Origin: Actinomycetota bacterium | GTDB taxonomy: Bacteria > Actinomycetota > Acidimicrobiia > IMCC26256 > PALSA-610 | Length of the DNA stretch: 64,000 nucleotides | Direction of reading: 5' to 3' | Assembly (NCBI GenBank): GCA_003134555.1 | Contig: PLBO01000131.1 | Coordinates: forward strand, 37,272-101,271 | Shown here: positions 1 through 64,000 of the stretch, piece after piece | Layout of the letters: the number at the start of each line of letters is the position of its first letter | Position numbering within the stretch: position 1 is the first letter of the stretch | The notes under the pieces: generated by a model | What the model was told of the DNA's origin: nothing | The model's input: only the letters and a program-made list of their open reading frames with translations | Databases searched by the model: none | Translations under genes and position numbers: made by a program

Positions 1-555
1 TCCGTCGACGGTCGGCGTGGGCTCGACGTCGAAGCGCTCGGTCGCGAAGACGCCCAGCTGTCCGTCGTCGTCGAGCGCCGTGACGAGCGCGACATCGGCC
101 GCCGTCGCGTCGGCGACGTGCAACTTGACGCCGTCGAGTCGCCAGCTGCCGCCGTCGCGCGTCGCGCGGGTGGCCGGCTGCTGCCACAGGTATCGGGAAC
201 CGGCTTCGAAGATCGCGACCGTGCCGATCGTCGAGCCGTCGGCCAGCACAGGGAGCAGGTCGGCGTCGGCGAGCGAGACCGCTCCGATCGCCGACGACGC
301 GTACGGCGCCGGGCTCACCGCGCGGCCGAGCTCCTCGAGCACCACGGCCGCGTCGACCATTCCGCCGCCGCCGCCGTGCTCCTCGCCGACGAGCAGACCG
401 ACCACGCCGAGCTCGACCAGGCCGTCCCACACGGTCCGGTCGAAGATGGTGGCCTCGTACTCCGCACGCACCGTCGCCAGGGGCGCCTTCGCGCTGAGAA
501 ATGCGCGGACCGACGCCCGCAGCATTTCCTGTTCCGACGAGAATTCGAAGTCCAC
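1..555 (-). CDS. acyl-CoA dehydrogenase, N-terminal part (3' end runs off the left edge)
   Basis: Absent from the ORF track because it has no stop in the window. The reverse complement from GTG at 555-553 reads VDFEFSSEQEMLRASVRAFLSAKAPLATVRAEYEATIFDRTVWDGLVELGVVGLLVGEEHGGGGG..., a typical ACAD N-terminal domain. It replaces the low-complexity + ORF 17..577. Confidence 0.75.
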   Translation of the reverse strand, partial: MDFEFSSEQEMLRASVRAFLSAKAPLATVRAEYEATIFDRTVWDGLVELGVVGLLVGEEHGGGGGMVDAAVVLEELGRAVSPAPYASSAIGAVSLADADLLPVLADGSTIGTVAIFEAGSRYLWQQPATRATRDGGSWRLDGVKLHVADATAADVALVTALDDDGQLGVFATERFDVEPTPTVDG

Positions 556-570
556 GCGGCCCCCGGAGAT

Positions 571-592
571 TTCCTGACACTGACGTCAGGAA
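571..592. promoter_or_regulatory. palindromic operator candidate, CTGAC-N6-GTCAG (extended arms TTCCTGAC/GTCAGGAA)
   Basis: TTCCTGACACTGACGTCAGGAA sits in the 53-bp gap between the divergent ACAD genes. It lies 16 nt from ATG 609 and 15 nt from GTG 555. TACCCT (-10-like) lies at 595-600. Confidence 0.6.
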
Positions 593-608
593 ACTACCCT
601 GCGCTCCA

Positions 609-1802
609 ATGCGCCTGCGCTACGCACCCGAGGACGAGGCCTTCCGCGCCGAGCTCGACCGCTGGCTCGACGAGCACCAGCCATCCGACGAGCGGGTGCA
701 CGAGCCCAAGCAGTCGAGCGCGCACATGCCGCAGTGGGCTCGCGACTGGCAACGCGCGCTGTTCGACGCGGGTTGGCTGGTGCCCGGTTGGTCGCCGGAG
801 CTCGGGGGCCGCAACGCGACGCCGACTCAACAGATGATCTATTTCGAGGAGATGAGCAGCCGCGAGATCCTGCGCAGCGCGAATCCGCAGGGCCTCGGGA
901 TCATCGCACCCTCGATCAACGACTACGGCACGCCCGAACAGAAGGAACGATTCCTCGTGCCGACGTTGCGCGCGGAGATCTCGTGGTGCCTCGGCATGAG
1001 TGAACCGGGCGCCGGGAGCGACCTCGCGAGTCTCAAGACGCGCGCGGAGTTGATCGGCGACGAGTTCGTGGTGAACGGGCAGAAGGTGTGGACGTCGGGC
1101 GCGCACCACGCCGACTGGTGCTTGTGCTTCGTGCGCACCGATCCGGCCGCGCCCAAGCACAAGGGCATCAGCGCGCTCATCATCGACACGACGGCGCCCG
1201 GAGTCGAACGCCGACCCTTCCCCGAGCTCTCCGACAACGAATTCTGCGACTTCAACGAAGTGTTCTTCACCGACGTGCGGGTGCCCAAGGAGAATCTGAT
1301 GGGCCCGCTCAACGGCGGCTGGCCGATCACGCAAGGCTCGCTCGCGCACGAACGCGCGATGTTGTGGATCACCTACGCGTACGACGTGCAACGCGCGGTC
1401 AAGGCGCTCGTCGAGCTCGGAAAGTCGGAAGGCCCGAACGGGAAACCGCTCGGAGAGGACGCGCGCTATCGCGACGCCGTCGCCGGGTTCTACGTCGACG
1501 CGCAAGCGCTCATGACGATGGGATACCGCGGTTTCTCCAAGTTCCTCAAGGGCAAGTCGGCGCCCGAGCACTCGTTGCTCAAGCTCTACGGCAGCGAGTC
1601 GTTGCAGAAGGCGCTGTTGTTCGGCATGGAGGCGCTCGGTATGGAGGAGCTCGATCTCGCCTGCTTCGGGCCGCAGATGTGGCGCGAAGGATCTTGGGCC
1701 ATTCAGTACCTACGCAGCTTCGGCGCGACCATCCCGGGTGGTACGAGCGAGATCCAACGCAACATCATCGCCGAGCGCGTCCTCGGACTTCCCCGCGCGT
1801 GA
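609..1802 (+). CDS. acyl-CoA dehydrogenase family protein
   Basis: In-frame ATG at 609 inside ORF 501..1802 (MRLRYAPEDEAFRAELDRWL...). ACAD hallmarks: WCLGMSEPGAGSDLASLKTRA, NGQKVWTSGAHHADW and a C-terminal IPGGTSEIQRNIIAERVLGLP. Divergent from the other ACAD. Confidence 0.88.
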   Translation: MRLRYAPEDEAFRAELDRWLDEHQPSDERVHEPKQSSAHMPQWARDWQRALFDAGWLVPGWSPELGGRNATPTQQMIYFEEMSSREILRSANPQGLGIIAPSINDYGTPEQKERFLVPTLRAEISWCLGMSEPGAGSDLASLKTRAELIGDEFVVNGQKVWTSGAHHADWCLCFVRTDPAAPKHKGISALIIDTTAPGVERRPFPELSDNEFCDFNEVFFTDVRVPKENLMGPLNGGWPITQGSLAHERAMLWITYAYDVQRAVKALVELGKSEGPNGKPLGEDARYRDAVAGFYVDAQALMTMGYRGFSKFLKGKSAPEHSLLKLYGSESLQKALLFGMEALGMEELDLACFGPQMWREGSWAIQYLRSFGATIPGGTSEIQRNIIAERVLGLPRA

Positions 1803-3442
1803 TGGACTTCACGCCGCGCGTCGTCGACGAGCAGGACGCGCGTCGCTATATGGCCGAAGGCTTCTGGGGCGACGACAGCCTCGGTGCGCTTCTCGCCGCC
1901 GGTTTGCGCGACGCCGCGTCGCACCCCTTCACCGTGCGTTCCGATCGCATGCCCTATCGCGGCACGCTCGGCGAAGTCGACGCGCTCGCGCGGCGCGTCG
2001 CCGCGGGTCTGCGCGGGCGCGGCATCGGGCCCGGCGACGCGGTCGCGTTCCAACTCCCGAACTGGCTCGAAGCGGCCGCGACCTTTTACGCGATCACGTA
2101 TCTCGGAGCGGTGGTGGTGCCGATCGTCCACTTCTACGGCCCGAAGGAGGTCGGCTACATCCTGCGCAAGACGCGCGTGAAGGCGCTCGTGACCGCCGAC
2201 CGCTTCGGCCATCAGGACTTCCTCGCCAATCTCGCAGGCATGCGCGACACACTTGTCGATCTCGAATGGGTCGCGATCGTCGGCGATCGAACGAGCGATG
2301 CGGCCGACCCGCGCGATCTCGCGTTCGCCGATCTCGTCGCCGACGACCCGATCGACGCGATTCCCGCCGTCGATCCGCGCGCACCCGCGCTCGTCGCCTA
2401 CACGTCGGGCACGACCTCGGATCCGAAAGGCGTCGTGCACTCGCATCGTACGATCAACGCCGAGATCCACCAGCTCGCCGCGATGCAGAACGATCGCGGC
2501 GGCCCGGCGATGATCACGGGCGCGCCGGTAGGTCACGGCATCGGCATGCTCGCCGCATTGCTCGTCCCCGTGTTCCGCCGAAGCGAGATCCATCTCATCG
2601 ACGTGTGGGATCCCGGTCGGGTGTTGCAGGCGATGCTCGACGAGGGCCTGTCGGCCGGCCAGGGCTCGACGTACTTCCTCACGAGCCTGCTCGATCATCC
2701 CGACTACGACGTCGAGCGTCACGTTCCGCTGATGCCCTTCGTCGGTCTCGGCGGCTCGGCGGTGCCGGCCGCGGTCGGCGAGCGCTGCGCGGCGCTCGGC
2801 ATCGAGATCGCGCGCAGCTTCGGATCGACCGAGCACCCGTCGATCACCGGGAGCAGCCCTGACGCGCCGCACGACAAGCGCGTGAACACCGACGGACGCC
2901 CGTTGCCGGGCGTCGAGATCCGGCTCGTCGACGACGACGGCAACGACGTCGAGGTCGGCACGCCCGGTGAGATCTGGAGCCGCGGGCCGGAGCTGTTCGT
3001 CGGCTACACGGATGCGGCCGCGACGGAGGCCGCGTTCAGCGCCGACGGTTGGTTCATGACCGGCGACATCGGTGTCGTCGACGACGATGGTTACCTCGCG
3101 ATCACGGATCGCAAGAAGGACATCATCATCCGCGGCGGCGAGAACGTGAGCGCGCAGGAGGTCGAGGAGCTTCTCGTGCGGATGCCCGACGTCGCCGAGG
3201 TCGCGGTCGTCGCCGCGCCCGATGCGCGTCTCGGCGAGGTCGCATGCGCGTTCTTCCGAATGCAGACCGGCCACCGCGCGCCGGAGCCGGCCGAAGTGCG
3301 GGCCTATCTCGAGCAGGCCGGGATCGCGCGCCAGAAGTGGCCCGAACACCTGCGCGCGGTCGACGAGTTCCCGCGCACCGCGAGTGGGAAGGTCCAGAAG
3401 TTCGTGTTGCGCCAGCGGCTGCGCGACGACGCGAGCTCGTGA
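1802..3442 (+). CDS. AMP-dependent acyl-CoA synthetase/ligase
   Basis: ATG at 1802 overlaps the upstream TGA (TGATG). AMP-binding motifs: LVAYTSGTTSDPKGVVHSH, WFMTGDIGVVDDDGYLAITDRKKDIIIRGGENV and a C-terminal PRTASGKVQKF. Confidence 0.9.
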   Translation: MDFTPRVVDEQDARRYMAEGFWGDDSLGALLAAGLRDAASHPFTVRSDRMPYRGTLGEVDALARRVAAGLRGRGIGPGDAVAFQLPNWLEAAATFYAITYLGAVVVPIVHFYGPKEVGYILRKTRVKALVTADRFGHQDFLANLAGMRDTLVDLEWVAIVGDRTSDAADPRDLAFADLVADDPIDAIPAVDPRAPALVAYTSGTTSDPKGVVHSHRTINAEIHQLAAMQNDRGGPAMITGAPVGHGIGMLAALLVPVFRRSEIHLIDVWDPGRVLQAMLDEGLSAGQGSTYFLTSLLDHPDYDVERHVPLMPFVGLGGSAVPAAVGERCAALGIEIARSFGSTEHPSITGSSPDAPHDKRVNTDGRPLPGVEIRLVDDDGNDVEVGTPGEIWSRGPELFVGYTDAAATEAAFSADGWFMTGDIGVVDDDGYLAITDRKKDIIIRGGENVSAQEVEELLVRMPDVAEVAVVAAPDARLGEVACAFFRMQTGHRAPEPAEVRAYLEQAGIARQKWPEHLRAVDEFPRTASGKVQKFVLRQRLRDDASS

Positions 3443-3443
3443 C

Positions 3444-4508
3444 GTGACCGGGCTGCTCGACGGCATGCGCGTCCTCGACGCGGGGATCTGGCGTCCGGTC
3501 CCGCACGCAACTCAGATGCTGGCTGATCTCGGCGCCCAAGTGTTGAAGATCGAGCCGCCCGGCGGTGACCCGATGCGGACCTTTCCGAACTTGTTCCGCG
3601 ACGTCGCGGGTCACAAGCGGAGCATCGAGCTCAATCTCCGCAGCGCCGAAGGTAAGGCGCGCGGACTCGAGCTGGTCGCCGAGGCCGACGTGTTCTGCGA
3701 AGGATGGCGGCCCGGAGTCGCGGCGCGTCTCGGCCTGAGCTACGACGACGTGCGGGCGCGCAACCCGTCGATCATCTACTGCTCGGTGTCGGGCTACGGC
3801 CAGACCGGGCCGAATGTCGAACGCCCGGGACACGACGTGAACTACCAGGCACTCGCGGGCGCACTCGCGCCGCGCGGCGGGGAGGAACCGGCGATCCCGC
3901 GTGTCCCCATCGCCGATCTCGCGGCGGGAACGATGGCCGCGTTGTGCATCTGCGCGGCGTGGGCGAAACGGATCCAGACCGGCGAGGGGGAGCGCATCGA
4001 CGTCGCGATGGCCGACGTGGTCGCGTCCTGGTCGGGAACGAGCTCCGGCAACGTGCTGCGCGGTCGGACTCAGCCGACGCGTGGGTCAGCCGGTTACGGC
4101 GTGTTCGCGTGCGCGGACGGCGGGTGGATCACGTTGGCGGTCATCTCCGAGGACCATTTCTGGCAGGCCGTGTGCGACGGGCTCTCGCTGCCGGACGAGC
4201 TCCGCGCGCTCGGCCATCTCGAACGTCTCGACCGTTTCGACGAGTGTCAGTCCGCGATCGCTGCGACCTGCGCGCGGCTCACGCGCGACGAGGCGCTGGA
4301 GCGGCTGACGGTGGCGGGCGCGCCCGTCGCGCCCCTCCTCGACCCGTCGGAGATGGCGGCGAGCGAACAGTTCCGTGTGCGCGAGGTCGTCGTCGACGCG
4401 GGTGACGGAACTGCGCGCCTCGGTTTCCCCGCTCGTCTGCAAGTGCATCCGCCGCGGTCGCCCGGACCGACCCCCGAAGTCGACCGCGACCGGGACGGAT
4501 GGGCGTGA
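3444..4508 (+). CDS. CoA transferase, family III (CaiB/BaiF-like)
   Basis: In-frame GTG at 3444, 2 nt after the upstream stop. N-terminus: LLDGMRVLDAGIWRPVPHATQMLADLGAQVLKIEPPGGDPMR. Also GYGQTGPNVERPGHDVNYQA, typical of family III CoA-transferases. Confidence 0.85.
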   Translation: MTGLLDGMRVLDAGIWRPVPHATQMLADLGAQVLKIEPPGGDPMRTFPNLFRDVAGHKRSIELNLRSAEGKARGLELVAEADVFCEGWRPGVAARLGLSYDDVRARNPSIIYCSVSGYGQTGPNVERPGHDVNYQALAGALAPRGGEEPAIPRVPIADLAAGTMAALCICAAWAKRIQTGEGERIDVAMADVVASWSGTSSGNVLRGRTQPTRGSAGYGVFACADGGWITLAVISEDHFWQAVCDGLSLPDELRALGHLERLDRFDECQSAIAATCARLTRDEALERLTVAGAPVAPLLDPSEMAASEQFRVREVVVDAGDGTARLGFPARLQVHPPRSPGPTPEVDRDRDGWA

Positions 4509-4520
4509 GCGGCCACACGT

Positions 4521-5120
4521 TCATGCGCGCGGCGGCGGGCTGAGTCGCGCCAGCAAGGTGACGACGAAAATGTCGAGCGTGACGATCACGATGCAGATGA
4601 CGGCGTTGCCGGGCGTAAAGTATTCGCCACCTTCCGAGCCTCCCGGGAAGTTGTAGGTGAACTGGTGCGTCTCGGTAATGAGGATCCACAGCCCAACGAG
4701 GATGGGAACTTGGAAGCCGACAAGAACGAGTCCGCCAAGGAGTGAGAGGGACCGTTGCGTGCTCGTCGCCCGGACGAACGCGATCATGAACAAGGCGCCC
4801 GCCAGCCAGATCGGCACCGCCGCGATCGAAACGATTGCGAGCGGCAAACACGCAATGCCCGCGGCGCCGAAGAGGACCGGGCGGTCGATTGCCACGCCGA
4901 TCAAGGCCACAATGCCCGGCGCGGCCAGGGCGATGACGATGGCAAGCGTCGGAAGCGGCCCTTCCACGTGGCGTTCCCCGATCGAACCGTGCGTTGCCCG
5001 GATCGCCCCGAGTCCCGCCGCCAAAACCAGATCAGTCAGAGCGCCGACGATCGCCGGCGTCGTCCCTGATCGTCGGCGTTGCCGGGTGGCAAGGGCGAAG
5101 GGCACGGCTGAACCATACAT
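4521..5120 (-). CDS. integral membrane protein, unknown function
   Basis: 199-aa ORF with about 5-6 hydrophobic spans (LPTLAIVIALAAPGIVALIGVAI, LLGGLVLVGFQVPILVGLWILI...). Divergent from TetR across only 33 bp. Confidence 0.6.
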   Translation of the reverse strand: MYGSAVPFALATRQRRRSGTTPAIVGALTDLVLAAGLGAIRATHGSIGERHVEGPLPTLAIVIALAAPGIVALIGVAIDRPVLFGAAGIACLPLAIVSIAAVPIWLAGALFMIAFVRATSTQRSLSLLGGLVLVGFQVPILVGLWILITETHQFTYNFPGGSEGGEYFTPGNAVICIVIVTLDIFVVTLLARLSPPPRA

Positions 5121-5147
5121 ACGTATGAACTAGCGGGCAACTAGGCT
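5118..5147. promoter_or_regulatory. TetR / membrane-protein divergent control region
   Basis: The whole intergenic gap is 33 bp. It holds a 10-bp palindrome CATACGTATG (5118-5127, including the minus-gene ATG). AACTAG occurs as a direct repeat 11 bp apart (5128-5133 and 5139-5144). TAGGCT (5142-5147) lies 6 nt before the TetR ATG, which suggests a leaderless transcript. Confidence 0.4.
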
Positions 5148-5153
5148 GCCGCC

Positions 5154-5744
5154 ATGGCTTCCGAGACACGTGAACGCTTGGTCGACGCCGCCTGGGAGTG
5201 CGTCCGCAAGGGCGGCGCGGTCGGGGCGACATCTCGAGCCATCACGGGCGCAGCCGAGGCCAACCTCGGCGCGATCACCTACTACTTCGGGTCGAAGGAC
5301 GCGCTCTTGGCCGAAGCGGTCGGCGGAGCCATCGAGGCGCTCGTCGGCCCCGCGCTCGAGGCCCTCCAAGACGAAGCTCTCGATCCCGTGAGCAGGGTTC
5401 TCGAGGCCATCGAGCAATTGCAACAGGCTTACGAGCAGTCAACTGATGACGCAGCCGTCTACCTGGAGGTATTGGTCCAGAGCCGGCGACAGCCAGAGTT
5501 GCAACGGCGCGTGAGTCAGGTATTCGCCGAGATCCGTTCAATCCTGGCGACGCAGATGGAGGAGTTGCAGGCGCGAGGTTTTCTTCCCGACTGGGTGCAG
5601 CCCGAGCCAATGGCGGGCCTGCTCCTTGCCGTCGCCCAAGGGGTGGTGTTGCAGACCGCGATCGACAGTGCCGGTCCGCCCCATACATCAATGGCGGACC
5701 AGTTCGCCCGACTGTTATTCGCGAGTAGCGCCCATGCGCAGTGA
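5154..5744 (+). CDS. TetR/AcrR family transcriptional regulator
   Basis: N-terminal HTH: RERLVDAAWECVRKGGAVGATSRAITGAAEANLGAITYYFGSKDALL. Size is 196 aa. Confidence 0.88.
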   Translation: MASETRERLVDAAWECVRKGGAVGATSRAITGAAEANLGAITYYFGSKDALLAEAVGGAIEALVGPALEALQDEALDPVSRVLEAIEQLQQAYEQSTDDAAVYLEVLVQSRRQPELQRRVSQVFAEIRSILATQMEELQARGFLPDWVQPEPMAGLLLAVAQGVVLQTAIDSAGPPHTSMADQFARLLFASSAHAQ

Positions 5745-5763
5745 TTCGCCGCGGCGCAGACCG

Positions 5764-7434
5764 TCAGGACGAGCGCAGGAGCTTGCCGGGCCGGGCCGCG
5801 AGCGCGGCGTCGACGGGAGTTCCGTCCTCGCGAATCACGGTGCCGTTGACCATGACGTGACTGATCCCCTCGGGGCGATCGGCAACGAGCCGTTCGCCGT
5901 CGGCGGGGAAGTCGCGGATCCGACGAAGTGGCCCGGGCGCGACCTTCTCGAAATCGAGCACGACGACGTCGGCGGCCTTGCCGACCTCGAGCGTGCCGCG
6001 ATCGTGCAGTCCGAACACCGACGCCGGTTCGCCGGTCAGTTTGTGGATCGCGTGTTCGAGCGGCATGACCTCTTTGTCGCGCACCCAGTTGCCGAGGAGG
6101 TCGGTCGCGAAGCACGCGTCGCAGAGTTGCGTGACGTGCGCACCGGAGTCGGCAAGGCCGAGGAGGACGGTGTCCTGGGGCAGTAGCCACGCGATCGCCT
6201 CGGGATCGTTGTTCGCGAGCACGCTCGTGAACCGGGTCTCGAGGTTCTCCTCGATCGACACGTCGAGCATCACGTCGAGCGGGGTGACGCCGCGCTCGGT
6301 CGCGATGTCCGTCACCTTGCGGCCGATGAGGTCGGGACGGGTCGGCGACTCGGCGACCGCGAGGGAATCGAAGTTCATCGGGAGCGCGCCCCGTGTGCCC
6401 TGCATCTCCTCCCACGCCCGGGCCCGCCAGGCCGGGTCGCGATACGCCTTGAGCCGCACGTCGTCGGGACGATCCATCAGCTCTTGGAACGCGGCGCGCA
6501 TGTTGAACGTGAACGGCTCGCGCAGGTTCATCTGGAACGTCAGCGGCCGGCACGACACCTGGGGCCACACTTCGATGCCCTGGGCGCGTGCCTCGGTGTT
6601 CGCCTTCATGATGCGCTCGTGCCACGGGTAGCCCTTCACGGTGAGCAGCGCGGTCCACGTGAGCGGACGTCGGGTCGCGCGCTGGAGCTCGTAGACGTCG
6701 GCGTGCGTCACCTTCTCGCCGGGGAGCAGCGCCGCGACACCCTTGTGCGAGTCGCGCAGCGGCTCGAGGAGCGAGCGGAGCTCCGCGAGGTCGGCGACAC
6801 GTGAGGGCACAGGTCGGCCGCGGTCGCCGCTGTGCGTCGGTGACGAAGAAGTGGCAAAGCCGGCTGCCCCCGCGGCCATCGCATCGGCGATGACCGCCTG
6901 CATCTTGCGGATCTCGTCGTCGGTCGCGGCGCGCTCGTAGCCCGCTTCCCCCATGACGAATATGCGCACCGCGGTGTGGCCGACGTAGCACGCGAAGTTG
7001 ATGAGCGTGCCGCGCGCCTCGATCGAATCGAGATACTGCGGGAAGGTCTCGAACTCGTCCCACGGAACGCCGGCGAAGAGCGTGTCGGGCGACATGTCCT
7101 CGACGTGCTGCAGCGTGCGGACGAGCAGTTCGCGGTGTTCAGGTCGGACGGGCGCGATCGAAAAGCCGCAGTTGCCCGCCACCACCGACGTCACACCGTG
7201 CCAGCAGCTCGGGGAGAGCGCCGGATCCCAGAAGACCTGAGCGTCGTAGTGCGTGTGGATGTCGACGAAGCCGGGTGTGACCATGTGACCGGACGCGTCG
7301 AGCTCGCGACGGCCGGAGAGGCCTTGCCCGATCTCGGAGATGACCCCGTCGGTGACGGCGACGTCGGCGGCCCGACCGGGCGCCCCGGTGCCGTCTACGA
7401 CCGTGCCACCCCGGACAACAACGTCTGCAGTCAT
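5764..7434 (-). CDS. N-acyl-D-amino-acid deacylase (D-aminoacylase) family amidohydrolase
   Basis: 556 aa. Starts MTADVVVRGGTVVDGTGAPGRAADVAVTDGVISEIG...VTPGFVDIHTHYD, the metal-dependent amidohydrolase signature. GAGGAG Shine-Dalgarno lies 4 nt upstream of the ATG. Confidence 0.82.
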   Translation of the reverse strand: MTADVVVRGGTVVDGTGAPGRAADVAVTDGVISEIGQGLSGRRELDASGHMVTPGFVDIHTHYDAQVFWDPALSPSCWHGVTSVVAGNCGFSIAPVRPEHRELLVRTLQHVEDMSPDTLFAGVPWDEFETFPQYLDSIEARGTLINFACYVGHTAVRIFVMGEAGYERAATDDEIRKMQAVIADAMAAGAAGFATSSSPTHSGDRGRPVPSRVADLAELRSLLEPLRDSHKGVAALLPGEKVTHADVYELQRATRRPLTWTALLTVKGYPWHERIMKANTEARAQGIEVWPQVSCRPLTFQMNLREPFTFNMRAAFQELMDRPDDVRLKAYRDPAWRARAWEEMQGTRGALPMNFDSLAVAESPTRPDLIGRKVTDIATERGVTPLDVMLDVSIEENLETRFTSVLANNDPEAIAWLLPQDTVLLGLADSGAHVTQLCDACFATDLLGNWVRDKEVMPLEHAIHKLTGEPASVFGLHDRGTLEVGKAADVVVLDFEKVAPGPLRRIRDFPADGERLVADRPEGISHVMVNGTVIREDGTPVDAALAARPGKLLRSS

Positions 7435-7449
7435 GACTCTCCTCGGAGA

Positions 7450-7465
7450 CTGACGCCCACGTCAG
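7450..7465. promoter_or_regulatory. palindromic operator candidate, CTGAC-N6-GTCAG
   Basis: CTGACGCCCACGTCAG, 15 nt upstream of the deacylase ATG (7434, minus strand) and immediately before its GAGGAG Shine-Dalgarno. Confidence 0.6.
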
Positions 7466-7500
7466 CGTCGCCCGCCAGTCTCGCGCACCAGTTTTCCTCC

Positions 7501-7600
7501 CAACAGTTTGGTGGAAAACCGGCGCCACGCGTACAGAAGGTCACCCAACTGTTTGGTGGAATTCCGGCGCCACGCGTACAGAAAGTCACCCAACTGTTGG
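7501..7600. repeat. 45-bp tandem direct repeat, about 2.2 copies, intergenic
   Basis: Copy 1 (7501-7545) is caacagtttggtggaaaaccggcgccacgcgtacagaaggtcacc. Copy 2 (7546-7590) is caactgtttggtggaattccggcgccacgcgtacagaaagtcacc, with 4 mismatches. A partial third copy (caactgttgg) lies at 7591-7600. Confidence 0.9.
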
Positions 7601-7627
7601 CGCACTTTCCGGGGGGTGGGGGCGTAG

Positions 7628-7643
7628 TTGACGTGCGTGTCAG
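7628..7643. promoter_or_regulatory. palindromic operator candidate, variant TTGAC-N6-GTCAG
   Basis: TTGACGTGCGTGTCAG, 20 nt upstream of the ADH ATG at 7664. One mismatch to the consensus. Its spacer resembles the 31733 copy (ATGCGT versus GTGCGT). Confidence 0.5.
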
Positions 7644-7663
7644 GTTCGGGCGACCCTTCTGGC

Positions 7664-8713
7664 ATGACGCACGTGCCCGAGACCATGCCGGCCGCAGTGT
7701 TCATGGGACTGCGGGACGTGGCGATCGAGGACCGGCCTACCCCGGAGCCCGGCCCGGGCGAGCTGCTCCTCGAGGTCAGTCACTGCGGGATCTGCGGCTC
7801 CGACCTGCATTTCCTCCTCGAATGGGGTGGCCGATCCGGGGTCATCGAAGGCCACGAGTATTCGGGCACCGTCGCGGCGCTCGGCTCCGGCGTCACGGAT
7901 TGGGCAGTCGGCGATCGCGTGATCGGCGGCCCGTCGCCCAAGTGCGGACGCTGCGAATACTGCCTCGCGCACCGGACCTCGCTCTGCGTCGAGCGGGGCG
8001 GGGTCGGAGGCGACGACGGCACCTGGCAGGGGGCATTCGCCGGCTACAAGACGGTGCGCGCGGCCGAGGCGCTGCGCGTTCCCGACGGCCTGTCGCTCAA
8101 GCACGCCGCGCTCACCGAGCCGCTGGCGGTCGCGCTGCACGGCATCACGCGCGCGGGAGGCGCCCGGCCCGGCACGCGCTGGCTCGTGACGGGCGGCGGT
8201 CCGATCGGCTTTTTGTCGGTGGCGGCCTTGAAGGCGCTCGGCATCGACGACGTCGTGGTCAGCGAGCCCAAGGAGAGCCGGCGGGCTTTGTGCGAGAAAC
8301 TCGGTGCTCGCGCCGTCGACCCCGCGGATCTCGTCACGCCCGCGATGCCGTACGACTTGGTCGACGAGCCGTTCGACGTCGCGCTGGAGTGCTCCGGTAA
8401 CGGCCGCGCCCAGGAGTCGGCGCTCGCGCAGCTGAAGCGCGGGGGCACGCTCGTGCTCGTCGGCGCGGGCATGGCCCGTCCGAAGTTCGATCCGAATCGC
8501 ATCCTGTTGAACGAGCTCGTCATCACGGGCGCGTTCGTCTACGACCACGACGGCTTCCCGCGCGCGCTCGAACTTCTCGCGTCGGGCCGACTGGCGAACG
8601 ACCTGCTCGTGGAGCAGGAGGACTACCCGCTCAACCGGCTCCTCGACGCGGCCGTCGGCTTGCACGAGGGCGACCTCGCGGCCAAGGCCATGATCGTGCC
8701 CCGAGTCTCGTAA
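7664..8713 (+). CDS. zinc-dependent alcohol/threonine dehydrogenase-like (MDR family) oxidoreductase
   Basis: In-frame ATG at 7664 in ORF 7628..8713. Motifs: EVSHCGICGSDLHF, GHEYSGTV, a second Zn site (CGRCEYCLAHRTSLC) and Rossmann GGGPIGFL. Confidence 0.85.
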   Translation: MTHVPETMPAAVFMGLRDVAIEDRPTPEPGPGELLLEVSHCGICGSDLHFLLEWGGRSGVIEGHEYSGTVAALGSGVTDWAVGDRVIGGPSPKCGRCEYCLAHRTSLCVERGGVGGDDGTWQGAFAGYKTVRAAEALRVPDGLSLKHAALTEPLAVALHGITRAGGARPGTRWLVTGGGPIGFLSVAALKALGIDDVVVSEPKESRRALCEKLGARAVDPADLVTPAMPYDLVDEPFDVALECSGNGRAQESALAQLKRGGTLVLVGAGMARPKFDPNRILLNELVITGAFVYDHDGFPRALELLASGRLANDLLVEQEDYPLNRLLDAAVGLHEGDLAAKAMIVPRVS

Positions 8714-8724
8714 GGAGCGCACCG

Positions 8725-9195
8725 ATGCCCACGACCGGACCCGCGTTCACGACGCGCAAGCCCCGCTTCAATCACGTCGCGATGAGCCTCACGCCGGAGA
8801 TGCTTGACGAGGAGCACCGCAAGCTGCGTGCCGACTTCTTCGGCGACGTGTTCGGCTTCGTCGACCTTCCGATGATGACGATCGACCGTAAACGTCAGGT
8901 CTTCCAGGTCCACAACATCGAACAGTTCGTGTTCCTCATCGCCGACGACGACGGCTCGGCGATGGAGTGCCCCCGGCTCGACCATTTCGGGCTGTCGGTG
9001 GGGGCGGAGTCGGAGCTCGACGAGATCCTGTCGCGCGCGAAGGCGTGGCAGGCGCGCGACGATCGGGTCGACATCATCGACAAGCAGGTCGACGATCACG
9101 GCATGCTCGCGATCACCAGCATCTACGTGCGCTATCTGCTGCCGATGATGTGCGAGATCCAATGGTGGGACTATCACGAGCCCCGTCCCGAATGA
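8725..9195 (+). CDS. VOC (glyoxalase/dioxygenase-like) family protein, tentative
   Basis: 156 aa. AAGGAG Shine-Dalgarno 7 nt upstream. FNHVAMSL... and LDHFGLSV pseudo-repeat pattern typical of the VOC fold. Same operon as the ADH. Confidence 0.5.
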   Translation: MPTTGPAFTTRKPRFNHVAMSLTPEMLDEEHRKLRADFFGDVFGFVDLPMMTIDRKRQVFQVHNIEQFVFLIADDDGSAMECPRLDHFGLSVGAESELDEILSRAKAWQARDDRVDIIDKQVDDHGMLAITSIYVRYLLPMMCEIQWWDYHEPRPE

Positions 9196-9231
9196 ATCCG
9201 AACCGATTCGAGTGAACCCGGAGGACACTGA

Positions 9232-10209
9232 GTGACGGCGCCGTTGCGATGGGGCGCGTTCGCGCCACAGGGTTGGAAGCTCGAGTACAGCGGATGGGCT
9301 GCGGCCGACGCGTGGGATCGCACGAAGGAGCTGGCGAGGCTCACCGAGCAACTCGGCTATCACCACCTCTGGGTCTACGACCACGTCGAGACGGTTCCGC
9401 GCCGCGAGCCGACGCACGTCTTCGAGGCGTTCACCACCCTCGCCGCGCTCGCGCAGCACACGACCACAATCAAGCTCGGACAGATGGTGACGTGCGCGGC
9501 GTACCGCAACGCCGGTCTGCTCGCGAAGGAAGCCGCGTGCGTCGACGTGTTCTCCGGCGGACGGTTGATCCTCGGCATCGGTGCCGGCTGGTACGAGCGC
9601 GAGTACCAGGCCTACGGCTATCCGTTCCCGAGCGCGGGCACCCGGTTGCAAATCCTCGAAGAGACGGTCGAGGTGGTGAAGCGACTCTGGACCGAGGAAA
9701 CCGTCACCTACCAGGGCAAGCACCTGGCGTTCGACGGCGCGTACTGCGACCCGAAGCCGCTGCAGCAGTTGCCGGAGCTCTGGATCGGTGGAGGGGGCGA
9801 GAAGGTGACGCTGCGTATCGAGGCGCGGCACGCCGACAAGACGAACTGGCAGACCGGCCTCGAGGGGTTCGTGCGCAAGTCGAATCTGCTGCGCGGGTAC
9901 TGCGACGAGGTCGGTCGCGACTTCGACTCGGTCGTGCGCACGCACGGTCCCGATTGCCGCGTGTTCGACACCGAAGCCGACCTGCAACGATGGCTCGACT
10001 CACCTCAGGGCGGCTCGCTGTGGGGTGGAGGCGATCCCGACGAGTACGTCCGCGACAACCTCGTCGGCACGGCGGAGCAGGTCGCGGAGAAAGCCCAGGC
10101 GTTCGTCGACGCGGGTTGTCGAGAGTTCGTGTTGTGGTTCCGCGACTTCCCGTCGTCGGAGAGTCTGGAGGCAATCGCGCACGAAGTCGTGCCGAACGTA
10201 CGGCTCTGA
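9232..10209 (+). CDS. LLM-class F420-dependent oxidoreductase (luciferase-like)
   Basis: GTG start with GGAGGA 6 nt upstream. Motifs: WGAFAPQGWKLEY..., HLWVYDH, LILGIGAGWYEREYQAYGYPFPSAGTRLQILEE and WIGGGGEKVTL. Confidence 0.85.
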   Translation: MTAPLRWGAFAPQGWKLEYSGWAAADAWDRTKELARLTEQLGYHHLWVYDHVETVPRREPTHVFEAFTTLAALAQHTTTIKLGQMVTCAAYRNAGLLAKEAACVDVFSGGRLILGIGAGWYEREYQAYGYPFPSAGTRLQILEETVEVVKRLWTEETVTYQGKHLAFDGAYCDPKPLQQLPELWIGGGGEKVTLRIEARHADKTNWQTGLEGFVRKSNLLRGYCDEVGRDFDSVVRTHGPDCRVFDTEADLQRWLDSPQGGSLWGGGDPDEYVRDNLVGTAEQVAEKAQAFVDAGCREFVLWFRDFPSSESLEAIAHEVVPNVRL

Positions 10210-10237
10210 GCGCGCCCCGGCACTAGGTTTCGCATCC

Positions 10238-11824
10238 GTGACGGCCCTCTCCGACGCGCCCTTGCGCAAGACCGGGTCGACAGCGCCGGCGCTCGACCGG
10301 CGTCCGGTCCCGCGGCTCGTGGTCGCCGCATTCGTCGTGATCGGATGCGCGGGTCTCGTCTTCTTCTCGTACACGCGGTCCGCACTCTGGCTCGACGAGG
10401 CCCTCACCGTGAACATCGCACGGTTGCCGCTGTCGCAGCTGCAAGAAGCGCTGAAGCACGACGGCGCCCCGCCGCTCTACTACGTGTTGTTGCACTTCTG
10501 GACCGAAGTGTTCGGCACGGGCAACGTGGCCGTCCGCTCGATGTCCGGCGTGTTCATGGCCGGTGCGGTCGTTGCGACATGGTTCGCGGCGCGGCGCTTC
10601 GCCGGCACCAAGGCCGCGTGGATCGCGGCGGCGGTGATGGTCGCCAGCCCGTATGCAATCCGCTATGCGACCGAAGCGCGGATGTACTCGCTCGAGATGC
10701 TTCTCGTCGCGTCGGGCATCGTCGCGTTCCAACGGGCGATGGAGAAGCCGAGCGCATCGCGACTGTTCGTGGTCGCGCTGCTCGTTGCCCTTTTCGTCTA
10801 CACGCAGTATTGGTCGTTCTACCTACTCGTCGTCGTCGTCGGCCTGCTCGTCTGGATGGTGTGGCGCGGGCAACAACGAGACGCGGCGCGACGCGTGCTC
10901 GTCGCGGTCGCGATCGGCGGTCTGGCGTTCGTACCGTGGGTGCCGACCTTCCTCTACCAGCGCGCACACACGGGGACCCCGTGGGGCACGCCCGTGCTCC
11001 CCGGGATTCCGCTCGGCTACACACTGCGCGACTTCGCGGGTGGCGCGAGCGGAACCGCGGCCGACCGCCAGGAAGGCTGGCTGCTGTTCTTCATCCTCCT
11101 TCCGATGCTCATCCTGGGCGTGTTCGCGCACGCAATCGACGAACGACGGATCGAGATCGATCTGCACATTCCCCGCGAGACTCGGGTGATCGCATTCGTC
11201 GGTGGCGCCGGACTCGTCGTGGCCCTGACGCTGAACTACCTCGCCGGCGGCGCGTTCCAATCGCGTTACGGCGCGATCGTCTTCCCCTTCTTCGTGCTAC
11301 TCGTCGCCCGCGGCTTCACGACGTTGCGCGACACGCGTGTCCTTGCGGGAGTCCTCGCGCTGGCGGTCGCGCTCGGCTTCGCCGGGGGAGTGCGCAACGT
11401 GATCACTCAACGCACGCAGGCCGGCGCGGTCGCGTCGGTGCTACGCCGCGAGGCGAAGCCCGGGGACCTCGTGGTCTACTGCCCCGACCAGATCGGTCCA
11501 TCCGTGCACCGGCTCGTGCAGCCCGGTCTCGACGAGGTCGTGTACCCGAACTTCGCGCGACCGGAGTTCGTCGACTGGGTCGACTACAAGAAGCGGCTCT
11601 CCGTTGCCGATCCGGCCACGTTCGCGCGAGCCGCGCTGAAACGTGCGGGCGCGCACACGCTCTGGTTCGTGAGCGCTCCCGGTTACATCACGCACGTCGG
11701 CACTTGCGAGACTCTCTCCGACGACTTGGCGGCGGCGCGTACCCGCGTGCAGCGCACGCTCTCCGACGACAAGATCTTCGAGAAGCCCGCGCTCCAGATG
11801 TTCCCCGCGCCCGCAAGGAGCTGA
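10238..11824 (+). CDS. GT-C membrane glycosyltransferase (GT39 / PMT_2-like mannosyltransferase)
   Basis: In-frame GTG at 10238 of ORF 10025..11824. First-loop DE motif (ALWLDEALTVNIA), PPLYYVLLHFW, and many TM spans followed by a soluble C-terminal domain. Confidence 0.7.
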   Translation: MTALSDAPLRKTGSTAPALDRRPVPRLVVAAFVVIGCAGLVFFSYTRSALWLDEALTVNIARLPLSQLQEALKHDGAPPLYYVLLHFWTEVFGTGNVAVRSMSGVFMAGAVVATWFAARRFAGTKAAWIAAAVMVASPYAIRYATEARMYSLEMLLVASGIVAFQRAMEKPSASRLFVVALLVALFVYTQYWSFYLLVVVVGLLVWMVWRGQQRDAARRVLVAVAIGGLAFVPWVPTFLYQRAHTGTPWGTPVLPGIPLGYTLRDFAGGASGTAADRQEGWLLFFILLPMLILGVFAHAIDERRIEIDLHIPRETRVIAFVGGAGLVVALTLNYLAGGAFQSRYGAIVFPFFVLLVARGFTTLRDTRVLAGVLALAVALGFAGGVRNVITQRTQAGAVASVLRREAKPGDLVVYCPDQIGPSVHRLVQPGLDEVVYPNFARPEFVDWVDYKKRLSVADPATFARAALKRAGAHTLWFVSAPGYITHVGTCETLSDDLAAARTRVQRTLSDDKIFEKPALQMFPAPARS

Positions 11825-12910
11825 ATGCGCGCCCTTCCTCGCGCCGCCCGCTCGGTGCTCGTCCCGTTCGTCGTCTCCCGGTTCGTCGTGCTCGGTGCGC
11901 TCGTAACGATCCGCCACATCATCACTACCCGCCACTTTCTCCCGGTACCCGCCGAGATCCATTCCGGGCTCCTCGCGTGGGACGCGGCCTGGTACCACGA
12001 CATCGCGCGGTTCGGTTACGACCGCGTGCCAATGGAGGGGTTGCGTTTCTTCCCCGTGTTCCCGCTCCTCGCGCGCGCCGTGTCGTGGCTTCCCGGAGCC
12101 GACGCCGGCTTCGGTGCCGTCTTCGTCGCGAACGCTTCCGCGCTGGCACTGGGCTTCGCGCTCTACCGGCTGGTGATGCAGGAGCGCGGCGACTCCGCGC
12201 TCGCGCGCCGCGCGGTTTGGCTCGTCTACCTCGTGCCTCCCGCCTTCGTGCTGGTCATGGGTTACGCCGAGGCCACCTTCATGACGTTCGCAGCTCTCGC
12301 GCTCGTCGGTTTGCGATCGCGTCGCTGGTGGCTCGCGGCCGCCTTCGGCTTCTTGGCCGGCCTGACCCGACCGGTCGGCGCGCTGCTCGCGGTGCCGGCC
12401 GTCGTCGAAGGCTGGCGGACGCGCGACTTCAAGGCCGCGGTACCCGCGGCGGCGCCGGTCGCGGGTCTGTTCGCGTACCTCGCCTGGGCCGCGCGGCGCA
12501 CACACGACTTCTGGTACCCGCTGCGGGCGCAACAGGATCCGACGCGGCGCGGCCGTTGGGTCGATCCGGTGCGCGCGGTCGCGCACAACGTGCACGAGTT
12601 GTTCGTCGGCGACCACGTGAGCGCGGGCGTGCACGTCGTGAGCGCCATCGTGTTCGTCGCGCTGCTCGTCGTGATCGCGCGGCGCTGGCCTCTCTCCTTC
12701 GCGATCTACGCGGGCGCGGCGCTCGTCGTCGCGCTGAGCAGTCGCAACCTCGACTCGCTGGAGCGCTACGGGCTGGCGACCCTGCCGTTCGTACTCGCGG
12801 GCGCCGACGTCATCGCCGAACCGGGACGGGAACGCGTCGTCTTGTGTCTCGCCGGTGCCGGCCTCGTCGCCGCTTCGATGCTCGCGTTCAGCGGCGTACT
12901 GGTGCCCTGA
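11825..12910 (+). CDS. GT-C membrane glycosyltransferase (PIG-V / GT76-like), tentative
   Basis: ATG lies immediately after the upstream TGA. LLAWDAAWYHDIARFGY motif and about 8-9 TM spans. Confidence 0.55.
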   Translation: MRALPRAARSVLVPFVVSRFVVLGALVTIRHIITTRHFLPVPAEIHSGLLAWDAAWYHDIARFGYDRVPMEGLRFFPVFPLLARAVSWLPGADAGFGAVFVANASALALGFALYRLVMQERGDSALARRAVWLVYLVPPAFVLVMGYAEATFMTFAALALVGLRSRRWWLAAAFGFLAGLTRPVGALLAVPAVVEGWRTRDFKAAVPAAAPVAGLFAYLAWAARRTHDFWYPLRAQQDPTRRGRWVDPVRAVAHNVHELFVGDHVSAGVHVVSAIVFVALLVVIARRWPLSFAIYAGAALVVALSSRNLDSLERYGLATLPFVLAGADVIAEPGRERVVLCLAGAGLVAASMLAFSGVLVP

Positions 12911-12966
12911 TCAACCCGTCCGCCGGAGACGGCATTGAGCCGGCCGGTCACTACAATCGGCCGGTC

Positions 12967-14499
12967 ATGTCGACCGCGGAAACACCGGAGCCCGATCTGT
13001 CGGTCGTGATCATCGGCGCGGGCCCGGCCGGTCTCACCGCCGCGTACCAGCTCATGAAGGCCGGGCACGCGGGCAACGTCACGATCCTCGAGTCCGACGA
13101 CGTCGTCGGCGGCATCAGTCGTACCGTCCAGCGCGACGGCTGGCGCTTCGACATCGGCGGTCACCGCTTCTTCACGAAGGTGCGAGCGGTCGACGATCTG
13201 TGGTGGGAGATCCTCGGGTCGGAGAACTTCCTGAGCCGCCCGCGCCAGAGCCGCATCTTCTACCACGGCAAGCTCTACGACTACCCGCTCGTCCCGATGA
13301 ACGCGCTGCGCAATCTGGGCCCCGTGGAGGCGACGCGTTGCGTCGCGTCGTATCTGTGGGCGCGGGTCCACCCGCCGAAGAATCAGGACACGCTCGAGGG
13401 ATTCATCGCGGGCCGGTTCGGCTGGCGTCTGTACCGCCACTTCTTCAAGACGTACAACGAAAAGGTCTGGGGTGTGTCGGCATCCGAGATCTCGTCCGAC
13501 TGGGGCGCGCAACGCATCAAGAACCTCTCGCTGTTCCGCGCGGTCTGGGAAGCATTGAAGCAAGCATGGAAGCCGAAGCGCTCCGGCTCCAAGCGCGACA
13601 AGTCGAAGATGGTCACGAGTCTCATCGACGAGTTCAACTACCCGAAGTACGGCCCGGGGATGATGTGGGAGGTCGCGGCCGAGAAGGTCACGGCCGCGGG
13701 CGCGACGATCGAGTTCGACCGTCGCGTCACCGCGATCCACCACGCCGACGGTGCCGCGACCGCGGTCGTCGCGGTCGACCGCGACGGAGTCGAGCGCGTC
13801 TATCCCTGCACGCATGTGATCTCGTCGATGCCGATAGGCGCGCTCTGCAACGCGATGCAGCCCGGAGTCGACGCAACGACGCATGCCGCGGCCGGCGATC
13901 TCCGTTACCGCGACCACCTGACGGTCGCGCTCGTCGTCCCGCAGGAGTACTCGTTCACCGACAACTGGATCTACATCCACGACCCCGACGTCGAGGTCGG
14001 GCGGGTGCAGAACTTCGGTTCGTGGTCGCCGTACATGGTGAAGGACGGCCGCACGTGCCTCGGTCTCGAGTTCTTCGTCAACGAGGGCGACGACATGTGG
14101 ACGAAGTCCGACGACGACCTGATCGAGCAGGCGAAGCGTGAGATGCAAGTGCTGGGGCTCGTCGCCGATTCGAGCCGGGTCGAAGCGGGCTATGTCGTGC
14201 GGATGCCGAAGGCGTATCCGGTCTACGACGAGATGTACCAGGGCAACGTCGAGTCGATGCGCAAGTGGCTGGCCGCGAACACTCCCAACGTGTTTCCGTG
14301 CGGTCGCAACGGCATGCACAAGTACAACAACCAGGATCACTCCATGCTGACCGCGATGCTTTCGGTCGACAACATCCTGGGCGCCGACCACGACGTCTGG
14401 TCGGTGAACGTCGAGGCCGAGTACCACGAGGAGCGCGCCGACGACGCCAAGAGCGGCCGCACGGGCCGCGACGCGCCCTTCTTGCCCCGCACCTCGTAA
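12967..14499 (+). CDS. NAD(P)/FAD-dependent oxidoreductase (amine-oxidase/UGM-like fold)
   Basis: In-frame ATG at 12967 in the long ORF 10345..14499. Dinucleotide-binding motif: LSVVIIGAGPAGLTAAYQL...ILESDDVVGGISRT...FDIGGHRFF. Confidence 0.8.
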   Translation: MSTAETPEPDLSVVIIGAGPAGLTAAYQLMKAGHAGNVTILESDDVVGGISRTVQRDGWRFDIGGHRFFTKVRAVDDLWWEILGSENFLSRPRQSRIFYHGKLYDYPLVPMNALRNLGPVEATRCVASYLWARVHPPKNQDTLEGFIAGRFGWRLYRHFFKTYNEKVWGVSASEISSDWGAQRIKNLSLFRAVWEALKQAWKPKRSGSKRDKSKMVTSLIDEFNYPKYGPGMMWEVAAEKVTAAGATIEFDRRVTAIHHADGAATAVVAVDRDGVERVYPCTHVISSMPIGALCNAMQPGVDATTHAAAGDLRYRDHLTVALVVPQEYSFTDNWIYIHDPDVEVGRVQNFGSWSPYMVKDGRTCLGLEFFVNEGDDMWTKSDDDLIEQAKREMQVLGLVADSSRVEAGYVVRMPKAYPVYDEMYQGNVESMRKWLAANTPNVFPCGRNGMHKYNNQDHSMLTAMLSVDNILGADHDVWSVNVEAEYHEERADDAKSGRTGRDAPFLPRTS

Positions 14500-14516
14500 G
14501 GCCGCGCGCGCGGCGA

Positions 14517-15287
14517 TTACCGCGGGAGGCGGTCGCGATGCAGCACGCGGTCGCGGAATCCCCACCAGGTGACGAGCAGCATTGCCTCGGCGACGATCCG
14601 CCACGACATCTTCGAGTTGCCGCGCACGCGGTCGGTGAACGCGATCGGAATCTCGTCGATCTTCCCGCCCGCGGCCAGGACGCGGTACGTCATCTCGATC
14701 TGGAATCCGTATCCGGTCGAGTGCGTGGTGTCGAAGTCGATCGCGCGCAAGATCGACGCGCGGTACGCGCGGTAGCCGGCCGTCGTGTCGCGCACGCCGA
14801 TGCCGAGACAGAACGCGGAGTAACGGTTGCCCGCAACCGACAGTGCGAGCCGGTGCCGGGGCCAGTTCGGCACGCTCCCACCGGTCGCGTAACGCGACCC
14901 GACTGCGAGGTCGGCTCCCTGCTCGACCGCGGCCAGGAGGCGCGGCAGGTCGGCCGGGTTGTGCGAGAGGTCGGCGTCGATCTGGATCATGAGGTCGAAG
15001 CCGCGCGCGACGCCGACCGCGTGGCCGGCCCGGTACGCGCTGCCCAGACCCATCTTCTTCGGCCGCCGCAATACCTCGATGCCGCCGAGCTCCGCGCCGA
15101 GGGCTTCGGCCTTCTCGGCGGTTCCGTCGAGGCTGTTGTCGTCGACCACGAGGATGTGGGCGGCCGGAACGGCCTCGCGGACGCCGCGGATCAGCCGTTC
15201 GATGTTCTCGACCTCCTCGTACGTCGGAACTGTGACCCACACGCTCGGATCGTCGACCTCCGGTTCGTTCGAGCTGCGGCTCGTCAC
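14517..15287 (-). CDS. polyprenol-phosphate mannose synthase-like GT2 glycosyltransferase
   Basis: In-frame GTG at 15287 overlaps the upstream stop by 4 nt (GTGA). GT2 motifs: VWVTVPTYEEVENI, ILVVDDNSLDGT and QIDADLSHNPADLPRLL. Confidence 0.82.
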   Translation of the reverse strand: MTSRSSNEPEVDDPSVWVTVPTYEEVENIERLIRGVREAVPAAHILVVDDNSLDGTAEKAEALGAELGGIEVLRRPKKMGLGSAYRAGHAVGVARGFDLMIQIDADLSHNPADLPRLLAAVEQGADLAVGSRYATGGSVPNWPRHRLALSVAGNRYSAFCLGIGVRDTTAGYRAYRASILRAIDFDTTHSTGYGFQIEMTYRVLAAGGKIDEIPIAFTDRVRGNSKMSWRIVAEAMLLVTWWGFRDRVLHRDRLPR

Positions 15288-16084
15288 CCCCGGCTCGCTT
15301 TCACCCGCGGGCGCCGGGCGATCGCGAACAGGCCCGGCGTGCGTTCGTCGACGTGCTCGGTGGCGAAGAAGTTCCGCTCCGACAGACCCGAGCCGATCCC
15401 GGTGCGACCGCGGCCGAGCATTCGATACGCGAGCGGCAACACGTGTTCGTACGTCCACACGTATGCGGGCCTCGGCATGCGCTGCCGCAATCGGAACACG
15501 TCGAGGCGGAGCAGGCGCTCACCGCCGGCGCGGCGAGACGCGAAGTCGGTGTGGAGGGCGTCGTCACCCTCGAGGCCGAGGCAGGTCACCTCGTCGAAGA
15601 ACAGCGAAAGCAGCGACACGAGCTGCGCCCGCTCGAACAGGTAGACGTGAAACGGGTTCTCGAAGTCGGCGGGCGCGTTCGGTGTGATAACGAATGCCGT
15701 GCCGTCGGTGCGCAAGGTGCGCGCGAGGTCGGCGACGTGCGTGACCGGGTTGGTGAAGTGCTCGATGATGTGCGACGACACGACGAAGTCGACGCTGCGG
15801 TCGCGCACGGCGAGCGCCGAGCCGTCGAACGCGCAGAATCGCAGCCCGTCGACCTCCACGTGTTCGGCCGCGGCCGCGCGCACAGTCTCCGCGCTGTAGT
15901 CGGCGCCGATGACGAGCCGGTCGGATGCGGCGAGGCGCCGCGTCTCGTCGCCGATGCCGCAGCCGACGTCGATCGTGATGCCCGGGCCGAGCCGCGCGAG
16001 CACTTCGCGGTATCCGGCGTCGTGAAACGCGAGCAACGAGTCGGGTGTCGCCCCCTGCATCGGGCGTTCGCCCGTCAGCTTCAT
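15284..16084 (-). CDS. class I SAM-dependent methyltransferase
   Basis: In-frame ATG at 16084 (MKLTGERPMQG...). SAM motif: ITIDVGCGIGDETRRL. Also FVVSSHIIEHF. Confidence 0.8.
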   Translation of the reverse strand: MKLTGERPMQGATPDSLLAFHDAGYREVLARLGPGITIDVGCGIGDETRRLAASDRLVIGADYSAETVRAAAAEHVEVDGLRFCAFDGSALAVRDRSVDFVVSSHIIEHFTNPVTHVADLARTLRTDGTAFVITPNAPADFENPFHVYLFERAQLVSLLSLFFDEVTCLGLEGDDALHTDFASRRAGGERLLRLDVFRLRQRMPRPAYVWTYEHVLPLAYRMLGRGRTGIGSGLSERNFFATEHVDERTPGLFAIARRPRVKASRG

Positions 16085-16270
16085 GTCCTCGGCTCCGTCA
16101 CCTCGCCTACAAGGCGGTCGAGCGTACAACGGAGGGTGACCGGGGAGGCGGTCGCCGAGCAGGAAGGATGTGAAGAAGGAGAAACAAGCGGGACCGGCTC
16201 TAGACTCCCACGCCGTCCTCGTTGTTCGTCCGTGCCGCGGAGGCCCACTTCCTTGACCGATCCCGCCCGT

Positions 16271-17443
16271 ATGGGTGCCGGCTCCGACGACGTTGCCCAA
16301 CTCGGCGATATCGCAGCGGCCGCGGGACTCCGGAGGATCGCGATCCTCGCGTGGCGCGACATCGACGATCCCGAGGCGGGCGGATCGGAGATTCACGCGT
16401 CCCGGGTCGCCGCGCTCTGGGGTCAGGCCGGCATCGAGGTGACGATGCGAACGTCGTACGCGCCCGGAGCGGCTCAGGTCCGCTGGCGAGACGGCTACCG
16501 CGTCATCCGCAAGGCGGGCCGCTACCTCGTGTTCCCGCGCGCGGCGTTCAGCGAGATGATGGGTTGGCACGGCGCGAGCGACGCGCTCGTCGAGATCTGG
16601 AACGGGATGCCCTTCTTCTCGCCGGTCTGGGCGGCCAAGCGCCCGCGGGCGGTGTGGTTGCACCACGTGCACGACTCGATGTGGGAGATGACGTTGCCCC
16701 CGCGTCTCGCGCGGCTCGGACGCAGCATCGAGTTCCAGATCGCACCGCCGATCTATCGACGATCACGAATCGTGACGCTGTCGGAGTCGTCGAAGGAAGA
16801 GATCGCGCGCCGGCTACGCCTTCGGCCGTCGAACATCACGGTGGTGCCGCCGGGGGTCGATCCAACGTTCCGTCCGGGCGGAACGCGTGATCAATCACCC
16901 CTGGTTGTCGCCGTCGGGCGGCTCGTGCCGGTCAAGCGCTTCGATGTTCTCATCGACGCGCTCGCCGAGGTCAAGGTCCGCCGGCCCGAGTTGCGCGCGG
17001 TGATCGTCGGTGAGGGCTACGAACGCGACGCGCTCGAGCGCCGGATCGCGGAGCTCGACGCGGGCGGATGGATCTCGCTGCCGGGTCGCGTCGACTACGC
17101 CACGCTGCTCGACCTCTACCGGCGCGCCTGGGTCCTGGCGAGCGCGTCGCGCCACGAGGGTTGGGGGATGACGATCACCGAGGCGGCCGCGTGCCAGACG
17201 CCGTCGGTCGCGACCCGCATCGCGGGTCACAGTGACGCGATCGTCGACGGGACGACCGGACTCCTCGTCGACGACGACAAGGGTCTTGCCGCGTCGCTCG
17301 ATCGCGTCCTTCGCGACGACGCGTTCCGTGCGCTGCTCGGGAAGAACGCGCTCGAGCATGCGTCGAAGTTCACGTGGGCGGCAACGGCGCGAGGAACCCT
17401 CGAGGTGCTCGCCGCTGAGGCCCAGCGCCGCAAAACGGCGTGA
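16271..17443 (+). CDS. glycosyltransferase family 4 (GT-B fold)
   Basis: In-frame ATG at 16271. The alternative start is TTG 16253, with GGAGG 9 nt upstream. Motifs: RIAILAWRDIDDPEAGGSEIH, VGRLVPVKRFDVLIDA and the EX7E region (RHEGWGMTITEAAACQTP). Confidence 0.82.
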   Translation: MGAGSDDVAQLGDIAAAAGLRRIAILAWRDIDDPEAGGSEIHASRVAALWGQAGIEVTMRTSYAPGAAQVRWRDGYRVIRKAGRYLVFPRAAFSEMMGWHGASDALVEIWNGMPFFSPVWAAKRPRAVWLHHVHDSMWEMTLPPRLARLGRSIEFQIAPPIYRRSRIVTLSESSKEEIARRLRLRPSNITVVPPGVDPTFRPGGTRDQSPLVVAVGRLVPVKRFDVLIDALAEVKVRRPELRAVIVGEGYERDALERRIAELDAGGWISLPGRVDYATLLDLYRRAWVLASASRHEGWGMTITEAAACQTPSVATRIAGHSDAIVDGTTGLLVDDDKGLAASLDRVLRDDAFRALLGKNALEHASKFTWAATARGTLEVLAAEAQRRKTA

Positions 17444-20400
17444 GCGCACTCTTCCGTTCGCGCCGGCAGCGGTCGGCGCTCGGCTACTCGTTGCTCGCGC
17501 TGCTCGCGTACGTTCCACCGCTGCTCACCGCGCGCGGGCGCGTCGGCGCCGACACCAAGCAATACCTCTACCTCGACCCCGGCCGGCTGTTGTCGCGTTC
17601 GGTCTCGATGTGGGATCCGCACGTCGGCATGGGCACGGTCACCCACCAGACGATCGGATACGCGTTCCCGATGGGGCCGTACTACTGGCTCCTCGATCAA
17701 CTCGGATCGCCGGCGTGGGTCTCGCAACGGCTGTGGCTCGGTTCGCTGCTCTTCGTCGCCGCGCTCGGAGTGTTGTACCTCATGCGCACGTTCGGCCTCC
17801 GCGGTCCGGGCATCGTCATCGCCGCGATCGCGTACATGTGCACGCCGTACGTTCTCGATTACGCGGCCCGGATCTCGGTGCTGCTGATGCCGTGGGCCGC
17901 GTTGCCCTGGATGATCGCCGTCATTCGCAAGGCGTTGCGCGAGAAGGGGTGGCGCTATCCCGCGATCTTCGCGCTCATCGTGCAGGTGGTCGGCGGCGTG
18001 AACGCGACCGCCCTGATCTTCGCCGGGATCGGACCGGTGCTGTGGATCCTGTACGCGTGGCTCGTCGCGCGCGAGGTCGACGCCCGACGCGCGCTCGGCG
18101 TCGCAGTCCGTACCGGCGCGCTGACGCTACTTACTTCACTGTGGTGGATTTCCGGTCTACGCATGCAGGGCGCGTACGGCCTCGACGTGTTGAAGTACAG
18201 CGAGACCGTCCAGGCCGTCGCGCTCACGTCGACACCCAACGAGGTCTTGCGCGGCCTCGGCTACTGGTTCTTCTACGGCCAGGACCGGCTCGGGTCGTGG
18301 ATCGAGGCTGCGCACGACTACACCCAGCACTCGTACGTGATCCTTGCGGGCTACGGCCTCGTCGTGCTCTCCCTCCTCGCTGCCGCCTTCACGCGCTGGC
18401 GCCACCGCGCCTTCTTCGTGCTGCTGCTCTTCGTCGGCGTCGTCATCGCGGTCGGCGCGCATCCGTACGCGAGCCCCACCCCGCTCGGTGGATTGTTCAA
18501 GTCGTTCGCGAACGCGTCGACCGCCGGCCTCGCGCTTCGCAGCACGGGGCGGGCGGCTCCGCTGGTCGTGCTCGCACTCGCCGTGTTCCTCGGACTGGCC
18601 ACGAACTCAGTGTTCGGCTGGTTGCAGGCGCGCCGAAAGGTGGCGTTCGCATACGCCGTGCCCGCGCTCGTCGGCGTGCTGATCTTCGTGAACTTCCCGG
18701 CACTCGTCGACGGGACGTTCTACGGCAAGAACCTGCAGCGCGCCGAGAAGCTGCCGTCGTACTGGACGCAGGCGATCGCCGCACTCAACGGCGGCGACCA
18801 CCAGACCCGCATCCTCGAAGAGCCCGGTGCCGACTTCGCGTCGTACACGTGGGGCAACACGGTCGATCCGATCACACCCGGCCTCACCGACCGGCCGTAC
18901 GTCGCGCGCGAGCTCATCCCGTACGGGACGCCGGGCACCGCCGATCTCCTGAACGCGATCGATCGCCGGCTACAGGTGGGGGTCGCCGATCCGGGCGCGT
19001 TGGTCGCGTTGTGGCGGCGGATGGGCGTCGGCGACGTCGTCGCGCGCAACGACATCCAGTACGAGCGGTACGACCTCGTGCGGCCCCAGAATCTCTCGGC
19101 GGTGCTCGCCGCCACGCCGGGACTCGGTCGGCCGACCGGATACGGAACGCCTTCGAAGTTCCCGTTGCCGGCGGGATACAGCGACGAGATCAGCTTGATG
19201 ACGCCGTCGAACGCGCCGGCGGTCGCGCCGGTCGAGGTCTATCCGGTCACGAATCCGACCAGGATCGTGCGCGCCGAGTCGGTCGATCGCGGGTTGATGG
19301 TGAGCGGCGACGGTGAAGGTCTGGTCGACGTCGCCGGCGTCGGCCTCCTCGACGGCGCGGGGGTCGTGCGTTACTCCGCGTCGTACCCGACCGCGGCGTC
19401 GCTGCGCGACGCGACCTCGTCCGCCGACGTGCTGGTCGTCACCGACAACAACCGGTTGCGGGCGCGGCGCTGGACGAGCGTGAACGAGACCCTCGGGTTC
19501 ACAGAGCAGCAGAACGCGGCAGATCGACCGCTCACCACCGATCCCGGCGACGCGCGACTCGACGTGTTCCCGGGTCAGCAGCCGTCGGCGCTGACGACGA
19601 CCCGCGACATCGGCGTGCAACGGGTGGCCGCGACCGCGTTCGGCAACACGAACACGTACTGGCCCGAGGATCGGCCGTCCGCCGCGCTCGACGGCGATCC
19701 CGCCACCGCGTGGCGCACCCAGGCGTTCGGAGACGCGCGCGGTCAACGCATCGAGATCGATCTCGACGGCAAGATCACCACCGACCACGTCAACCTCGTG
19801 CAGCCGATCAACGGCGGGCGCGACCGATACATCACGAACGCGGTGCTGACGTTCGACGGCGGACGAGCGGTGAACGTCGTGCTCGACGGCCGCTCGCGCA
19901 CCGCTGCCGGACAGACGATCACGTTCCCGAGCCGGACGTTCCACACGCTCTCGATCCGCGTCGTCCAGGTGAACGACCACCGGCCGAACCTGTTCGGTCA
20001 AGCCGATCCCGTCGGCTTCGCCGAGATCCGCCTGCGCGACGCGCATGCGACTCACGATGTCCGGCTCCATGAGATCGTGCAGATGCCGAGCGACCTGCTC
20101 GATGCGCTCGGACCGGCGTCCGGCGAACATCCCTTGGCGCTCGTCATGAGTCGAGACGCAACCCGTCCGGTGCCGCCCCGCGACCAGCCCGAGTTGTCGA
20201 TCGCTCGACAATTCACGCTTCCGGCCGCGCGCACCTTCGACCTGACCGGCAATGCGACTGTGAGCACCGAAGCGCCCGACGCCGCGATCGAGAACGCGTT
20301 GCGGCCCGGCGCCGTCACGCCGGGCCGGCGCGTCTCGTCGAGCGCGTTCATGGCCGGGTGCCTGTCGTGTCGAGGTGGCGGAGCGTTCGACGACGATCCG

Positions 20401-21873
20401 ACCACGGCCTGGCAGACGCCGTTCGACCACGTGCGGGGGCAGTGGGCCGAGGTCGACTCCGCGCAACCGGTGACGATCGATCATCTCGACCTCGGGGTGA
20501 TCGCCGACGGCCGGCATTCGGTACCGACTCGGCTTCGGCTCGACGTCGACGGCACCAGTCGCGAGCTCACGGTGCCGAACATCGTCGACGACCCGGCCGG
20601 GAACACGCCCACCGCGGTGCATCTCGCATTTCCGGCAGTACGAGGGCGAAAGATCCGGGTGACGATCGAGAACATCCGCGAGGAGCACACGCGGCTGTTC
20701 GCGACCGCCGCCACGCGGGTCGAACCGGTTGGCATCGCGGCGTTCGGCATACCGGGAGTGACGGTGAAGCCCGCGAACACGGGCACGGTCGACAGCGGGT
20801 GCCGGTCCGATCTCGTCGCCATCGACGGCAACGCCATCCCGGTCCGCGTGACCGGCACGGCCACGGGTGCCCAGAGCGTGATGGGCCTCGCGGTGACGCC
20901 GTGCCGCTCCGCGGTCCGGCTGAGTGCGGGCCCGCATGTGCTCACGACCGCGCGCGGGAAGGACGTCGGCTTCTCGATCGACCGGCTCGTCCTCGCTTCC
21001 GGCACCGCCGCGACACCCATGACAACGGCGAGTGGTCACGTGCGAACGCCCGCGCAAATGCAGGGGCAAGCACCCGCCGGCGGCGCGCAGGCGCCCGTCG
21101 TCGACGTCGTGCACAACGGCGACACCAAGGTGCGCGTGCACGTGTCTGACGCGACGAAGCCGTTCTGGCTCGTGCTCGGTCAGTCGCGAAGCCCCGGCTG
21201 GCACGCGCATCTCGTCCGCGGCCCCGATCTCGGTCCTTCGCAGCTCGTCGACGGGTACGCGAACGGATGGCTGGTGACGCCACCGGCCGGCGGCGCGTTC
21301 GACGTCGTGTTCGAGTGGACGCCGCAGCGGCAGGTCTGGGCCGCGATCTGGCTCTCGCTCCTCGGTGTGCTCTTGTGCCTGACGATCATCGCGTTCACCT
21401 GGACGCGGCGGCGGTCCGTCGTCGCTACCGCGGCGACGCCCCGACCCGGCGATTCCGAGGTCGATCTGGCGTGGTCCGCACGCGCACCTGCGACGCGGGC
21501 GGGCACACGCGTCCGCTGGCTGGCACCCTTGGTCTCGGGATTGCTCGGTGCGTTGGTCGTGACACCTTGGGTCGGCGTGCTCGCGGCGGCCGTCACGTTC
21601 GCGGTGCTCGTGCGACCTCGGCTGCGGCCGCTGGCGATGCTCGTGCCCGCCGCGCTGCTCGCGTTGTGCGCGCTCTACATCGTGGTCCAGCAACATCGAT
21701 ACCGGTATCCCTCGGTGTTCGAGTGGCCGACGGTGTTCCCCCGCGCGCGCACACTGGCGTGGATCGCGGTCATGCTCCTCACGGCCGACGGCATCGTCGA
21801 GATCTTGCGCTCTCGCCCAGGCGTGGAGCCGAACGGGAAAAGGGGACCGGGCCGAGATCCTGGCGCGCCATAA
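17440..21873 (+). CDS. alpha-(1->3)-arabinofuranosyltransferase (AftD)-like GT-C membrane protein
   Basis: 1477 aa. The GTG overlaps the upstream TGA (GTGA). The N-terminus (GADTKQYLYLDPGRLLSRSVSMWDPHVGMGTVTHQTIGYAFPMGPYYW) is characteristic of the AftD/DUF3367 family. Multi-TM N-terminal domain, large extracytoplasmic beta-rich region with discoidin-like segments (DGDPATAWRT, DDDPTTAWQT), and C-terminal TM spans. Confidence 0.78.
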   Translation: MSALFRSRRQRSALGYSLLALLAYVPPLLTARGRVGADTKQYLYLDPGRLLSRSVSMWDPHVGMGTVTHQTIGYAFPMGPYYWLLDQLGSPAWVSQRLWLGSLLFVAALGVLYLMRTFGLRGPGIVIAAIAYMCTPYVLDYAARISVLLMPWAALPWMIAVIRKALREKGWRYPAIFALIVQVVGGVNATALIFAGIGPVLWILYAWLVAREVDARRALGVAVRTGALTLLTSLWWISGLRMQGAYGLDVLKYSETVQAVALTSTPNEVLRGLGYWFFYGQDRLGSWIEAAHDYTQHSYVILAGYGLVVLSLLAAAFTRWRHRAFFVLLLFVGVVIAVGAHPYASPTPLGGLFKSFANASTAGLALRSTGRAAPLVVLALAVFLGLATNSVFGWLQARRKVAFAYAVPALVGVLIFVNFPALVDGTFYGKNLQRAEKLPSYWTQAIAALNGGDHQTRILEEPGADFASYTWGNTVDPITPGLTDRPYVARELIPYGTPGTADLLNAIDRRLQVGVADPGALVALWRRMGVGDVVARNDIQYERYDLVRPQNLSAVLAATPGLGRPTGYGTPSKFPLPAGYSDEISLMTPSNAPAVAPVEVYPVTNPTRIVRAESVDRGLMVSGDGEGLVDVAGVGLLDGAGVVRYSASYPTAASLRDATSSADVLVVTDNNRLRARRWTSVNETLGFTEQQNAADRPLTTDPGDARLDVFPGQQPSALTTTRDIGVQRVAATAFGNTNTYWPEDRPSAALDGDPATAWRTQAFGDARGQRIEIDLDGKITTDHVNLVQPINGGRDRYITNAVLTFDGGRAVNVVLDGRSRTAAGQTITFPSRTFHTLSIRVVQVNDHRPNLFGQADPVGFAEIRLRDAHATHDVRLHEIVQMPSDLLDALGPASGEHPLALVMSRDATRPVPPRDQPELSIARQFTLPAARTFDLTGNATVSTEAPDAAIENALRPGAVTPGRRVSSSAFMAGCLSCRGGGAFDDDPTTAWQTPFDHVRGQWAEVDSAQPVTIDHLDLGVIADGRHSVPTRLRLDVDGTSRELTVPNIVDDPAGNTPTAVHLAFPAVRGRKIRVTIENIREEHTRLFATAATRVEPVGIAAFGIPGVTVKPANTGTVDSGCRSDLVAIDGNAIPVRVTGTATGAQSVMGLAVTPCRSAVRLSAGPHVLTTARGKDVGFSIDRLVLASGTAATPMTTASGHVRTPAQMQGQAPAGGAQAPVVDVVHNGDTKVRVHVSDATKPFWLVLGQSRSPGWHAHLVRGPDLGPSQLVDGYANGWLVTPPAGGAFDVVFEWTPQRQVWAAIWLSLLGVLLCLTIIAFTWTRRRSVVATAATPRPGDSEVDLAWSARAPATRAGTRVRWLAPLVSGLLGALVVTPWVGVLAAAVTFAVLVRPRLRPLAMLVPAALLALCALYIVVQQHRYRYPSVFEWPTVFPRARTLAWIAVMLLTADGIVEILRSRPGVEPNGKRGPGRDPGAP

Positions 21874-23469
21874 TTGTCCGTGCTCCAGGTGCGCGATCTC
21901 GCAGTCGAAGTCGGTGGGCGGTTCACGCTCACCGACGGCTCGTTCTCGCTGCACGCCGGCGACAAGGTCGGGCTGGTCGGCCGCAACGGCGCCGGTAAGA
22001 CGTCTCTCTTGAAGGTGCTCGCGGGTGCAACGCCGGCCGCGCACGGCGTCGTACTCCGTCCGGAGTCGGTGGGGTTTCTTCCGCAGGACCCACCGGCGCG
22101 CGGTGCGGGCCTCGACGGCACCGCACTCTCGCACGTGTTGTCGGGTCGCGGTCTCGACGTGGCCGTCCATCGTCTCGAGGAGCTCCGCGCGAAGCTCGAC
22201 GCCGATCCGTCGGCGCGCAACGTGAAGGCCTACGGCAACGCCGAGGACGCGTTCGCGTCGGCGGGCGGATATGCGGCCGAGTCGGAGGTCAGGCGGATCG
22301 TGGCGGGCCTCGGGCTCCCACCCGACCGGCTCGATCTCCCGATCAGCGCGCTGTCGGGGGGTGAGCGGCGCCGGGCCGAGCTGGCGCGGATCTTGTTCGC
22401 GGGCGGCGACCTCATGCTCCTCGACGAGCCGACGAACCACCTCGACGTCGACGCCAAGGCCTGGCTCACGTCGTTCCTGCGGACGTACCGCGGCGCGTTG
22501 CTCGTCATCAGCCACGACCTCGCATTGCTCGACCAGTCGATCACGCGTGTCCTGCATCTCGACGAGGGCGAGATCATCGAGTACCGGGGCACCTACTCCC
22601 AGTACCTCGTCGCGCGAAAGGCCGACGAGGTGCGGCGGGCGAAGATCGCGACTCGCCAGGATTCGGAGATCCGCCGGTTGAGCACGCTCGCCGATTCGAT
22701 GCGACACCAGACCCAGAAACGAGCGCGCATCGCCAAGACTCTCGACCGCCGGGTCGACAAGCTGAGTGCCAACCGCATCGAGCTCGGCAAAGCCGATCGC
22801 TCGCTGCGCGTGAAGCTGCCCGAACCGCCTCACGCGGGGAAAGTCGCGCTCGAGGTCGTCGACCTCGCCAAGGCGTTCGGTCCCAAGGTCGTGTTCGAGG
22901 ACGTCTCGTTCGAGGTCGGGCGCGGCGAACGGCTGCTCGTGCTCGGGCTGAACGGTGCGGGCAAGACCACGCTGCTGCGGTCCCTCGTCGGTGAGCTCGA
23001 GGCGGATCTCGGGGAGGTCGAGCTCGGATACCAGGTGTCGATGGGTTACTACGCCCAGGAACACGAAGGCATCACGCCGGGCCGCCCGGTGATCGAGCAC
23101 ATCCGCGAGGCTTCGGGCGAGGGCGAGCAGTACCTCCGGGGCCTGCTCGGGATGTTCGGGCTGCGCGGCGAGCTCGCGTTCCAGGATGCCGGCACGCTGT
23201 CGGGGGGCGAGAAGACGAAGCTCGCGCTCGCGATGCTCGTGGCGGGCCGTCACAACCTGCTGTTGCTCGACGAGCCGACGAACAACCTCGATCCGCCCTC
23301 GCGCACCGCGATCGGGAACGCCCTGCGCGAATGGACGGGAGCGATGGTGCTCGTCAGCCACGACCCCGAGTTCGTCACGGAGCTCGCCCCCGATCGGGTG
23401 TTGCTCATGCCCGAAGGAGTCGTCGACTACTGGTCGGACGACCTCCTCGACCTGGTCGAGCTGGCCTGA
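21874..23469 (+). CDS. ABC-F family ATPase (tandem ABC domains, no permease)
   Basis: Two Walker A motifs (GRNGAGKTSLLK, GLNGAGKTTLLR), two signature motifs (LSGGERRR, LSGGEKTK) and a charged linker between them. The start may be TTG 21874 or GTG 21880. Confidence 0.88.
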   Translation: MSVLQVRDLAVEVGGRFTLTDGSFSLHAGDKVGLVGRNGAGKTSLLKVLAGATPAAHGVVLRPESVGFLPQDPPARGAGLDGTALSHVLSGRGLDVAVHRLEELRAKLDADPSARNVKAYGNAEDAFASAGGYAAESEVRRIVAGLGLPPDRLDLPISALSGGERRRAELARILFAGGDLMLLDEPTNHLDVDAKAWLTSFLRTYRGALLVISHDLALLDQSITRVLHLDEGEIIEYRGTYSQYLVARKADEVRRAKIATRQDSEIRRLSTLADSMRHQTQKRARIAKTLDRRVDKLSANRIELGKADRSLRVKLPEPPHAGKVALEVVDLAKAFGPKVVFEDVSFEVGRGERLLVLGLNGAGKTTLLRSLVGELEADLGEVELGYQVSMGYYAQEHEGITPGRPVIEHIREASGEGEQYLRGLLGMFGLRGELAFQDAGTLSGGEKTKLALAMLVAGRHNLLLLDEPTNNLDPPSRTAIGNALREWTGAMVLVSHDPEFVTELAPDRVLLMPEGVVDYWSDDLLDLVELA

Positions 23470-23494
23470 TCTCCCGACGGCGAGCCCGGTATAC

Positions 23495-23510
23495 CTGACA
23501 CGAGCGTCAG
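23495..23510. promoter_or_regulatory. palindromic operator candidate, CTGAC-N6-GTCAG
   Basis: (C)CTGACACGAGCGTCAG(G), 37 nt upstream of the SBP1 ATG. Overlaps a -35-like hexamer. Confidence 0.6.
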
Positions 23511-23523
23511 GCGTGCTTATGAT
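23495..23523 (+). promoter_or_regulatory. sigma-70-type promoter candidate for the binding-protein operon
   Basis: CTGACA (23495-23500), a 17-nt spacer, then TATGAT (23518-23523). This leaves about 20 nt of leader carrying GGGGGAGG before ATG 23548. Confidence 0.5.
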
Positions 23524-23547
23524 GCGGGCCGAACGGGGGAGGTTGGG

Positions 23548-24927
23548 ATGAACTCACGACGGTGCTTCGTCGCATTCACGGTTGTCATCGCGCTCGCGCT
23601 CGCCGCGTGTGGAAGCAGCAACAAAGCCACGGTTGCGCCTGCGGCCACCACCACCACGACTGCGCCGGTCGTGTCGAAGGCGCCGGGAACCGGCGTGACC
23701 GCGACGTCGATCAAGATCGGCATCTCGCTCGTCGACTTCAAGTGCATTCAGCAGTTCATCGACTTCACGCGCCCCAACCAGCAAAGGGTCTACCAGGCGT
23801 TCATCGACGACGTGAACAAGAAGGGCGGCATCAACGGCCGCAAGATCATCGCCGACTTCCACACCGAGTGCCCGCTCACCCCGACGAGTGACTTGCTCGT
23901 GCAGGTGTGCACCAAGTTCACCGACGACGACAAGGTCTTCGCAGTGATGGGCAACCTCAGCGACGCGGCGCAGTCCGCGGCGCTGCACGTCTGTATCGCC
24001 AAGAAGCATCACACGCCCGTCGTCACCTTCCAGGTGACGCAGGACATGCTCAAGCAGGTTCCACCCGGTCTGATGGTCTTCCCCGGCACGACACCCGAGC
24101 GTTCGGATGCAGTGCTGTTCCAGCTGCTGAAGAAGCAGGGCACGCTCGACGGCAAGAAGGTCGCCGTGCTTGCGCAGCAGACCTCCGAGCCAGCGGTGAA
24201 GGCGGTCGTGCTGCCCGCGATCAAGAAGATCGGCGTCGCGACCGGCACGCCGGCCTACCTCACGATCAACGGTCCCGACACGACTGCGGCGCAGTCCCAG
24301 CTCGACAGCTTCATCGAGCGCTGGAAGTCTGAGGGTGTCAACGCGCTGTTCGTCACCGGTCAGGACGCCGTCACGAAGCAGTTCATCGAGAAGGTCGTGA
24401 AGCAGATGCCGGGCGTGATCCTCCTGACCGACGTCAGTGACGCGTTGCCGCAGGGGCAGGACGAGACCAAGGCCGGCGCGAACCCCAACCCGTACGAGGG
24501 CCTGTATCTCGCCGGCGGTTACCGGGCGGCCGACTACGCCAAGAGCGACAACTGGAAGTACTGCGCCTCGATCTACAAGGCCGAGTTGGGCAAGGACTCT
24601 CCTGGGCCGCTGGCGAACATCAAGGTCAACATCGGTGGCAAGGTGCTCCAGGACCAGACGTACAACCTCGTCAACGACGCGTGCCAGATGGTCTCGACGT
24701 TCCAGGAGATCGTCACCAAGATGGGCCAGTACGTGAACGCCGACAACTGGGTCGCGACCGTCAATTCGTACGGTCCGATCGTGAACCGCGGTGGTGGTCC
24801 GTACGCCGCCCTCCGGCAGGGCAAGTACGACACCGACGACACGTTCCAGCTCCAGCAGTTCGATTCGACGCTGCCGCCCAACGGCAACTGGAAGGCACTG
24901 GGCGAGTATCAGAACATCTCCAGCTAG
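23548..24927 (+). CDS. ABC transporter substrate-binding lipoprotein (LIV / periplasmic-binding-protein type I family)
   Basis: GGGGGAGG Shine-Dalgarno 5 nt upstream. Lipobox LALAACGSS, Thr-rich linker, then GVTATSIKIGISLVDF...QAFIDDVNKKGGINGRKI, typical of Leu/Ile/Val-binding-protein homologs. Confidence 0.82.
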   Translation: MNSRRCFVAFTVVIALALAACGSSNKATVAPAATTTTTAPVVSKAPGTGVTATSIKIGISLVDFKCIQQFIDFTRPNQQRVYQAFIDDVNKKGGINGRKIIADFHTECPLTPTSDLLVQVCTKFTDDDKVFAVMGNLSDAAQSAALHVCIAKKHHTPVVTFQVTQDMLKQVPPGLMVFPGTTPERSDAVLFQLLKKQGTLDGKKVAVLAQQTSEPAVKAVVLPAIKKIGVATGTPAYLTINGPDTTAAQSQLDSFIERWKSEGVNALFVTGQDAVTKQFIEKVVKQMPGVILLTDVSDALPQGQDETKAGANPNPYEGLYLAGGYRAADYAKSDNWKYCASIYKAELGKDSPGPLANIKVNIGGKVLQDQTYNLVNDACQMVSTFQEIVTKMGQYVNADNWVATVNSYGPIVNRGGGPYAALRQGKYDTDDTFQLQQFDSTLPPNGNWKALGEYQNISS

Positions 24928-24961
24928 TTGACGGAGGCTCCCGCTGAGAGACGTCGCCCGC

Positions 24962-24987
24962 GACACCCGCCGTATCCGGCGGGTGTC
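24962..24987 (+). other. GC-rich hairpin between or over the start of the two binding-protein genes
   Basis: GACACCCGCC, a 6-nt loop, then GGCGGGTGTC: a perfect 10-bp stem. The right arm contains GTG 24983. No U-tract follows. Confidence 0.6.
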
Positions 24988-26329
24988 ACTGGTCGGGTTG
25001 CTCGCCGTCGTCACCGCTGCGTGCGGTAGCGGTGCGCATCACGCAGAAGGGGGTAGCGGCACCACGGCCAGTGGTACGACGCGGCCGCAAGACACCTCGC
25101 TCGGGACCGGGGTCACCGCGACGCAGATCAAGATCGGCATCATGATGATCGACTTCTCGTGCATCGAGCAGTTCGTCGACGCGGTCGAGCCCGACCAACG
25201 CCAGGCGTACCAGATCTTCATCGACGACATCAACGAAAAGGGCGGGATCAACGGCCGCAAGATCACGCCGGTGTACAAGTCGTACTGCCCACCCGAGCTC
25301 CAGCCCGCGGAGGAGCTGACCGCGTGCACCTCGCTCACCGACGACGAGAAGGTGTTCGCCGCGATCGGCACGCTCTACGACCCGAACGGCACCGCGCAGC
25401 TCTGCTTCGCGAAGCAGCATCGCACGGTGGTCGTCGGCAGCCCGCTGACGCAGTCGGTCATCGACCGCGGACCGCCCGGGTTCATGCTGACTCCCGACAT
25501 CACGCCGGAGCGGCGCCTGAACGTGATCATGGCGTTGCTCGAGCAGAAGCATACGCTCGAGGGGAAGAAGGTGGCGATTGTCGACATCGCAGCCAATCGG
25601 CCGCGCGTCAATTCGGTCGTCGTTCCCGCCCTGCGCGTTCTCGGTGTGCGGCGCGGTACCGATGCGACGCTTACGATCGCGAGCTCCGACACGACCGCGG
25701 CATTGGGCCAGCTCGACAGTTTCATCGAGCACTGGAAGTCCGACGACACGAACGCGTTGATCCTGGTGGGCGACGAGGTGTCTTCGAAGCAGTTCGTCGA
25801 GAAGATCAAGGCGGCGATCCCGCAGATGACACTCGTGGCGGACACGACCGGTGTGCTCACCGGCGCGCGCGACGAGCAGAAGGCGCACGTCTCGCCGAAT
25901 CCGTACGACGGCATCATCACCGCCGAGGGTCAGACCGGGGTCGAGCACACCGAGACGCCGCACTTCGCGTTCTGCCGCGACATCTGGGAGAAGGCGACGG
26001 GGAAGAAGGTGCCGTCGCCGAACGAGGTCGTGAAGCTCCCGAACGGCAAGCAGAACGACATCTACAGCGAGGTCGAGGACGCCTGTCTCTACACGAACTT
26101 CTTCGCCACGATCGCCAAGCGGGTCGGCCCGTACCTCAACACCGCGAACTGGGTGAACACCGTCGACAACTTCGGACCGATCGACGACATGTCGACGATC
26201 TACGCATCGATCCAGCGCGGCAAGTACGACGCAGACAACACCTACGGCTTGGTCGCCTACGACCCGACGATCGGCGCGGCCGGCGACTGGAAGCACGTCA
26301 CGCCGGTCGAGAACGTCTCCGGCGGCTGA
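24983..26329 (+). CDS. ABC transporter substrate-binding lipoprotein, paralog of 23548..24927
   Basis: Same motif set (GVTATQIKIGIMMIDF...QIFIDDINEKGGINGRKI) and lipobox VTAACGSG. GTG 24983 leaves no charged n-region, so the true start may be CTG 24944 (see findings). Confidence 0.8.
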   Translation: MSLVGLLAVVTAACGSGAHHAEGGSGTTASGTTRPQDTSLGTGVTATQIKIGIMMIDFSCIEQFVDAVEPDQRQAYQIFIDDINEKGGINGRKITPVYKSYCPPELQPAEELTACTSLTDDEKVFAAIGTLYDPNGTAQLCFAKQHRTVVVGSPLTQSVIDRGPPGFMLTPDITPERRLNVIMALLEQKHTLEGKKVAIVDIAANRPRVNSVVVPALRVLGVRRGTDATLTIASSDTTAALGQLDSFIEHWKSDDTNALILVGDEVSSKQFVEKIKAAIPQMTLVADTTGVLTGARDEQKAHVSPNPYDGIITAEGQTGVEHTETPHFAFCRDIWEKATGKKVPSPNEVVKLPNGKQNDIYSEVEDACLYTNFFATIAKRVGPYLNTANWVNTVDNFGPIDDMSTIYASIQRGKYDADNTYGLVAYDPTIGAAGDWKHVTPVENVSGG

Positions 26330-26339
26330 CGGCCGGCGG

Positions 26340-29300
26340 TCAGGCCTTGGCGACCTCTGCCTTCGCATTCGAGCGTTGGATCGCCCGCTCGTCGGTGCCG
26401 AGGTACGACGCGACCACGCGCGGATCCGAGCGCACCGCATCGGGGGCGCCGTGCGCGATCACCGCACCTGCCTCCATGCAGTAGATGCGGTCGCTGATCG
26501 ACATGATGAGCGGGAGGTCGTGCTCCACGACGACGAGCGTTGCGTCGAGCTCGCGCTGGACGCGCTTGATCAGCGGTCCGAACGCCTCGGCCTCGCGCTG
26601 CGCGACACCGGCGGTCGGCTCGTCGAGGCAGACGACGCGGGGCGCGACCGCGAGCACCGACGCGAGCTCGACGATGCGACGCGTTCCCGTCGACAGCTCG
26701 ACGATGAAGCGGTCGGCGTAGCGCCCGAGGCCGAGGAAGTCGATCAGCTCCGCGGCTTCGGCTCGCTTGGCGCGCTCCTTGGAGATCGACGGGGGATAGA
26801 AGAGCAGCGATCCCCAGAACGACGTCGCGCCGCGGGCCTCGAGCGCGAGCTGCACTGTCTCGCGCACGGTGAGCTCGGGGAACAACGTCGCGGCCTGGAA
26901 GGTGCGACCCAGGCCCGCACGTGCGCGCAGGTGCGGCGGTAGGCGCGACACGTCGTCGCCGAGGAGCTCGACCTTGCCCCGGCTGGGGACGTAGCCGCCG
27001 ATCGCGTTCAGGAGCGTCGACTTGCCGGCGCCGTTGGTTCCGATGAGTCCGATGACCTCGCCGGGCATCGCGTGGAACTCGATGTTGTCGACTGCGACGA
27101 GTCCGCCGAAGTCGACGGCCAACGCACTGGTCGCGATCGCGCTGCCGTCGGCGTTCGTTGCCATCGTCACGCCGGCGCGGCGCGCGAGCGAGACCGGCGG
27201 TGTCGTGACCGTCTTCGTCGGCTGCTCGGGCAGTCGTTTCTCGAGCCAGCGCAGGATCGTGCCGCGCAAGGAGTAGCCGAGTTGCGTGAAACCGCCGGGT
27301 AGGTAGAGCAGCACGATCAGCAGGCCGATGCTCGACGTGAGAAGGCCGACGGTTTGGTTCTTCGGCCAGAACAACGGGAGGCCGACGACCCACAGCGCGC
27401 CGGTGACTGCGCCCGCGAGGCTGCCGAGTCCGCCGATCACGGCCATCGCGACGATCGACAGCGAGTCCTGGACGCGAAAGAACGCGTCGTGGTAACCGAA
27501 CGTCTGGACCGTGCCCGCCAGCACGGCGCCCCCCAGTCCCGCGAGGAAGCCGCCCAACGCGAACGCCGTGAGCTTCGCGCGTGTCGGCGACACGGTGAAC
27601 GCTGCCGCGCCCGCTTCGTTCTCGCGGACGCCGACGATCGCGCGGCCGATGCCGGTGCGGCGCAGGTGCCCGACGAGGAGGAGGACGATGACGAGGGTGC
27701 CGAGCGCGAAGTAGTAGTACGCGCGGTTGTGCACCGTCAGGTCGAGGGGGCCCAGCTTGCCCCGGTCGACCTCGCCGATGCTCGAGCCCTCCGTGCCGAC
27801 GAGGATCGGGCGGGGAAAGATGTAGACCTCCGCCGCGATGGCGAAGGCCATGGTGCTGATCGCGAGCAACAGGCCCCGCACGCGCAGCGCGCCGGTGCCG
27901 ACCGCGGCGGCGACCATGCTGCTGACGGCCGCGCCCAGGAGCACCGCGAGCACGAACGGCACCCGGTGCATGCTGCCGGTGCGGTCGATCGCCGCGGGGA
28001 AGACGACCGCGCCGGCGACGATGCACAGCGCAGCGGCGATCGCCGCGATGACGCGGACACGAGTATCGCGACGGCGCGCGAGAGCGACTCCGATCGCGAT
28101 GGCCGCGACCGCGAGGAGGGCGAGCCCCCCGGCCATCGGAAACGGGCGAACCGCGCCCCTCGCGAGCCGGTTCGATCGCCAGCCGATGTCGAGCGTGACG
28201 CCGCGGATGAGCGCCGCGGCGCTCAGCGCCCCGAGCCCCGCGAACGCGGCCTGACCGAGCGACAGCTGCCCGGCCCAGCCGGTCAGCACCGTGACCGATA
28301 CCGCGATGATCGCAGTCGCCAGGACCAGTGCGTAGGCCTGTTGGTGCGACGACTGGGTGATCAGGAACGGCACGATGATCGCACCCGCGAGCGCGATCCA
28401 CGCGGTGAGATTCGGTATGCGCCGCACCCACCACACCTCCCGCAGGCGCTCGGGCACCGGGGGCACGCGCGGCGCGAACGCGAAGCTGTCGCCGAGGGTT
28501 CCGGCGTCGGCGCGGCTGATACGGGCGACGAGAACGAGCACCACCAGGAAGAGCACGAACTCGACCAGGCCCGGCGAGTTCGGGAAGTTGTACGTGAGTA
28601 CCTGGTAGAGGATCCCGATCCCGATCGCGCCGGCGGCGGTGCGCGGGAACGACGTCATGCCACCGATGAGCGCGGCGGTCAGGCCGAGCAGCAGCGTCTG
28701 GGGACCGACCTGGACGAGGTCGGTCGTGCCTCCCTGCGTCGCGTAGAGCACGAGCGTGATGCCCGAGAGGAGACCGCCGATCGTCCAGATCGCGGTCGAC
28801 ATCAGCTTCGGGCTGATCCCGGTGAGGCGCGCGAGATCGGGGTTCGTCGCCGACGCGCGGACGGCATCGCCGAACACTGTGCGACCGAGGAGCCACCAGA
28901 GCGCGAGCGTGACGATCGGCACGACGATGAGCGCGAGCACTTGCGGTCCGGTGACGACGACGTTCGTGACCTGCAGATGGAAGCCACCGAGGTGCAGGTG
29001 CCCGAGTGAGGAGATCTTCCAGTTCGAGTTCATCGGGCTCGGAAAGACCGTCTGGAACTTGCCGGTGCGGTAGTCGGGCAGCGTGCGCACGAGCGCCTGC
29101 ACCAACTCGGCCACGCCGATCGTCGCGACGAGCACGATGACGCGCGGGGCCTTGGCGAGCCGGCGGATCACGATCATCTCGATCAGCGCCCCGCCCGCGG
29201 TCGTGGTGAGGAGCGCGAGCGCGAGAGCCGGCCAGTAGGGGAAGTGCGAGCGCACGACCATGATTGCCAGCAGCGCGGCCGCGGGGACGCCGATGTCGGC

Positions 29301-29441
29301 GACGGCGAAGTTGATGACGCGGGTCGAGCGGTAGATCAAGACGATGCCCATCGCCAGGACCGACACGATGAGGCCCTGGACGAGGCCGATGAACAGGAGG
29401 TTCGACGTCGCGATGTGGGGCTGGAACAGCGACGCCACCAT
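26340..29441 (-). CDS. fused branched-chain-amino-acid-type ABC importer: LivH-like permease + LivM-like permease + LivG-like ATPase
   Basis: Single 1033-aa ORF. The LivH-like N-terminus is LFIGLVQGLIVSVLAMGIVLIYRSTRVINFAVADIG. The LivM-like middle is VLTGWAGQLSLGQAAFAGLGA. The C-terminal ATPase has Walker A GLIGTNGAGKSTLL, an LSTGTRR signature and Walker B VVCLDEPTAG. Confidence 0.85.
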   Translation of the reverse strand: MVASLFQPHIATSNLLFIGLVQGLIVSVLAMGIVLIYRSTRVINFAVADIGVPAAALLAIMVVRSHFPYWPALALALLTTTAGGALIEMIVIRRLAKAPRVIVLVATIGVAELVQALVRTLPDYRTGKFQTVFPSPMNSNWKISSLGHLHLGGFHLQVTNVVVTGPQVLALIVVPIVTLALWWLLGRTVFGDAVRASATNPDLARLTGISPKLMSTAIWTIGGLLSGITLVLYATQGGTTDLVQVGPQTLLLGLTAALIGGMTSFPRTAAGAIGIGILYQVLTYNFPNSPGLVEFVLFLVVLVLVARISRADAGTLGDSFAFAPRVPPVPERLREVWWVRRIPNLTAWIALAGAIIVPFLITQSSHQQAYALVLATAIIAVSVTVLTGWAGQLSLGQAAFAGLGALSAAALIRGVTLDIGWRSNRLARGAVRPFPMAGGLALLAVAAIAIGVALARRRDTRVRVIAAIAAALCIVAGAVVFPAAIDRTGSMHRVPFVLAVLLGAAVSSMVAAAVGTGALRVRGLLLAISTMAFAIAAEVYIFPRPILVGTEGSSIGEVDRGKLGPLDLTVHNRAYYYFALGTLVIVLLLVGHLRRTGIGRAIVGVRENEAGAAAFTVSPTRAKLTAFALGGFLAGLGGAVLAGTVQTFGYHDAFFRVQDSLSIVAMAVIGGLGSLAGAVTGALWVVGLPLFWPKNQTVGLLTSSIGLLIVLLYLPGGFTQLGYSLRGTILRWLEKRLPEQPTKTVTTPPVSLARRAGVTMATNADGSAIATSALAVDFGGLVAVDNIEFHAMPGEVIGLIGTNGAGKSTLLNAIGGYVPSRGKVELLGDDVSRLPPHLRARAGLGRTFQAATLFPELTVRETVQLALEARGATSFWGSLLFYPPSISKERAKRAEAAELIDFLGLGRYADRFIVELSTGTRRIVELASVLAVAPRVVCLDEPTAGVAQREAEAFGPLIKRVQRELDATLVVVEHDLPLIMSISDRIYCMEAGAVIAHGAPDAVRSDPRVVASYLGTDERAIQRSNAKAEVAKA

Positions 29442-31660
29442 CAGCCGCCTTCGGTGCCGAAGAAGACGGCGCGGGCGAGGTCGTCGCGGTCGAGCAGCTC
29501 CTGCGCGGAGCCCTCGAACTTCACCTCACCCTTCTCGAGGAAGATCGCGCGGTCGGAGATCGCGAGCGCGACGTTGAGCGACTGCTCGACGATGAGCATC
29601 GTCTGGCCGCGCGCTCGGAGCCGGTCGACGAGCTCGAGCATGCGCTGGACGACCACGGGCGCAAGGCCGAGTGAGAGCTCGTCGATCAAGAGGATCTCGG
29701 GCTCCTGCATGAGCACGCGCGCCAAGGCGAGCATCTGCTGCTGACCGCCGGAGAGGCTGCGGGCCAACTGTTTCGGCCGTTCGGCCAGCTCGGGGAAGAG
29801 CTCGAGGACGTCGGAGATGTGAGCGTCGATCTCGGCGCTGGTCCCGCCCCGCAACCGCGCCGCGATACCGAGGTTCTGCATGACGGTCAGGCTCGGGAAC
29901 ACACCCTTGCCGCCCGGCAGCTGCACGATCCCGTGTCGGACGCGCTGTTCCGGGGCCACGAACGTGATGTTGCGCCCGTTGAGTCGTGTGACCCCGCGCT
30001 CGGGCACCTCGAGACCGCTGATGACGCGCAGGATCGTCGACTTGCCGGCCCCGTTGGTGCCGAGCAGCGCGACGCACTCGCCGCGGTGGATCTCGAAGTT
30101 GACGTCGAAGAGCACCTGCACGGGCCCGTAGGAGAAGTCGGTGTTGACCATCTGCAACACCGGAGTGTCGACGCCGTCGACGGCGCGCTTGCGTTGCTCC
30201 TCTTGTTCCTCGAGTAACTCCTCGACGACGAGGGAGAGATCGTGGCGTATGAACCGCGCCCCGTTCATCAACAGCAGGCTGCCGATGATGCTGGTGGGAA
30301 CGAGCAGGACGAAGACGGTTGTGCGCACTCCGAACGAGTTCGTGAAGAAGTCGGCGAGGATGCTGCCGCCGAACCCGCCGATGAGCACCACGTACATGAC
30401 ACCCATGGCCACGCCGAGCCCGCGCAAGCGGTACGGGCACACGGCCTGCAGCACCGGCGTGACCATCGCGAACGCGCACGCCGTGAGCACCGATTGCGGG
30501 ATCCCGAAGATCACGAACCACACGGTGCTGTGCGTCGAGACCTGCAAGGGTGTGAACAGCGCCGACGGCATGATCAGAGCGCCGACCAGCACGAGGGCCT
30601 TCGCCGGGTCCTTGCGGTACGTTCGGTCGAAGTAGCGGCCGACGGGATACAGGAATGGCACCGCGGTCCACCCGGAGAGGCTGAGGATGAAGCCGCGCTG
30701 CAGGATGTTGGTGACGTGCAGCGTGTCGTTGAGGTACAGCACCTGCAGCGCGCCGAGCGCGAACACGCCGAACCCGAGCGCGGCGAAGGCCGCGATCGAC
30801 GTGCGGATCGTCGCGACCTTCTTCAACCGCGCGAACGCCGCCTCCATCGACGGCTGCGCGGGGTTCTCGTCCTCGATGACCTCACCGAGCACGTCCTGCT
30901 TCTCGTACTGCCCGCGCGGCGGCTCGCGCAGGAAGAACACCGCGATGGCCATGAGCGCGCCCGGTATCCCGAGCACGAAGAACGCCCAGCGCCAACCCTC
31001 GACCCCGCCGGCCCAGGTCGCGATCGCGCCGACCACGACGGGGCTGAGGTTCCCCAGCACCTGCTGGCCGATGTTCATCGCGGCCGACATCCGGGCCCGG
31101 ATACCGATCGGGTAGTTATCGGCGAGTAGCGGCTGGTGCACGGCGAGGTTGTTCGCCTTGGCCACGCCGGTGAGGCACAGCGCCCAGAACAAGACGAACG
31201 CGCTGCCCGCGAGTCCGGACAAGAAGGTGAAGAGCGCCGCTAACAACGTGGCGAAGCCGACGATCGGGATGCGACGCGTGCGATCCGCGAGCCAACCCAT
31301 CGGGATCGCGCCGAGCGCGTAGAAGAGGCTCGACGCCGAGGCGATGAACACGACTGCGCCGCTGCTGATGTGGAAGGTCTGGCGCAGCTCGGGCTCGATC
31401 GTCTGCACCGCGTTCAGGGTCAGCTGGTCGAGCGACACCAACAGCCCGAGCACGACGAACATGCTCACGCCGCCTTTGGCGAACGCGCCCCGGAGACTCA
31501 CCGGCTCGGAGTTGACCCCCGGGAGGAGGTCGTCGGGGAAGATCACCTGCTCTTTGGCCCGGGCCTGCGCTTCTTGGCGGGCCGCCTCTTCGTCGAGAAC
31601 TGCCGCCGCGAGCGACGCGGCGCTGCCCTCGGGTTCGCCAGGTGTCTGCAGATCGGTCAC
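29441..31660 (-). CDS. MFS-type membrane domain fused to LivF-like ABC ATPase
   Basis: 739-aa ORF. The N-terminal ~490 aa have about 12 TM spans with MFS motif-A-like GWLADRTRRIP and WRWAFFVLGIPGALMAIAVFFLREP. The C-terminal ~240 aa have Walker A LLGTNGAGKSTIL, signature LSGGQQQ and Walker B ILLIDELS. The stop overlaps the downstream ATG (TGATG). Confidence 0.82.
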   Translation of the reverse strand: MTDLQTPGEPEGSAASLAAAVLDEEAARQEAQARAKEQVIFPDDLLPGVNSEPVSLRGAFAKGGVSMFVVLGLLVSLDQLTLNAVQTIEPELRQTFHISSGAVVFIASASSLFYALGAIPMGWLADRTRRIPIVGFATLLAALFTFLSGLAGSAFVLFWALCLTGVAKANNLAVHQPLLADNYPIGIRARMSAAMNIGQQVLGNLSPVVVGAIATWAGGVEGWRWAFFVLGIPGALMAIAVFFLREPPRGQYEKQDVLGEVIEDENPAQPSMEAAFARLKKVATIRTSIAAFAALGFGVFALGALQVLYLNDTLHVTNILQRGFILSLSGWTAVPFLYPVGRYFDRTYRKDPAKALVLVGALIMPSALFTPLQVSTHSTVWFVIFGIPQSVLTACAFAMVTPVLQAVCPYRLRGLGVAMGVMYVVLIGGFGGSILADFFTNSFGVRTTVFVLLVPTSIIGSLLLMNGARFIRHDLSLVVEELLEEQEEQRKRAVDGVDTPVLQMVNTDFSYGPVQVLFDVNFEIHRGECVALLGTNGAGKSTILRVISGLEVPERGVTRLNGRNITFVAPEQRVRHGIVQLPGGKGVFPSLTVMQNLGIAARLRGGTSAEIDAHISDVLELFPELAERPKQLARSLSGGQQQMLALARVLMQEPEILLIDELSLGLAPVVVQRMLELVDRLRARGQTMLIVEQSLNVALAISDRAIFLEKGEVKFEGSAQELLDRDDLARAVFFGTEGG

Positions 31661-31732
31661 GGTCTCTCCATCGCCGGCAGCCCGTTGCCGGCGGCCCGCG
31701 ATGGCGGCGGGTGCTCGGATCGTACGCGCTAG

Positions 31733-31748
31733 CTGACATGCGTGTCAG
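31733..31748. promoter_or_regulatory. palindromic operator candidate, CTGAC-N6-GTCAG
   Basis: CTGACATGCGTGTCAG sits in the 127-bp divergent region. It lies 72 nt from the MFS-LivF ATG (31660, minus strand) and 39 nt from the OMT ATG (31788). Confidence 0.6.
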
Positions 31749-31787
31749 GCGCGGATGTACCTCCTGCGCCCCCGCTAGCGTCTCACC

Positions 31788-32456
31788 ATGGCAGCCGCGC
31801 GTCCTCCGAAGTCGTTTCTTCTCTCGTCCGAGCTCGCCGACTACATCGTCTCGCACGGCACACCACCGGATGGCGTGCAGCAGGCGCTGATCAAGGAGAC
31901 CGCCGCCCTCGGCGCGGTCGCGGGCATGCAGATCGCGCCCGAGCAGGGCGCGTTCCTCACGGTGTTGACGCGCCTGATCGGTGCGCGGCGCGCGATCGAG
32001 ATCGGCACGTTCACCGGCTACTCGGCTCTGTGCATCGCCCGAGGACTCCCCGACGACGGCCGGCTGCTGTGTTGCGACGTCTCCGAGGAGTGGACGGCGG
32101 TGGGCAAGCGGGCCTGGGCAACAGCGGGCGTGGCCGATCGGATCGACCTGCGAATCGCGCCCGCGCTCGAAACGCTCGCGGCGCTCCCGGCCGACGCCCA
32201 GTTCGATCTGGCGTTCATCGACGCCGACAAGCCGAACTACGCGAACTATTTCGACGCGCTGCTGCCCAAGATGCGCACCAACGGTGCGATCCTCGTCGAC
32301 AACGTGCTGTGGGACGGTCGCGTGGTGAAGCCCGACGCCGACGACGAGAACACGGTGGCGATTCGCGCCTTCAACGACAAGGTGACACGCGACGATCGCG
32401 TCGACACCGTGATGCTGCCGATCGCCGACGGACTCACGCTCGCCCGCAAGCGGTAA
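31788..32456 (+). CDS. class I SAM-dependent O-methyltransferase (caffeoyl-CoA OMT-like, family 3)
   Basis: 222 aa. Motifs: QGAFLTVLTRLIGARRAIEIGTFTGYSALCIARGLPDDGRLLCCD, FIDADKPNYANYF and ILVDNVLWDGRV. No Shine-Dalgarno. TAGCGT lies 6 nt upstream of the ATG, so the gene is possibly leaderless. Confidence 0.85.
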   Translation: MAAARPPKSFLLSSELADYIVSHGTPPDGVQQALIKETAALGAVAGMQIAPEQGAFLTVLTRLIGARRAIEIGTFTGYSALCIARGLPDDGRLLCCDVSEEWTAVGKRAWATAGVADRIDLRIAPALETLAALPADAQFDLAFIDADKPNYANYFDALLPKMRTNGAILVDNVLWDGRVVKPDADDENTVAIRAFNDKVTRDDRVDTVMLPIADGLTLARKR

Positions 32457-32539
32457 CCAATAACAGGGAGACGAACCCGTACCTCTTGGCGCCGGTTTTC
32501 GCTCCCGGTGCTGGCGTCACCCGTGAGGAGCCCTCTACC

Positions 32540-32950
32540 GTGACCCGGGGGCGGATATCCATCCGGGGGGACAGAGCTGTGAAGACGACACTGGGCCGGA
32601 GTGAAGGCGGCATCGCGTGGGACGCACCGCACGAGGCGCTTCTCGCTTTCGTCGCTGAGCTGCACGACGCCGGAATCCCGCTTTGCGAGGAATTCTCCGA
32701 GATGATCCTCGTCTACCTGGGCGACGACAACCAGGCGGTGTCGCCGAGCCAGGCCGTGGCCGAGTTGTTCGCCGAGCCCATGACGGCCGCCGAATCGGTG
32801 TCGACCCTGGTGCTCGCTACGGCCGCCGCCCGCGCCCGCGATGCCGGCCTCGACGACGAATCGCTCCTACGGCTGATGGCGCTCGCCACGGTGTTCGCCG
32901 CCCGGTTCGACTCGTTTCTCGCAGAGCGTGGCGCCGTAAACCGCGCTTAG
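32540..32950 (+). CDS. hypothetical acidic protein
   Basis: C-terminal part of ORF 31742..32950 downstream of the OMT stop. High third-position GC. GTG 32540 has GAGGAG 10 nt upstream, and GTG 32579 is the alternative start. No recognisable motif. Confidence 0.4.
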   Translation: MTRGRISIRGDRAVKTTLGRSEGGIAWDAPHEALLAFVAELHDAGIPLCEEFSEMILVYLGDDNQAVSPSQAVAELFAEPMTAAESVSTLVLATAAARARDAGLDDESLLRLMALATVFAARFDSFLAERGAVNRA

Positions 32951-33007
32951 CGTCGCGTCCGTTCTCCCCGGGCTCTACACGGGTCTTCACAGACTCGCAA
33001 TGCGAGA

Positions 33008-33106
33008 TCCGCAAAAATATCGCGCCAGGGCACTAAAATGGGGGCAAATCGGCGGTAACTTTTTTCTCGAAAACTCTAGGGATATTCCCGTGCGAGGGGC
33101 ATAGTC
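33008..33106 (+). promoter_or_regulatory. AT-rich leader/promoter region upstream of the AbrB-type gene
   Basis: Locally AT-rich in a GC-rich genome: gcaaaaatat, TAAAAT at 33034-33039, TTTTC-TC-GAAAA at 33062-33073 and GGGA-TAT-TCCC at 33079-33089. GAGGGG lies 7 nt before the ATG. Confidence 0.45.
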
Positions 33107-33439
33107 ATGACGATCGGGACCACGCGTCGGATCGATCAGCTGGGACGAGTCGTCGTCCCGGTCGAGCTCCGCAGGACGCTCGCGATCCGCGAAGGAGACC
33201 TCCTCGAGGTCACGGCCGAGGACGGCCGACTCATTCTGCGCAAGGTCGCGCCCCAGTGTGCGCTCTGCGGGCGCCATGACAACCTGATGGACCTGCGCGA
33301 GAAACCCCTGTGCCGTGATTGTGTGCGCGAGATCAGGCTCGAGCCGGAGTGCGCGGTGTGCGGACGGCTCGACAACCTGGTCGAGCTGCGCGACCAGCAC
33401 GTCTGCCGCGACGGCGCGCACGAGATCAGCATCGTCTGA
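33107..33439 (+). CDS. AbrB/MazE/SpoVT-type DNA-binding protein with duplicated Cys-rich C-terminal module
   Basis: The N-terminus (RRIDQLGRVVVPVELRRTLAIREGDLLEV) is a SpoVT-AbrB swapped-hairpin motif. The C-terminus has two 31-aa repeats, PQCALCGRHDNLMDLREKPLCRDCVREI and PECAVCGRLDNLVELRDQHVCRDGAHEI. Confidence 0.8.
   Translation: MTIGTTRRIDQLGRVVVPVELRRTLAIREGDLLEVTAEDGRLILRKVAPQCALCGRHDNLMDLREKPLCRDCVREIRLEPECAVCGRLDNLVELRDQHVCRDGAHEISIV
33251..33436 (+). repeat. 93-nt (31-aa) internal tandem duplication inside the AbrB-type CDS
   Basis: Residues 49-79 and 80-110 align without gaps as P[QE]CA[LV]CGR.DNL[MV][DE]LR...[LV]CRD[CG]..EI. Confidence 0.85.
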
Positions 33440-33470
33440 GCGCGTCTCGAGCGCGCCCGGACGAGCGGGG

Positions 33471-34127
33471 TCACATCCCGCGCAGCATCTTGTAGATCGG
33501 CGCCATCTTCTCTCGCGTCGAGTCGGGAAGTGGCTGGATCTCGCCCAACTGCCGGGCGCCCCAGATGATCTCCGCGGTGAGCTCGACGAGGTTTGCGATC
33601 TTCAGTGCATCCTTCGGCGTCTTGCCGACGGTCAGCAATCCGTGGTTCGCCATGAGCACGGCCGCGCGGTCGCCGACCCATTTCGACACCTCGTCGGCCA
33701 GCTCCTGAGATCCGGTGAACTGGTAGTTCGCGACGGGCACGTCGCCGCCGACGAACACCTCGACTTCTTCGATCGCGCAGGGAATCGGTTGGTGGGTCAG
33801 CGCGAACATCGTGCAGAACTTGGCGTGACAGTGGATGACGGCGTGGATGTCGTCGTACGCGGCGAGGCACGCGAGGTGGAGCGCCTTCTCGGTCGTCGGA
33901 TGGCGAGTGCCCTCGAGCACGTTGGCGTCGAGATCGCACACGACGAGATCGTCGAGCGTCATCGTCTCGTACGCGAGCGATGACGGCGTGAGCACGACGT
34001 TGCCGTCGGGCAGGCGCGCGGAGAAGTTTCCCGCGGTCCCGTGCACGAGGTTCGTGCGCAGACTCTCCTGGGCGACCCAGAGCAGCTGCTGTTTGATCTC
34101 CTCGCTCGTTCCCTTCGGACCGGCCAT
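33471..34127 (-). CDS. class II aldolase/adducin family protein
   Basis: In-frame ATG at 34127 overlaps the upstream stop (TGATG). Motifs: VHGTAGNFSARL, VLTPSSLAYETMTLDDLVVCDLD and metal-binding IHCHAKF...MANHGLLTVG. Confidence 0.85.
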   Translation of the reverse strand: MAGPKGTSEEIKQQLLWVAQESLRTNLVHGTAGNFSARLPDGNVVLTPSSLAYETMTLDDLVVCDLDANVLEGTRHPTTEKALHLACLAAYDDIHAVIHCHAKFCTMFALTHQPIPCAIEEVEVFVGGDVPVANYQFTGSQELADEVSKWVGDRAAVLMANHGLLTVGKTPKDALKIANLVELTAEIIWGARQLGEIQPLPDSTREKMAPIYKMLRGM

Positions 34128-35110
34128 CAGCGAAGTACCTCCGGATTCACACAGTTGACCGGCTTCTCGCCGCGTAGCACCCGGACTACGTCGTCGGCGA
34201 TCAACCGGGAGTGGTTCGCCTCGGTGTCGTAGGTCGCGCCGCCGATGTGCGGGGTGAGGACGACGTTCGACATCGAGCAGAGCGGGTGGTCGATCGGCAG
34301 GTTCTCGCCCGTGAAGTGGTCGAGACCCGCGCCGGCGAGGTGTCCCGACTGGAGGGCGCTCACCAACGCATCGGTGTCGTGCAGCATTGCGCGCGCGGTG
34401 TTGATGTAGATCGCGCCCGGTTTCATGGCCGCGAATTGTGCGGCACCGACGAGACCTTCGGTCTCCGGGGTGACGACCGCGTGTACCGAGACGACGTCGC
34501 ACTCCTGCAACATCGCTTCGAGGTCGTCATGGTGGGTCGCGTCGGGGTTGTACGGGTCGTACGACAGCACGTGCATGCCGAGGCCGGCGAAGCGCCATGC
34601 CGCGGCGCGCCCGACTGCACCGAGACCGACGACCCCCACGGTCCGTCCGGCAAGCTGCCACGCCCGGTAGCGCTGGTAGGGAATCGTGCCGCCCGAGTAG
34701 ACCTCGCCGGCGCGTACGTCGCGATCGGCGGGCACGATCCAGCGGTTGACCGCGAACATCATCGCCATCGCGAGCTCGGCGACCGCGTCGGCGTTCCGGC
34801 CGGGCGCGCGGAGCACAGGGATCCCGGCGGCAGTGGCGGCCGCGATGTCGACGTTGTTGGGGTCACCGCGGCACGACCCGATCACCTTCAGCGGGAGATC
34901 GAAAACGGGCCCTTTGACGGAGTCGGACTCGACGATCAGCACGTCGGCCCCTTCGGCGGCCAGTCGGGCTGCGAGCTTCTCGCCGTTGTAGAGGCGCAGG
35001 GGGACTTGCTCGATCCAGGGGTCGTACACGACCTCGGCGACCGACCGGAGGGTCTCCATTCCGGCTCCTCGAAACGGCGCGGTCACGAGGGCGACGGGGC
35101 GAGCGGTCAC
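34127..35110 (-). CDS. D-isomer-specific 2-hydroxyacid dehydrogenase (PGDH-like), NAD-binding
   Basis: In-frame GTG at 35110 with GAGGA 7 nt upstream. Rossmann motif: GRTVGVVGLGAVGRAAAWRFAGLGMHVLSYDP. Catalytic-region motifs: INTARAMLHDTDAL and LDHF...NVVLTPHIGGAT. Confidence 0.85.
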   Translation of the reverse strand: MTARPVALVTAPFRGAGMETLRSVAEVVYDPWIEQVPLRLYNGEKLAARLAAEGADVLIVESDSVKGPVFDLPLKVIGSCRGDPNNVDIAAATAAGIPVLRAPGRNADAVAELAMAMMFAVNRWIVPADRDVRAGEVYSGGTIPYQRYRAWQLAGRTVGVVGLGAVGRAAAWRFAGLGMHVLSYDPYNPDATHHDDLEAMLQECDVVSVHAVVTPETEGLVGAAQFAAMKPGAIYINTARAMLHDTDALVSALQSGHLAGAGLDHFTGENLPIDHPLCSMSNVVLTPHIGGATYDTEANHSRLIADDVVRVLRGEKPVNCVNPEVLR

Positions 35111-35130
35111 CTCGCCATCCTCGCGCGCGG

Positions 35131-35146
35131 CTGACGTGGGCGTCAG
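35131..35146. promoter_or_regulatory. palindromic operator candidate, CTGAC-N6-GTCAG
   Basis: CTGACGTGGGCGTCAG, 20 nt upstream of the dehydrogenase GTG (35110, minus strand). It is the exact reverse complement of the 7450 copy, spacer included. Confidence 0.6.
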
Positions 35147-35174
35147 GTTGTGGACCGATTCGCTCGGGCGGGTC

Positions 35175-35468
35175 TCAGCGTTCGGGCGGCAGCATGAACA
35201 GAAGGCGCATCGACAACACGTCGGCCGAAGCGCGCGACGGGCGCGACCCGTCGAAACGGCGGGCGCCCAGCCGGCCGTTGGTTCCCCACATGGCGGCGGT
35301 GAGCTCCTCCGAGCTGCGGCGCCTCGCCGGAGCCTCATGCGAATTCGGCGCGTGGCCCGACGCGATCAGCTCTCGGACCACCTGCTCGAGGTCGGCGATG
35401 CGCGCCGCCAGTTGTTGGTCCGGTGCCGCGCTCAGGCGTTCCATCGCCCGGTAGCGTCCTTGCGTCAT
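35175..35468 (-). CDS. hypothetical small protein
   Basis: 97-aa ORF with high third-position GC (by eye about 85 percent). No motif recognised. It shares the CATG at 35466-35469 with the divergent beta-helix gene. Confidence 0.35.
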   Translation of the reverse strand: MTQGRYRAMERLSAAPDQQLAARIADLEQVVRELIASGHAPNSHEAPARRRSSEELTAAMWGTNGRLGARRFDGSRPSRASADVLSMRLLFMLPPER

Positions 35469-36870
35469 GGCACTTCGTTCGGCACGGACGGCCCTCCTCT
35501 GGAGCGGAGGTTGGCGCCGGTGTCCGGCGTCGACCCGGGTGGCGCACCGACTCGCCGCTGTGGCGCTCGGGGGTGCGCTGGTGTGTGCCTGCTCCGGATC
35601 GTCGCCGTCCGCGGTTCGTCAGGCCGGCCCCGCCCCGCGCCCGACCTCGACGCCTTCGACCGTGCCCCGGGCGCACAAGCTCTCCGTCCCCGACTCGGTG
35701 GACGCGACCGGGACGTTCGACATGACCGCAAAGCTGCAGCGGTTCCTCGCATCGGTGCCCGACGACAGCGTCGTCGAGTTCCCGGCGGGTGCCCGCTACC
35801 AGGTGAACGGGACTCTCACCCTGAAGAACCCGCAGCACTTGACGATCGAGGGCAATCGTGCAGTGATCGTCGCGACCAGCCGGGGCGACGCGGCCCGTTC
35901 GCAGTGGCGCATCGAGAACGGCGCCGACGTGATCTTCCGTGATCTCGTGGTGCACGGCGCCAATCCACACGGCGGCGTGGGCAAAGCGGCTTACGTCCGC
36001 AAGCTGGAGACGCAGCACGGCTTTCAGCTCGAAGGGGTACAGGGATTCGAGCTCGACCGCGTCACCGTGACCGACACCTTCGGCGACTTCGTGTACGTCG
36101 GCCGCGACAGCCACAAGGTCTCGTCGACGAACGTATGGATCCACGATTCGACCTTCGCGCGCGACGGCCGTCAGGGTATTGCGGTCACTTCCGCGTCCGG
36201 CGTGATCATCGAGCGCAATAGCTTCACGGACACACGACGCTCGACCATCGATCTGGAGCCGAACGCCCGGAGCTGGCTCGTCTCCGGCGTGTTCGTTCTC
36301 GACAACGTGGTCGGGAAGGGCCGGTTGCTGTTCGTCGCATCACACGGCCGCGGACCCGTCGACGACGTCGTCATCTCGGGAAACCGCCTCGAGGGTCATT
36401 CGCTGACGGTCGACACCGTGGCGGCCGAGAACAAGCGCCGCTCGAACTGGATCGTCACCGACAATGTGAGCGACACGACCGTGCGGAGTCGACCGATGCG
36501 ATTCACCGGCATCGACGGGCTGGTCGTGCGCGGGAACCGCCAGCCGGTCGCGGGCGGGCAGCCCGCGGCGGCGCTGACCGACGTGTGCGGTGCGCAGGTC
36601 GACGGCAACGACTTCGGCGGCGCTGCGGTCCGATCCTCCGGGCGGAAATGCGCGGCCAAGCTCAGCATCCCCCAGCCGCCCGCGATCGCGGGTCGCCCGG
36701 CGTCGCAAATTGCACTGCCGGGACCCGGTCACCAGTCGCACACGCGGACGGTGGTGCTGTGGATCGTGGGGATCGTCGCCGTGCTCTCGGGCGTCGTCGT
36801 GCTCGTGCTCGCGCTCCGGCGGCGGCGGCGACGCCGTCGACGCTCGACCGCTAGCGAGGAGTCACCGTGA
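35467..36870 (+). CDS. right-handed parallel beta-helix repeat protein, lipobox signal plus C-terminal TM anchor
   Basis: Lipobox LVCACSGSS. Beta-helix repeat pattern: TIEGNRAVIVA, VIFRDLVVHG, VWIHDSTFARDGRQGIAVTSASGVIIERNSF, VVISGNRLEG and LVVRGN. C-terminal TM span (VVLWIVGIVAVLSGVVVLVLAL) followed by RRRRRRRRR. Confidence 0.75.
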   Translation: MALRSARTALLWSGGWRRCPASTRVAHRLAAVALGGALVCACSGSSPSAVRQAGPAPRPTSTPSTVPRAHKLSVPDSVDATGTFDMTAKLQRFLASVPDDSVVEFPAGARYQVNGTLTLKNPQHLTIEGNRAVIVATSRGDAARSQWRIENGADVIFRDLVVHGANPHGGVGKAAYVRKLETQHGFQLEGVQGFELDRVTVTDTFGDFVYVGRDSHKVSSTNVWIHDSTFARDGRQGIAVTSASGVIIERNSFTDTRRSTIDLEPNARSWLVSGVFVLDNVVGKGRLLFVASHGRGPVDDVVISGNRLEGHSLTVDTVAAENKRRSNWIVTDNVSDTTVRSRPMRFTGIDGLVVRGNRQPVAGGQPAAALTDVCGAQVDGNDFGGAAVRSSGRKCAAKLSIPQPPAIAGRPASQIALPGPGHQSHTRTVVLWIVGIVAVLSGVVVLVLALRRRRRRRRRSTASEESP

Positions 36871-37567
36871 TCGACCAGTCTCCGTCGCAGGTGACGGCGA
36901 CGAAGAACGGCCCGTCCGGGAGGTTGACGACGGTCGACCCCGGAGCATCGAGGCGTGTCAACAACGAGAGCCCGATCGAGCTGTAGGTGCGCAGCACCAT
37001 TGTCGATCCGGAGGTGAGGGAAACGGTCGCCCGCCCGCGCTTGCCTTCGTACGCGAGGACGGTGTCGCCCTTTCCGCCGCGCTGGCTCGTGAAGGTCGCG
37101 GCGAGGGTCGGATCCCCGATGTCGAGGTGCCACGCGTCGATCGCGGCGACTCGGATGCGTTTCACCGTGACCGAGCGCGTGCTGACGAAGTTCGCCGCGA
37201 ACGTGCCGTCGTAATCCCCGAGGGCCGCCGCCAGCAGATCGACGTCGTGGCCGTTCGAGTCGACGCTATGGACACTGAACGAACCCTTGCCGTGATGCTC
37301 CGCGTGGACGATTGCGGCCGCGGATCCGTGCGGTAGGTCGACGACGCGATTACCGGTGCCGTCGATCGGCACGACCAGCGAACTTTCCGGAAGCGTCGAC
37401 GAACTGCCGTTGCTGTTGGCGTTCGACGTCGGCGAGGACGATGACGGCGCCGACGGCGACGTGGGCGTGCTCGCGGCCGGCTGGTGCTGCGACGAACACG
37501 CCGCGGCACCGGCTACCACGAGAGCAAGGGCCGACGCGAGCCGCAGCGTGGTCGCGGCGGTCATCAT
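36851..37567 (-). CDS. secreted lipoprotein, unknown function
   Basis: Lipobox LVVAGAAACSS and a Ser/Pro/Thr linker, then a beta-rich domain. The 3' end overlaps the convergent beta-helix gene by 20 bp. Confidence 0.6.
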   Translation of the reverse strand: MMTAATTLRLASALALVVAGAAACSSQHQPAASTPTSPSAPSSSSPTSNANSNGSSSTLPESSLVVPIDGTGNRVVDLPHGSAAAIVHAEHHGKGSFSVHSVDSNGHDVDLLAAALGDYDGTFAANFVSTRSVTVKRIRVAAIDAWHLDIGDPTLAATFTSQRGGKGDTVLAYEGKRGRATVSLTSGSTMVLRTYSSIGLSLLTRLDAPGSTVVNLPDGPFFVAVTCDGDWSITVTPR

Positions 37568-37621
37568 GGAATCGACGCTACCGGAGTGGCCGGCCCGGAC
37601 AGGACGCGCACAACCTTCGCG

Positions 37622-38554
37622 TCACGTACCGGCGAGCTGGGCGACGATCGGCGCGACCACTGCCGATGTGGCCGCAGGTATCGCCCAATAGGAGACACCC
37701 CAACGCTCACGATATTCGAGGAGCGCGGCCGTGATCTGTTCGACGCTACCGATCCAGGCATGCGGCGACGCCAGCACTTGTTCGGGCTCGAGGCCGAGGT
37801 TGGCGGCGACCCGCTCCGCTCGCTCGGTCCGGTCGTTCGTGACGATCACCGGAAAGGCGACCATGTTGAGCTCGAGCTGCAGGTAGCGGTCGCCGGCGGC
37901 GACTCTGAGATCGTCGAGCTGCCGATCGATCGCGGCTTCGACCGTCTCGAGCGGAGGACGATCGCCGATTCGCCGTCCGCGCGGGCTCGGCGCGATACCG
38001 ACGATGTCGGCTTCGCGCGCCGCGATCGCCAACACGCGTGGTTCCGCGCCACCGACCAGCAGTGGTGGGTGTGGTCGTTGTAGAGGTTTGGGCTCGGCCG
38101 CGAGACCGCTCGTGCGGTAATGCCGTCCGGAGAATTCGACGGTCTCCTCGGTGAAGTACCGCTTCATCAGGGTGATCGACTCCTGCATTCGGTCGACGCG
38201 CGTCCCGGCCGGATCGAAGGGCATTCCGGCGGCGGCATATTCGGACGCCAGCCAGCCCGCGCCGATGCCCCATTCGAACCGGCCGCCGGAGAGCAGGTCG
38301 AGGGTCGCGATCTCTTTCGCGTGCACCACCGGATGCCGGAAGTCGTTGCACGAGACGAGCGTGCCGACGCGCAGGGTGCTCGTCGCTTCGGCCGCGACGG
38401 CGAGAGCCGGCATTGGTGAGAGTTGCGCGCCCAGATGGTCGGAGACGACGAGGGTTTCGAAGCCCTGCCCCTCGACCCGACGAGCCAGCTCACGCCACTC
38501 GTCCGCCGATGCCGCTTGGTGCGCGCTCGCTGCGAAGCGAAACGGTCGGCTCAC
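37622..38554 (-). CDS. LLM-class F420-dependent oxidoreductase (second copy)
   Basis: Motifs: MSRPFRFAASA..., FETLVVSDHLG, GRFEWGIGAGWLASEYAAAGMPFDPAGTRVDRMQE and HPPLLVGG. Confidence 0.8.
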   Translation of the reverse strand: MSRPFRFAASAHQAASADEWRELARRVEGQGFETLVVSDHLGAQLSPMPALAVAAEATSTLRVGTLVSCNDFRHPVVHAKEIATLDLLSGGRFEWGIGAGWLASEYAAAGMPFDPAGTRVDRMQESITLMKRYFTEETVEFSGRHYRTSGLAAEPKPLQRPHPPLLVGGAEPRVLAIAAREADIVGIAPSPRGRRIGDRPPLETVEAAIDRQLDDLRVAAGDRYLQLELNMVAFPVIVTNDRTERAERVAANLGLEPEQVLASPHAWIGSVEQITAALLEYRERWGVSYWAIPAATSAVVAPIVAQLAGT

Positions 38555-38710
38555 GGGACGCGGTGTGCCCGCGTGGTCACGGGAGTCACAACGATCACGG
38601 ACGGGTACGGTAGCGGCACGTGTGGCGGTCGTCGCGAACGCGCATTTGTAGGCGTTCTGGGTGCTTACGACCGCTGTCTGGTGGCGCGCGCCCGTTACTA
38701 GAATCTGGGT

Positions 38711-39301
38711 ATGTCTTGGTCCGGCCGCCTCGGCCGTCGCCGTCGAGGGTGGAGCGTGTTCGTCTGCCTACTGCTCGCGATCGTGCTCGTAGGAGCCGCT
38801 TGCGGACAGAGCGCGAGCAAGGTGAAAGTCAAGGCGAAACCGAAAGCCCACGCGTTCGCCAAGCCGAAGAAAGTCTCCTTTCGAGTCTGCATGGCGAGCA
38901 AGGGCGTGCGGCTACCCGTTCCCCCGCCTGTATTCATTCGGTCCCCGACCACCGTTCCCCTGGTTACGAGGCTGCGCCGTACGCCGGCAGGCGTCGATCG
39001 GGCCATCTACTGGGGTGCGCTGGTTTCGTGCATGTTCCCCGGCTCGTATCGCGCGTGCATGGCGAAACACGGCGTGACCGTCCGGGTCGTCCCCCCGCCG
39101 GAGACCGGGCCGATCAAGGCTCCGCAGTCCATCGCGGCGCAGCTCAACGCGCGACCGAAGGGGGTGAGTCCGGCCAAGTTCAAAGCGGCGCTCGCTCCAT
39201 GCATGGCAGCCGCCGCCCGAGCGAAGCGGCTCGCGGCGAAGATCAAGGCGAAAAAAGCCAAGGCCAAGGCCCCAACCACCACAACCACAAAAAAGCCCTG
39301 A
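38711..39301 (+). CDS. lysine-rich lipoprotein, unknown function
   Basis: Lipobox LVGAACGQS. KVKVKAKPKAHAFAKPKK after the signal and a AKIKAKKAKAKAPTTTTTKKP tail. CMA-containing internal repeat ([FY]R[VA]CMA..GV...VPPP, two copies). Confidence 0.6.
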   Translation: MSWSGRLGRRRRGWSVFVCLLLAIVLVGAACGQSASKVKVKAKPKAHAFAKPKKVSFRVCMASKGVRLPVPPPVFIRSPTTVPLVTRLRRTPAGVDRAIYWGALVSCMFPGSYRACMAKHGVTVRVVPPPETGPIKAPQSIAAQLNARPKGVSPAKFKAALAPCMAAAARAKRLAAKIKAKKAKAKAPTTTTTKKP

Positions 39302-39409
39302 CGACATCTCACCCGAAAGATGGTTAGCGCGCTCCGTGGTTGGTAGATTCTGTCAGGGCTCGTCTTCGGAGTGAGCCGGTTGGATCTGTGCGCTGGGGGG
39401 TGGGGGCAG

Positions 39410-40369
39410 ATGAGACGCGTCATAGGTCGATTGCTCCTTGCCGCGGCCGTAGCGCTGCCACTGAGCGTCGCAATTTCGGGTCAGTCCGCCCAGGGTTCGG
39501 TCGGGTCTGGAGATGGCACGGCCGTGATGAAGTGTCGCCACTTCCAGGACGCGATGAACCTGAGTCCAGGGCTCTCGCACACGCCGGCGAACCAGACCGT
39601 CGAGGCCCACGGGCGGGTATTCGGATGCAACAAGGCGGGCGGCGGCGGCCACTTCAAGGCGTCCTTCCGTATGACCAACGCGACGTGCGACAGCCGTCGC
39701 ATGCAGGGCGGCGCGACGTTCTCCTGGGCGAATGGCACGACGTCGGAGGCCGCGTTGACGTTCACTCCCGCGCCGGTTGCGCCGAGCAAGGTCGAGGTCG
39801 AGGGCGTGATTGTCAAGGGTCTGTTCAAGGGTCTTCTGGTGCACTCGTTCGTACGGTTCACCAACTCGTTCACGGGAACCGGTCCGGGCTGCAGCCCGAC
39901 GAACCTGCTGAAGCGCATTGACTTTACGAACAGTCAAAGTCTGCAAGTGTTCGTTCCGCAGACGACGACGACCACCACCGTTCCGCAAAGCACCTCGTTT
40001 ACGACCGCGCCCCAGACCACTGCGCCGCAAACCACTGCGCCGCGAGCGACCGCAAGCACGGTCGGTCTGCGAGGAAGTACCGCGCGGCCGGCGACCTCGC
40101 CTCGCGCGTCCGGGGGCGGCGGTGGCCGTGGCGGAGGCTTCGGCGTGACGCAGGCTCCCGCTAACCCGAGTTCGGGTGGCAGTCTCGCGTTCACCGGCTC
40201 GAACTCCGCCGGCGCGTTGTTCGGCGCCGAGTCGTTGATGGTTGGCGGCGCGCTCTGGGCTCTCGGCGACCGGGGCCGCAGGCGCGACCGGACGCGACCC
40301 CGCGCGCGTCGGCGCCGCAGCCGTCCGCGACCGTGGTTGATCTTGTCGTTCCCGCCCGACGTTCGCTGA
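39410..40369 (+). CDS. cell-wall-anchored surface protein with LAxTG sorting signal
   Basis: In-frame ATG at 39410 (MRRVIGRLLLAAAVALPLSVAISGQSAQG). Thr/Pro-rich stalk. C-terminal LAFTG, then a hydrophobic stretch and an Arg-rich tail. Confidence 0.7.
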   Translation: MRRVIGRLLLAAAVALPLSVAISGQSAQGSVGSGDGTAVMKCRHFQDAMNLSPGLSHTPANQTVEAHGRVFGCNKAGGGGHFKASFRMTNATCDSRRMQGGATFSWANGTTSEAALTFTPAPVAPSKVEVEGVIVKGLFKGLLVHSFVRFTNSFTGTGPGCSPTNLLKRIDFTNSQSLQVFVPQTTTTTTVPQSTSFTTAPQTTAPQTTAPRATASTVGLRGSTARPATSPRASGGGGGRGGGFGVTQAPANPSSGGSLAFTGSNSAGALFGAESLMVGGALWALGDRGRRRDRTRPRARRRRSRPRPWLILSFPPDVR

Positions 40370-40404
40370 CCGAACGGCGACACGCCACCGAGGTGCGGGC
40401 AGAC

Positions 40405-41049
40405 TCAGCTTCGTCGTCGCCACCAACGAAAGCGCTGGGTTTCGTCCCGCGCTCGCAGGGCCTCGGCATAGCGCGCGGCCTCGTGGCGCACGTGCGCGGG
40501 TATCTCGGCGGTCTCGACTTCGGGCGGTGCTTGTGGAGTCGGATCCGGCGCCGGCGCCTCGGTGGCGGCCGGCGAAACTACCTCCGCGCCGAATGCCCGG
40601 GAAATGGTTCGGAGAGCGAAGTCGGCGCGTTCGAGTGCTTCCGCTCGCTCGCCGGCTACCGCGCGCCACTTGTCGGCCTCCGCACGCAGGATCGCGAGCT
40701 CGGCCGCGGCGACCGCCTCCGCGAGGTCCGAACGCAGCCGAGCGAACCGGTCCGTACCGATCACCGACGCGATGCTCGGCCGCTCCGGTTGAGCAAAGGG
40801 CAGCCGGACGAGGCTGTCGACGTCGTCGGGAAGGAGCCCGGCGGTCTGCAAATCTGAGATGGGGATCATCCAGTGCTGCTGGTCGGGCGACTCCGGGTCG
40901 TCGACCTTGTGCGCGCCCGGAAAAGCTCCCGCCGCGAGCCGGCGGCGAATCGACCGGCTCGGCAACTTGGTCGCGTCGGCCGCGTCACGAATGGACAACA
41001 CACGCGGCTCCGGCTCGGCATGTCCATCGGCCGGGTTCGTGCTCACCAC
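40405..41049 (-). CDS. helix-turn-helix (excisionase/MerR-like HTH_17) domain protein with coiled-coil C-terminus
   Basis: HTH-like segment: VLSIRDAADATKLPSRSIRRRLAAGAFPGAHKV...WMIPISDL. The C-terminal half is Ala/Glu/Arg-rich and helical. Confidence 0.6.
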   Translation of the reverse strand: MVSTNPADGHAEPEPRVLSIRDAADATKLPSRSIRRRLAAGAFPGAHKVDDPESPDQQHWMIPISDLQTAGLLPDDVDSLVRLPFAQPERPSIASVIGTDRFARLRSDLAEAVAAAELAILRAEADKWRAVAGERAEALERADFALRTISRAFGAEVVSPAATEAPAPDPTPQAPPEVETAEIPAHVRHEAARYAEALRARDETQRFRWWRRRS

Positions 41050-41129
41050 GACGACCTTCCTCGTTCAGCTCGCGCCCCGCACGCGGATACCGACGTGGTT
41101 CCGCATTCCTGCCCTAGCCTCCGTCGGAG

Positions 41130-41777
41130 ATGGACCAGGGACATCCGCTGCAACCGAAGGACTGGCGGTCGAGCACCCACGAGGATCGCTTCGCGCGCGT
41201 CCGTGGTTACTTCGTTGAGCGGTCGGTTCTCGATGTCGGTGCCGCGACGGGCGCCGACCGCGCCGACTGGGTGCACGCACTGATCGCGGGGGTCGCGAAC
41301 GATACGATCGGCATCGATCTCGATCAGCGACTCGTCGACCGCGCGCGAGCGAAGGGTTTCGACGTCGTGGTCGCCGATGCGCAGACCTTCTCGCTCGATC
41401 GATCGTTCGACGTTGTGTTCGCCGGCGAGCTCATCGAGCACTTGTCGTGCTGCGGTGATTTTCTCGACCGCGCCCGCGAGCACCTGGAGCCGGACGGGCT
41501 GCTCGTCCTCACTACCCCAAACGTTTTCTCGGTCAGCAACTTCGTCTATCGAGTCGGCGGACGCCCACGCGTCAACAAGGGTCACACCTGTTGGTTCGAC
41601 GAGGTCACGCTCGGGCAACTCCTCGAACGGCACGGCTACCAAGTGCTCGAGGTGGATTACATCCGCCACCGCACACCCGGACGCGTGCGCGCGCTCGTGG
41701 CGCGCGGTGTCCGGTCGATGCTTCCGCATCATCTCGCGGAGAACACGCTGTTGGTCGTCGCCACGCCGAAAATCTGA
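41130..41777 (+). CDS. class I SAM-dependent methyltransferase
   Basis: SAM motif VLDVGAATGAD, then FDVVFAGELIEHL and LLVLTTPN. Confidence 0.75.
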   Translation: MDQGHPLQPKDWRSSTHEDRFARVRGYFVERSVLDVGAATGADRADWVHALIAGVANDTIGIDLDQRLVDRARAKGFDVVVADAQTFSLDRSFDVVFAGELIEHLSCCGDFLDRAREHLEPDGLLVLTTPNVFSVSNFVYRVGGRPRVNKGHTCWFDEVTLGQLLERHGYQVLEVDYIRHRTPGRVRALVARGVRSMLPHHLAENTLLVVATPKI

Positions 41778-41799
41778 GCAAACATGTCAGCGCACGGCT

Positions 41800-43299
41800 T
41801 CACGCCGGCGATTTCCTGTTGCCGACTCGCTTGCGTCGCCGCGTGAGCGGGATGTGCCAACCGAAGTCGCTGGCAACCAACTTGAACCCGAGGAAGGCGA
41901 CAGGGAAGAGCAGCAGGAGCACGAGGATAGCGAAGCGTCCCGCCCCGCTGTTTCCGGCCGCGATCGCGGCACCACCGAGGTCGATCAGGGGCGTCGGCAC
42001 GAAGGAGATCCCGCTGTGCGAGAGGTGCGGACTCGGAAAGAAGTCGAACGGTCCGCCGCCGAAAGCCCGGTCGGGGCGGTGAGTAACCGCAGAGTGCACC
42101 TTTGCATCCGATCGCGTCTTCACGACGGGCTTGAACGGCTTGCGCTTCTTCCCCGTATGACGAGGACGAATCTTCCGCTCGGGCGCAGCCGTCGCGTGCC
42201 GAAGTTTCCGCGCTCGCACGACCGGGGTGGTGCCCGACGCGGTCGGAGGCGGACGCTGAGCGACTGTCGGGGTGGTAGTGGACGGCGGGCGAGTGGTCGG
42301 CGGGGGATCGATCACGGTGCTGATCGCCAGCGTCGAGATGATCGATGGCACCGGCGCGGCGGCGATCGTCGCGGGTTGGATGGCGGAGAGCCCGAACCCG
42401 AATACCGGCGGCCCGACGGTGGTCGTCGTCGTCGTCGAGTCGGTGGCCGTTGTTGTCGTTTGGCCCACCGTGGTCGTCGTCGGGGACTCGGTGGTCGAGG
42501 TCGTGGGCGGCAGTGTCGTGCTCGTGGTTGTCGTGCTCGGTTGCGGCGGGAGGATGGGTAGCGAGAGCGCAGCGTTGATCGCACGCTCGCGGCCGTCGCA
42601 TTGCTTCTTCCCGCTGGGAACGGCAGGCACGTTCAAGGAGTCGTCGACGAGCGTCGCGGTCGCGTTCGAGGGATCGAGTCGGGCGCCCCCCGGTGCCGAC
42701 GTTGAGAGCTGAACGAGGAAGGGTCCGACCGGGCAATCGAGCATGCGCCGAGTGGTGAGCGGCTGCCCGTGACGGAGGGGCACCGACCACAACAGCATCA
42801 TGGCGCCGTCGAGGGTCACGGCGCCGGTCGCGGCGTCGATGGTGCCCGACAAATCAGTCGTGGCCGCGGCGCGGACGGTGGGTGTCCCGATCGCGGCGTC
42901 GGCTGGGGCGATCGGGACCGGAATCGAGGCGAACGCGAGATCCCGGCTCGGAATCGTGAATTTCCCCTGGGGGCTCACCGTCACGAGCGACGGGAACGGC
43001 GTCACGAGGGTCGCGATGCTGGTTCTCGGGGTGCGCATCGCCACGCTGAGCGATATTCGAGCCCGCTGGGTGCGAACAGTGGAGGCGCCGACGACCTGGG
43101 GGGACAATGACATCGGCAGCACGACGGTGAGCACGACGGCGTAGTACGCGCCCAGCACCACCATGCGACGACGAGCAGTTCCACCACGCAGCAACGTCTG
43201 CTCCCTCGCTTCCCCCGATATACCCACGTCAGGATAGGCGAGGGGTCTCGCGTCCTCCAAGGGGCGCGGCGCCCGTTGTGACACCTGGCGCCCGGGCAT
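41800..43299 (-). CDS. membrane-anchored Thr/Pro-rich surface protein, unknown function
   Basis: N-terminal RRR plus TM (MVVLGAYYAVVLTVVLPM). Central TTTTSTTLPPTTSTTESPTTTTVGQTTTTATDSTTTTTT stalk, a basic KKRKPFKP segment and a C-terminal TM (FAILVLLLLFPVAFLGFKLV). The start is uncertain (43299, 43227 or 43164). Confidence 0.55.
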   Translation of the reverse strand: MPGRQVSQRAPRPLEDARPLAYPDVGISGEAREQTLLRGGTARRRMVVLGAYYAVVLTVVLPMSLSPQVVGASTVRTQRARISLSVAMRTPRTSIATLVTPFPSLVTVSPQGKFTIPSRDLAFASIPVPIAPADAAIGTPTVRAAATTDLSGTIDAATGAVTLDGAMMLLWSVPLRHGQPLTTRRMLDCPVGPFLVQLSTSAPGGARLDPSNATATLVDDSLNVPAVPSGKKQCDGRERAINAALSLPILPPQPSTTTTSTTLPPTTSTTESPTTTTVGQTTTTATDSTTTTTTVGPPVFGFGLSAIQPATIAAAPVPSIISTLAISTVIDPPPTTRPPSTTTPTVAQRPPPTASGTTPVVRARKLRHATAAPERKIRPRHTGKKRKPFKPVVKTRSDAKVHSAVTHRPDRAFGGGPFDFFPSPHLSHSGISFVPTPLIDLGGAAIAAGNSGAGRFAILVLLLLFPVAFLGFKLVASDFGWHIPLTRRRKRVGNRKSPA

Positions 43300-43414
43300 T
43301 GCGCGCGAAAGGTGCGATTGGGGTGCCGCGCGCAGTTTGTACAGAGGGCGTGGTTGACTCCTCGCTCCGCCGGGGAAGCAAGCACGGGATCCTCACAACG
43401 AGAAGGGCCTCTTC

Positions 43415-44869
43415 ATGTCGAGCGTCGCTCGGATGCGTCTCGTGCTGCTCGCCGTAGGCATGGCATCGGTCCTGTTCGGCCTCGCATGCAGTTCCTCACA
43501 CCCCGCGGCCGCGCCGGCGCCGCCGCTGCCGACGCCGGCAACCCGACCCGCGATCGCGCCGGGAATCCACAAGATCCGTCACGTCGTGGTGATCATGCAG
43601 GAGAACCGCTCGTTCGACAGCTACTTCGGAACGTTTCCCGGTGCCGCCGGCCTGCCTCGCGACGCGCGGGGTTTGACGTCGTGCGTGCCCGACCCGGGCG
43701 CTTCGAGTTGCGCTCGCCCGTTCCACGACGGTCACGACGTCAACGCGGGATCGGCGCACGGGATTCGTGACTCCGCGATCGCAGTCGACGGCGGGAAGAT
43801 GGACGGCTTCGTGCGCGTGGCGCGCCGGGTCTCCACGAAGTGCGCGGCCGCGCAGGTTCAGGATCCGAGCTGCACCCACGCGTCGCAGGTCGACGTAATG
43901 GGCTACCACGACGCTCGTGAGATCCCGAACTACTGGAAGTACGCGAGTGACTTCGTTCTCCAAGACCACATGTTCGCTCCGGTCGCGTCGTGGAGCCTTC
44001 CGTCGCACCTCTACGAGGTGTCGGGATGGTCGGCCGCGTGCCTCACGGCCCGGCCGAGAAGTTGCGTCAACAACGCCGACCTGAGCTCGACGCTCACGGT
44101 CGCGCGGAACGGGCTCCAGTCGCCCCTGCACTACGCGTGGACCGACCTCACGTACCTGCTCCATGCGCACCAGGTCTCGTGGGGGTACTACGTCGAGAGC
44201 GGAGCCGAGCCCGACTGCGCCAACGACGCGGCGATATGCAAGGCCGTCGCCCAAGACGCGAGCACTCCCGGCATCTGGAATCCGCTGCCGCGCTTCGAGG
44301 ACGTCCGCGAGAACGGTCAGTTGAGCAACATCCAAAACGTCGGCAATTTCGAGGTCGCGGCGTCGACCGGCGCTCTACCCGCGGTGTCGTGGATCGCTCC
44401 GTCGCAGGTGCACAGCGAACATCCACCCGCGAGCGTTCACGCGGGCCAGGCGTGGGTGACGAAGCTCATCAACGACGTGATGCAGGGCCCGGACTGGGCC
44501 AGCACCGCCATCTTCGTGTCCTGGGACGACTGGGGCGGCTTCTACGACCATGTCGTGCCGCCGCACGTCGACCGTAACGGTTACGGCATCCGAGTTCCCG
44601 GCTTGGTTGTGAGTCCGTACGCGAAGCACGGCTACATCGACCATCAGGTGCTCAGTCACGACGCCTACTTGAAGTTCATCGAGGACGACTTCCTCGGCGG
44701 TCAGCGAATCGATCCGCTGACCGATGGCAGACCCGATCCGCGGCCGACCGTGCGCGAGAACGTGGGGGTTCTCGGCGACCTCTCCTCGGACTTCGACTTC
44801 CACCAGACGCCGCGCCGGCCCGAGATCCTTCCGACCGATCCGCCGCCCGGCGCGGCGTCGTCGCCCTAG
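43415..44869 (+). CDS. phosphoesterase family protein (phospholipase C / acid phosphatase AcpA-like), lipoprotein
   Basis: Lipobox LFGLACSSS. Family hallmark IRHVVVIMQENRSFDSYFGTFPG, later WIAPSQVHSEHPP and VSWDDWGGFYDHV. Confidence 0.82.
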   Translation: MSSVARMRLVLLAVGMASVLFGLACSSSHPAAAPAPPLPTPATRPAIAPGIHKIRHVVVIMQENRSFDSYFGTFPGAAGLPRDARGLTSCVPDPGASSCARPFHDGHDVNAGSAHGIRDSAIAVDGGKMDGFVRVARRVSTKCAAAQVQDPSCTHASQVDVMGYHDAREIPNYWKYASDFVLQDHMFAPVASWSLPSHLYEVSGWSAACLTARPRSCVNNADLSSTLTVARNGLQSPLHYAWTDLTYLLHAHQVSWGYYVESGAEPDCANDAAICKAVAQDASTPGIWNPLPRFEDVRENGQLSNIQNVGNFEVAASTGALPAVSWIAPSQVHSEHPPASVHAGQAWVTKLINDVMQGPDWASTAIFVSWDDWGGFYDHVVPPHVDRNGYGIRVPGLVVSPYAKHGYIDHQVLSHDAYLKFIEDDFLGGQRIDPLTDGRPDPRPTVRENVGVLGDLSSDFDFHQTPRRPEILPTDPPPGAASSP

Positions 44870-44992
44870 CCGTGGGCGTCGGTCGCTCGCTACGGGCCCG
44901 ACGGCGTCGTTCTGGCGGGTCGACGAGGCCTTCCTGACCCGGCTCGAGGATTTCGCTCGCCCGGGCGATCGGCCGGACCTAGGAACTTGGAG

Positions 44993-45622
44993 TCAGGCGG
45001 ATGTCTCTCGGCGGTTGCGTCGGCGTAACAGCACGAGCAGCAACCCGACCACGCAGGCCACGCCGACGAGAACGACCACCAGCACGACGGCAGTCGATGT
45101 CGAGGAGCCTGAGGCCCGGCGGGGGACCGGCGGTGGCGTCAGGGGCGCGACTGCGACGGGCACCTTCCCGTTGAACACGGTGAAGATGTCGGCGCCGAGC
45201 GGCGTCCATGTGTTCGGCTTGCCGGTCCCGCTTCCCCACACTTTGGTGCCGTTGCGCGCCAGGAACGAAGTGTGCGTTTCCCTCGCCGTCGCGGCCGTCT
45301 GGTACGTGACGTCGACCTGATACGTCGGCGTGTTCGCCGGAATCGGACCGAGGGGCGGATTGCCGAACACGGTGAGGCGTACCCAACCGACGAGGAAGTT
45401 GGTGGCTTCGTTGACGTCGAGCGTCACCGGCTGCGCCAACACGCTCCCGGTCACCCTTCCGCCGTAGACCTTCAGATCGGGAGGCAGGGATTCGCTCGCC
45501 GGCGTGGTCGTGGTCGTCTGCGCGCTCGCCGGCGCGATGGAGACGAACGAAGCCAACACGGCAAATCCGGCCAGGAGTAGGCATGCCCCGGTCAGGGTCG
45601 GGCGTCGAACGGTGGAGATCAT
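44993..45622 (-). CDS. secreted protein with C-terminal TM anchor, unknown function
   Basis: In-frame ATG at 45622 (MISTVRRPTLTGACLLLAGFAVLASFVSIAPASA). C-terminal TM (AVVLVVVLVGVACVVGLLLVLL) plus RRRNRR. Confidence 0.6.
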   Translation of the reverse strand: MISTVRRPTLTGACLLLAGFAVLASFVSIAPASAQTTTTTPASESLPPDLKVYGGRVTGSVLAQPVTLDVNEATNFLVGWVRLTVFGNPPLGPIPANTPTYQVDVTYQTAATARETHTSFLARNGTKVWGSGTGKPNTWTPLGADIFTVFNGKVPVAVAPLTPPPVPRRASGSSTSTAVVLVVVLVGVACVVGLLLVLLRRRNRRETSA

Positions 45623-45697
45623 CGGTGCATTGTACGACGCGGCTTTTAGAGGTTGCCGAGTCGGACCGCTACTTGCTCCTCGTCGCCTGGACGCGTC

Positions 45698-45730
45698 GAA
45701 GGGGCGAGCACGCTTGGTGCTCGCCCCTTC
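45698..45730 (-). terminator. intergenic stem-loop, terminator candidate
   Basis: GAAGGGGCGAGCAC, a 5-nt loop, then GTGCTCGCCCCTTC: a perfect 14-bp stem. It lies 21 nt downstream of the 45751 stop on the minus strand. No clear U-tract. Confidence 0.55.
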
Positions 45731-45750
45731 GAATCGAGTGAAGGATTTGT

Positions 45751-47466
45751 TTAGCCGAGCCCGCAGTTGAATCCGGGGTTGTTCGGCGTCTGCTGCGTCA
45801 CGGTACACGTTGCCGGGTTAGCGCCGACGATAGGCGTACCGTTCGGGGTTTCGACCTTGGCCGTGGTGGCCGAGTTGACGTTGATCGTAGTCAGCGGGTC
45901 CAAGGAACGGACCGGGCCCGTGCCAGGCGACCCGAAACCAGTCGGGGTTTGGGCCTGGTTGGACGTACCGCCGTTGATGCTGATGGCTTCGGCTACGGCG
46001 TCGAAGAGAGCACCCGTCTTGCAGTCGGCGAGGCCGATCGGTGCGAACGTCTCGACGAAGTCGTAGTGCGGGAACGCGTGGAACGTGTCCGTCGCTACCT
46101 GCACGATGTACGCCGCGAACGGTGACGTCCCATTGCCGAACAGGATCTGCCCGATGGTGTTTCCGGTCGTGGGCGGTGTGCCACCGAACACGGACGCCGC
46201 CTGGTTGTACGACCCGGGGTTGTTCCAGGTCGCTTCGATCTCGAACCCTTCAGGCTGATTCGCGATGCACGAGGGCGGTGTTCCCACCAGCGCCGGGTTC
46301 AAGGTGATCTCGGCGTCGAGCTTGCCCACTACCTCGCCGAGCCCAGGACCAGTTTGCAGCGGGGCCGTGGAGTTTACGGAACCGATCACGACCTGCTGCG
46401 CCGCGGCGTTAGCAGTAATCGGCTTCGTGGTGACCACGACGGCTGCGGAGGTGACGGACTTGATGAACGAACCGACGGGGATTCCAGGACCGCTGATTGC
46501 GGTACCGGCGTCCGACGCTACGAACTTCGCATTGTTGGACGTCACCGTGCTTCCCGCTATTGCGGTGGCGGCGTCTTGAACCTGACGGGTTGTACCGGCG
46601 TGGTTTCCGCCACCGATCGAGGTGATGTTGCACTTGTTGACTAGTGCGACCTTGGTGCAAGCCGCGGGCGGCATGTTCGTGTCGGCGTTCAGCGAAATCG
46701 TACCTGTGGTACGGCTGGTAACCGTCGCGATCTTCGCGCCCAGCGGGACGCCGGGACCTGTGACGGTCAAGCCGATGTCGGAGTTGACCACGACCCCGGC
46801 GTCGAACGGAGCACCCCGGAAGTTGCCCGTTGACTCGTCCGTCGCAAGGCCGGCATCGGTGAAGTTCTTGCTGCCTGCGGTCAGGACGAGATGGAACAGC
46901 TCACGCGAAGGTGCGTTGTTGATGATCACCTTGGCAACGGCGCTGGTCGCCGTCGAGGGGTACGACAACGTGACGGCCGTACACGGTGCCACGCAGCCGG
47001 CGGGCAGTGGCGCTGCCGCCAAGATAAATGCGCCGGCCGGGATACCTGGTCCGGTCACGACGTGGTTGACGTCGTTCCAGCCGCAACCGGCGTTGATCGG
47101 CGAGCAGAACTGGAACAGCGCAGTGTTCGACCAAATGACGGCAGAGCCGATTGTCGTGTGCGCATCGGTGACCGTACGGGCCGATCCGTTGTGCCACCGG
47201 GCCGAGCCACCTGTTGCGGCTGCTGCGAAGTCGTGAATCGTCTCGGTGACGCCCGAGCCGTTGACGAATGTGCAGGCGACCTTCAACGCGGAGTTGACCG
47301 AGGCCGTCACGGCCGGGAACTCGCCGACACCGACGTTGCCCGCCGGCGCGCAGGTCGTGACCGTCGCACCGGCGGTACCCGGAGCGCTGAGGACCACGAG
47401 GGGAACTGCCAATAACACGGCAGCCAGAGCCCCTCGAGACTTGCCGAACGTCTTCCTGGGTCGCAT
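45751..47466 (-). CDS. large secreted Cys-rich protein with [ST]GPG[IV]PxG repeats, unknown function
   Basis: Signal peptide: ALAAVLLAVPLVVLSAPGTAGA. About 14 Cys. Three copies of a motif: VTGPGIPAGAFI, VTGPGVPLGAKI and ISGPGIPVGSFI. No anchor signal. Confidence 0.65.
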   Translation of the reverse strand: MRPRKTFGKSRGALAAVLLAVPLVVLSAPGTAGATVTTCAPAGNVGVGEFPAVTASVNSALKVACTFVNGSGVTETIHDFAAAATGGSARWHNGSARTVTDAHTTIGSAVIWSNTALFQFCSPINAGCGWNDVNHVVTGPGIPAGAFILAAAPLPAGCVAPCTAVTLSYPSTATSAVAKVIINNAPSRELFHLVLTAGSKNFTDAGLATDESTGNFRGAPFDAGVVVNSDIGLTVTGPGVPLGAKIATVTSRTTGTISLNADTNMPPAACTKVALVNKCNITSIGGGNHAGTTRQVQDAATAIAGSTVTSNNAKFVASDAGTAISGPGIPVGSFIKSVTSAAVVVTTKPITANAAAQQVVIGSVNSTAPLQTGPGLGEVVGKLDAEITLNPALVGTPPSCIANQPEGFEIEATWNNPGSYNQAASVFGGTPPTTGNTIGQILFGNGTSPFAAYIVQVATDTFHAFPHYDFVETFAPIGLADCKTGALFDAVAEAISINGGTSNQAQTPTGFGSPGTGPVRSLDPLTTINVNSATTAKVETPNGTPIVGANPATCTVTQQTPNNPGFNCGLG

Positions 47467-47702
47467 TTAGGCTCCTTCAGCCGATGTACGAAGGCGGCTC
47501 GTGCCGCACGCCGTATCCCCTGTGTCTAAGCGATGTCGTTGGGCACCGCTTCTTCCCCCACACCCTTCGGCGACTAGCCGTTGAAGTGCTTACTCATGTC
47601 GATTGCAGTTCTTCGTCTGCCTTGTTTTACCAATCGCTTGGTGGTCAGCGCAACAACCCTCGACCGAGTTCTCGACGTTTCGTGACATTTCGGACGACCC
47701 GC

Positions 47703-48653
47703 TTACCGGTGCCCGAAGCGTCGTTTCCCGCGAGTGGCTGCGCCGATTGCAAGGAGTCCGAGCTCGATCAGGATCGCGGCGAGCACGAGCAGCGGGGCGC
47801 TAGTCGATCCGGTGCGCGGTAGCGCCGTCGGTGCGATGCGGGCTGCAGTCGTCGGCGCCTTCGGGACCGTGGTGCTCGTGGAGGTCGTCGTCGCCAGGGT
47901 CGAAGTCGTCGGGATCGCGGTGCCCTGTGCTCCGAGGCTGAGGAACGTCGGCGCGGACGCGGGCGTGCAGGCGAACGTCACCGTCAGGATCCCGATCCCA
48001 CTGCTCGTGAGGTCGATCTTGGCGATGATCAAGAGTGATTTCTCGGCGAACGACACCTGAACCTTGTCGTTGACGGGCGTCCAGGTTGTGTTCGGGAGCA
48101 GGACCGTCGAAGTCAGAGGTTGAGCCTTGCCGCCCTTCACCACGATCGTCGAGGTGGCCGGGATGACGTAGGTGTGGCTCCCCTGTTTCGTGCCGTTGCC
48201 GATGACGACCAGGGTGACCGTCGACGGAATCTTGTCGCCGGCCTTGATGATGCCCGCGTCGATGCCCAGCTGCAGCGTCGACGCGGGAATGTTCACAGTC
48301 AGCGCAGTTTTCGAAAGGGTGATCGGGTCGCCCCGGTGCGGCTGCGGGAAGCCATCGGTCGCCAACGTGACGCCGACGAACAACGTCCCGGGCGCCACGA
48401 CAGGCGGATCCAAATTCGAAGTGCAGTTGTTCTTGTCGGCCGTCGACCCGTGGATTTTCACCTGCGGCGGGAGAGTCGTCGTCGTCGTGCTCGCAGTCGT
48501 CGTCGTGCTCGCAGTTGTCGTCGTTACCGCCGCTGCGGCACCGGCCGCCACGGCGAACAGCCCAGCCACCACAAACAAAGCTGTCGCGTAGACCGCGGTG
48601 CTCCGCTTGACGCCTCGGCTCGAGAGGACGCGCTTTCGCCAGTCGATCTTCAC
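47703..48653 (-). CDS. LPxTG cell-wall-anchored surface protein
   Basis: Signal/TM (AVYATALFVVAGLFAVAAGAAAA) and Thr-rich stalks. C-terminal LPRTG, then the hydrophobic APLLVLAAILIELGLLAIGAA and a KRR tail. Confidence 0.75.
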   Translation of the reverse strand: MKIDWRKRVLSSRGVKRSTAVYATALFVVAGLFAVAAGAAAAVTTTTASTTTTASTTTTTLPPQVKIHGSTADKNNCTSNLDPPVVAPGTLFVGVTLATDGFPQPHRGDPITLSKTALTVNIPASTLQLGIDAGIIKAGDKIPSTVTLVVIGNGTKQGSHTYVIPATSTIVVKGGKAQPLTSTVLLPNTTWTPVNDKVQVSFAEKSLLIIAKIDLTSSGIGILTVTFACTPASAPTFLSLGAQGTAIPTTSTLATTTSTSTTVPKAPTTAARIAPTALPRTGSTSAPLLVLAAILIELGLLAIGAATRGKRRFGHR

Positions 48654-48730
48654 GGTCTACCCCCAGTGATGCTGCATGTCCCAGGATGCGGCGCGAAGCG
48701 CGCGACACTCGGCCGGTAGCTTGCCCCATT

Positions 48731-48759
48731 GCGCGTGACGTGGCAAATGCCGTCAGCGC
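48731..48759 (-). terminator. imperfect stem-loop downstream of the RCC1 gene, weak terminator candidate
   Basis: The minus strand reads GCGCTGACG, loop, CGTCA(C)GCGC: a 9-bp stem with a one-base bulge. It starts 47 nt after the 48806 stop. Confidence 0.3.
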
Positions 48760-48805
48760 AAGACCGACGAGATCGATCTGACGGCGAATCGGTGGAGCAC
48801 GCCAC

Positions 48806-51694
48806 CTAGTTCCGGAGCGCGAGCGTCACGTGATCGGCGGCGAAGACGCTGTTCCAGTCGGTACCGGTACCGATACGCACGGGCGCGTGCTTTGCGACCA
48901 AGGTGCCGTCGCCGAGCTCGCCGGTGCTGTTGTCGCCCCAGGCCCAGAGACTGCCGTCGGTCCCGGTCGCGGCAGTGTGCAACGCGCCCGCCGACACCTG
49001 CGACCACGTGGTGAGCGTTCCGATGTGGGTGGGCGTGCTGTGCTGGCTCGTGGTGCCGTCGCCGAGCTGGCCGGCGCCGTTGCCGCCCCACGCCCAGAGG
49101 CTGCCGTCGATCTTGATCGCAGCAGTGTGGGTGCCGCCCGCGCAAACGGTCTTCCAGGTCACGGTGCCGATGTGCACCGGCGCGCGGTGCGGCGTGGTGG
49201 TGCCGTCGCCGAGTTGCCCGCTGCTGTTGTCGCCCCAAGCCCACAGCGAGTTATCGGACTTGATCGCGAGCGCGAAACCGTTGCCGGCGCTGACGGCTTT
49301 GAAGGTCGCCAGGCCACCGATGCGGACGGGCGCGTGCCGTTCGGTGATGGTGCCGTCGCCGACCTGGCCCGAACTGTTGTCGCCCCATCCCCAGAGGCTG
49401 CCGTCGGTCTTGAGCGCCAACGAGAACAGCGGTCCCGCGGCCACGGCCTTCCAGCCGACCGCGGTACCGACGCGCGTGGGCATGGAGTGGTTGCTGATCG
49501 TCCCGTCGCCGATTTGGCCATAGCCGTTGTAGCCCCAGCCCCATAGCGTGCTGTCGGATCGAACGGCGAGCGTGTGGAATCCGCCCGCGGCCACGGCCGT
49601 CCACGTGGTCACTGTTCCGATCTGTTCGGGCGCGGCATGGGCTGCGGTGGTGCCGTCGCCGAGCTCTCCCGAATCGTTGCCGCCCCACGCCCAAAGGGTT
49701 CCGTCACCGCGCACGGCGACCGAGTGCGCCGCGACCGACAGCGCCTTCCACGGCCCGGCCGCGCTCACCTGTACGGGAGTGGCGCGTATGCCGATCGGGA
49801 CCCCGAGTTGGGCGCCCGTGTTGTCTCCCCATGCCGATAGCGTGCCGTCGCTGCGGACACCTAGGGTCAATAATGCCCCAGCGGCGAGCTGCGACCAGTT
49901 CGTCGCCACGCCGACCTGGGTGGGCGATGTACGGGCGGTCGTCGTTCCGTCGCCGAGCTGTCCGGAGTCGTTGTTTCCCCACGCCCACACGGTGCCGTCG
50001 GTGCGCTTCGCGGTGCTGTGCGTCGCTCCGCCCGAAACGGCTGCCCACGTTGTCGCGGTCCCGATGTGCACGGGTACGTGCTGTTCGAGGGTCGTTCCGT
50101 CGCCGAGCTGTCCGAATCGATTGTCACCCCAAGCCCAGAGGCTGCCGTCGGTGCGCGTGGCGAGCACGTGGCCGGGCCCCGCCCCGAGCGTTGCCCAGGT
50201 CGTGACGGTACCTACGTGAACGGGCGCGTGGTGTTCCTCGATCGTGTTGTCGCCGAGTTGCCCGAAGCTGTTGTTGCCCCAGGCCCAGAGGCTGCCGTCG
50301 GTACGGGTCGAGACCACGAAATCGAAACCGGCCGCGACCGACGCCCACGTAGTGACCGTTCCGATGTGAACGGGAGAGTGCCGTTCGGCCACGGTGGCGT
50401 CGCCCAACTGCCCGGACGTGTTGTCGCCCCAGGCCCAGAGACTCCCGTTGGTCTGGATGCCGACGGTGAAGTCGAACCCGGCGGCGATCGCCTTCCACGT
50501 CGCCGTACCGATGTGCCTCGGAGTGCCGTGCCGGCTGGTCGTGCCGTCGCCGAGCTGCCCGACAGTGTTGTCGCCCCAGGTCCAGAGGCTGCCGTCGGTC
50601 TGCAGCGCGACGTTGTGCTGTCCTCCGGCGACGACTGTCTTCCAATTGGTCGCGGTCCCGATGCGCACCGGGAGTGGCCGGTTCACGGTCGTGTTGTCGC
50701 CGAGTTGGGCGAAGCTGTTGTCGCCCCAGGCCCAGAGGCTGCCGTCGGTTCGAATGGCCTCGAAGTGGCTGACGAAGCTGTGGGGGCTCGTCGACACGCT
50801 CTTCCAGGTGGTGACTGCGCCGACCGCGCGCGGCGTAGTGAGCCAATCGGGTGTGACCGCGGGATCGCCGAGCGCACCGGTGGCGTTCGTTCCCCAGCTG
50901 AAGATACGGCTCGGGAGCGTGTCGTCGGTCGTGATCGTGCCGGTGCCCGTCGCGGCCGTGATCGTCGCGCCCACGGGCGCCGAGAGCGTGACCGTGAACG
51001 CCTCGTTCGGCTCGAGCGTCAGATCGCCGACGACGGTGACGGGCACGAAGCCCTGTACCGATGCGGCCGGGATCGTGAGGTTGCCGGAGGTCGAGGTGAA
51101 GTCGGTGGCGGCCGTCGCCGTGCCGGGCGCGGTCGCGTAGTGCACGGTCACGTTGGAGGCCGAAGCTTGCGACAGCGTGACGGGAAACGACACTTGGTGC
51201 GTTCCGCTGTTGCCTTCGACCGTCGACACCGATCCGATTCCGACGAGCACACCGCTCGAGGGGTCGTCGTTGATGATCGTGCCTGTGCCGATCGCGCTGC
51301 CGATGGTGGCGCCGGCCGGCGAGAAGATCTGAATCGTGAACGTCTCGTTGGATTCGACTGTGGTGTCGCCTTTCACCTGCACGTCGACGAACGCCCCGGT
51401 CGCGCCGATCGCGAAAGTGACCGTGCCGGTCGTGGCGACGAAATCAGTACCGCCGGTCGCCGTTCCGGCCGCCGTCGCGTAATGAGCGGTCACGGTCGTC
51501 GCCGAAGGCTGAGACAGGGTGACGGCGAACCGGGCGATGTGCGTGCCGACGTTGCCTTCCAGCACGGAGACGGATCCGATCGAGACGACAGGAAGCGCCG
51601 TGGCGGATGCCGGGCTCGCTATGAGCGTCGCGCCAACCGTCAGTAGTCCGGCCACGCCGACTCGTGCCCATCTCGATCCGCGACGTCCGTACAT
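48806..51694 (-). CDS. secreted protein: 2x Calx-beta domains + 14 RCC1 (beta-propeller) repeats
   Basis: Signal: VGVAGLLTVGATLIASPASATA. Two Calx-beta-like units (SVSVLEGNVGTH...HYATAAGTATGGTDF...ESNETF, and its repeat). Then 14 repeats of LWAWGxNxxGQLGDGTT. Confidence 0.85.
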   Translation of the reverse strand: MYGRRGSRWARVGVAGLLTVGATLIASPASATALPVVSIGSVSVLEGNVGTHIARFAVTLSQPSATTVTAHYATAAGTATGGTDFVATTGTVTFAIGATGAFVDVQVKGDTTVESNETFTIQIFSPAGATIGSAIGTGTIINDDPSSGVLVGIGSVSTVEGNSGTHQVSFPVTLSQASASNVTVHYATAPGTATAATDFTSTSGNLTIPAASVQGFVPVTVVGDLTLEPNEAFTVTLSAPVGATITAATGTGTITTDDTLPSRIFSWGTNATGALGDPAVTPDWLTTPRAVGAVTTWKSVSTSPHSFVSHFEAIRTDGSLWAWGDNSFAQLGDNTTVNRPLPVRIGTATNWKTVVAGGQHNVALQTDGSLWTWGDNTVGQLGDGTTSRHGTPRHIGTATWKAIAAGFDFTVGIQTNGSLWAWGDNTSGQLGDATVAERHSPVHIGTVTTWASVAAGFDFVVSTRTDGSLWAWGNNSFGQLGDNTIEEHHAPVHVGTVTTWATLGAGPGHVLATRTDGSLWAWGDNRFGQLGDGTTLEQHVPVHIGTATTWAAVSGGATHSTAKRTDGTVWAWGNNDSGQLGDGTTTARTSPTQVGVATNWSQLAAGALLTLGVRSDGTLSAWGDNTGAQLGVPIGIRATPVQVSAAGPWKALSVAAHSVAVRGDGTLWAWGGNDSGELGDGTTAAHAAPEQIGTVTTWTAVAAGGFHTLAVRSDSTLWGWGYNGYGQIGDGTISNHSMPTRVGTAVGWKAVAAGPLFSLALKTDGSLWGWGDNSSGQVGDGTITERHAPVRIGGLATFKAVSAGNGFALAIKSDNSLWAWGDNSSGQLGDGTTTPHRAPVHIGTVTWKTVCAGGTHTAAIKIDGSLWAWGGNGAGQLGDGTTSQHSTPTHIGTLTTWSQVSAGALHTAATGTDGSLWAWGDNSTGELGDGTLVAKHAPVRIGTGTDWNSVFAADHVTLALRN
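48809..50908 (-). repeat. 14 tandem RCC1-type coding repeats (about 50 aa each)
   Basis: A recurrent [LV]W[AGT]WGxNxxG[QE][LIV]GDG motif runs from residue ~263 to the C-terminus of the 962-aa protein. Confidence 0.85.
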
Positions 51695-51756
51695 GAAAAG
51701 CGCCCCCCGGCTTCCGGTTCGTGAGCACGGGATGGTATGGGAGTTCCTGGAATTAC

Positions 51757-51788
51757 GAAAGGGCCCCGTCAGGAGACGAGGCCCTTTC
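51757..51788 (-). terminator. intergenic stem-loop, terminator candidate
   Basis: GAAAGGGCC, a 14-nt loop, then GGCCCTTTC: a 9-bp stem. It lies 22 nt downstream of the 51810 stop. On the minus strand it is followed by a T-rich GTAATT. Confidence 0.5.
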
Positions 51789-51809
51789 GCGTAGTGCGGT
51801 TTGATCAGA

Positions 51810-52370
51810 TCACGTGTGCAGCGAGATCGACGTGATCCCGAAGCTCGTGAGCGACGAGGTCACGCTGCAGTCGCCACCGCTGGCCGTCGAACGCAGGCCC
51901 TTGTTGAGCACGAAGGCCCCGGTGATCGTCTTGCCAGAGGCGAGGTTGCTGCCGCTGGTCGTGACCTTGCCCGAGATCGTGCCGGACGTTGTGTGCCCGG
52001 CCGTGCCAGTCACCGTGAAGTTCAACTTCGCGGTGCTCTTGCCCATGTTCGCGGGTGCGGTCCACGTAAGCGTTCCCGCGCCCTTCGCGGACGCACCGAC
52101 CATGCCACTGCAACGCACGGTGGGTGTCTGGCCCGAAGCCGAGAGGTTACCGCTGGTCACGAAACCGCCCGTGCACGCGAGTGCACTCTGGGAAACTGCA
52201 ACCGTCTGCGGCTTGCTCGTGGTGAGCAGGAAACCGGGACTCGCGGTCACCGTTCCCCCACCACCGCTACAGGCGAAACCGCCGCCGGAAGCTCCAGCTG
52301 AGCCCGCGGCAACAATGCCCACGGGTACCAATAACGCGGCCGCCATAGCGAGCCGCCCAAAAATGCGCAT
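51810..52370 (-). CDS. small secreted Gly/Thr/Ser-rich 4-Cys protein, unknown function
   Basis: In-frame ATG at 52370 (MRIFGRLAMAAALLVPVGIVAAGSAGA). 186 aa. Resembles the N-terminal domain of 39410..40369 (see findings). Confidence 0.6.
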   Translation of the reverse strand: MRIFGRLAMAAALLVPVGIVAAGSAGASGGGFACSGGGGTVTASPGFLLTTSKPQTVAVSQSALACTGGFVTSGNLSASGQTPTVRCSGMVGASAKGAGTLTWTAPANMGKSTAKLNFTVTGTAGHTTSGTISGKVTTSGSNLASGKTITGAFVLNKGLRSTASGGDCSVTSSLTSFGITSISLHT

Positions 52371-52621
52371 TCCCAACCCCCTGTGAGTATTCCATCCCGG
52401 ATGCCCCCCGTTGGGAGGTTGCCAGTTTTTACCTGACTGCGCCCCTGCGTGTCCACCACTGCAGCGACATCGGCGCACATCTCTTGTTGGTTTCTTGCCG
52501 AAACCGCGCTGGAAAGGGTGTCCAATCCCCATAAACGGACAATCACGGCGATGCGTTGCCACGCGTACCGTCCCTCGCATGGCACGGGGAGTGGAATGTC
52601 ACGGTTCCTTGACCGTGGCCC

Positions 52622-53491
52622 GTGCGGCAGGGTTTGCTATCTCCTCGGTCGAACAAGGGGCTGTCCGCGGTGCGGTTGGGATTTCGAAGGTTCGGAAGGG
52701 TGACCGACCAGTCCGCGCGCCGTCCGGCCGCCCCGGCCGCCGACGCCGTAGCCGAACGGGCGGAGCAGTTCTTCTTCGTGCACGTGATGAAGACCGGCGG
52801 AACGACCTTGTTTCGCCACATCACCAAGAACTTCGGTCGTGAAGCCGTGTTCCCTCGTCGCGAGGACCGCGCCTTTCCCGGCGACATGGGACCGAACAGC
52901 GACATCGCGTTCCTCCTCGCGCTTCCTCCCGAACGGCTGCGCAGTATCGGGCTGTTCACGGGCCACTTCCCATATGTCGTGTGCGAGCAGCTGAGCATCG
53001 ACCTCGTAACGGTGACCATGCTCCGCGATCCGGTTGCGCGGGTCATCTCGCACCTGAAGCACACGAACCGCGAACTTCCTCAATTCCGGGATCGGAGTCT
53101 CGAACAGATCTACGAGGACCCGATCGTTTTCCCGTGCTTCCTCGACAACCACCAGACGAAGGTCTTCGCGATGACCATCGACGATCCGCTGCGCGACATC
53201 ATGGATGTCGTCGCCATCGACGACGCGCGGCTCGCCATCGCGAAGGCGAACCTCGAGAAGGTCGACGTTATCGGCCTGACCGAACGTCACGCCGAGTTCC
53301 TCGACGAGTTGCAGGGTCGGTTCGGCTGGAGGTTCGGAGCACAGGGGGCCGAGAACGTCAGCGTCGAGGCGGGCGACGTGTCACCGGCGTTCCGGCGCCG
53401 GATCGAGCGCGACAATCGTTTCGACATCGAGCTGTACGCCCACGCGCAGCACTTGTTGGAGACGCGCCGGCGGGCCCGTTCGCGAACGTGA
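52622..53491 (+). CDS. sulfotransferase family protein (Sulfotransfer_2-like)
   Basis: 5'-PSB-like motif FFFVHVMKTGGTTLFRHI. The start is uncertain (GTG 52622, GTG 52670 or GTG 52700). The stop overlaps the next gene (GTGA). Confidence 0.7.
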   Translation: MRQGLLSPRSNKGLSAVRLGFRRFGRVTDQSARRPAAPAADAVAERAEQFFFVHVMKTGGTTLFRHITKNFGREAVFPRREDRAFPGDMGPNSDIAFLLALPPERLRSIGLFTGHFPYVVCEQLSIDLVTVTMLRDPVARVISHLKHTNRELPQFRDRSLEQIYEDPIVFPCFLDNHQTKVFAMTIDDPLRDIMDVVAIDDARLAIAKANLEKVDVIGLTERHAEFLDELQGRFGWRFGAQGAENVSVEAGDVSPAFRRRIERDNRFDIELYAHAQHLLETRRRARSRT

Positions 53492-54159
53492 GCGAAGACG
53501 TGTCACAAGCGAGCGAAACGAACGATGCTGGGAGTCGGGCGTTGAACGACGGCAAGCAACGCGGCGCAGGACCATCGCTGATCCAGGAGATCCGCGCCAA
53601 GCATCCACCCTTCCTCGAGGCACTCATCGCCGACGCCCGCTTGACGGCCGGCTACCGGGGCGAACGGGCGAAGTTCCGGTCGCGTGCCGACGCCCTCGTG
53701 CAAGCCGTGCGGCTGATGGTGGTCAGCGACGCCTTCCTCGGTCAGGCGCTGTATCGCGGGAAGGCTCGGCTCCAGCAGCTCGGAGTGCCGATCGTCCCGC
53801 GGATCCTGCATCGCCTGGCCATGGTTACGGCACAGATCTGCATCGGTGACCCCGTCGTCGTGCAACCGGGGATCTACATCGCTCACGGGCAGGTCGTCAT
53901 CGACGGCGTGGTGGAGATCGAGACCGGCGCGGTCTTCTTCCCCTGGATCACCGTCGGACTGCTCGCCGGCAACTTCAAGGGCGCGACGATCGGGCGCCAC
54001 GTACACGTCGGCACCGGTGCGAAGATCATCGGCCCGGTCACTATCGGCGCAAATGCACGCATAGGCGCGAATGCGGTGGTTCTCGACGACGTCCCGGCGC
54101 GCGCGACCGCGGTTGGCGCGCCGGCCCGTATCGTTCACAAGGCGGCGCCCGGCGCATAG
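53488..54159 (+). CDS. serine-acetyltransferase-like left-handed beta-helix (hexapeptide) acyltransferase
   Basis: In-frame GTG at 53488. Hexapeptide repeats: IGDPVVVQPGIYIAHGQVVIDGVVEIETGAVFFPWITVG...IGRHVHVGTGAKIIGPVTIGANARIGANAVVLDDVP. Confidence 0.78.
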   Translation: MSEDVSQASETNDAGSRALNDGKQRGAGPSLIQEIRAKHPPFLEALIADARLTAGYRGERAKFRSRADALVQAVRLMVVSDAFLGQALYRGKARLQQLGVPIVPRILHRLAMVTAQICIGDPVVVQPGIYIAHGQVVIDGVVEIETGAVFFPWITVGLLAGNFKGATIGRHVHVGTGAKIIGPVTIGANARIGANAVVLDDVPARATAVGAPARIVHKAAPGA

Positions 54160-54183
54160 CGCCGCAACCAGGAGGGTTTGATC

Positions 54184-55296
54184 ATGCGATTCCGACTTGG
54201 ACGGCGGGCCGAGGAAGACGCGGGCAGCGTACGAACGTTGGCGCCGCACGATGCCGACGGGGCACTCGAACTGGCCGCGACGCTCACCCGGGACGGCCGC
54301 GTGTTCGACGCGATCGAGATGCTGTCGGCGGCGAATCGCGTCTCGCGCGATCCCCGTGTCGAAACCCAATTGCTCGAATTGCGATACGACGCGATGTCAC
54401 AGATCGCCTGGGACCGGGAGCGCCCCAGCTGGCCTTCGGACGTCGAAGACCTCTTCCCCGGCGTCGAGGGCATTCCGGAGGTGCCGGCCGCCGATCTCAG
54501 CGCCGAGACGATCCGCAGCGGGATCGAGCACCATGGTTCCTTGCTGGTCCGGGGCCTCGTCCAGGGCGAGCGAGTAGCACAGCTCGTCGCCGACATCGAT
54601 CGCGTGTTCGCGGGGTACGACGCCCGAGCGCGCGGCGCGGCTGCGGAGGAGACCGCGCCGTGGTTCGCGCCGTTTGCCCAATATCCCGACTGGATCGCGC
54701 GGCGCTGGGCGCGTGACGGCGGGGGAGTGTTGACGGTCGACTCACCGCCGGCGATGTTCGATGTCATCGAGGCTTTCGAGGAATCGGGCCTGGGCGAGGT
54801 CGTGGGCGACTACCTCGGCGAGCGCCCCGTGCTCCTCGCGAAGAAGTGGACCCTGCGGCGGGTTCCGCACGACGCCGGCGTGGCCGACTGGCACCAGGAC
54901 GGCGCGTTCATGGGCCGCGACATCCGGGCGCTCAACGTCTGGCTGTCGTTGTCGCACTGCGGAGACGACGCGCCGGGTATCGATGTCGTGAGCCGCCGCC
55001 TCGACGACATCGCGCCGACCGGCGTCGAAGGCGCGCGCCTCAACTGGACCGTCGGTCCCGGGACCGTCGAGCGGCTGGCCGCGGGTCGCGTCGTGCGACC
55101 GATCTTCGGGCCGGGCGACGCGCTGCTCTTCGATCACATGATGTTGCATCGCACGGCCGTCGACGCGGGCATGACCCGTGATCGATACGCCATCGAGTCG
55201 TGGTTCCTGGCGCCGTCGACCTATGGCTCGATGAAAGCCGGAGGGGACAAGGACGACCCCACGCGCCCGCGCGACCAGTTGCCGGTGGTGTATTGA
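54184..55296 (+). CDS. phytanoyl-CoA dioxygenase (PhyH) family Fe(II)/2-oxoglutarate oxygenase, tentative
   Basis: ATG at 54184 with GGAGGG 7 nt upstream. HxD motif in ADWHQDGAF, distal His in LLFDHMMLHRT, and NVWLSL. Confidence 0.6.
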   Translation: MRFRLGRRAEEDAGSVRTLAPHDADGALELAATLTRDGRVFDAIEMLSAANRVSRDPRVETQLLELRYDAMSQIAWDRERPSWPSDVEDLFPGVEGIPEVPAADLSAETIRSGIEHHGSLLVRGLVQGERVAQLVADIDRVFAGYDARARGAAAEETAPWFAPFAQYPDWIARRWARDGGGVLTVDSPPAMFDVIEAFEESGLGEVVGDYLGERPVLLAKKWTLRRVPHDAGVADWHQDGAFMGRDIRALNVWLSLSHCGDDAPGIDVVSRRLDDIAPTGVEGARLNWTVGPGTVERLAAGRVVRPIFGPGDALLFDHMMLHRTAVDAGMTRDRYAIESWFLAPSTYGSMKAGGDKDDPTRPRDQLPVVY

Positions 55297-55316
55297 GAGT
55301 GGTCGAACATCAATAG

Positions 55317-56528
55317 CTACGCCGAAGGCGGGTCGGAGGTGTCTGCCGCGAAGCGCGGCGCACCGAGCCGTTCCAGTTCACGCCTCACGTTTTCGGCGGG
55401 ATCGAGGTCCTTCTTGGTCGGCGTTCGGATCCGTTCGTTTGGATCTGGGGTTTTCGTGGACGGTTTCGAGGCGCGCGAGCGCGCCTCGAAACCGTCCTTC
55501 AAGCGGAGGAACGGTCGCTCGATCAGGAACCACGACGCGAGGGTGAACGCGGCGGCCAAAGACAGCGCCAAGATCACGCGCATGCCTCCAGGGATGCCTC
55601 GGCCGTAGCGGAAGACGGCGGCAAAGACCGGGAAGTGCCAGAGGTACAACCCGTACGAGACCTTCCCCACCGCTCTGAGAGGTGCGAACTCGAACGGCTT
55701 CGCGAACCACCTGCATTCGAGGACGGCGAGAAGCACGGTCGCCGCACAGATGGCGACGATCGTGTAGCCACCTTTGAAGAAGAAGGGGTTGTTCGCGTTC
55801 ATTCGCAAGCACCACGCGAAAACGGCGGCCGCGCAGCAGCCGGCAACTCCGAGATACCGGGTCGGGGTCTTGCGGCGCACCCAGAGGATGGCGAGCAACG
55901 CACCGACGAGCAGGGAATCGGCGCGGGTATCGGTTCGGACGTACAGATACAGCCACGTCGTGCCGTCGGAGTACAGAACCGCGCGGTAAATCGCTATCGC
56001 GACGATGGCGACGGTAAGAACGGCGACCGCCGAGTACAGTCGCCGTCGCATCCCGAAGAAGAGCGCCAGAAGGACCGGCCACACAAGATAGAACTGTTCT
56101 TCGATCGCGAGTGACCACATGTGACCCAAGCCGGGCGGCGCGGCGGCATGGGCACCGCCGTAGACCGCTCTCCAGTTCGAGTAATAGAACACCATCGACC
56201 AAAGCGTTGCCGCGACAGGGCGGTCAAGGTGAGTGACCGCCGCGTATAGCGCGTAGGCGAATACGAGGGCGAGGAGCGCGGGAAACAGCCGAAGTGCGCG
56301 CCGGCGATAAAACGCGCCGAACCGCACCCCGCCCGCGTCGTTCTCGCGCAGCAATATCGCCGTAATCAAAAAACCCGACAAGACAAAAAAGATGTCGACG
56401 CCCAAGAACCCACGAGGCACATGACGACTCAACCGGGGATCGACGTCGGGGAGATGCACGACGACCACGAGCAGCACAGCGATCGCGCGCAGGCCATCGA
56501 GTGCCGGCGTGTGGCTCAGCCGCCTCAT
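55317..56528 (-). CDS. acyltransferase family 3 (membrane O-acyltransferase)
   Basis: In-frame ATG at 56528 (MRRLSHTPALDGLRAIAVLLVVVVHL...GFLGVDIFFVLSGFLITAILL). About 10 TM spans. Confidence 0.82.
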   Translation of the reverse strand: MRRLSHTPALDGLRAIAVLLVVVVHLPDVDPRLSRHVPRGFLGVDIFFVLSGFLITAILLRENDAGGVRFGAFYRRRALRLFPALLALVFAYALYAAVTHLDRPVAATLWSMVFYYSNWRAVYGGAHAAAPPGLGHMWSLAIEEQFYLVWPVLLALFFGMRRRLYSAVAVLTVAIVAIAIYRAVLYSDGTTWLYLYVRTDTRADSLLVGALLAILWVRRKTPTRYLGVAGCCAAAVFAWCLRMNANNPFFFKGGYTIVAICAATVLLAVLECRWFAKPFEFAPLRAVGKVSYGLYLWHFPVFAAVFRYGRGIPGGMRVILALSLAAAFTLASWFLIERPFLRLKDGFEARSRASKPSTKTPDPNERIRTPTKKDLDPAENVRRELERLGAPRFAADTSDPPSA

Positions 56529-56740
56529 TCCTTCGCTCGGCCTTCCCCGCATCCGACGAAGAGCCTCGCGCTCCGGGTGCCGCGATGACAACCCCGCGCG
56601 GTGTTCCAACCCGTGGCAGCAAACCGGACGAATACGGCCTTGTGCCAAACGGCGGTGTCCCGCGACGTGGCGGCCGGCGCCCGGCCTACGCTCTCGTCCG
56701 TGAACGAGCGACTGCACCCGTTTCGCCGAACCGCCACGGC

Positions 56741-57106
56741 GTGCTCGTGCGGTTAACCACGCCCTCCGAGCACGGCCGTTCGGTGATCGCCCTGCTGGTG
56801 GCCGTCGCGGTGACGCTCGGGCTGGCGGCCGGATTCACGATCGCGATCGAGTCGTTTCACGTCGGCAAGTACAACTGCGGCAGCGTCATCTCGCCGAACG
56901 ACCCTCGCGCCGGAACCACGACAAACGATCTCGCGCCGCTCTCTCTCGCGCACAACCAGTGCGAATCGCGACGATCCGACAAGCAGCGATCCGCAGCCGC
57001 GCTCGTGATCGCAAGCGCCGGGTTCGCGATCTTCTCGTTGACTGTGCCCCCGCTCTTTCGACGGGAACGACGCGCGATGAGGCGACGGCGGCGCGCTCGG
57101 TACTGA
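56741..57106 (+). CDS. small two-TM membrane protein, hypothetical
   Basis: In-frame GTG at 56741 in ORF 56501..57106. TM spans VIALLVAVAVTLGLAAGFTIAI and AAALVIASAGFAIFSLTV, then an Arg-rich tail. Confidence 0.4.
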   Translation: MLVRLTTPSEHGRSVIALLVAVAVTLGLAAGFTIAIESFHVGKYNCGSVISPNDPRAGTTTNDLAPLSLAHNQCESRRSDKQRSAAALVIASAGFAIFSLTVPPLFRRERRAMRRRRRARY

Positions 57107-57116
57107 GCCGGAGTTC

Positions 57117-58043
57117 TCAGCGTTTCAAGTATCGCTGGAAAAACGCGGTGATATCCGCACGGACCTGAACCCGAGTGGGCAACACGAACCCACGGCCGAC
57201 CGGGACGAGTCCATGGCCCGCATTCGAGACCATCTCGAGGGTCGACGGCACTCCGCTGGCTTGGAGCGTGTTGAAGAAGTCTTGTGACTGGTAGGGCTCG
57301 ACGACTTTGTCCGAAGCACCTTGGATGATGAGAAACGGTGGTGCGCTCGAGGTGACCCATGCGATTGGCGAGTACCACGTCATTGCGCTGAGGTCGGTCG
57401 TGCCGAAAACCGTGGGCAGATACGGAATGTCGACCGCGAGCGTGTCATCGAATTCAGCTGGACCCCATTCGTCAACGACCACTTGTGGTCGGCTCGACTG
57501 GTCGAGGTATTGACCGACGTCGAAGCCGGCCTGCGCCGGGGCGGTGGCCAGCAGGGAGACGAGCTGCCCTCCTGCACTGTCGCCCATTGCGCCGACTTTC
57601 TTCGGGTCGATGTTCAACTGCGTGGCATTGGCACGAAGGTAACGAACGGCGCAGGCGATGTCTTGAATCGGCGTCGGGAACTTGAACGCCGGAGCGAGCC
57701 GGTAGTCGACGGACGCGTACGCGATGCCGATCTTGTTGAGATCGGCCGCTTCGAAATTGCCACCGCTCGTTCGATCACCCTGCGTCCAACCACCGCCATG
57801 CACACGAAGCACGACCGGCCAGGGCCCGCGCGTCTTCGGCAGGTAGAGGTCCATCAACAACGACGTAGTGTGATCGCTGAAATCGGAATCGTTCGGTGTG
57901 CAGTAAGTCACCGTGCGAGCGGGCCGCACGACCGAGGGGGCGACGACGGGCTTCGTGGTGACGGTCGGGGCAGGCATACTCCGCGCGCATGCCCCGAGCA
58001 GAAGAAACGATGCTGCGATCAACGTGCGGGCCCGTCGGGTCAC
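57117..58043 (-). CDS. secreted alpha/beta hydrolase (esterase/lipase fold-3 type), lipoprotein
   Basis: Lipobox FLLLGACARS. Oxyanion HGGGW, DYRLAP and nucleophile elbow GDSAGG. The ATG overlaps the upstream stop (ATGA). Confidence 0.82.
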   Translation of the reverse strand: MTRRARTLIAASFLLLGACARSMPAPTVTTKPVVAPSVVRPARTVTYCTPNDSDFSDHTTSLLMDLYLPKTRGPWPVVLRVHGGGWTQGDRTSGGNFEAADLNKIGIAYASVDYRLAPAFKFPTPIQDIACAVRYLRANATQLNIDPKKVGAMGDSAGGQLVSLLATAPAQAGFDVGQYLDQSSRPQVVVDEWGPAEFDDTLAVDIPYLPTVFGTTDLSAMTWYSPIAWVTSSAPPFLIIQGASDKVVEPYQSQDFFNTLQASGVPSTLEMVSNAGHGLVPVGRGFVLPTRVQVRADITAFFQRYLKR

Positions 58044-59047
58044 GACTTCAGATACTTGGTAAAGAAACGGACGATTTCCGAGCTGATCTGAGCAGTCGTC
58101 GGAGAAGGGGTTCCACCGGCGCGCAACAACTCGTGGCCCGCATGCCGAACGAGTACGAGCACCGAGGGAACGCCCGCTGACGCGAGTGCATGGTCAAAAT
58201 CGATCGCCTGCTGCACGGGAACGACCTGATCCTGCTCACCGTGAATGATCATGAAGGGAGGCGCGCTCTTGGAGACGTGGTCGATCGGCGCGTACCTGTT
58301 CATCGAGGCGGGATCGTGTGTTCCCAACACGCCGTACGTGAGCGGAAGTTTCTTCAGCAGCTGCGGATCGAATCGCATGATCGCCGAGATGGTCACGACC
58401 GCTTGCAGGCGGCTCGACTCATTCGAATATTCCGAATCGGCGTGTGTAGCAGGAGCCCCGCCGGTCGCGATGAGCGCCACCAGCTGTCCGCCGGCGCTGT
58501 CTCCTATCCCACCGACGCGTCCAGGGTCGAGGCGCAACGTCCGCGCGTGTGCGCGAAGGAATCGGATCGCGCAGGCGACGTCGTCGACCGGCGCCGGGAA
58601 CTTGGCCGGCGCGAGCCGGTAATCGACCGAGGCGACGGCAAACCCCGCGGCGATCAGAGCCACGACTCCCACCGCACGGACGCCATCCGCGCGACCGCCT
58701 TCGATCCACGCGCCGCCATGAGCACGGACGACCACAGGGAACGGCCCCGCACCCGCAGGCACGAACAGGTCCAACAACAGCGGCGCCCCATTTGGCGTGC
58801 AGTAGCGGAGGGTCGTGAACTGAAGCCACCCTGCGAATGTCAGGATCCGGCCAACGGTCGGCTTCGGCGGTGCGGTAGTCGGAACAGGTGATGCCGCACC
58901 TGATCGCATTGCCGTCGACCCACATGCCGGAAGCAACGCAAGCGCGCACAGGACGGTCACGATCGCGCACACTTCTCTGAATGAGGTCGCGCGCGCGCGC
59001 CGATGACGAGGCGCCGGCGCTTCATGTTGTCGAAGCCCGTTGTGCAC
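58040..59047 (-). CDS. secreted alpha/beta hydrolase, tandem paralog of 57117..58043
   Basis: Lipobox LALLPACGST. Motifs: HGGAW, DYRLAP and GDSAGG. The N-terminal start is uncertain. Confidence 0.8.
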   Translation of the reverse strand: MHNGLRQHEAPAPRHRRARATSFREVCAIVTVLCALALLPACGSTAMRSGAASPVPTTAPPKPTVGRILTFAGWLQFTTLRYCTPNGAPLLLDLFVPAGAGPFPVVVRAHGGAWIEGGRADGVRAVGVVALIAAGFAVASVDYRLAPAKFPAPVDDVACAIRFLRAHARTLRLDPGRVGGIGDSAGGQLVALIATGGAPATHADSEYSNESSRLQAVVTISAIMRFDPQLLKKLPLTYGVLGTHDPASMNRYAPIDHVSKSAPPFMIIHGEQDQVVPVQQAIDFDHALASAGVPSVLVLVRHAGHELLRAGGTPSPTTAQISSEIVRFFTKYLKS

Positions 59048-59130
59048 TCGTTACTCTCGCTCAGCTCGGCACGATCGCAATGGACGCATAAGGATTGCAT
59101 GGCTATGCCGTTGCCGTTGGTCGCGGTGGC

Positions 59131-59952
59131 TCACGTGTCGGTTGGGCGCTCGTGTTCGTCGGCCGCCGGCTCTCTCGTCGCCCCACCCGAGGCAACATCG
59201 TCGGCGCTCCGGTCTGCGACGGGCTCATTTGCAACGCGCTGCTGTCGACGCAGAGTCAAGCCGTAGCGCAGCGTGTTATAACGCGTGAGCAGCCGTTCCT
59301 TGCGGCTCAGCGGTTCCTCGTGGATGAGGTCGGTGTGCGCCGCCCCCTCGAGCGCCTGTCGGAAGTCGATCCGGGATTTTGTCGGGCACAAGAACCACAA
59401 CGCCCGAAAGGTGTACTCGTAGTCGGTGGCGAAGCGCGGAAACTCGAGCAGGGTGTGCGGGATCTCGTGCTCCGCGAGTGCGTACATCAGCTCGTACAGC
59501 ATGATCGCCAACGCTTCTCGCTGTTTCGTCGCGCGCCAGGTCCCGAAGAGACCGCCACGTACGAAGATGTTGCGGCCGTACCTCGAGGCACGCACACGGC
59601 TCGCCGCCGCGATATCGAGCTTGCGGATCGGGATGATGACGTGGTCGATCTCGAGCTTGCCATCGGCGAGCAGGTCTCCGAGCCGGGTGCTCAGCGTCGG
59701 ATCCTTGATGACCCGTGGTGCCTGCGGATCGTCGATGTACCACCATTCGAGCCCACCGCGCGTGCGCCAGTCGACGCGGCTGACCTGTCCCGACCGGACG
59801 CCGGTGAACATGTCGAGACGAGTCAACATCTGCATGAGCAGCGTGGTGCCCGACCGGCCGGTACCGGTGATGATGATCTTGCCGCCGGGCACACGCCCGG
59901 CGCGCATGGGCCTCCGGGGATGATCGCCCGAGGGCGCTTCCGATTCGGGCAT
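59131..59952 (-). CDS. P-loop sulfotransferase-like protein
   Basis: In-frame ATG at 59952, 2 nt after the upstream stop. PAPS-binding-like loop: IIITGTGRSGTTLLMQML. The upstream part of ORF 59131..61065 is an out-of-frame shadow of the neighbouring gene. Confidence 0.6.
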   Translation of the reverse strand: MPESEAPSGDHPRRPMRAGRVPGGKIIITGTGRSGTTLLMQMLTRLDMFTGVRSGQVSRVDWRTRGGLEWWYIDDPQAPRVIKDPTLSTRLGDLLADGKLEIDHVIIPIRKLDIAAASRVRASRYGRNIFVRGGLFGTWRATKQREALAIMLYELMYALAEHEIPHTLLEFPRFATDYEYTFRALWFLCPTKSRIDFRQALEGAAHTDLIHEEPLSRKERLLTRYNTLRYGLTLRRQQRVANEPVADRSADDVASGGATREPAADEHERPTDT

Positions 59953-59954
59953 CG

Positions 59955-62900
59955 TCACGCGCGCCGCAGGAAGCCGCCCCGGTTGAACGTGAGTCCGTAG
60001 CGCTCGGCGTCCTCGTCGGCCACGAAGTCCTTGTGGCGGCTCAGAATCGCGCGCACGGCCTCCGCCGGGCCTTTGCCGAACGCGGGCCAGACGGGATGGC
60101 CGTTGACGATCGTGCCTTCCACGACGACGTAGGAACCCGTCGGAACGAACGGCTCGTAGGCGTTGAACTCGGCGCGGGTTTGCTCCGTTCCCAGCCACGA
60201 TCCCAGGACGACGAGCGCGCGCCCGTCGCCGGTGAGCGCGCGCACGCGCTCCACTGTCTCGGCCTCGTACGTTGATCCGGTGAGGTATTGAACACGCGGA
60301 TGCATCGGGCGGTGGGGGTCGGAGTCGGCGTCGATCGACACGACCTGCCCGGTGCCGAGGAGCTCGCAGACCGACGCGAGGAACAGGGCGCGTCCGCCGG
60401 TGCCGGTGCCGGTCTCGATGATCCAATCCGGCCGGACGCGCTCGATGAGCTCCTGATACGCGAAGAGGTCGGTCGGTGCTTTGTCGACCTTGGTGCCGAG
60501 CCAACTTGCCTGTCGCCATGAGAGGCTGTGCCAGAAGGCGTCGATGAAGCTCCACTTCGTCTCGTCGGGGATGATCGCGGGCTCGCGAGGGATTCCGTTG
60601 CCGCTGTCGTTGTCTCGTCCCCCGAGGAACGCCGGCGCGGCCAGGTTGCGGGCACGGGTTCGCAACGCCGCGGGCACCATCGTTCCGACATAGTGAATCG
60701 GCTTGTCGGGATGCCGGTACATGCGGCCGCGTAGTTGCGTGTAGTCCTGGCCGAACGTGAGTATCGCGTCGCGCCGTCCGGAGGAATCGGAGGTGTTGGT
60801 CGTGGTTCCGCCGTGGAACTGGTGGAACGAACCCTCGCCGAGCAAGGTCGTGAGATTGACCCCGGGCGTCGAGGCGATGCGCTCGAAGAAATCGAGGTTC
60901 GCGAAGCCACCGCCGGGCACCGAGAAGCTCTCGTCGAAGCAGCCGGACTGCTCGAGGAGCGAGCGAGGAACGAACAGGCAATTGCTCTCCCACAGGGTGT
61001 CGAGCCAGTCGCGTTCGCCGATGAAGTGGCCGATCTCGAAGAGCCGGTAGCCGTCGAGCGGCCACTGGATCTTCTTGAACAAATTGTCTTCGTACGCCTG
61101 GTTGTAACCCAGGCGGCCCGTGTCGGGCTGTTGGCCGGGCCCGAGGTACCAGAGCTGGGTCGCGACGATCGACGGCGCGTAGGTGTCGATGCCGGCCATC
61201 CCGTGGTGCAGCACGCCGGGCGTCACAACGTGCGCGCCGTCGATCATGAACGCGATCGTGGTTCCGGCGGCGATCGACGCGCCGCGATTCAGCGCGTCGG
61301 CGGGCGAGGGCGTGGCTTCGTCGGCGAGGTCGAGGAGCCGGAACTCCGGACCGAAGCTCTGCACGAATTCCTCGGTCAGACGCTGGTCGGGCGAGGAGCC
61401 GTTGTCGACCGCGATGATCTCGTAATCGAGATCATCGACGTCGCGCTGGTACGCGCGCGACAAGGAGTGCAGAGTGCGCTCGGCCTCGCGGCGCATGTTG
61501 TAGAAGACGACGACGACCGAGAGGTCTTTGCTCCCGAGCGCCGGGACCGGCCGGGCCTTGGCGCGGCGTGGCGACGGCGGTTGGCGTGGCGTGTGGGTTG
61601 GCCTGAGGAAGATTCGCCGGGCGAAGCGGCCGGCGCGAGATGTCGTGACGGAGCTGGCGTGCTCGGCCTGGTGCGTCTTCCGCCAGAACACGCCCGCCGC
61701 GTCGACGCGCTCGATCGGATCGGTGATGGCGTGCCGGGTGCGGAACGCGTCGACGGCCTTCTGGCACTGCGGGGTCGCATAGTCGTCGATCACGACGAAC
61801 CCGCCGATTGAGACCCGCCGGTAGAGGCGATTGAGCGCGGCGCCGGTCGTCGACCCGAGACCTCCACCGATCCGAATGAGCGCGACCTGCTCGATCGGCG
61901 CGTCGGTCAGCGTCTCTTCGGGCGCTCCCTGCAGAAAATGCACCTGTTCGTCGAGAAGATGGAACCGGTCGAACGCCTCGCGCACCACGTTGATGTCGGT
62001 CGAAACGTCGAGGAGTCGTTTGGGGTCGGGGTCGTCGGACACCTTGAACCGGTCCGCAACCCAGACCGCGCGGCCGCTCAGCTCGTGCGCGTCGATGTAG
62101 CCACGAAGGAAGATGGCTCCGCCGCCCCGTGCGGTCCCACATTCGACAAAATCGCCCGCTACGCCTTCGCGGCGCACGGTGTCGAGGCACTGCTCGAGCT
62201 GGTCGAGTCGCCGGCGACCCATGTCGGTGAATGGGAGCAGCGATGCGGCTTCACCCCGCCGGTAGCCGGCCGCGCCCGTCCGGCGCGCGTTCACGAGCCG
62301 CTCCATCTCCTTGGACATCGTGCGCATCGGGTCGCGCAACTTCGCCGGCTCGGGCCGGCGCTCGTTGGTGGTGCACGAAACCAGGTACTTGAGCCGCGCC
62401 TCGTTCTCGAGGTAGTGCTCGTCGAGGAGCGAGCCTTTCAGCAGGTCGAGGTAGCGCTTCGCGCGCCGTTCGAGCCGGGGATCCTGCCCGTAGAACATGT
62501 TGTGGTACGTCAGCAGCGACTCGAGCCGGAGCGACTCTGCGAGCTCGAGGAGCTCGCCGCGTCCTTCGGCGCCCTCCAGCCAGTCGAGCACCTCCTCCAG
62601 CTTCGGATGGCGGTCGAGCTGCTCCTGCTCGACGACGATCGCCAGCCCGAAATAGATCGGGAGCACGACGCGGCGCAGCGGGCGGTCGTACTCCTTCATG
62701 AAGTCGTCGAGCGCGGTCATGACGCCGTTGCGTTCGCCGCCTTCGAGCGTCGCATTGTCGAGGGTCGGGCTCAGGCCGCCCTTCGGGAGGAGCTGGGACC
62801 GCCCGGGGCGCATGCCGAGCTGCTCGTGCGGCTGGCGGAACTCGGCCGGGACCCGCTCGGGCGTGTAGTAGAGGTCTCGGCGTCCGTAGGGCCACAGGAC

Positions 62901-63269
62901 GTCGTGCATGACCAGCACCGGCAGGGGTTCGTCGGCCTTGCGGGCGACGTCGGCCAGCATCTTCAGCTCGTGGTAGACGGTGTACCAGTTGTGGTCGCCG
63001 TCGACGAGCGCGACGTCCATCGGTGGCAGCTGCGGGAGCACGTTGTGACTGATGTCGCGATGGAAGACGTAGCGACCCGGGAAGCGCCGTTCGTGCTCGC
63101 TCGGATCGAAGTCGGGTACGGGGTCGATCACGTGGAACTCGGCGTCCGCACCCAGCCCCTCGAGCATGCGCGCGGTCGTGTCGCCACGCAACGCGCCAAT
63201 CTCGACGACCCGCCTGGCGTCCGCCGCCCGAATGATGGGCTCGATGGCGATCTTCCAGAACGGATACAT
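59955..63269 (-). CDS. four-domain glycan-tailoring enzyme: class I MT + TylF-like O-MT + GT2 glycosyltransferase + CmcI/rhamnosyl-O-MT-like domain
   Basis: Continuous 1104-aa ORF. Domain 1: VVEIGALRGDTT...VDGDHNWYTVYHEL. Domain 2: GDFVECGTARGGGAIFLRGY...IGGFVVIDDY. Domain 3: LSVVVVFYNMRREAERTLHSL...IIAVDNGSSPD. Domain 4: WLGTKVDKAPTDLFAYQELIERVRPDWIIETGTGTGGRALFLAS...VSIDAD. Confidence 0.75.
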   Translation of the reverse strand: MYPFWKIAIEPIIRAADARRVVEIGALRGDTTARMLEGLGADAEFHVIDPVPDFDPSEHERRFPGRYVFHRDISHNVLPQLPPMDVALVDGDHNWYTVYHELKMLADVARKADEPLPVLVMHDVLWPYGRRDLYYTPERVPAEFRQPHEQLGMRPGRSQLLPKGGLSPTLDNATLEGGERNGVMTALDDFMKEYDRPLRRVVLPIYFGLAIVVEQEQLDRHPKLEEVLDWLEGAEGRGELLELAESLRLESLLTYHNMFYGQDPRLERRAKRYLDLLKGSLLDEHYLENEARLKYLVSCTTNERRPEPAKLRDPMRTMSKEMERLVNARRTGAAGYRRGEAASLLPFTDMGRRRLDQLEQCLDTVRREGVAGDFVECGTARGGGAIFLRGYIDAHELSGRAVWVADRFKVSDDPDPKRLLDVSTDINVVREAFDRFHLLDEQVHFLQGAPEETLTDAPIEQVALIRIGGGLGSTTGAALNRLYRRVSIGGFVVIDDYATPQCQKAVDAFRTRHAITDPIERVDAAGVFWRKTHQAEHASSVTTSRAGRFARRIFLRPTHTPRQPPSPRRAKARPVPALGSKDLSVVVVFYNMRREAERTLHSLSRAYQRDVDDLDYEIIAVDNGSSPDQRLTEEFVQSFGPEFRLLDLADEATPSPADALNRGASIAAGTTIAFMIDGAHVVTPGVLHHGMAGIDTYAPSIVATQLWYLGPGQQPDTGRLGYNQAYEDNLFKKIQWPLDGYRLFEIGHFIGERDWLDTLWESNCLFVPRSLLEQSGCFDESFSVPGGGFANLDFFERIASTPGVNLTTLLGEGSFHQFHGGTTTNTSDSSGRRDAILTFGQDYTQLRGRMYRHPDKPIHYVGTMVPAALRTRARNLAAPAFLGGRDNDSGNGIPREPAIIPDETKWSFIDAFWHSLSWRQASWLGTKVDKAPTDLFAYQELIERVRPDWIIETGTGTGGRALFLASVCELLGTGQVVSIDADSDPHRPMHPRVQYLTGSTYEAETVERVRALTGDGRALVVLGSWLGTEQTRAEFNAYEPFVPTGSYVVVEGTIVNGHPVWPAFGKGPAEAVRAILSRHKDFVADEDAERYGLTFNRGGFLRRA

Positions 63270-63469
63270 GCGATGTCCCCCAGCAGGCCTTATTGCGGAT
63301 TTGGCGCTAGCCAGAAAACGCTAACAGATGGAAAGCCGGGCCCGTTCGTACGCGTACCGGGAAATTGCGCCATTTCCCCGGCGAACGCGTCGCTTTGACC
63401 GAGCGTGTCCCGTATGGATCTTGCCCCGGCGCCGGTATCTTTGACGCGATGACGACGGTGGGGCGAGGC

Positions 63470-64000
63470 ATGCGGCTCGGGATCGTCGAGCCCCACCTCA
63501 AGACCTTCGGTGGCATCCGGCGGATGGTGGAGTTCGCGAATCGCCTCGTCGCCCGGGGGCACCACGTCGCGTTCTACCTTCCCGACGGCGAGGAGCTCTC
63601 GTGCACCTGGATGCCGTGCTCGGCCGCGATCAAGCCGATGTCCGAAGGCTTCGGCGACGTGCTCGACGTCGTGATCTTCAACCACGAGCCGCAGTGGCAT
63701 CTGCTGGAGCGATTCCGCGGCGCTCGACGCCGGGTCTTCTATGCGCTGCACGACGGTTGGCTTTACGGCAAGGAAGGGAGCTGGGAGAGCGCCCGGGCGC
63801 CGGTCGACCTTCAGCTCGCGAACAGCAACTGGACGGCCGACCGCCTCTTCGCCGAGACCGGACACCGCCCCGTCGTCCAGCTCGGGGGAGTGAATCGAGA
63901 CACTTTTCGACCATACGGAGGTCGCAAGAAGTACCAGGTGCTCTGCAGCGGCGAGGAGCTGCGCGACTGGAAAGGCACCGACACGGTGCTGACGGCGGGC
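63470..64000 (+). CDS. glycosyltransferase family 4-like (GT-B), 5' part; runs off the right edge
   Basis: Absent from the ORF track because it has no stop in the window. From ATG 63470 (or in-frame ATG 63449) it reads MRLGIVEPHLKTFGGIRRMVEFANRLVARGHHVAFYLP..., a typical GT4 N-terminal domain. It replaces the minus-strand ORF 63290..63865. Confidence 0.6.
   Translation, partial: MRLGIVEPHLKTFGGIRRMVEFANRLVARGHHVAFYLPDGEELSCTWMPCSAAIKPMSEGFGDVLDVVIFNHEPQWHLLERFRGARRRVFYALHDGWLYGKEGSWESARAPVDLQLANSNWTADRLFAETGHRPVVQLGGVNRDTFRPYGGRKKYQVLCSGEELRDWKGTDTVLTAG

Follow-up and report, generated by a model that had tools for sequence, protein, structure and literature searches.

The closest described analogue of the system analysed here is RutR of E. 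coli, a TetR-family protein whose operator is TTGACCAnnTGGTCAA (PMC2475637). The two would share a TetR-family dimer, and both have a 16-bp palindrome with the outer geometry (T/C)TGAC-N6-GTCA(A/G). However, the inner bases of the RutR operator are CCAnnTGG, compared to ACGnnCGT (RYS|SRY) here, the RutR regulon serves pyrimidine catabolism, unlike the one described below, and RutR binds many intragenic sites, whereas the sites found here are strictly intergenic. Nor is RutR orthologous to our candidate regulator, which scores about 31 bits on the NCBIfam RutR model (cut-off 368). McbR of Corynebacterium glutamicum, named as an analogue in the preliminary description of this DNA, is an apt comparison but less close than RutR. 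McbR is likewise an actinobacterial TetR-type repressor of a multi-operon metabolic regulon and binds a nnGAC-N6-GTCnn palindrome, TAGAC-N6-GTCTA (cited in PMC2723105); its outer operator bases differ, its regulon concerns sulphur and methionine metabolism, and it serves here as an analogue only. Targets similar to ours, namely acyl-CoA dehydrogenases, synthetases, hydratases and thiolase-like genes, belong to the acyl-CoA-responsive TetRs of lipid metabolism (Bacillus FadR/YsiA, M. tuberculosis FasR and KstR/KstR2). The candidate would also share their logic, in which the repressor controls its own gene through an operator placed on the promoter. Their operator sequences differ from the palindrome here, their identity to the candidate regulator is about 20-25%, and the candidate falls far below the cut-offs of the NCBIfam FadR, FasR and KstR models. 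Moreover, the regulon proposed here extends beyond such genes to a Liv-type importer, amidohydrolases and a 2-hydroxyacid dehydrogenase.

An exact search of the window, the whole stretch of 64,000 nucleotides that was analysed, detected five perfect CTGACNNNNNNGTCAG sites, at 574, 7450, 23495, 31733 and 35131. The chance expectation in 100 dinucleotide shuffles is 0.12, with a maximum of 2, in line with the earlier estimate of well under one. Allowing one mismatch adds two sites. One, at 7628, is TTGACGTGCGTGTCAG, an intergenic TTGAC variant. The other, at 4074 (CCGACGCGTGGGTCAG), had been noted before; it lies within the CoA-transferase gene and is at chance level, since it scores <10 bits on the motif matrix. 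Two look-alikes with wrong spacing exist as well: one with N8 at convergent gene ends, at 26326 as described, and one with N4 within coding sequence, which sits at 24424 and not at 24425. The six sites, that is the five perfect copies and the TTGAC variant, are all fully intergenic on the gene map, as had been claimed; the intergenic share of the window is 7.4%, and the chance of six out of six is about 2e-7. Two further copies are found just upstream of the window, on the same contig, and over 73 kb of this source contig all eight sites are intergenic. In 1.58 Mb comprising the window and related loci there are 78 matches of at least 16 bits versus 1 in the shuffle, figures obtained with a matrix hand-built from the same data that it scores and from sites which, at orthologous promoters, are related rather than independent observations. 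The copies at 7450 and 35131 are indeed exact reverse complements of each other, spacer included, and the same contig has a third identical copy (L124:2771), 6.6 kb before the window begins. What had been regarded as a free N6 spacer, however, is constrained: among the sites compared, position 6 is a purine in 69/70 and position 7 a pyrimidine in 65/70. Thus, the motif is a full 16-bp palindrome, CTGACRYS|SRYGTCAG, i.e. CTGACACG|CGTGTCAG.

We then placed the sites, given without strand, relative to start codons, using database gene calls together with ORF and Pfam evidence. The predicted operator CTGACACTGACGTCAG (574-589; 22 bits) stands between two divergent acyl-CoA dehydrogenase genes that are 53 nt apart, at 18 and 19 nt from their starts at 555 (-) and 609 (+). 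Its putative targets are the minus-strand dehydrogenase gene (1-555, the N-terminal part being within the window) and a plus-strand operon (609-4508) for an acyl-CoA dehydrogenase, an AMP-binding acyl-CoA synthetase and a family III CoA-transferase; a -10-like TACCCT (595-600, +) is found 5 nt past the site and 8 nt before ATG 609. The copy CTGACGCCCACGTCAG (7450-7465) is 15 nt upstream of ATG 7434 of an Amidohydro_3 (D-aminoacylase-like) gene (5764-7434, -), a conserved member of the predicted regulon. The variant TTGACGTGCGTGTCAG (7628-7643; 21.3 bits) precedes by 20 nt ATG 7664 of a putative target operon (7664-10209, +) encoding a Zn alcohol dehydrogenase, a 156-aa protein and a luciferase-like monooxygenase, with a -10-like GACCCT (7652-7657, +) 8 nt past the site and 6 nt before the ATG. 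CTGACACGAGCGTCAG (23495-23510) is located upstream of solute-binding protein 1, 37 nt from ATG 23548 and in front of two Peripla_BP_6 solute-binding protein genes (23548-26329, +); the -10 hexamer TATGAT (23518-23523, +), 7 nt past the site, is kept in relatives. CTGACATGCGTGTCAG (31733-31748), 72 nt from GTG 31660 and 39 nt from ATG 31788, lies in the promoter of an operon (26340-31660, -) encoding a Liv-type ABC importer as an MFS+LivF and a LivH+LivM+LivG fusion, with the -10 hexamer TACGAT (31719-31724, -) 8 nt past it. Finally, CTGACGTGGGCGTCAG (35131-35146) is 20 nt upstream of GTG 35110, the start of a D-2-hydroxyacid dehydrogenase and class II aldolase operon (33471-35110, -); the -10-like GAGGAT (35117-35122, -), 8 nt past the site and 6 nt before the GTG, is identical in L003 and L007 and reads GAGACT in L017. 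The distances of 15, 20 and 20 nt given earlier for 7450, 7628 and 35131 agree with the gene calls. The putative source-contig regulon thus comprises acyl-CoA dehydrogenases, the acyl-CoA synthetase/CoA-transferase operon, a MaoC/ChsH2-like/Ltp2-like thiolase operon, the amidohydrolase, the alcohol dehydrogenase/monooxygenase operon, the 2-hydroxyacid dehydrogenase/aldolase operon, and the Liv-type ABC importer with its binding proteins.

The position of the sites within promoters is regular. Hexamers of the form nANNNT follow the site most often at an offset of 7 nt (20 cases) or 8 nt (33 cases), with about 4 per offset elsewhere, and strict TANNNT accounts for 15 and 16 cases at these two offsets and for <1 elsewhere. 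With this spacing of 7-8 nt to the -10-like hexamer, the -35 box and the spacer fall within the site, whose centre is near -28.5. Transcripts from 609, 7664 and 35110 are probably leaderless, which would explain why the operators lie 15-20 nt before the start codons. On the minus side of 574 and at 7450 there is no convincing -10 at the canonical offset; for the latter, a -10-like GAGAGT would place the transcription start inside the gene.

Phylogenetic footprinting, suggested in the preliminary description, showed that in Acidimicrobiia relatives (57-96% protein identity) the orthologous operons are preceded by sites with unchanging arms, while centre and flanks drift. In the 12-genome alignment of the LivHMG promoter (A1; LivHMG identity 66-96%), nothing upstream is invariant except CTGACACG, GTCAG, the -10 TAnnnT and the SD/start. 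Amidohydrolase orthologs carry an upstream site in L039, L040, L050, L062, L072, L088-L099, L108, L109 and L118; orthologous sites precede the binding protein (L006:16661, L007:13224, L008:22824, L016:17736, L032:16867) and the 2-hydroxyacid dehydrogenase (L003:573, L007:2022, L017:6035), and many sites in relatives have TTGAC or GTCAA arms. The palindrome is therefore real, evolutionarily conserved and predicted to be a repressor-binding site; its conservation at orthologous promoters and its intergenic restriction support the earlier proposal of a regulon operator for a dimeric HTH regulator.

Comparative genomics moreover points to a specific candidate regulator family. The second gene of the operon behind site L062:3561 encodes a TetR protein (PF00440 and a weak EthR_C match). 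In its L012 ortholog (phmmer 2e-64), 20 nt separate a site from the ATG that follows, and a -10 TAGTGT lies in between. In nine more independent orthologs (L119, L120, L121, L122, L127, L129, L130, L131/132, L133) the promoter invariably reads GTGACAYGnnYGTCRR, 7-8 nt, TAGCCT or TACCCT, 6-7 nt, ATG. Thus, 10 out of 10 independent orthologs have an operator on their own promoter, and in the eleventh genome the gene is within the operon behind a site. These own-promoter operators have G instead of C at position 1 and a weaker second arm. The gene is syntenic with MaoC-SDR and, in most loci, with the site-carrying Liv-type transporter operon, and in the first seven of these loci with called genes (L119-L122, L127, L129, L130) all 24 matches of at least 13 bits are intergenic. 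Exemplars are L012:6821-7474 (-), L062:5377-6033 (+), P0118 and P0060. In the PDB, the best neighbours of the AlphaFold model (pLDDT 90) are FadR of B. subtilis with stearoyl-CoA, a fatty-acid regulator of C. perfringens, FasR of M. tuberculosis, EthR and RutR, the best structural matches being FadR-stearoyl-CoA (3WHC), 6AZH and FasR (6O6P). At TM ~0.7 and 22% identity the model is only modestly similar to these acyl-CoA sensors, and the folds of TetR proteins are alike in general. The clade is widespread in Acidimicrobiia and uncharacterised. We consider it probable that the palindromes are operators for a homodimeric TetR-family repressor of this clade, which would control a CoA-dependent catabolic and uptake regulon. 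No ortholog was found in the window, for which the preliminary description had likewise assigned no regulator, or in the 9.4-kb upstream flank, and we assume that the source genome encodes it outside the sequence examined.

There is a smaller but appreciable chance that the sites serve another dimeric regulator (a TetR paralogue or a GntR, MarR, IclR or CRP-type protein) and that the identified clade is a mere regulon member. The cognate regulator was not found within the window, the link between TetR and motif is purely comparative, and the slightly different own-promoter operators, with their G at position 1, would fit such a scenario. However, no other transcription-factor family recurs beside the sites, GerE and LysR genes occurring once each, and an own-promoter site at a fixed position in all orthologs is what is classically seen when a cognate repressor controls its own gene. 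Furthermore, 16-bp nnGAC-N6-GTCnn palindromes are documented for TetR proteins. The comparison with CRP made earlier does not hold: CRP and GlxR are dimeric HTH proteins whose TGTGA-N6-TCACA sites have the same 5-N6-5 look, but here the 'spacer' is part of the palindrome, and the sites are centred near -28.5 or lie on the transcription start, unlike the positions of CRP/FNR class I or II activation (-41.5 or -61.5). No CRP-family gene is associated with the sites.

It is improbable that the motif has no dedicated regulator and is a near-consensus -35 box (cTGACA) on both strands, serving divergent promoters. The CTGACA/TTGACA arm does lie 17-18 bp upstream of -10 hexamers, and a palindrome would supply a -35 both ways, as at site 574 between divergent genes. 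Yet even unidirectional promoters keep the GTCAG arm unchanged, and there it is located in the spacer, which sigma-70-type factors do not read base-specifically. There are also cases in which the palindrome directly follows a -10 box (L120:10869, L129:10773, L133:2397) and cannot serve as a -35, and housekeeping promoters elsewhere in the window lack it. Hardly better placed, and if anything a shade less likely, is the local TetR gene (5154-5744, +; BetI-type C-terminal domain), whose product would bind the palindromes and control the neighbouring catabolic genes. No other classical regulator is encoded near the sites, and the gene stands tail-to-tail with the amidohydrolase gene. However, its 33-nt upstream gap has a different palindrome (CATACGTATG, 5118-5127) in place of the motif, no homologue is found nearby in relatives that keep the amidohydrolase site (L039, 84% identity; L040; others), and it differs from the motif-carrying clade in its recognition helix and gives no phmmer match to it at E <0.01, all of which bears out the doubt already cast on it. 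That the motif is a REP/MITE-like dispersed repeat, or forms an RNA hairpin (5-bp stem, 6-nt loop) in 5' leaders, is scarcely credible. The palindrome is indeed short, GC-rich and found repeatedly between genes, and three copies are identical including the centre. But likeness between copies ends at 16 bp with no longer repeat around them, orthologous promoters carry copies across 57-96% protein identity, the arms are kept in sequence without covariation, and many copies, being upstream of the -10, would lie outside the transcript; nor do the copies form arrays or occur at the ends of genes.

For the uncharacterised TetR clade as the cognate repressor, we infer from sequence how the switch may work, including binding itself, repression rather than activation, the leaderless starts and the nature of the ligand. 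Clade members such as P0118 or P0060 are predicted to target CTGACACGCGTGTCAG. Where 7-8 bp separate the operator from the -10 that follows, as at most promoters, it would reach from about -36 to about -21, its promoter-distal arm (CTGACA, GTGACA or TTGACA) coinciding with the -35 box, such that bound repressor would exclude RNA polymerase; at a few promoters the operator lies just past the -10, over the presumed transcription start. The TetR gene itself and several targets seem to be leaderless, with the order operator, 7-8 nt, -10, 6-8 nt, start codon. The repressor would be freed, and the regulon induced, by a pathway metabolite, most plausibly an acyl-CoA, and the TetR gene would be autoregulated via the operator on its own promoter. 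This would be an ordinary type of switch, previously undescribed in Acidimicrobiia, whose predicted targets are genes for the breakdown and uptake of fats and organic acids in an uncultured soil actinobacterium.

The window contains exactly five perfect copies of CTGAC-N6-GTCAG (574, 7450, 23495, 31733 and 35131), compared with a chance expectation of 0.12 and a maximum of two in dinucleotide shuffles. This agrees with the preliminary description, which counted five such copies and expected well under one by chance. Allowing one mismatch adds two sites, at 7628 (TTGACGTGCGTGTCAG), a TTGAC variant, and at 4074. The latter lies within a CoA-transferase gene, reaches less than 10 bits with the motif matrix and was discarded as noise. 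The wrong-spacing look-alikes that had also been pointed out do exist, at 24424 (N4) and 26326 (N8); neither fits the motif, and both were excluded. The six remaining copies, including the one at 7628, had been described as intergenic, and on a gene map combining database gene calls with Pfam-supported ORFs all six are indeed wholly intergenic. Intergenic DNA makes up only 7.4% of the window (67% G+C), so that such a placement has a chance probability of ~2e-7.

To define the motif more precisely, a non-redundant set of 35 sites with perfect arms was compiled from the window and the related loci. Position 6 is a purine in 69/70 and position 7 a pyrimidine in 65/70 cases, with G predominating at position 8. 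This makes the motif an uninterrupted palindrome of 16 bp with a degenerate centre, consisting of CTGACACG followed by CGTGTCAG (CTGACRYS-SRYGTCAG). Thus, the six central bases are not the free spacer of the original N6 notation. Position 1 is variable and may also be T, A or G, which gives the TTGAC, ATGAC and GTGAC variants, and outside the 16 bp there is no conservation beyond a weak preference at +/-1. A matrix scan of 1.58 Mb (the window plus the related loci) returned 78 matches of at least 16 bits versus one in a shuffle; the matrix was hand-built from these same data, and the independent evidence is provided by the perfect-match statistics. Searches of the accessible literature for the motif strings in several notations gave no match, and those for TGACACG/CGTGTCA in connection with TetR retrieved only primers and unrelated regulators.

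The window is part of a metagenome contig of 165 kb (ENA, ERZ19973526 c_000000007372), and two further sites are found in the 9.4 kb upstream of the window on this contig (locus L124). One (L124:2771, CTGACGTGGGCGTCAG) lies ~18-20 nt before the gene of a fused 719-aa acyl-CoA dehydrogenase, the other (L124:5412, TTGACGCCGGCGTCAG) before a MaoC / ChsH2-like / Ltp2-like thiolase operon. In total, the source contig has eight sites in 73 kb, every one of them upstream of genes. The same organism is also present in a wood metagenome. The copies at 7450 and 35131, correctly recognised before as exact reverse complements of each other, are identical to L124:2771 including the variable centre (CTGACGTGGGCGTCAG), yet the genes that follow are unrelated (an amidohydrolase, a 2-hydroxyacid dehydrogenase and the fused acyl-CoA dehydrogenase). 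The identity of the three copies could reflect a preferred affinity or recent copying.

Conservation upstream of orthologous operons, on which the preliminary description had made the case for a regulon depend, is seen for four kinds of genes. The LivHMG fusion protein (LivH, LivM and LivG in one chain) is most closely related, at 66-96% identity, to proteins from MAGs that bear the label Acidimicrobiia or Actinomycetota. Twelve genomes, at 66-96% protein identity, carry the site in front of their MFS-LivF/LivHMG operon. When these 12 regions are aligned, invariance is confined to CTGACACG, GTCAG, the T-A...T of a -10 element 8 nt downstream and the SD/start region; the three bases at the centre and all of the flanking sequence differ between genomes. 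The binding-protein gene is likewise preceded by an orthologous site in five related loci (L006, L007, L008, L016 and L032), as is the 2-hydroxyacid dehydrogenase gene in three (L003, L007 and L017). Moreover, orthologs of the D-aminoacylase-like amidohydrolase (5764-7434, minus strand) from metagenomic lineages, with 57-88% identity, carry the site in 13 loci (L039, L040, L050, L062, L072, L088, L091, L093, L097, L099, L108, L109 and L118). The transporter operon itself (26340-31660, minus strand) is unusual: an MFS permease is fused to a LivF-type ATPase (739 aa), and LivH, LivM and LivG are joined in a single protein of 1033 aa. The fusion is conserved in Acidimicrobiia MAGs at 46-96% identity.

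The sites have a fixed position relative to predicted promoters. Measured from the end of the site, a strict TANNNT is found in 15 cases at offset 7 and in 16 cases at offset 8, with less than one per offset elsewhere; for nANNNT the counts are 20 and 33, respectively, versus ~4 elsewhere. The operator would thus span roughly -36 to -21 of the sequence-predicted promoters, its centre being ~28.5 bp upstream of the predicted start, and its distal arm (CTGACA, TTGACA or GTGACA) takes the position of the -35 box with a spacing of 17-18 bp to the -10 element. In the window, the site at 23495 is followed after 7 nt by TATGAT, and the one at 31733 (minus strand) after 8 nt by TACGAT. At 7628, an 8-nt gap and GACCCT are followed by 6 nt to the ATG at 7664; at 35131 (minus strand), the same gap and GAGGAT by 6 nt to the GTG at 35110; and at 574, a 5-nt gap and TACCCT by 8 nt to the ATG at 609. 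Because these last three promoters leave no room for a leader, we infer that the transcripts starting at 7664, 35110 and 609 are leaderless, which would account for operators being regularly located 15-20 nt before a start codon. The site at 7450 (15 nt from the ATG at 7434) and the minus side of 574 fit the spacing pattern poorly. A few sites in relatives (L120:10869, L129:10773 and L133:2397) directly follow a -10 element, being separated by 1-2 nt from TAGGAT or TATATT, and would cover the transcription start. All of these operator positions, as judged from the predicted promoters, are typical of repression and not of activation. A scan of 7400-7700 with a sigma-70 consensus found no match, the tool being too strict for -10-dominated (nANNNT) promoters. 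A -10 nANNNT element 6-8 nt before the start codon is also seen for all TetR genes of the loci L119-L133 and for the O-methyltransferase gene of the window, whose promoter (31775-31790) reads TAGCGT, 7 nt, ATG 31788. This suggests that leaderless mRNAs are very common in these Acidimicrobiia.

Which kind of protein would bind such a site? The preliminary description had likened the 5-N6-5 arrangement to operators of dimeric HTH proteins, naming McbR and CRP, and only the first comparison stands. The operators of two TetR-family proteins, E. coli RutR (TTGACCAnnTGGTCAA, a 16-bp palindrome; PMC2475637) and C. glutamicum McbR (TAGAC-N6-GTCTA; PMC2723105), share their outer geometry, a 16-bp palindrome, with the motif of the window. 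For a CRP/FNR-type activator, in contrast, the site positions are unsuitable, the centre lying ~28.5 bp upstream and not at -41.5 or -61.5; the arms also differ from TGTGA-N6-TCACA, and neither the window nor the annotated loci showed a CRP-family gene. A MerR-type activator site is equally at odds with the geometry, since the implied -35/-10 spacing is 17-18 bp instead of an over-long 19-20 bp and the dyad is centred just ~2 bp past the -35 hexamer; moreover, no MerR gene is associated with the sites. A REP- or MITE-like repeat does not agree with unconserved flanks and with copies that are all upstream of genes at orthologous positions. An RNA hairpin was rejected because of the position and the conservation pattern of the sites.

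The only classical regulator encoded in the window, besides one MazE/AbrB-like ORF, is the TetR protein at 5154 (5154-5744), which has a BetI-type C-terminal domain. It was rejected as the regulator on four grounds: relatives that have retained the site show no homologue of it beside the amidohydrolase gene; it does not belong, even distantly, with the TetR proteins whose genes carry the motif; the gap upstream of its own gene lacks the motif, as had been noted previously; and this gap has a different palindrome instead, CATACGTATG. This perfect palindrome (5118-5127) is situated in the 33-nt gap between the divergent genes for a 199-aa protein (4521-5120, minus strand) and TetR (5154, plus strand), and is likely the operator for TetR 5154, distinct from the CTGAC motif. 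Genes for proteins of ~190 aa that are divergent from amidohydrolase genes in L058, L062 and L111 were also suspected of encoding regulators. Those in L062 and L111 are MaoC-type hydratases, and the one in L058 showed no recognisable family.

A better candidate comes from the related loci. In L062, which has four sites, a TetR protein (PF00440 and a weak EthR_C match) is encoded by the second gene of an acyl-CoA synthetase operon behind the site at 3561. Its ortholog in the Acidimicrobiia MAG locus L012 (phmmer 2e-64) adjoins the Liv-type transporter; there, the palindrome precedes the ATG of the TetR gene by 20 nt, an interval that contains TAGTGT. Nine further independent orthologs (L119, L120, L121, L122, L127, L129, L130, L131/132 and L133) all have the same arrangement at their own promoter, namely GTGACAYGnnYGTCRR, 7-8 nt, TAGCCT/TACCCT, 6-7 nt, ATG, and their operator is located between the TetR gene and a divergently oriented MaoC-SDR operon. 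The operator is thus found on the candidate's own predicted promoter in 10 of 10 orthologs, and the eleventh is encoded in an operon behind a site, which is the usual signature of a cognate autoregulated repressor. Other sites in these loci precede an adjacent Peripla_BP_6/Liv-type transporter, a UGSC / 2-hydroxyacid dehydrogenase cluster, AMP-binding genes, a P450 gene and others, and all 24 matches that score 13 bits or more in the first seven annotated TetR loci (L119-L122, L127, L129 and L130) are intergenic. The fixed position together with the synteny with regulon members further strengthens the case for a cognate repressor. Neither the window nor the 9.4 kb upstream flank encodes an ortholog of the candidate, and three orthologs derived from NCBI records belong to other MAGs.

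A database search finds ~4,500 homologues of the candidate at E <=1e-20; those with a taxon label are nearly all proteins of Acidimicrobiia MAGs, and none bears a functional name. PF00440 is detected in every member of the clade, EthR_C is weak, and the recognition helix (TSHGTFYLYF) is invariant. The candidate scores far below the NCBIfam cut-offs for known equivalogs: 45-57 bits versus 200 for Bacillus-type FadR (YsiA), 34-46 versus 330 for FasR, 18-25 versus 280 for KstR and ~31 versus 368 for RutR. Its best sequence match in the PDB has an E value of ~2e-8, and there is no close solved relative. The AlphaFold model (pLDDT 90) has eight helices, and its top structural neighbours in the PDB are all TetR-family proteins, the closest folds (TM ~0.7) being B. 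subtilis FadR with stearoyl-CoA, a clostridial fatty-acid regulator, M. tuberculosis FasR, EthR and RutR. Because of these fold neighbours and the content of the regulon, an acyl-CoA effector is plausible for the modelled protein. The candidate would work in the manner of RutR and McbR and of the acyl-CoA-responsive regulators FadR, FasR and KstR, but it is an ortholog of none of them.

Several other features of the window were of note. The intergenic region between the amidohydrolase and alcohol dehydrogenase genes contains a 45-bp tandem repeat (7499-7612; 2.2-2.5 copies, 87-92% matches), each unit of which opens with a palindrome-like box, CCAAC(A/T)GTT(T)GG (7500, 7545 and 7590). Counted on both strands with at most one mismatch, CCAAC-type boxes occur eight times in the window versus 1.1 expected, six strong ones being located in 7499-7612. 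They may serve as a further array of operators, bound by a different regulator that could be the local TetR. At 26326-26343, exactly between the convergent stops of the genes for binding protein 2 and LivHMG, lies the GC-rich inverted repeat CTGACGGCCGGCGGTCAG, which could be a terminator-like hairpin that lacks a T-tract and works in both directions. The MazE/AbrB-like ORF (33107-33439) is small, combines a SpoVT-AbrB DNA-binding domain with a double zinc ribbon and adjoins the aldolase / 2-hydroxyacid dehydrogenase operon. The region 10025-21873 encodes an AftD-like GT-C arabinofuranosyltransferase (1477 aa, with F5/8 type C / CBM domains) and a PMT_2 glycosyltransferase, which in an Acidimicrobiia-like genome hint at a Mycobacteriales-like arabinan or a related envelope glycan outside the Mycobacteriales. 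Finally, two large multidomain genes (48806-51694 and 59955-63269) encode a 962-aa secreted-type protein with 12 RCC1 repeats and Calx-beta domains, and a 1104-aa fusion of a TylF-type O-methyltransferase, a GT2 glycosyltransferase and a CmcI/rhamnosyl O-methyltransferase.

On the sequence evidence, the palindrome is genuine and conserved, a predicted operator that ties several operons for catabolism and uptake into one regulon in Acidimicrobiia. The regulator is most likely a TetR-family repressor that controls its own gene, has not been characterised before and would be encoded in another part of the genome. The candidate TetR would bind the operator and repress transcription until released by a small-molecule ligand. 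Such an arrangement is a standard repressor-operator system and alters no general principle. A more far-reaching proposal, which we consider rather improbable, is that the TetR clade acts throughout the Acidimicrobiia as the master regulator of uptake and CoA-dependent catabolism, a functional counterpart of FadR or KstR, with the operator doubling as two back-to-back -35 boxes. If true, a single 16-bp element would both build and gate compact, bidirectional, leaderless promoters, as exemplified by the 53 nt that separate the divergent acyl-CoA dehydrogenase genes (555/609).

Acidimicrobiia are abundant in soil, wood and water and almost entirely uncultured, and we know of no transcription-factor regulon that has been elucidated in this class. 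The motif and its putative TetR partner offer a testable handle on which genes are co-regulated, how their promoters are built and which substrate may link them. The putatively co-regulated mix is unusual, comprising steroid- or branched-lipid-like beta-oxidation genes, amidohydrolases, a fused Liv-type importer and a hydroxyacid dehydrogenase/aldolase. The data also outline a predicted promoter architecture for the class, with nANNNT -10 elements and frequent leaderless starts, and the motif could be used for regulon annotation across thousands of MAGs. The finding would be of value mainly because it gives an uncultured class its first model of a regulon and of promoter structure.

Follow-up and report, generated by a model that had tools for sequence, protein, structure and literature searches.

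A complete major facilitator superfamily (MFS) domain is covalently joined to one of the two ATPase subunits of a binding-protein-dependent Liv-type importer in a single 739-aa protein encoded on an Acidimicrobiia contig, and this join is genuine, ancient and common among soil Actinomycetota. Textbooks treat ABC (primary) and MFS (secondary) transporters as distinct ways of moving solutes across membranes. The reading that we favor, with a probability of roughly 0.45, is that the protein and the products of adjacent genes form a single importer, whose ATPase cycle would gate either an additional solute path through the MFS domain or a sensor. The features of the locus within the analyzed window, i.e., the whole 64,000-nt stretch of contig PLBO01000131.1, are collected in Table 1.

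Table 1 Features of the MFS-LivF locus, numbered from the first nucleotide of the window.
Feature	Position	Strand	Basis or remark
MFS-LivF fusion gene	29441..31660	(-)	uninterrupted single ORF, 739 aa; MFS_1 + ABC_tran
N-terminal cytoplasmic extension, residues 1-62	31475..31660	(-)	acidic amphipathic helix, then conserved LLPGV motif (46-49)
12-helix MFS domain, residues 63-470, Spinster/DgoT-like	30251..31474	(-)	Pfam MFS_1, AF2, Foldseek, profile vs PDB
MFS motif A GWLADRTRRIP, residues 122-132, loop TM2-3	31265..31297	(-)	second copy FDRTYR, residues 344-349
Acidic linker helix prolonging TM12, residues 471-500, IRHDLSLVVEELLEEQEEQRKR...	30161..30250	(-)	conserved, length fixed
LivF/UrtE-type NBD, residues 501-739	29444..30160	(-)	ABC_tran, NCBIfam, 1ji0
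Q-loop position, Gly583-Gly584 for Gln/Glu of other ABC ATPases	29909..29914	(-)	LPGGKG
LivH-LivM-LivG triple fusion, 1033 aa	26340..29441	(-)	BPD_transp_2 x2 + ABC_tran + BCA_ABC_TP_C (Pfam)
Substrate-binding protein 2 (Peripla_BP_6)	24983..26329	(+)	Pfam E 9e-12; convergent with the transporter genes
Substrate-binding protein 1 (Peripla_BP_6)	23548..24927	(+)	Pfam E 4e-13
Palindromic operator-like site CTGACATGCGTGTCAG	31733-31748		between MFS-LivF and the divergent O-methyltransferase gene
Palindrome, same type	23495..23510		upstream of the binding-protein operon

The original prediction described one uninterrupted frame joining two modules, and the gene is built in just this way. It starts with GTG, preceded by GGAGAG, and a Pfam scan of the product matched MFS_1 at residues 75-425 (E = 4e-37, 128 bits against a cut-off of 33.4) and ABC_tran at residues 518-661 (E = 2e-29). 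All of the motifs quoted earlier were found: GWLADRTRRIP, WRWAFFVLGIPG (223-234), GTNGAGKST (534-542), LSGGQQQ (636-642) and ILLIDELS (656-663). The TGA stop and the ATG of the 1033-aa ORF have one base in common (TGATG), which bears out the proposed coupling to the downstream LivH-LivM-LivG fusion.

One rival reading takes the fusion for an artefact, produced when a stop codon was lost, the frame shifted or two genes were wrongly joined. The source here is a metagenome-type organism (peat and soil runs), and frameshifts do occur in some long-read MAG relatives. However, from 80 related loci collected, fusion integrity was checked in 38 diverse homologues (40-98% identity; Acidimicrobiia and Streptomycetaceae) from many projects, and one open frame is kept in all 38. 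Positions 30150-30250, where a chimeric join had been a concern, are spanned without indels by metagenome contigs from independent studies. The linker is conserved at the protein level, and the frameshifted relatives break at varied positions rather than at the junction. The open frames and the indel-free contigs together rule out an assembly chimera, which is effectively refuted, and leave almost no chance that an error of assembly or annotation created the fusion.

The family is abundant in soil and peat metagenomes, conserved across Acidimicrobiia and present in some Streptomycetaceae. Relatives that cover the whole MFS half all have lengths of ~700-750 aa, and no stand-alone member of the MFS subfamily was seen among them; of the apparent MFS-only relatives, three could be read through the junction and are frameshifted fusions, and two more are ambiguous. 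A search for stand-alone relatives of the nucleotide-binding domain (NBD) returned only N-truncated fragments of the fusion, at identities of at least 68%, and did not identify the closest free LivF. We found no published description of the architecture in a full-text literature search (MFS, LivF, HAAT, ABC fusion, Acidimicrobiia), and it is not mentioned in a Saier-lab comparative paper.

Fold, motifs and cavity charges of the MFS domain

Profile, fold and motif evidence agree that the N-terminal half is MFS-like, as had been proposed. AF2 models of the domain contain 12 TM helices (pLDDT 78-81); an MFS-only model was built separately because a fold search with the full-length model was swamped by NBD matches. 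Searching the PDB with this model using Foldseek gave 478 matches at E <= 0.001, and among the matches listed all are MFS transporters, including HnSpns, DgoT and SPNS2, the last with the best TM-score (0.80). A profile search against the PDB likewise retrieved HnSpns (E = 1e-22), SPNS1 (2e-17) and DgoT (4e-14). The domain shares the 12-helix fold, motif A and the WRW/TM6 motif with the Spinster proteins (HnSpns, SPNS1/2) and the anion:cation symporter DgoT at an identity of only ~17-22%, and it differs from them in its extra N- and C-terminal cytoplasmic helices and in the covalently attached ABC ATPase.

The residues associated with gating are well preserved in our alignment of 39 sequences. 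Motif A was defined as G-x3-D-R/K-x-G-R-R/K in loop 2-3 with a pseudo-repeat in loop 8-9; D126, R130 and D345 are invariant, and R127 and R349 are conserved at 97%. Further invariant gating motifs comprise D181-Y183-P184-R188, P409-R411-R413 and WRW (223-225), and on the cytoplasmic face the central loop conserves P247, R249 and R278 and is fixed in length. In the N-terminal extension, for which AF2 predicts a helix at residues 14-38 with low pLDDT, G48 is invariant and E25, L46, P47 and V49 are conserved at >=90%. The linker, predicted to be helical over residues 471-493, has an invariant D474, seven positions at >=90% (I471, V479, E481, L482, E484, E485 and E488) and almost no gaps. Conservation per helix ranges from 0.57 to 0.73, with no clear separation between cavity and peripheral helices. 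The MFS half evolves as slowly as LivH and LivM: in the 42-60% bin its identity is 47.5%, versus 45.9% for LivH, 48.9% for LivM and 26% for the binding protein. Judging from these patterns, the domain appears to be an intact Spinster/DgoT-like module that may still switch conformation. Of the three roles originally offered for it, i.e., membrane tether, second substrate path and sensor, the data argue against a passive tether and refine the other two.

The protonation network of Spinster and DgoT is not preserved. T81-L82 stand where those proteins have the TM1 Asp-Arg pair, L161 replaces the motif-B Arg, and the TM4 Glu (DgoT E133, HnSpns E129) corresponds to K168, a position that is Lys in 28/39 sequences and Gln in the other 11. 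In the clade to which the protein belongs, most of the cavity charges are gone (T81, L82 and L161), which is also compatible with a non-transporting role. Across the family these positions covary. An acidic residue at 81 is paired with R161 in 25/25 cases, T81 with a hydrophobic residue at 161 in seven and with Gln in one, and P81 with N161 in 6/6; similarly, R82 accompanies Q168 (11/11) and any other residue at 82 accompanies K168 (28/28), these counts from 39 sequences reflecting few clade splits and hence few independent events. The proton-relay residues have thus been lost, but the covarying swaps at 81/161 and 82/168 indicate that the cavity charge is maintained. Taken as a whole, the sequence suggests that the ATPase, and not protons, controls the carrier.

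The ATPase domain and the two ATP sites

The C-terminal domain is clearly of the LivF/UrtE type. It matches 1ji0 with E = 3e-48 and a TM-score of 0.91, and its best NCBIfam models are UrtE (183 bits) and LivF (168 bits), both below their equivalog cut-offs of 285.8 and 441. GTNGAGKST, LSGGQQQ, IDELS and IVEQS (with the H-loop Gln) are present, and D660 and E661 are invariant. The earlier description of a complete LivF-like domain thus stands with respect to type and quoted motifs and fails at the Q-loop, where G583 and G584 replace the usual Gln/Glu in 39/39 sequences; Gly583 aligns with PEGR of 1ji0 and with IPEGRG of a stand-alone Acidimicrobiia LivF. The partner chain is altered too. In its LivG part LSTGTRR is near-invariant, the signature reading LSTGT in 25/32 sequences, LSTGS in four and LSVGF in one, with two not read (MJ1267 has LSGGQ).

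If the two ATPases pair, the Walker A, Q-loop, Walker B and H-loop of LivG would combine with the LSGGQ signature of LivF into a consensus ATP site, and the LivF Walker A, Q-loop Gly and H-loop Gln would face LSTGT of LivG in a non-consensus site. Based on the Q-loop Gly and LSTGT, the dimer probably has one consensus and one degenerate site, and the latter probably hydrolyzes ATP slowly or only binds it. We keep this assignment at the level of probability because the H-loop Gln is common to LivF proteins generally and because ABC transporters elsewhere often retain some activity when the Q-loop is mutated. TM287/288, TAP and CFTR are heterodimeric, with one consensus and one non-consensus nucleotide site per NBD dimer. 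They are exporters or channels with type IV folds, whereas the putative asymmetry described here would lie in a binding-protein-dependent importer and coincide with the MFS fusion.

How the MFS domain may work within the importer

Permeases, both ATPases and a cluster-B (Peripla_BP_6) binding protein are encoded together, as in HAAT importers (TC 3.A.1.4), which include E. coli LivJ/K-LivHMGF and cyanobacterial UrtABCDE. The likeness extends to the two BPD_transp_2 permease domains, a LivG-type ATPase with a BCA_ABC_TP_C tail, a LivF/UrtE-type ATPase with an H-loop Gln, and the binding proteins. Unlike these systems, the present one packs the four subunits into two chains, places an MFS module of 500 residues in front of LivF, has Gly in the LivF Q-loop and LSTGT as the LivG signature, and scores under the LivF, LivG, UrtE and UrtD equivalog cut-offs. 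The binding proteins are also very remote from LivJ, and thus the system may well import something other than a branched-chain amino acid.

In the mechanism that we favor, the two overlapping genes and the two binding proteins would make up one HAAT-type (Liv/Urt-like) binding-protein-dependent ABC importer with two giant polypeptides. The LivH-LivM-LivG chain would supply both permease domains and one ATPase, and the C-terminal domain of the 739-aa protein would be the second, LivF-type ATPase, which would have to dimerize with LivG. That the ATPase half works with this importer, as originally predicted, is strongly backed by near-universal gene adjacency: the LivH-LivM-LivG gene comes next downstream, at a distance of -8 to +15 nt, in nearly every locus examined. 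The rigid, conserved helix would keep the MFS domain at a fixed distance from the ATPase, and the domain could offer a further path to the same small charged solute or a related one, or serve as a gate that senses it. Inward/outward switching would be controlled by the nucleotides on the LivF-LivG dimer and not by protons. Three features may be read as signs of functional coupling: (i) the loss of the proton relay, (ii) the rigid, conserved linker, and (iii) the altered Q-loop together with the probably asymmetric pair of ATP sites. A stronger version makes the family a true mechanical hybrid between the two largest superfamilies of transporters and holds that opening and closure of LivF-LivG drives, not merely gates, alternating access of the MFS domain through the TM12 linker helix and the cytoplasmic face, giving an ATP-energized path beside or in series with LivH-LivM and fed by common binding proteins; we regard this as quite unlikely.

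MFS carriers generally function without an ATPase, and the domain could instead be an independent secondary carrier, carrying the same nutrient with low affinity and high capacity or exporting or exchanging a related metabolite. The fusion would then serve only co-expression, 1:1 stoichiometry and co-localization, and ATP would have no influence on the MFS cycle. The complete fold and gating motifs are consistent with such a carrier, and the invariant cavity residues D78 and R322 along with a conserved positive charge (R82 or K168) would fit a zwitterionic or anionic solute. Nevertheless, all members have Lys or Gln in place of the TM4 Glu that couples protons, the TM1 acid/TM4 Arg pair is neutralized in this clade, the linker is a conserved helix of fixed length rather than a loose tether, and conservation of the central loop is unusually high. 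It would also be odd for a self-sufficient domain to have no stand-alone members in view. An independent carrier thus appears somewhat unlikely.

The loss of several Spinster/DgoT cavity charges in this clade points in another direction as well, to a domain that does not transport at all and is either an anchor or scaffold docking LivF beside LivH-LivM or a transceptor-like sensor tuning the ATPase to substrate or membrane state. Without such a domain LivF would be the sole soluble part, the other three domains being in one chain, and conservation is strongest at the cytoplasmic face (the motif A copies, the central loop, the linker and the N-terminal motif). However, motif A and its partners serve the rocker-switch motion, and the compensatory charge swaps imply selection on the cavity. 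Maintaining 12 helices at the rate of the permease domains over 40-98% identity would, moreover, be costly for an anchor. We therefore consider a non-transporting domain unlikely.

For an MFS path or sensor gated by the ATPase cycle, the ArsB/ArsA arsenite pump offers a precedent, in that a carrier-type membrane protein is found with an ATPase and a changed energy coupling. However, ArsB lies outside the MFS and ArsA outside the ABC ATPases; the two are distinct subunits, and neither a binding protein nor a second permease takes part. If ATP does gate or drive the MFS cycle, this would represent a new coupling mode and a natural system for studying swaps of energy coupling on an MFS scaffold. 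Even on conservative readings, the family constitutes a large subfamily of nutrient importers, so far unstudied, in the uncultured actinobacteria that dominate soil, and its culturable hosts (Streptomyces nymphaeiformis, Embleya and Yinghuangia) make it directly testable.

Neighboring genes and palindromic sites

The two binding proteins are 42% identical to each other (tblastn), and homologous Peripla_BP_6 proteins are encoded nearby in 57/80 loci. Compared with the PDB they gave no useful match, and they have no close solved or curated relative. Among the neighboring genes the binding protein alone is broadly conserved; those for an O-methyltransferase, a 2-hydroxyacid dehydrogenase and a class II aldolase are common mainly to the close clade. 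A search of these neighbors for a clue to the substrate yielded none beyond the broadly conserved binding protein.

The transporter operon had been placed behind one of several palindromic sites, and the palindrome CTGACATGCGTGTCAG indeed lies 73 nt upstream of the MFS-LivF start. Matches to it number six in the window, versus 1.5 expected. Sites of the form CTGACR-N4-YGTCAG would mark a putative regulon. The association extends to 23 related loci, in which the same motif occurs ~55-175 nt upstream of the MFS-LivF gene. Matching palindromes are also found beyond the binding-protein genes in three loci (L004, L009 and L024).

The fusion gene, its relatives and its surroundings

The MFS-LivF gene reads as a single uninterrupted frame, and its TGA stop codon overlaps the ATG of the LivH-LivM-LivG (LivHMG) ORF in the sequence TGATG, in agreement with the original prediction of a 739-aa fusion coupled to the gene that follows it. 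The motifs quoted in that prediction were all found in place, and Pfam scans locate MFS_1 in the N-terminal half (residues 75-425, E = 4e-37) and ABC_tran in the C-terminal half (residues 518-661, E = 2e-29). Among NCBIfam models, UrtE (183 bits) and LivF (168 bits) score best on the C-terminal half, though neither reaches its equivalog cut-off.

Features of the window around the MFS-LivF gene
Feature	Position	Strand	Description
ABC-F-type protein gene	21874-23469	+	Two ABC_tran and ABC_tran_Xtn, no membrane domain; just upstream of binding-protein operon
Two Peripla_BP_6 binding-protein genes	23548-24927, 24983-26329	+	Tandem paralogues, convergent, downstream of transporter genes
LivHMG gene	26340-29441	-	1033-aa ORF; BPD_transp_2 (two), ABC_tran and BCA_ABC_TP_C (Pfam)
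LivM insertion	27965-28145	-	Within LivHMG
MFS-LivF gene	29441-31660	-	Uninterrupted ORF, 739 aa; GTG start, GGAGAG just upstream
O-methyltransferase gene	31788-32456	+	Methyltransf_3; divergent from MFS-LivF, palindrome region common to both
AbrB/MazE-type DNA-binding protein gene	33107-33439	+	Small, double zinc-ribbon tail; between O-methyltransferase and aldolase genes
CTGACR-N4-YGTCAG sites	574-589, 7450-7465, 7628-7643, 23495-23510, 31733-31748, 35131-35146		Motif scan of window

With one genome scanned per species, homologues were detected at 80 loci (40-98% identity). Acidimicrobiia account for the majority, and cultured Streptomycetaceae are also represented (strain NBC_01309, which carries two copies, Streptomyces nymphaeiformis, Yinghuangia aomiensis and Embleya sp.). 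All 38 diverse loci checked have the fused frame open throughout, and contigs from independent studies of peat and soil run through the junction at 30150-30250 without an indel. A 15.4-kb contig shows no difference from the window across the domain junction, which is also spanned by short contigs of 431 nt (30037-30467) and 696 nt (30123-30598). We therefore reject a chimeric join or other artefact, the chance of which is negligible. MFS-LivF or LivHMG matches are split into pieces in different frames in eleven loci, mainly 'uncultured' long-contig MAGs; the breaks lie away from the domain junction and are probably assembly indels rather than pseudogenes. Two runs labelled soil metatranscriptomic contain short contigs of at least 95% identity that cover 29979-30558; as evidence that a close relative transcribes this region they are weak, because DNA carry-over may explain them. 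Two loci carry a second, divergent MFS-LivF paralogue with an adjoining binding-protein gene a few kb from the main copy, so that two systems face each other as mirror images.

At nearly every locus examined, a single LivHMG ORF (930-1096 aa) directly follows MFS-LivF with a gap of -8 to +15 nt, often as the same CTGATG overlap. A homologous binding protein, in varying position and strand, is present in 57 of the 80 loci, among which no other neighbour is broadly conserved. The O-methyltransferase (23 loci), 2-hydroxyacid dehydrogenase (16) and class II aldolase (12) occur nearly all in closer clades, with four of the O-methyltransferase-bearing loci from clades at about 50% identity. The two binding proteins of the window are 42% identical to each other, have no close relative among solved or curated proteins and are only remotely Liv-like. 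Two such genes are present in many close relatives as well, and one in more distant loci. The LivM part of LivHMG contains an insertion of ~60 residues (about 433-492) with two hydrophobic stretches that may form two additional TM helices; it is confined to the close clade and gapped in at least 70% of homologues.

The operon does sit behind a palindromic site, as predicted: CTGACATGCGTGTCAG lies 73 nt upstream of the MFS-LivF start. The corresponding motif (16 bp, at most two mismatches) occurs six times in the window versus 1.5 expected, and copies precede the binding-protein operon (23495), the MFS-LivF operon (31733) and a 2-hydroxyacid dehydrogenase/class II aldolase operon (35131). In 23 related loci it recurs upstream of MFS-LivF, at a distance of about 55-175 nt, and in some it also lies beyond the binding-protein genes. 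Thus, the transporter and binding-protein genes appear to form one regulon in this clade. The AbrB/MazE-type protein is a candidate local regulator.

The membrane half

The AF2 model of full-length MFS-LivF is confident (pLDDT 80.7, pTM 0.72; pLDDT 77.9 for the MFS half alone). It has 12 TM helices, the last of which runs on into a helix at residues 471-493, and a central loop with two short helices. Among solved structures, the closest folds are those of the bacterial Spinster homologue HnSpns, DgoT, SPNS2 (TM-score up to 0.80), SPNS1, sialin and MCT1, and the family profile matches HnSpns (E = 1e-22), SPNS1 (2e-17) and DgoT (4e-14); fold and profile agree that this half is MFS-like, as had been proposed. 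Several residues are invariant among 39 sequences: D126 and R130 of motif A; D345 of its C-half copy (R349, 97%); D181-Y183-P184-R188; P409-R411-R413; GG-EGWRW (218-225); in the central loop, P247, R249 and R278; and, in the linker, D474. Both the central loop and the acidic linker (VVEELLEEQEE...) vary little in length, which is atypical for MFS loops and passive tethers.

The fold is shared with Spinster proteins and DgoT, but their proton-coupling residues are absent. In profile alignments, K168 aligns with the TM4 Glu (DgoT E133, HnSpns E129), and entry 6e9o (E133Q) has Gln at this point, which confirms the DgoT column; positions 81-82 align with the TM1 Asp-Arg pair and position 161 with the motif-B Arg. 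Position 168 is Lys in 28 and Gln in 11 of the 39 family members and acidic in none. An acid at 81 is paired with R161 (25/25), P81 with N161 (6/6) and T81 with a non-basic residue at 161 (hydrophobic in 7, Gln in 1), while R82 accompanies Q168 (11/11) and non-Arg 82 accompanies K168 (28/28). R322 is invariant and position 78 always acidic (Asp 37, Glu 2). The window protein has D78, T81, L82, L161, K168, H175 and R322; the proton-relay network of its closest characterised relatives is therefore missing. An acidic cavity residue and one or more basic ones are still retained, by what look like compensatory relocations. The covariation tracks a few clade splits and so reflects few independent events, but it backs the fold assignment and suggests that the cavity, not only the cytoplasmic face, is under selection. 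We speculate that a one-acid, one-base cavity would suit an amino-acid-like zwitterion.

In the 42-60% bin, identity is 47.5% for the MFS half, 45.9% and 48.9% for LivH and LivM, 58-61% for the ATPase domains and only 26% for the binding protein; across loci, MFS-half identity rises and falls with that of LivH and LivM. On these alignments, the MFS half is evidently under selection as a membrane domain. When 1.84 billion representatives were searched exhaustively with this half alone, 170 clusters reached E <= 1e-30; matches to the whole query are all about 700-750 aa long and the remainder are fragments. Five apparent MFS-only proteins (458-542 aa) were inspected: three are clearly fusions broken by a frameshift, of which two reach NBD sequence (LQVRNLDFSYG...) before out-of-frame Arg-rich text, and the other two proteins are ambiguous, leaving no clear stand-alone member of the subfamily among these representatives. 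A metagenome protein of 856 aa (P0212) joins Peripla_BP_6 (41-318) and, from residue 487, the start of the fused MFS subfamily in one ORF. This may be a true fusion of a binding protein with an MFS domain, or a merged gene call, since a binding-protein gene lies directly upstream of MFS-LivF in some loci.

The ATPase pair

The LivF domain was described originally as a complete LivF-like NBD, and it has a canonical Walker A, signature (LSGGQQQ) and Walker B/Glu (IDELS), along with the H-loop Gln that typifies LivF proteins. The Q-loop departs from that description, reading LPGGKG, with G583 and G584 invariant (39/39); the corresponding sequence is VPEGRR in T. maritima 1ji0 and IPEGRG in a stand-alone Acidimicrobiia LivF. 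The Q-loop normally touches the permease coupling helix, so this family-specific change hints at altered communication between NBD and membrane domain. The LivG domain is likewise canonical in Walker A, Q-loop (RTFQ), Walker B (LDEPT) and H-loop (EHD), but where MJ1267 has LSGGQ its signature among 32 homologues is LSTGT in 25, LSTGS in 4 and LSVGF in 1 (not read in 2). In a head-to-tail NBD dimer, these motifs would create two different ATP sites: a consensus site from LivG catalytic motifs and the LivF signature, and another deviating in Q-loop, H-loop and signature. We infer that the pair combines a catalytic site with a slow or regulatory one.

A possible role for the MFS domain

LivHMG and the LivF domain would form a binding-protein-dependent importer, with the MFS domain beside it in the same complex, positioned by a rigid linker. 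The switching motifs and a charged cavity are kept, the proton relay is lost and no clear stand-alone MFS protein was found among the representatives searched; we therefore favour, tentatively (probability about 0.45), an MFS domain that is an ATPase-gated second solute path or a substrate-sensing gate. The lost relay and the lack of stand-alone proteins weigh against the alternative of an autonomous carrier merely co-localised with the importer, which we regard as rather unlikely; the retained motifs and cavity weigh against a non-transporting anchor or sensor, to which we give slightly less credence. The boldest reading, an ATP-driven MFS pathway, is improbable on present evidence; a demonstration that ATP is coupled to the MFS domain would make MFS-LivF categorically new.

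The gene content matches that of HAAT-family importers, but the proteins fall below the LivF, LivG, UrtE and UrtD equivalog thresholds and differ in the Q-loop. Literature searches found no study of the MFS-LivF architecture, and public records label the proteins in generic terms: 'ATP-binding protein', 'MFS transporter' or 'ABC-type branched-chain amino acid transport ATPase component / predicted MFS permease'.
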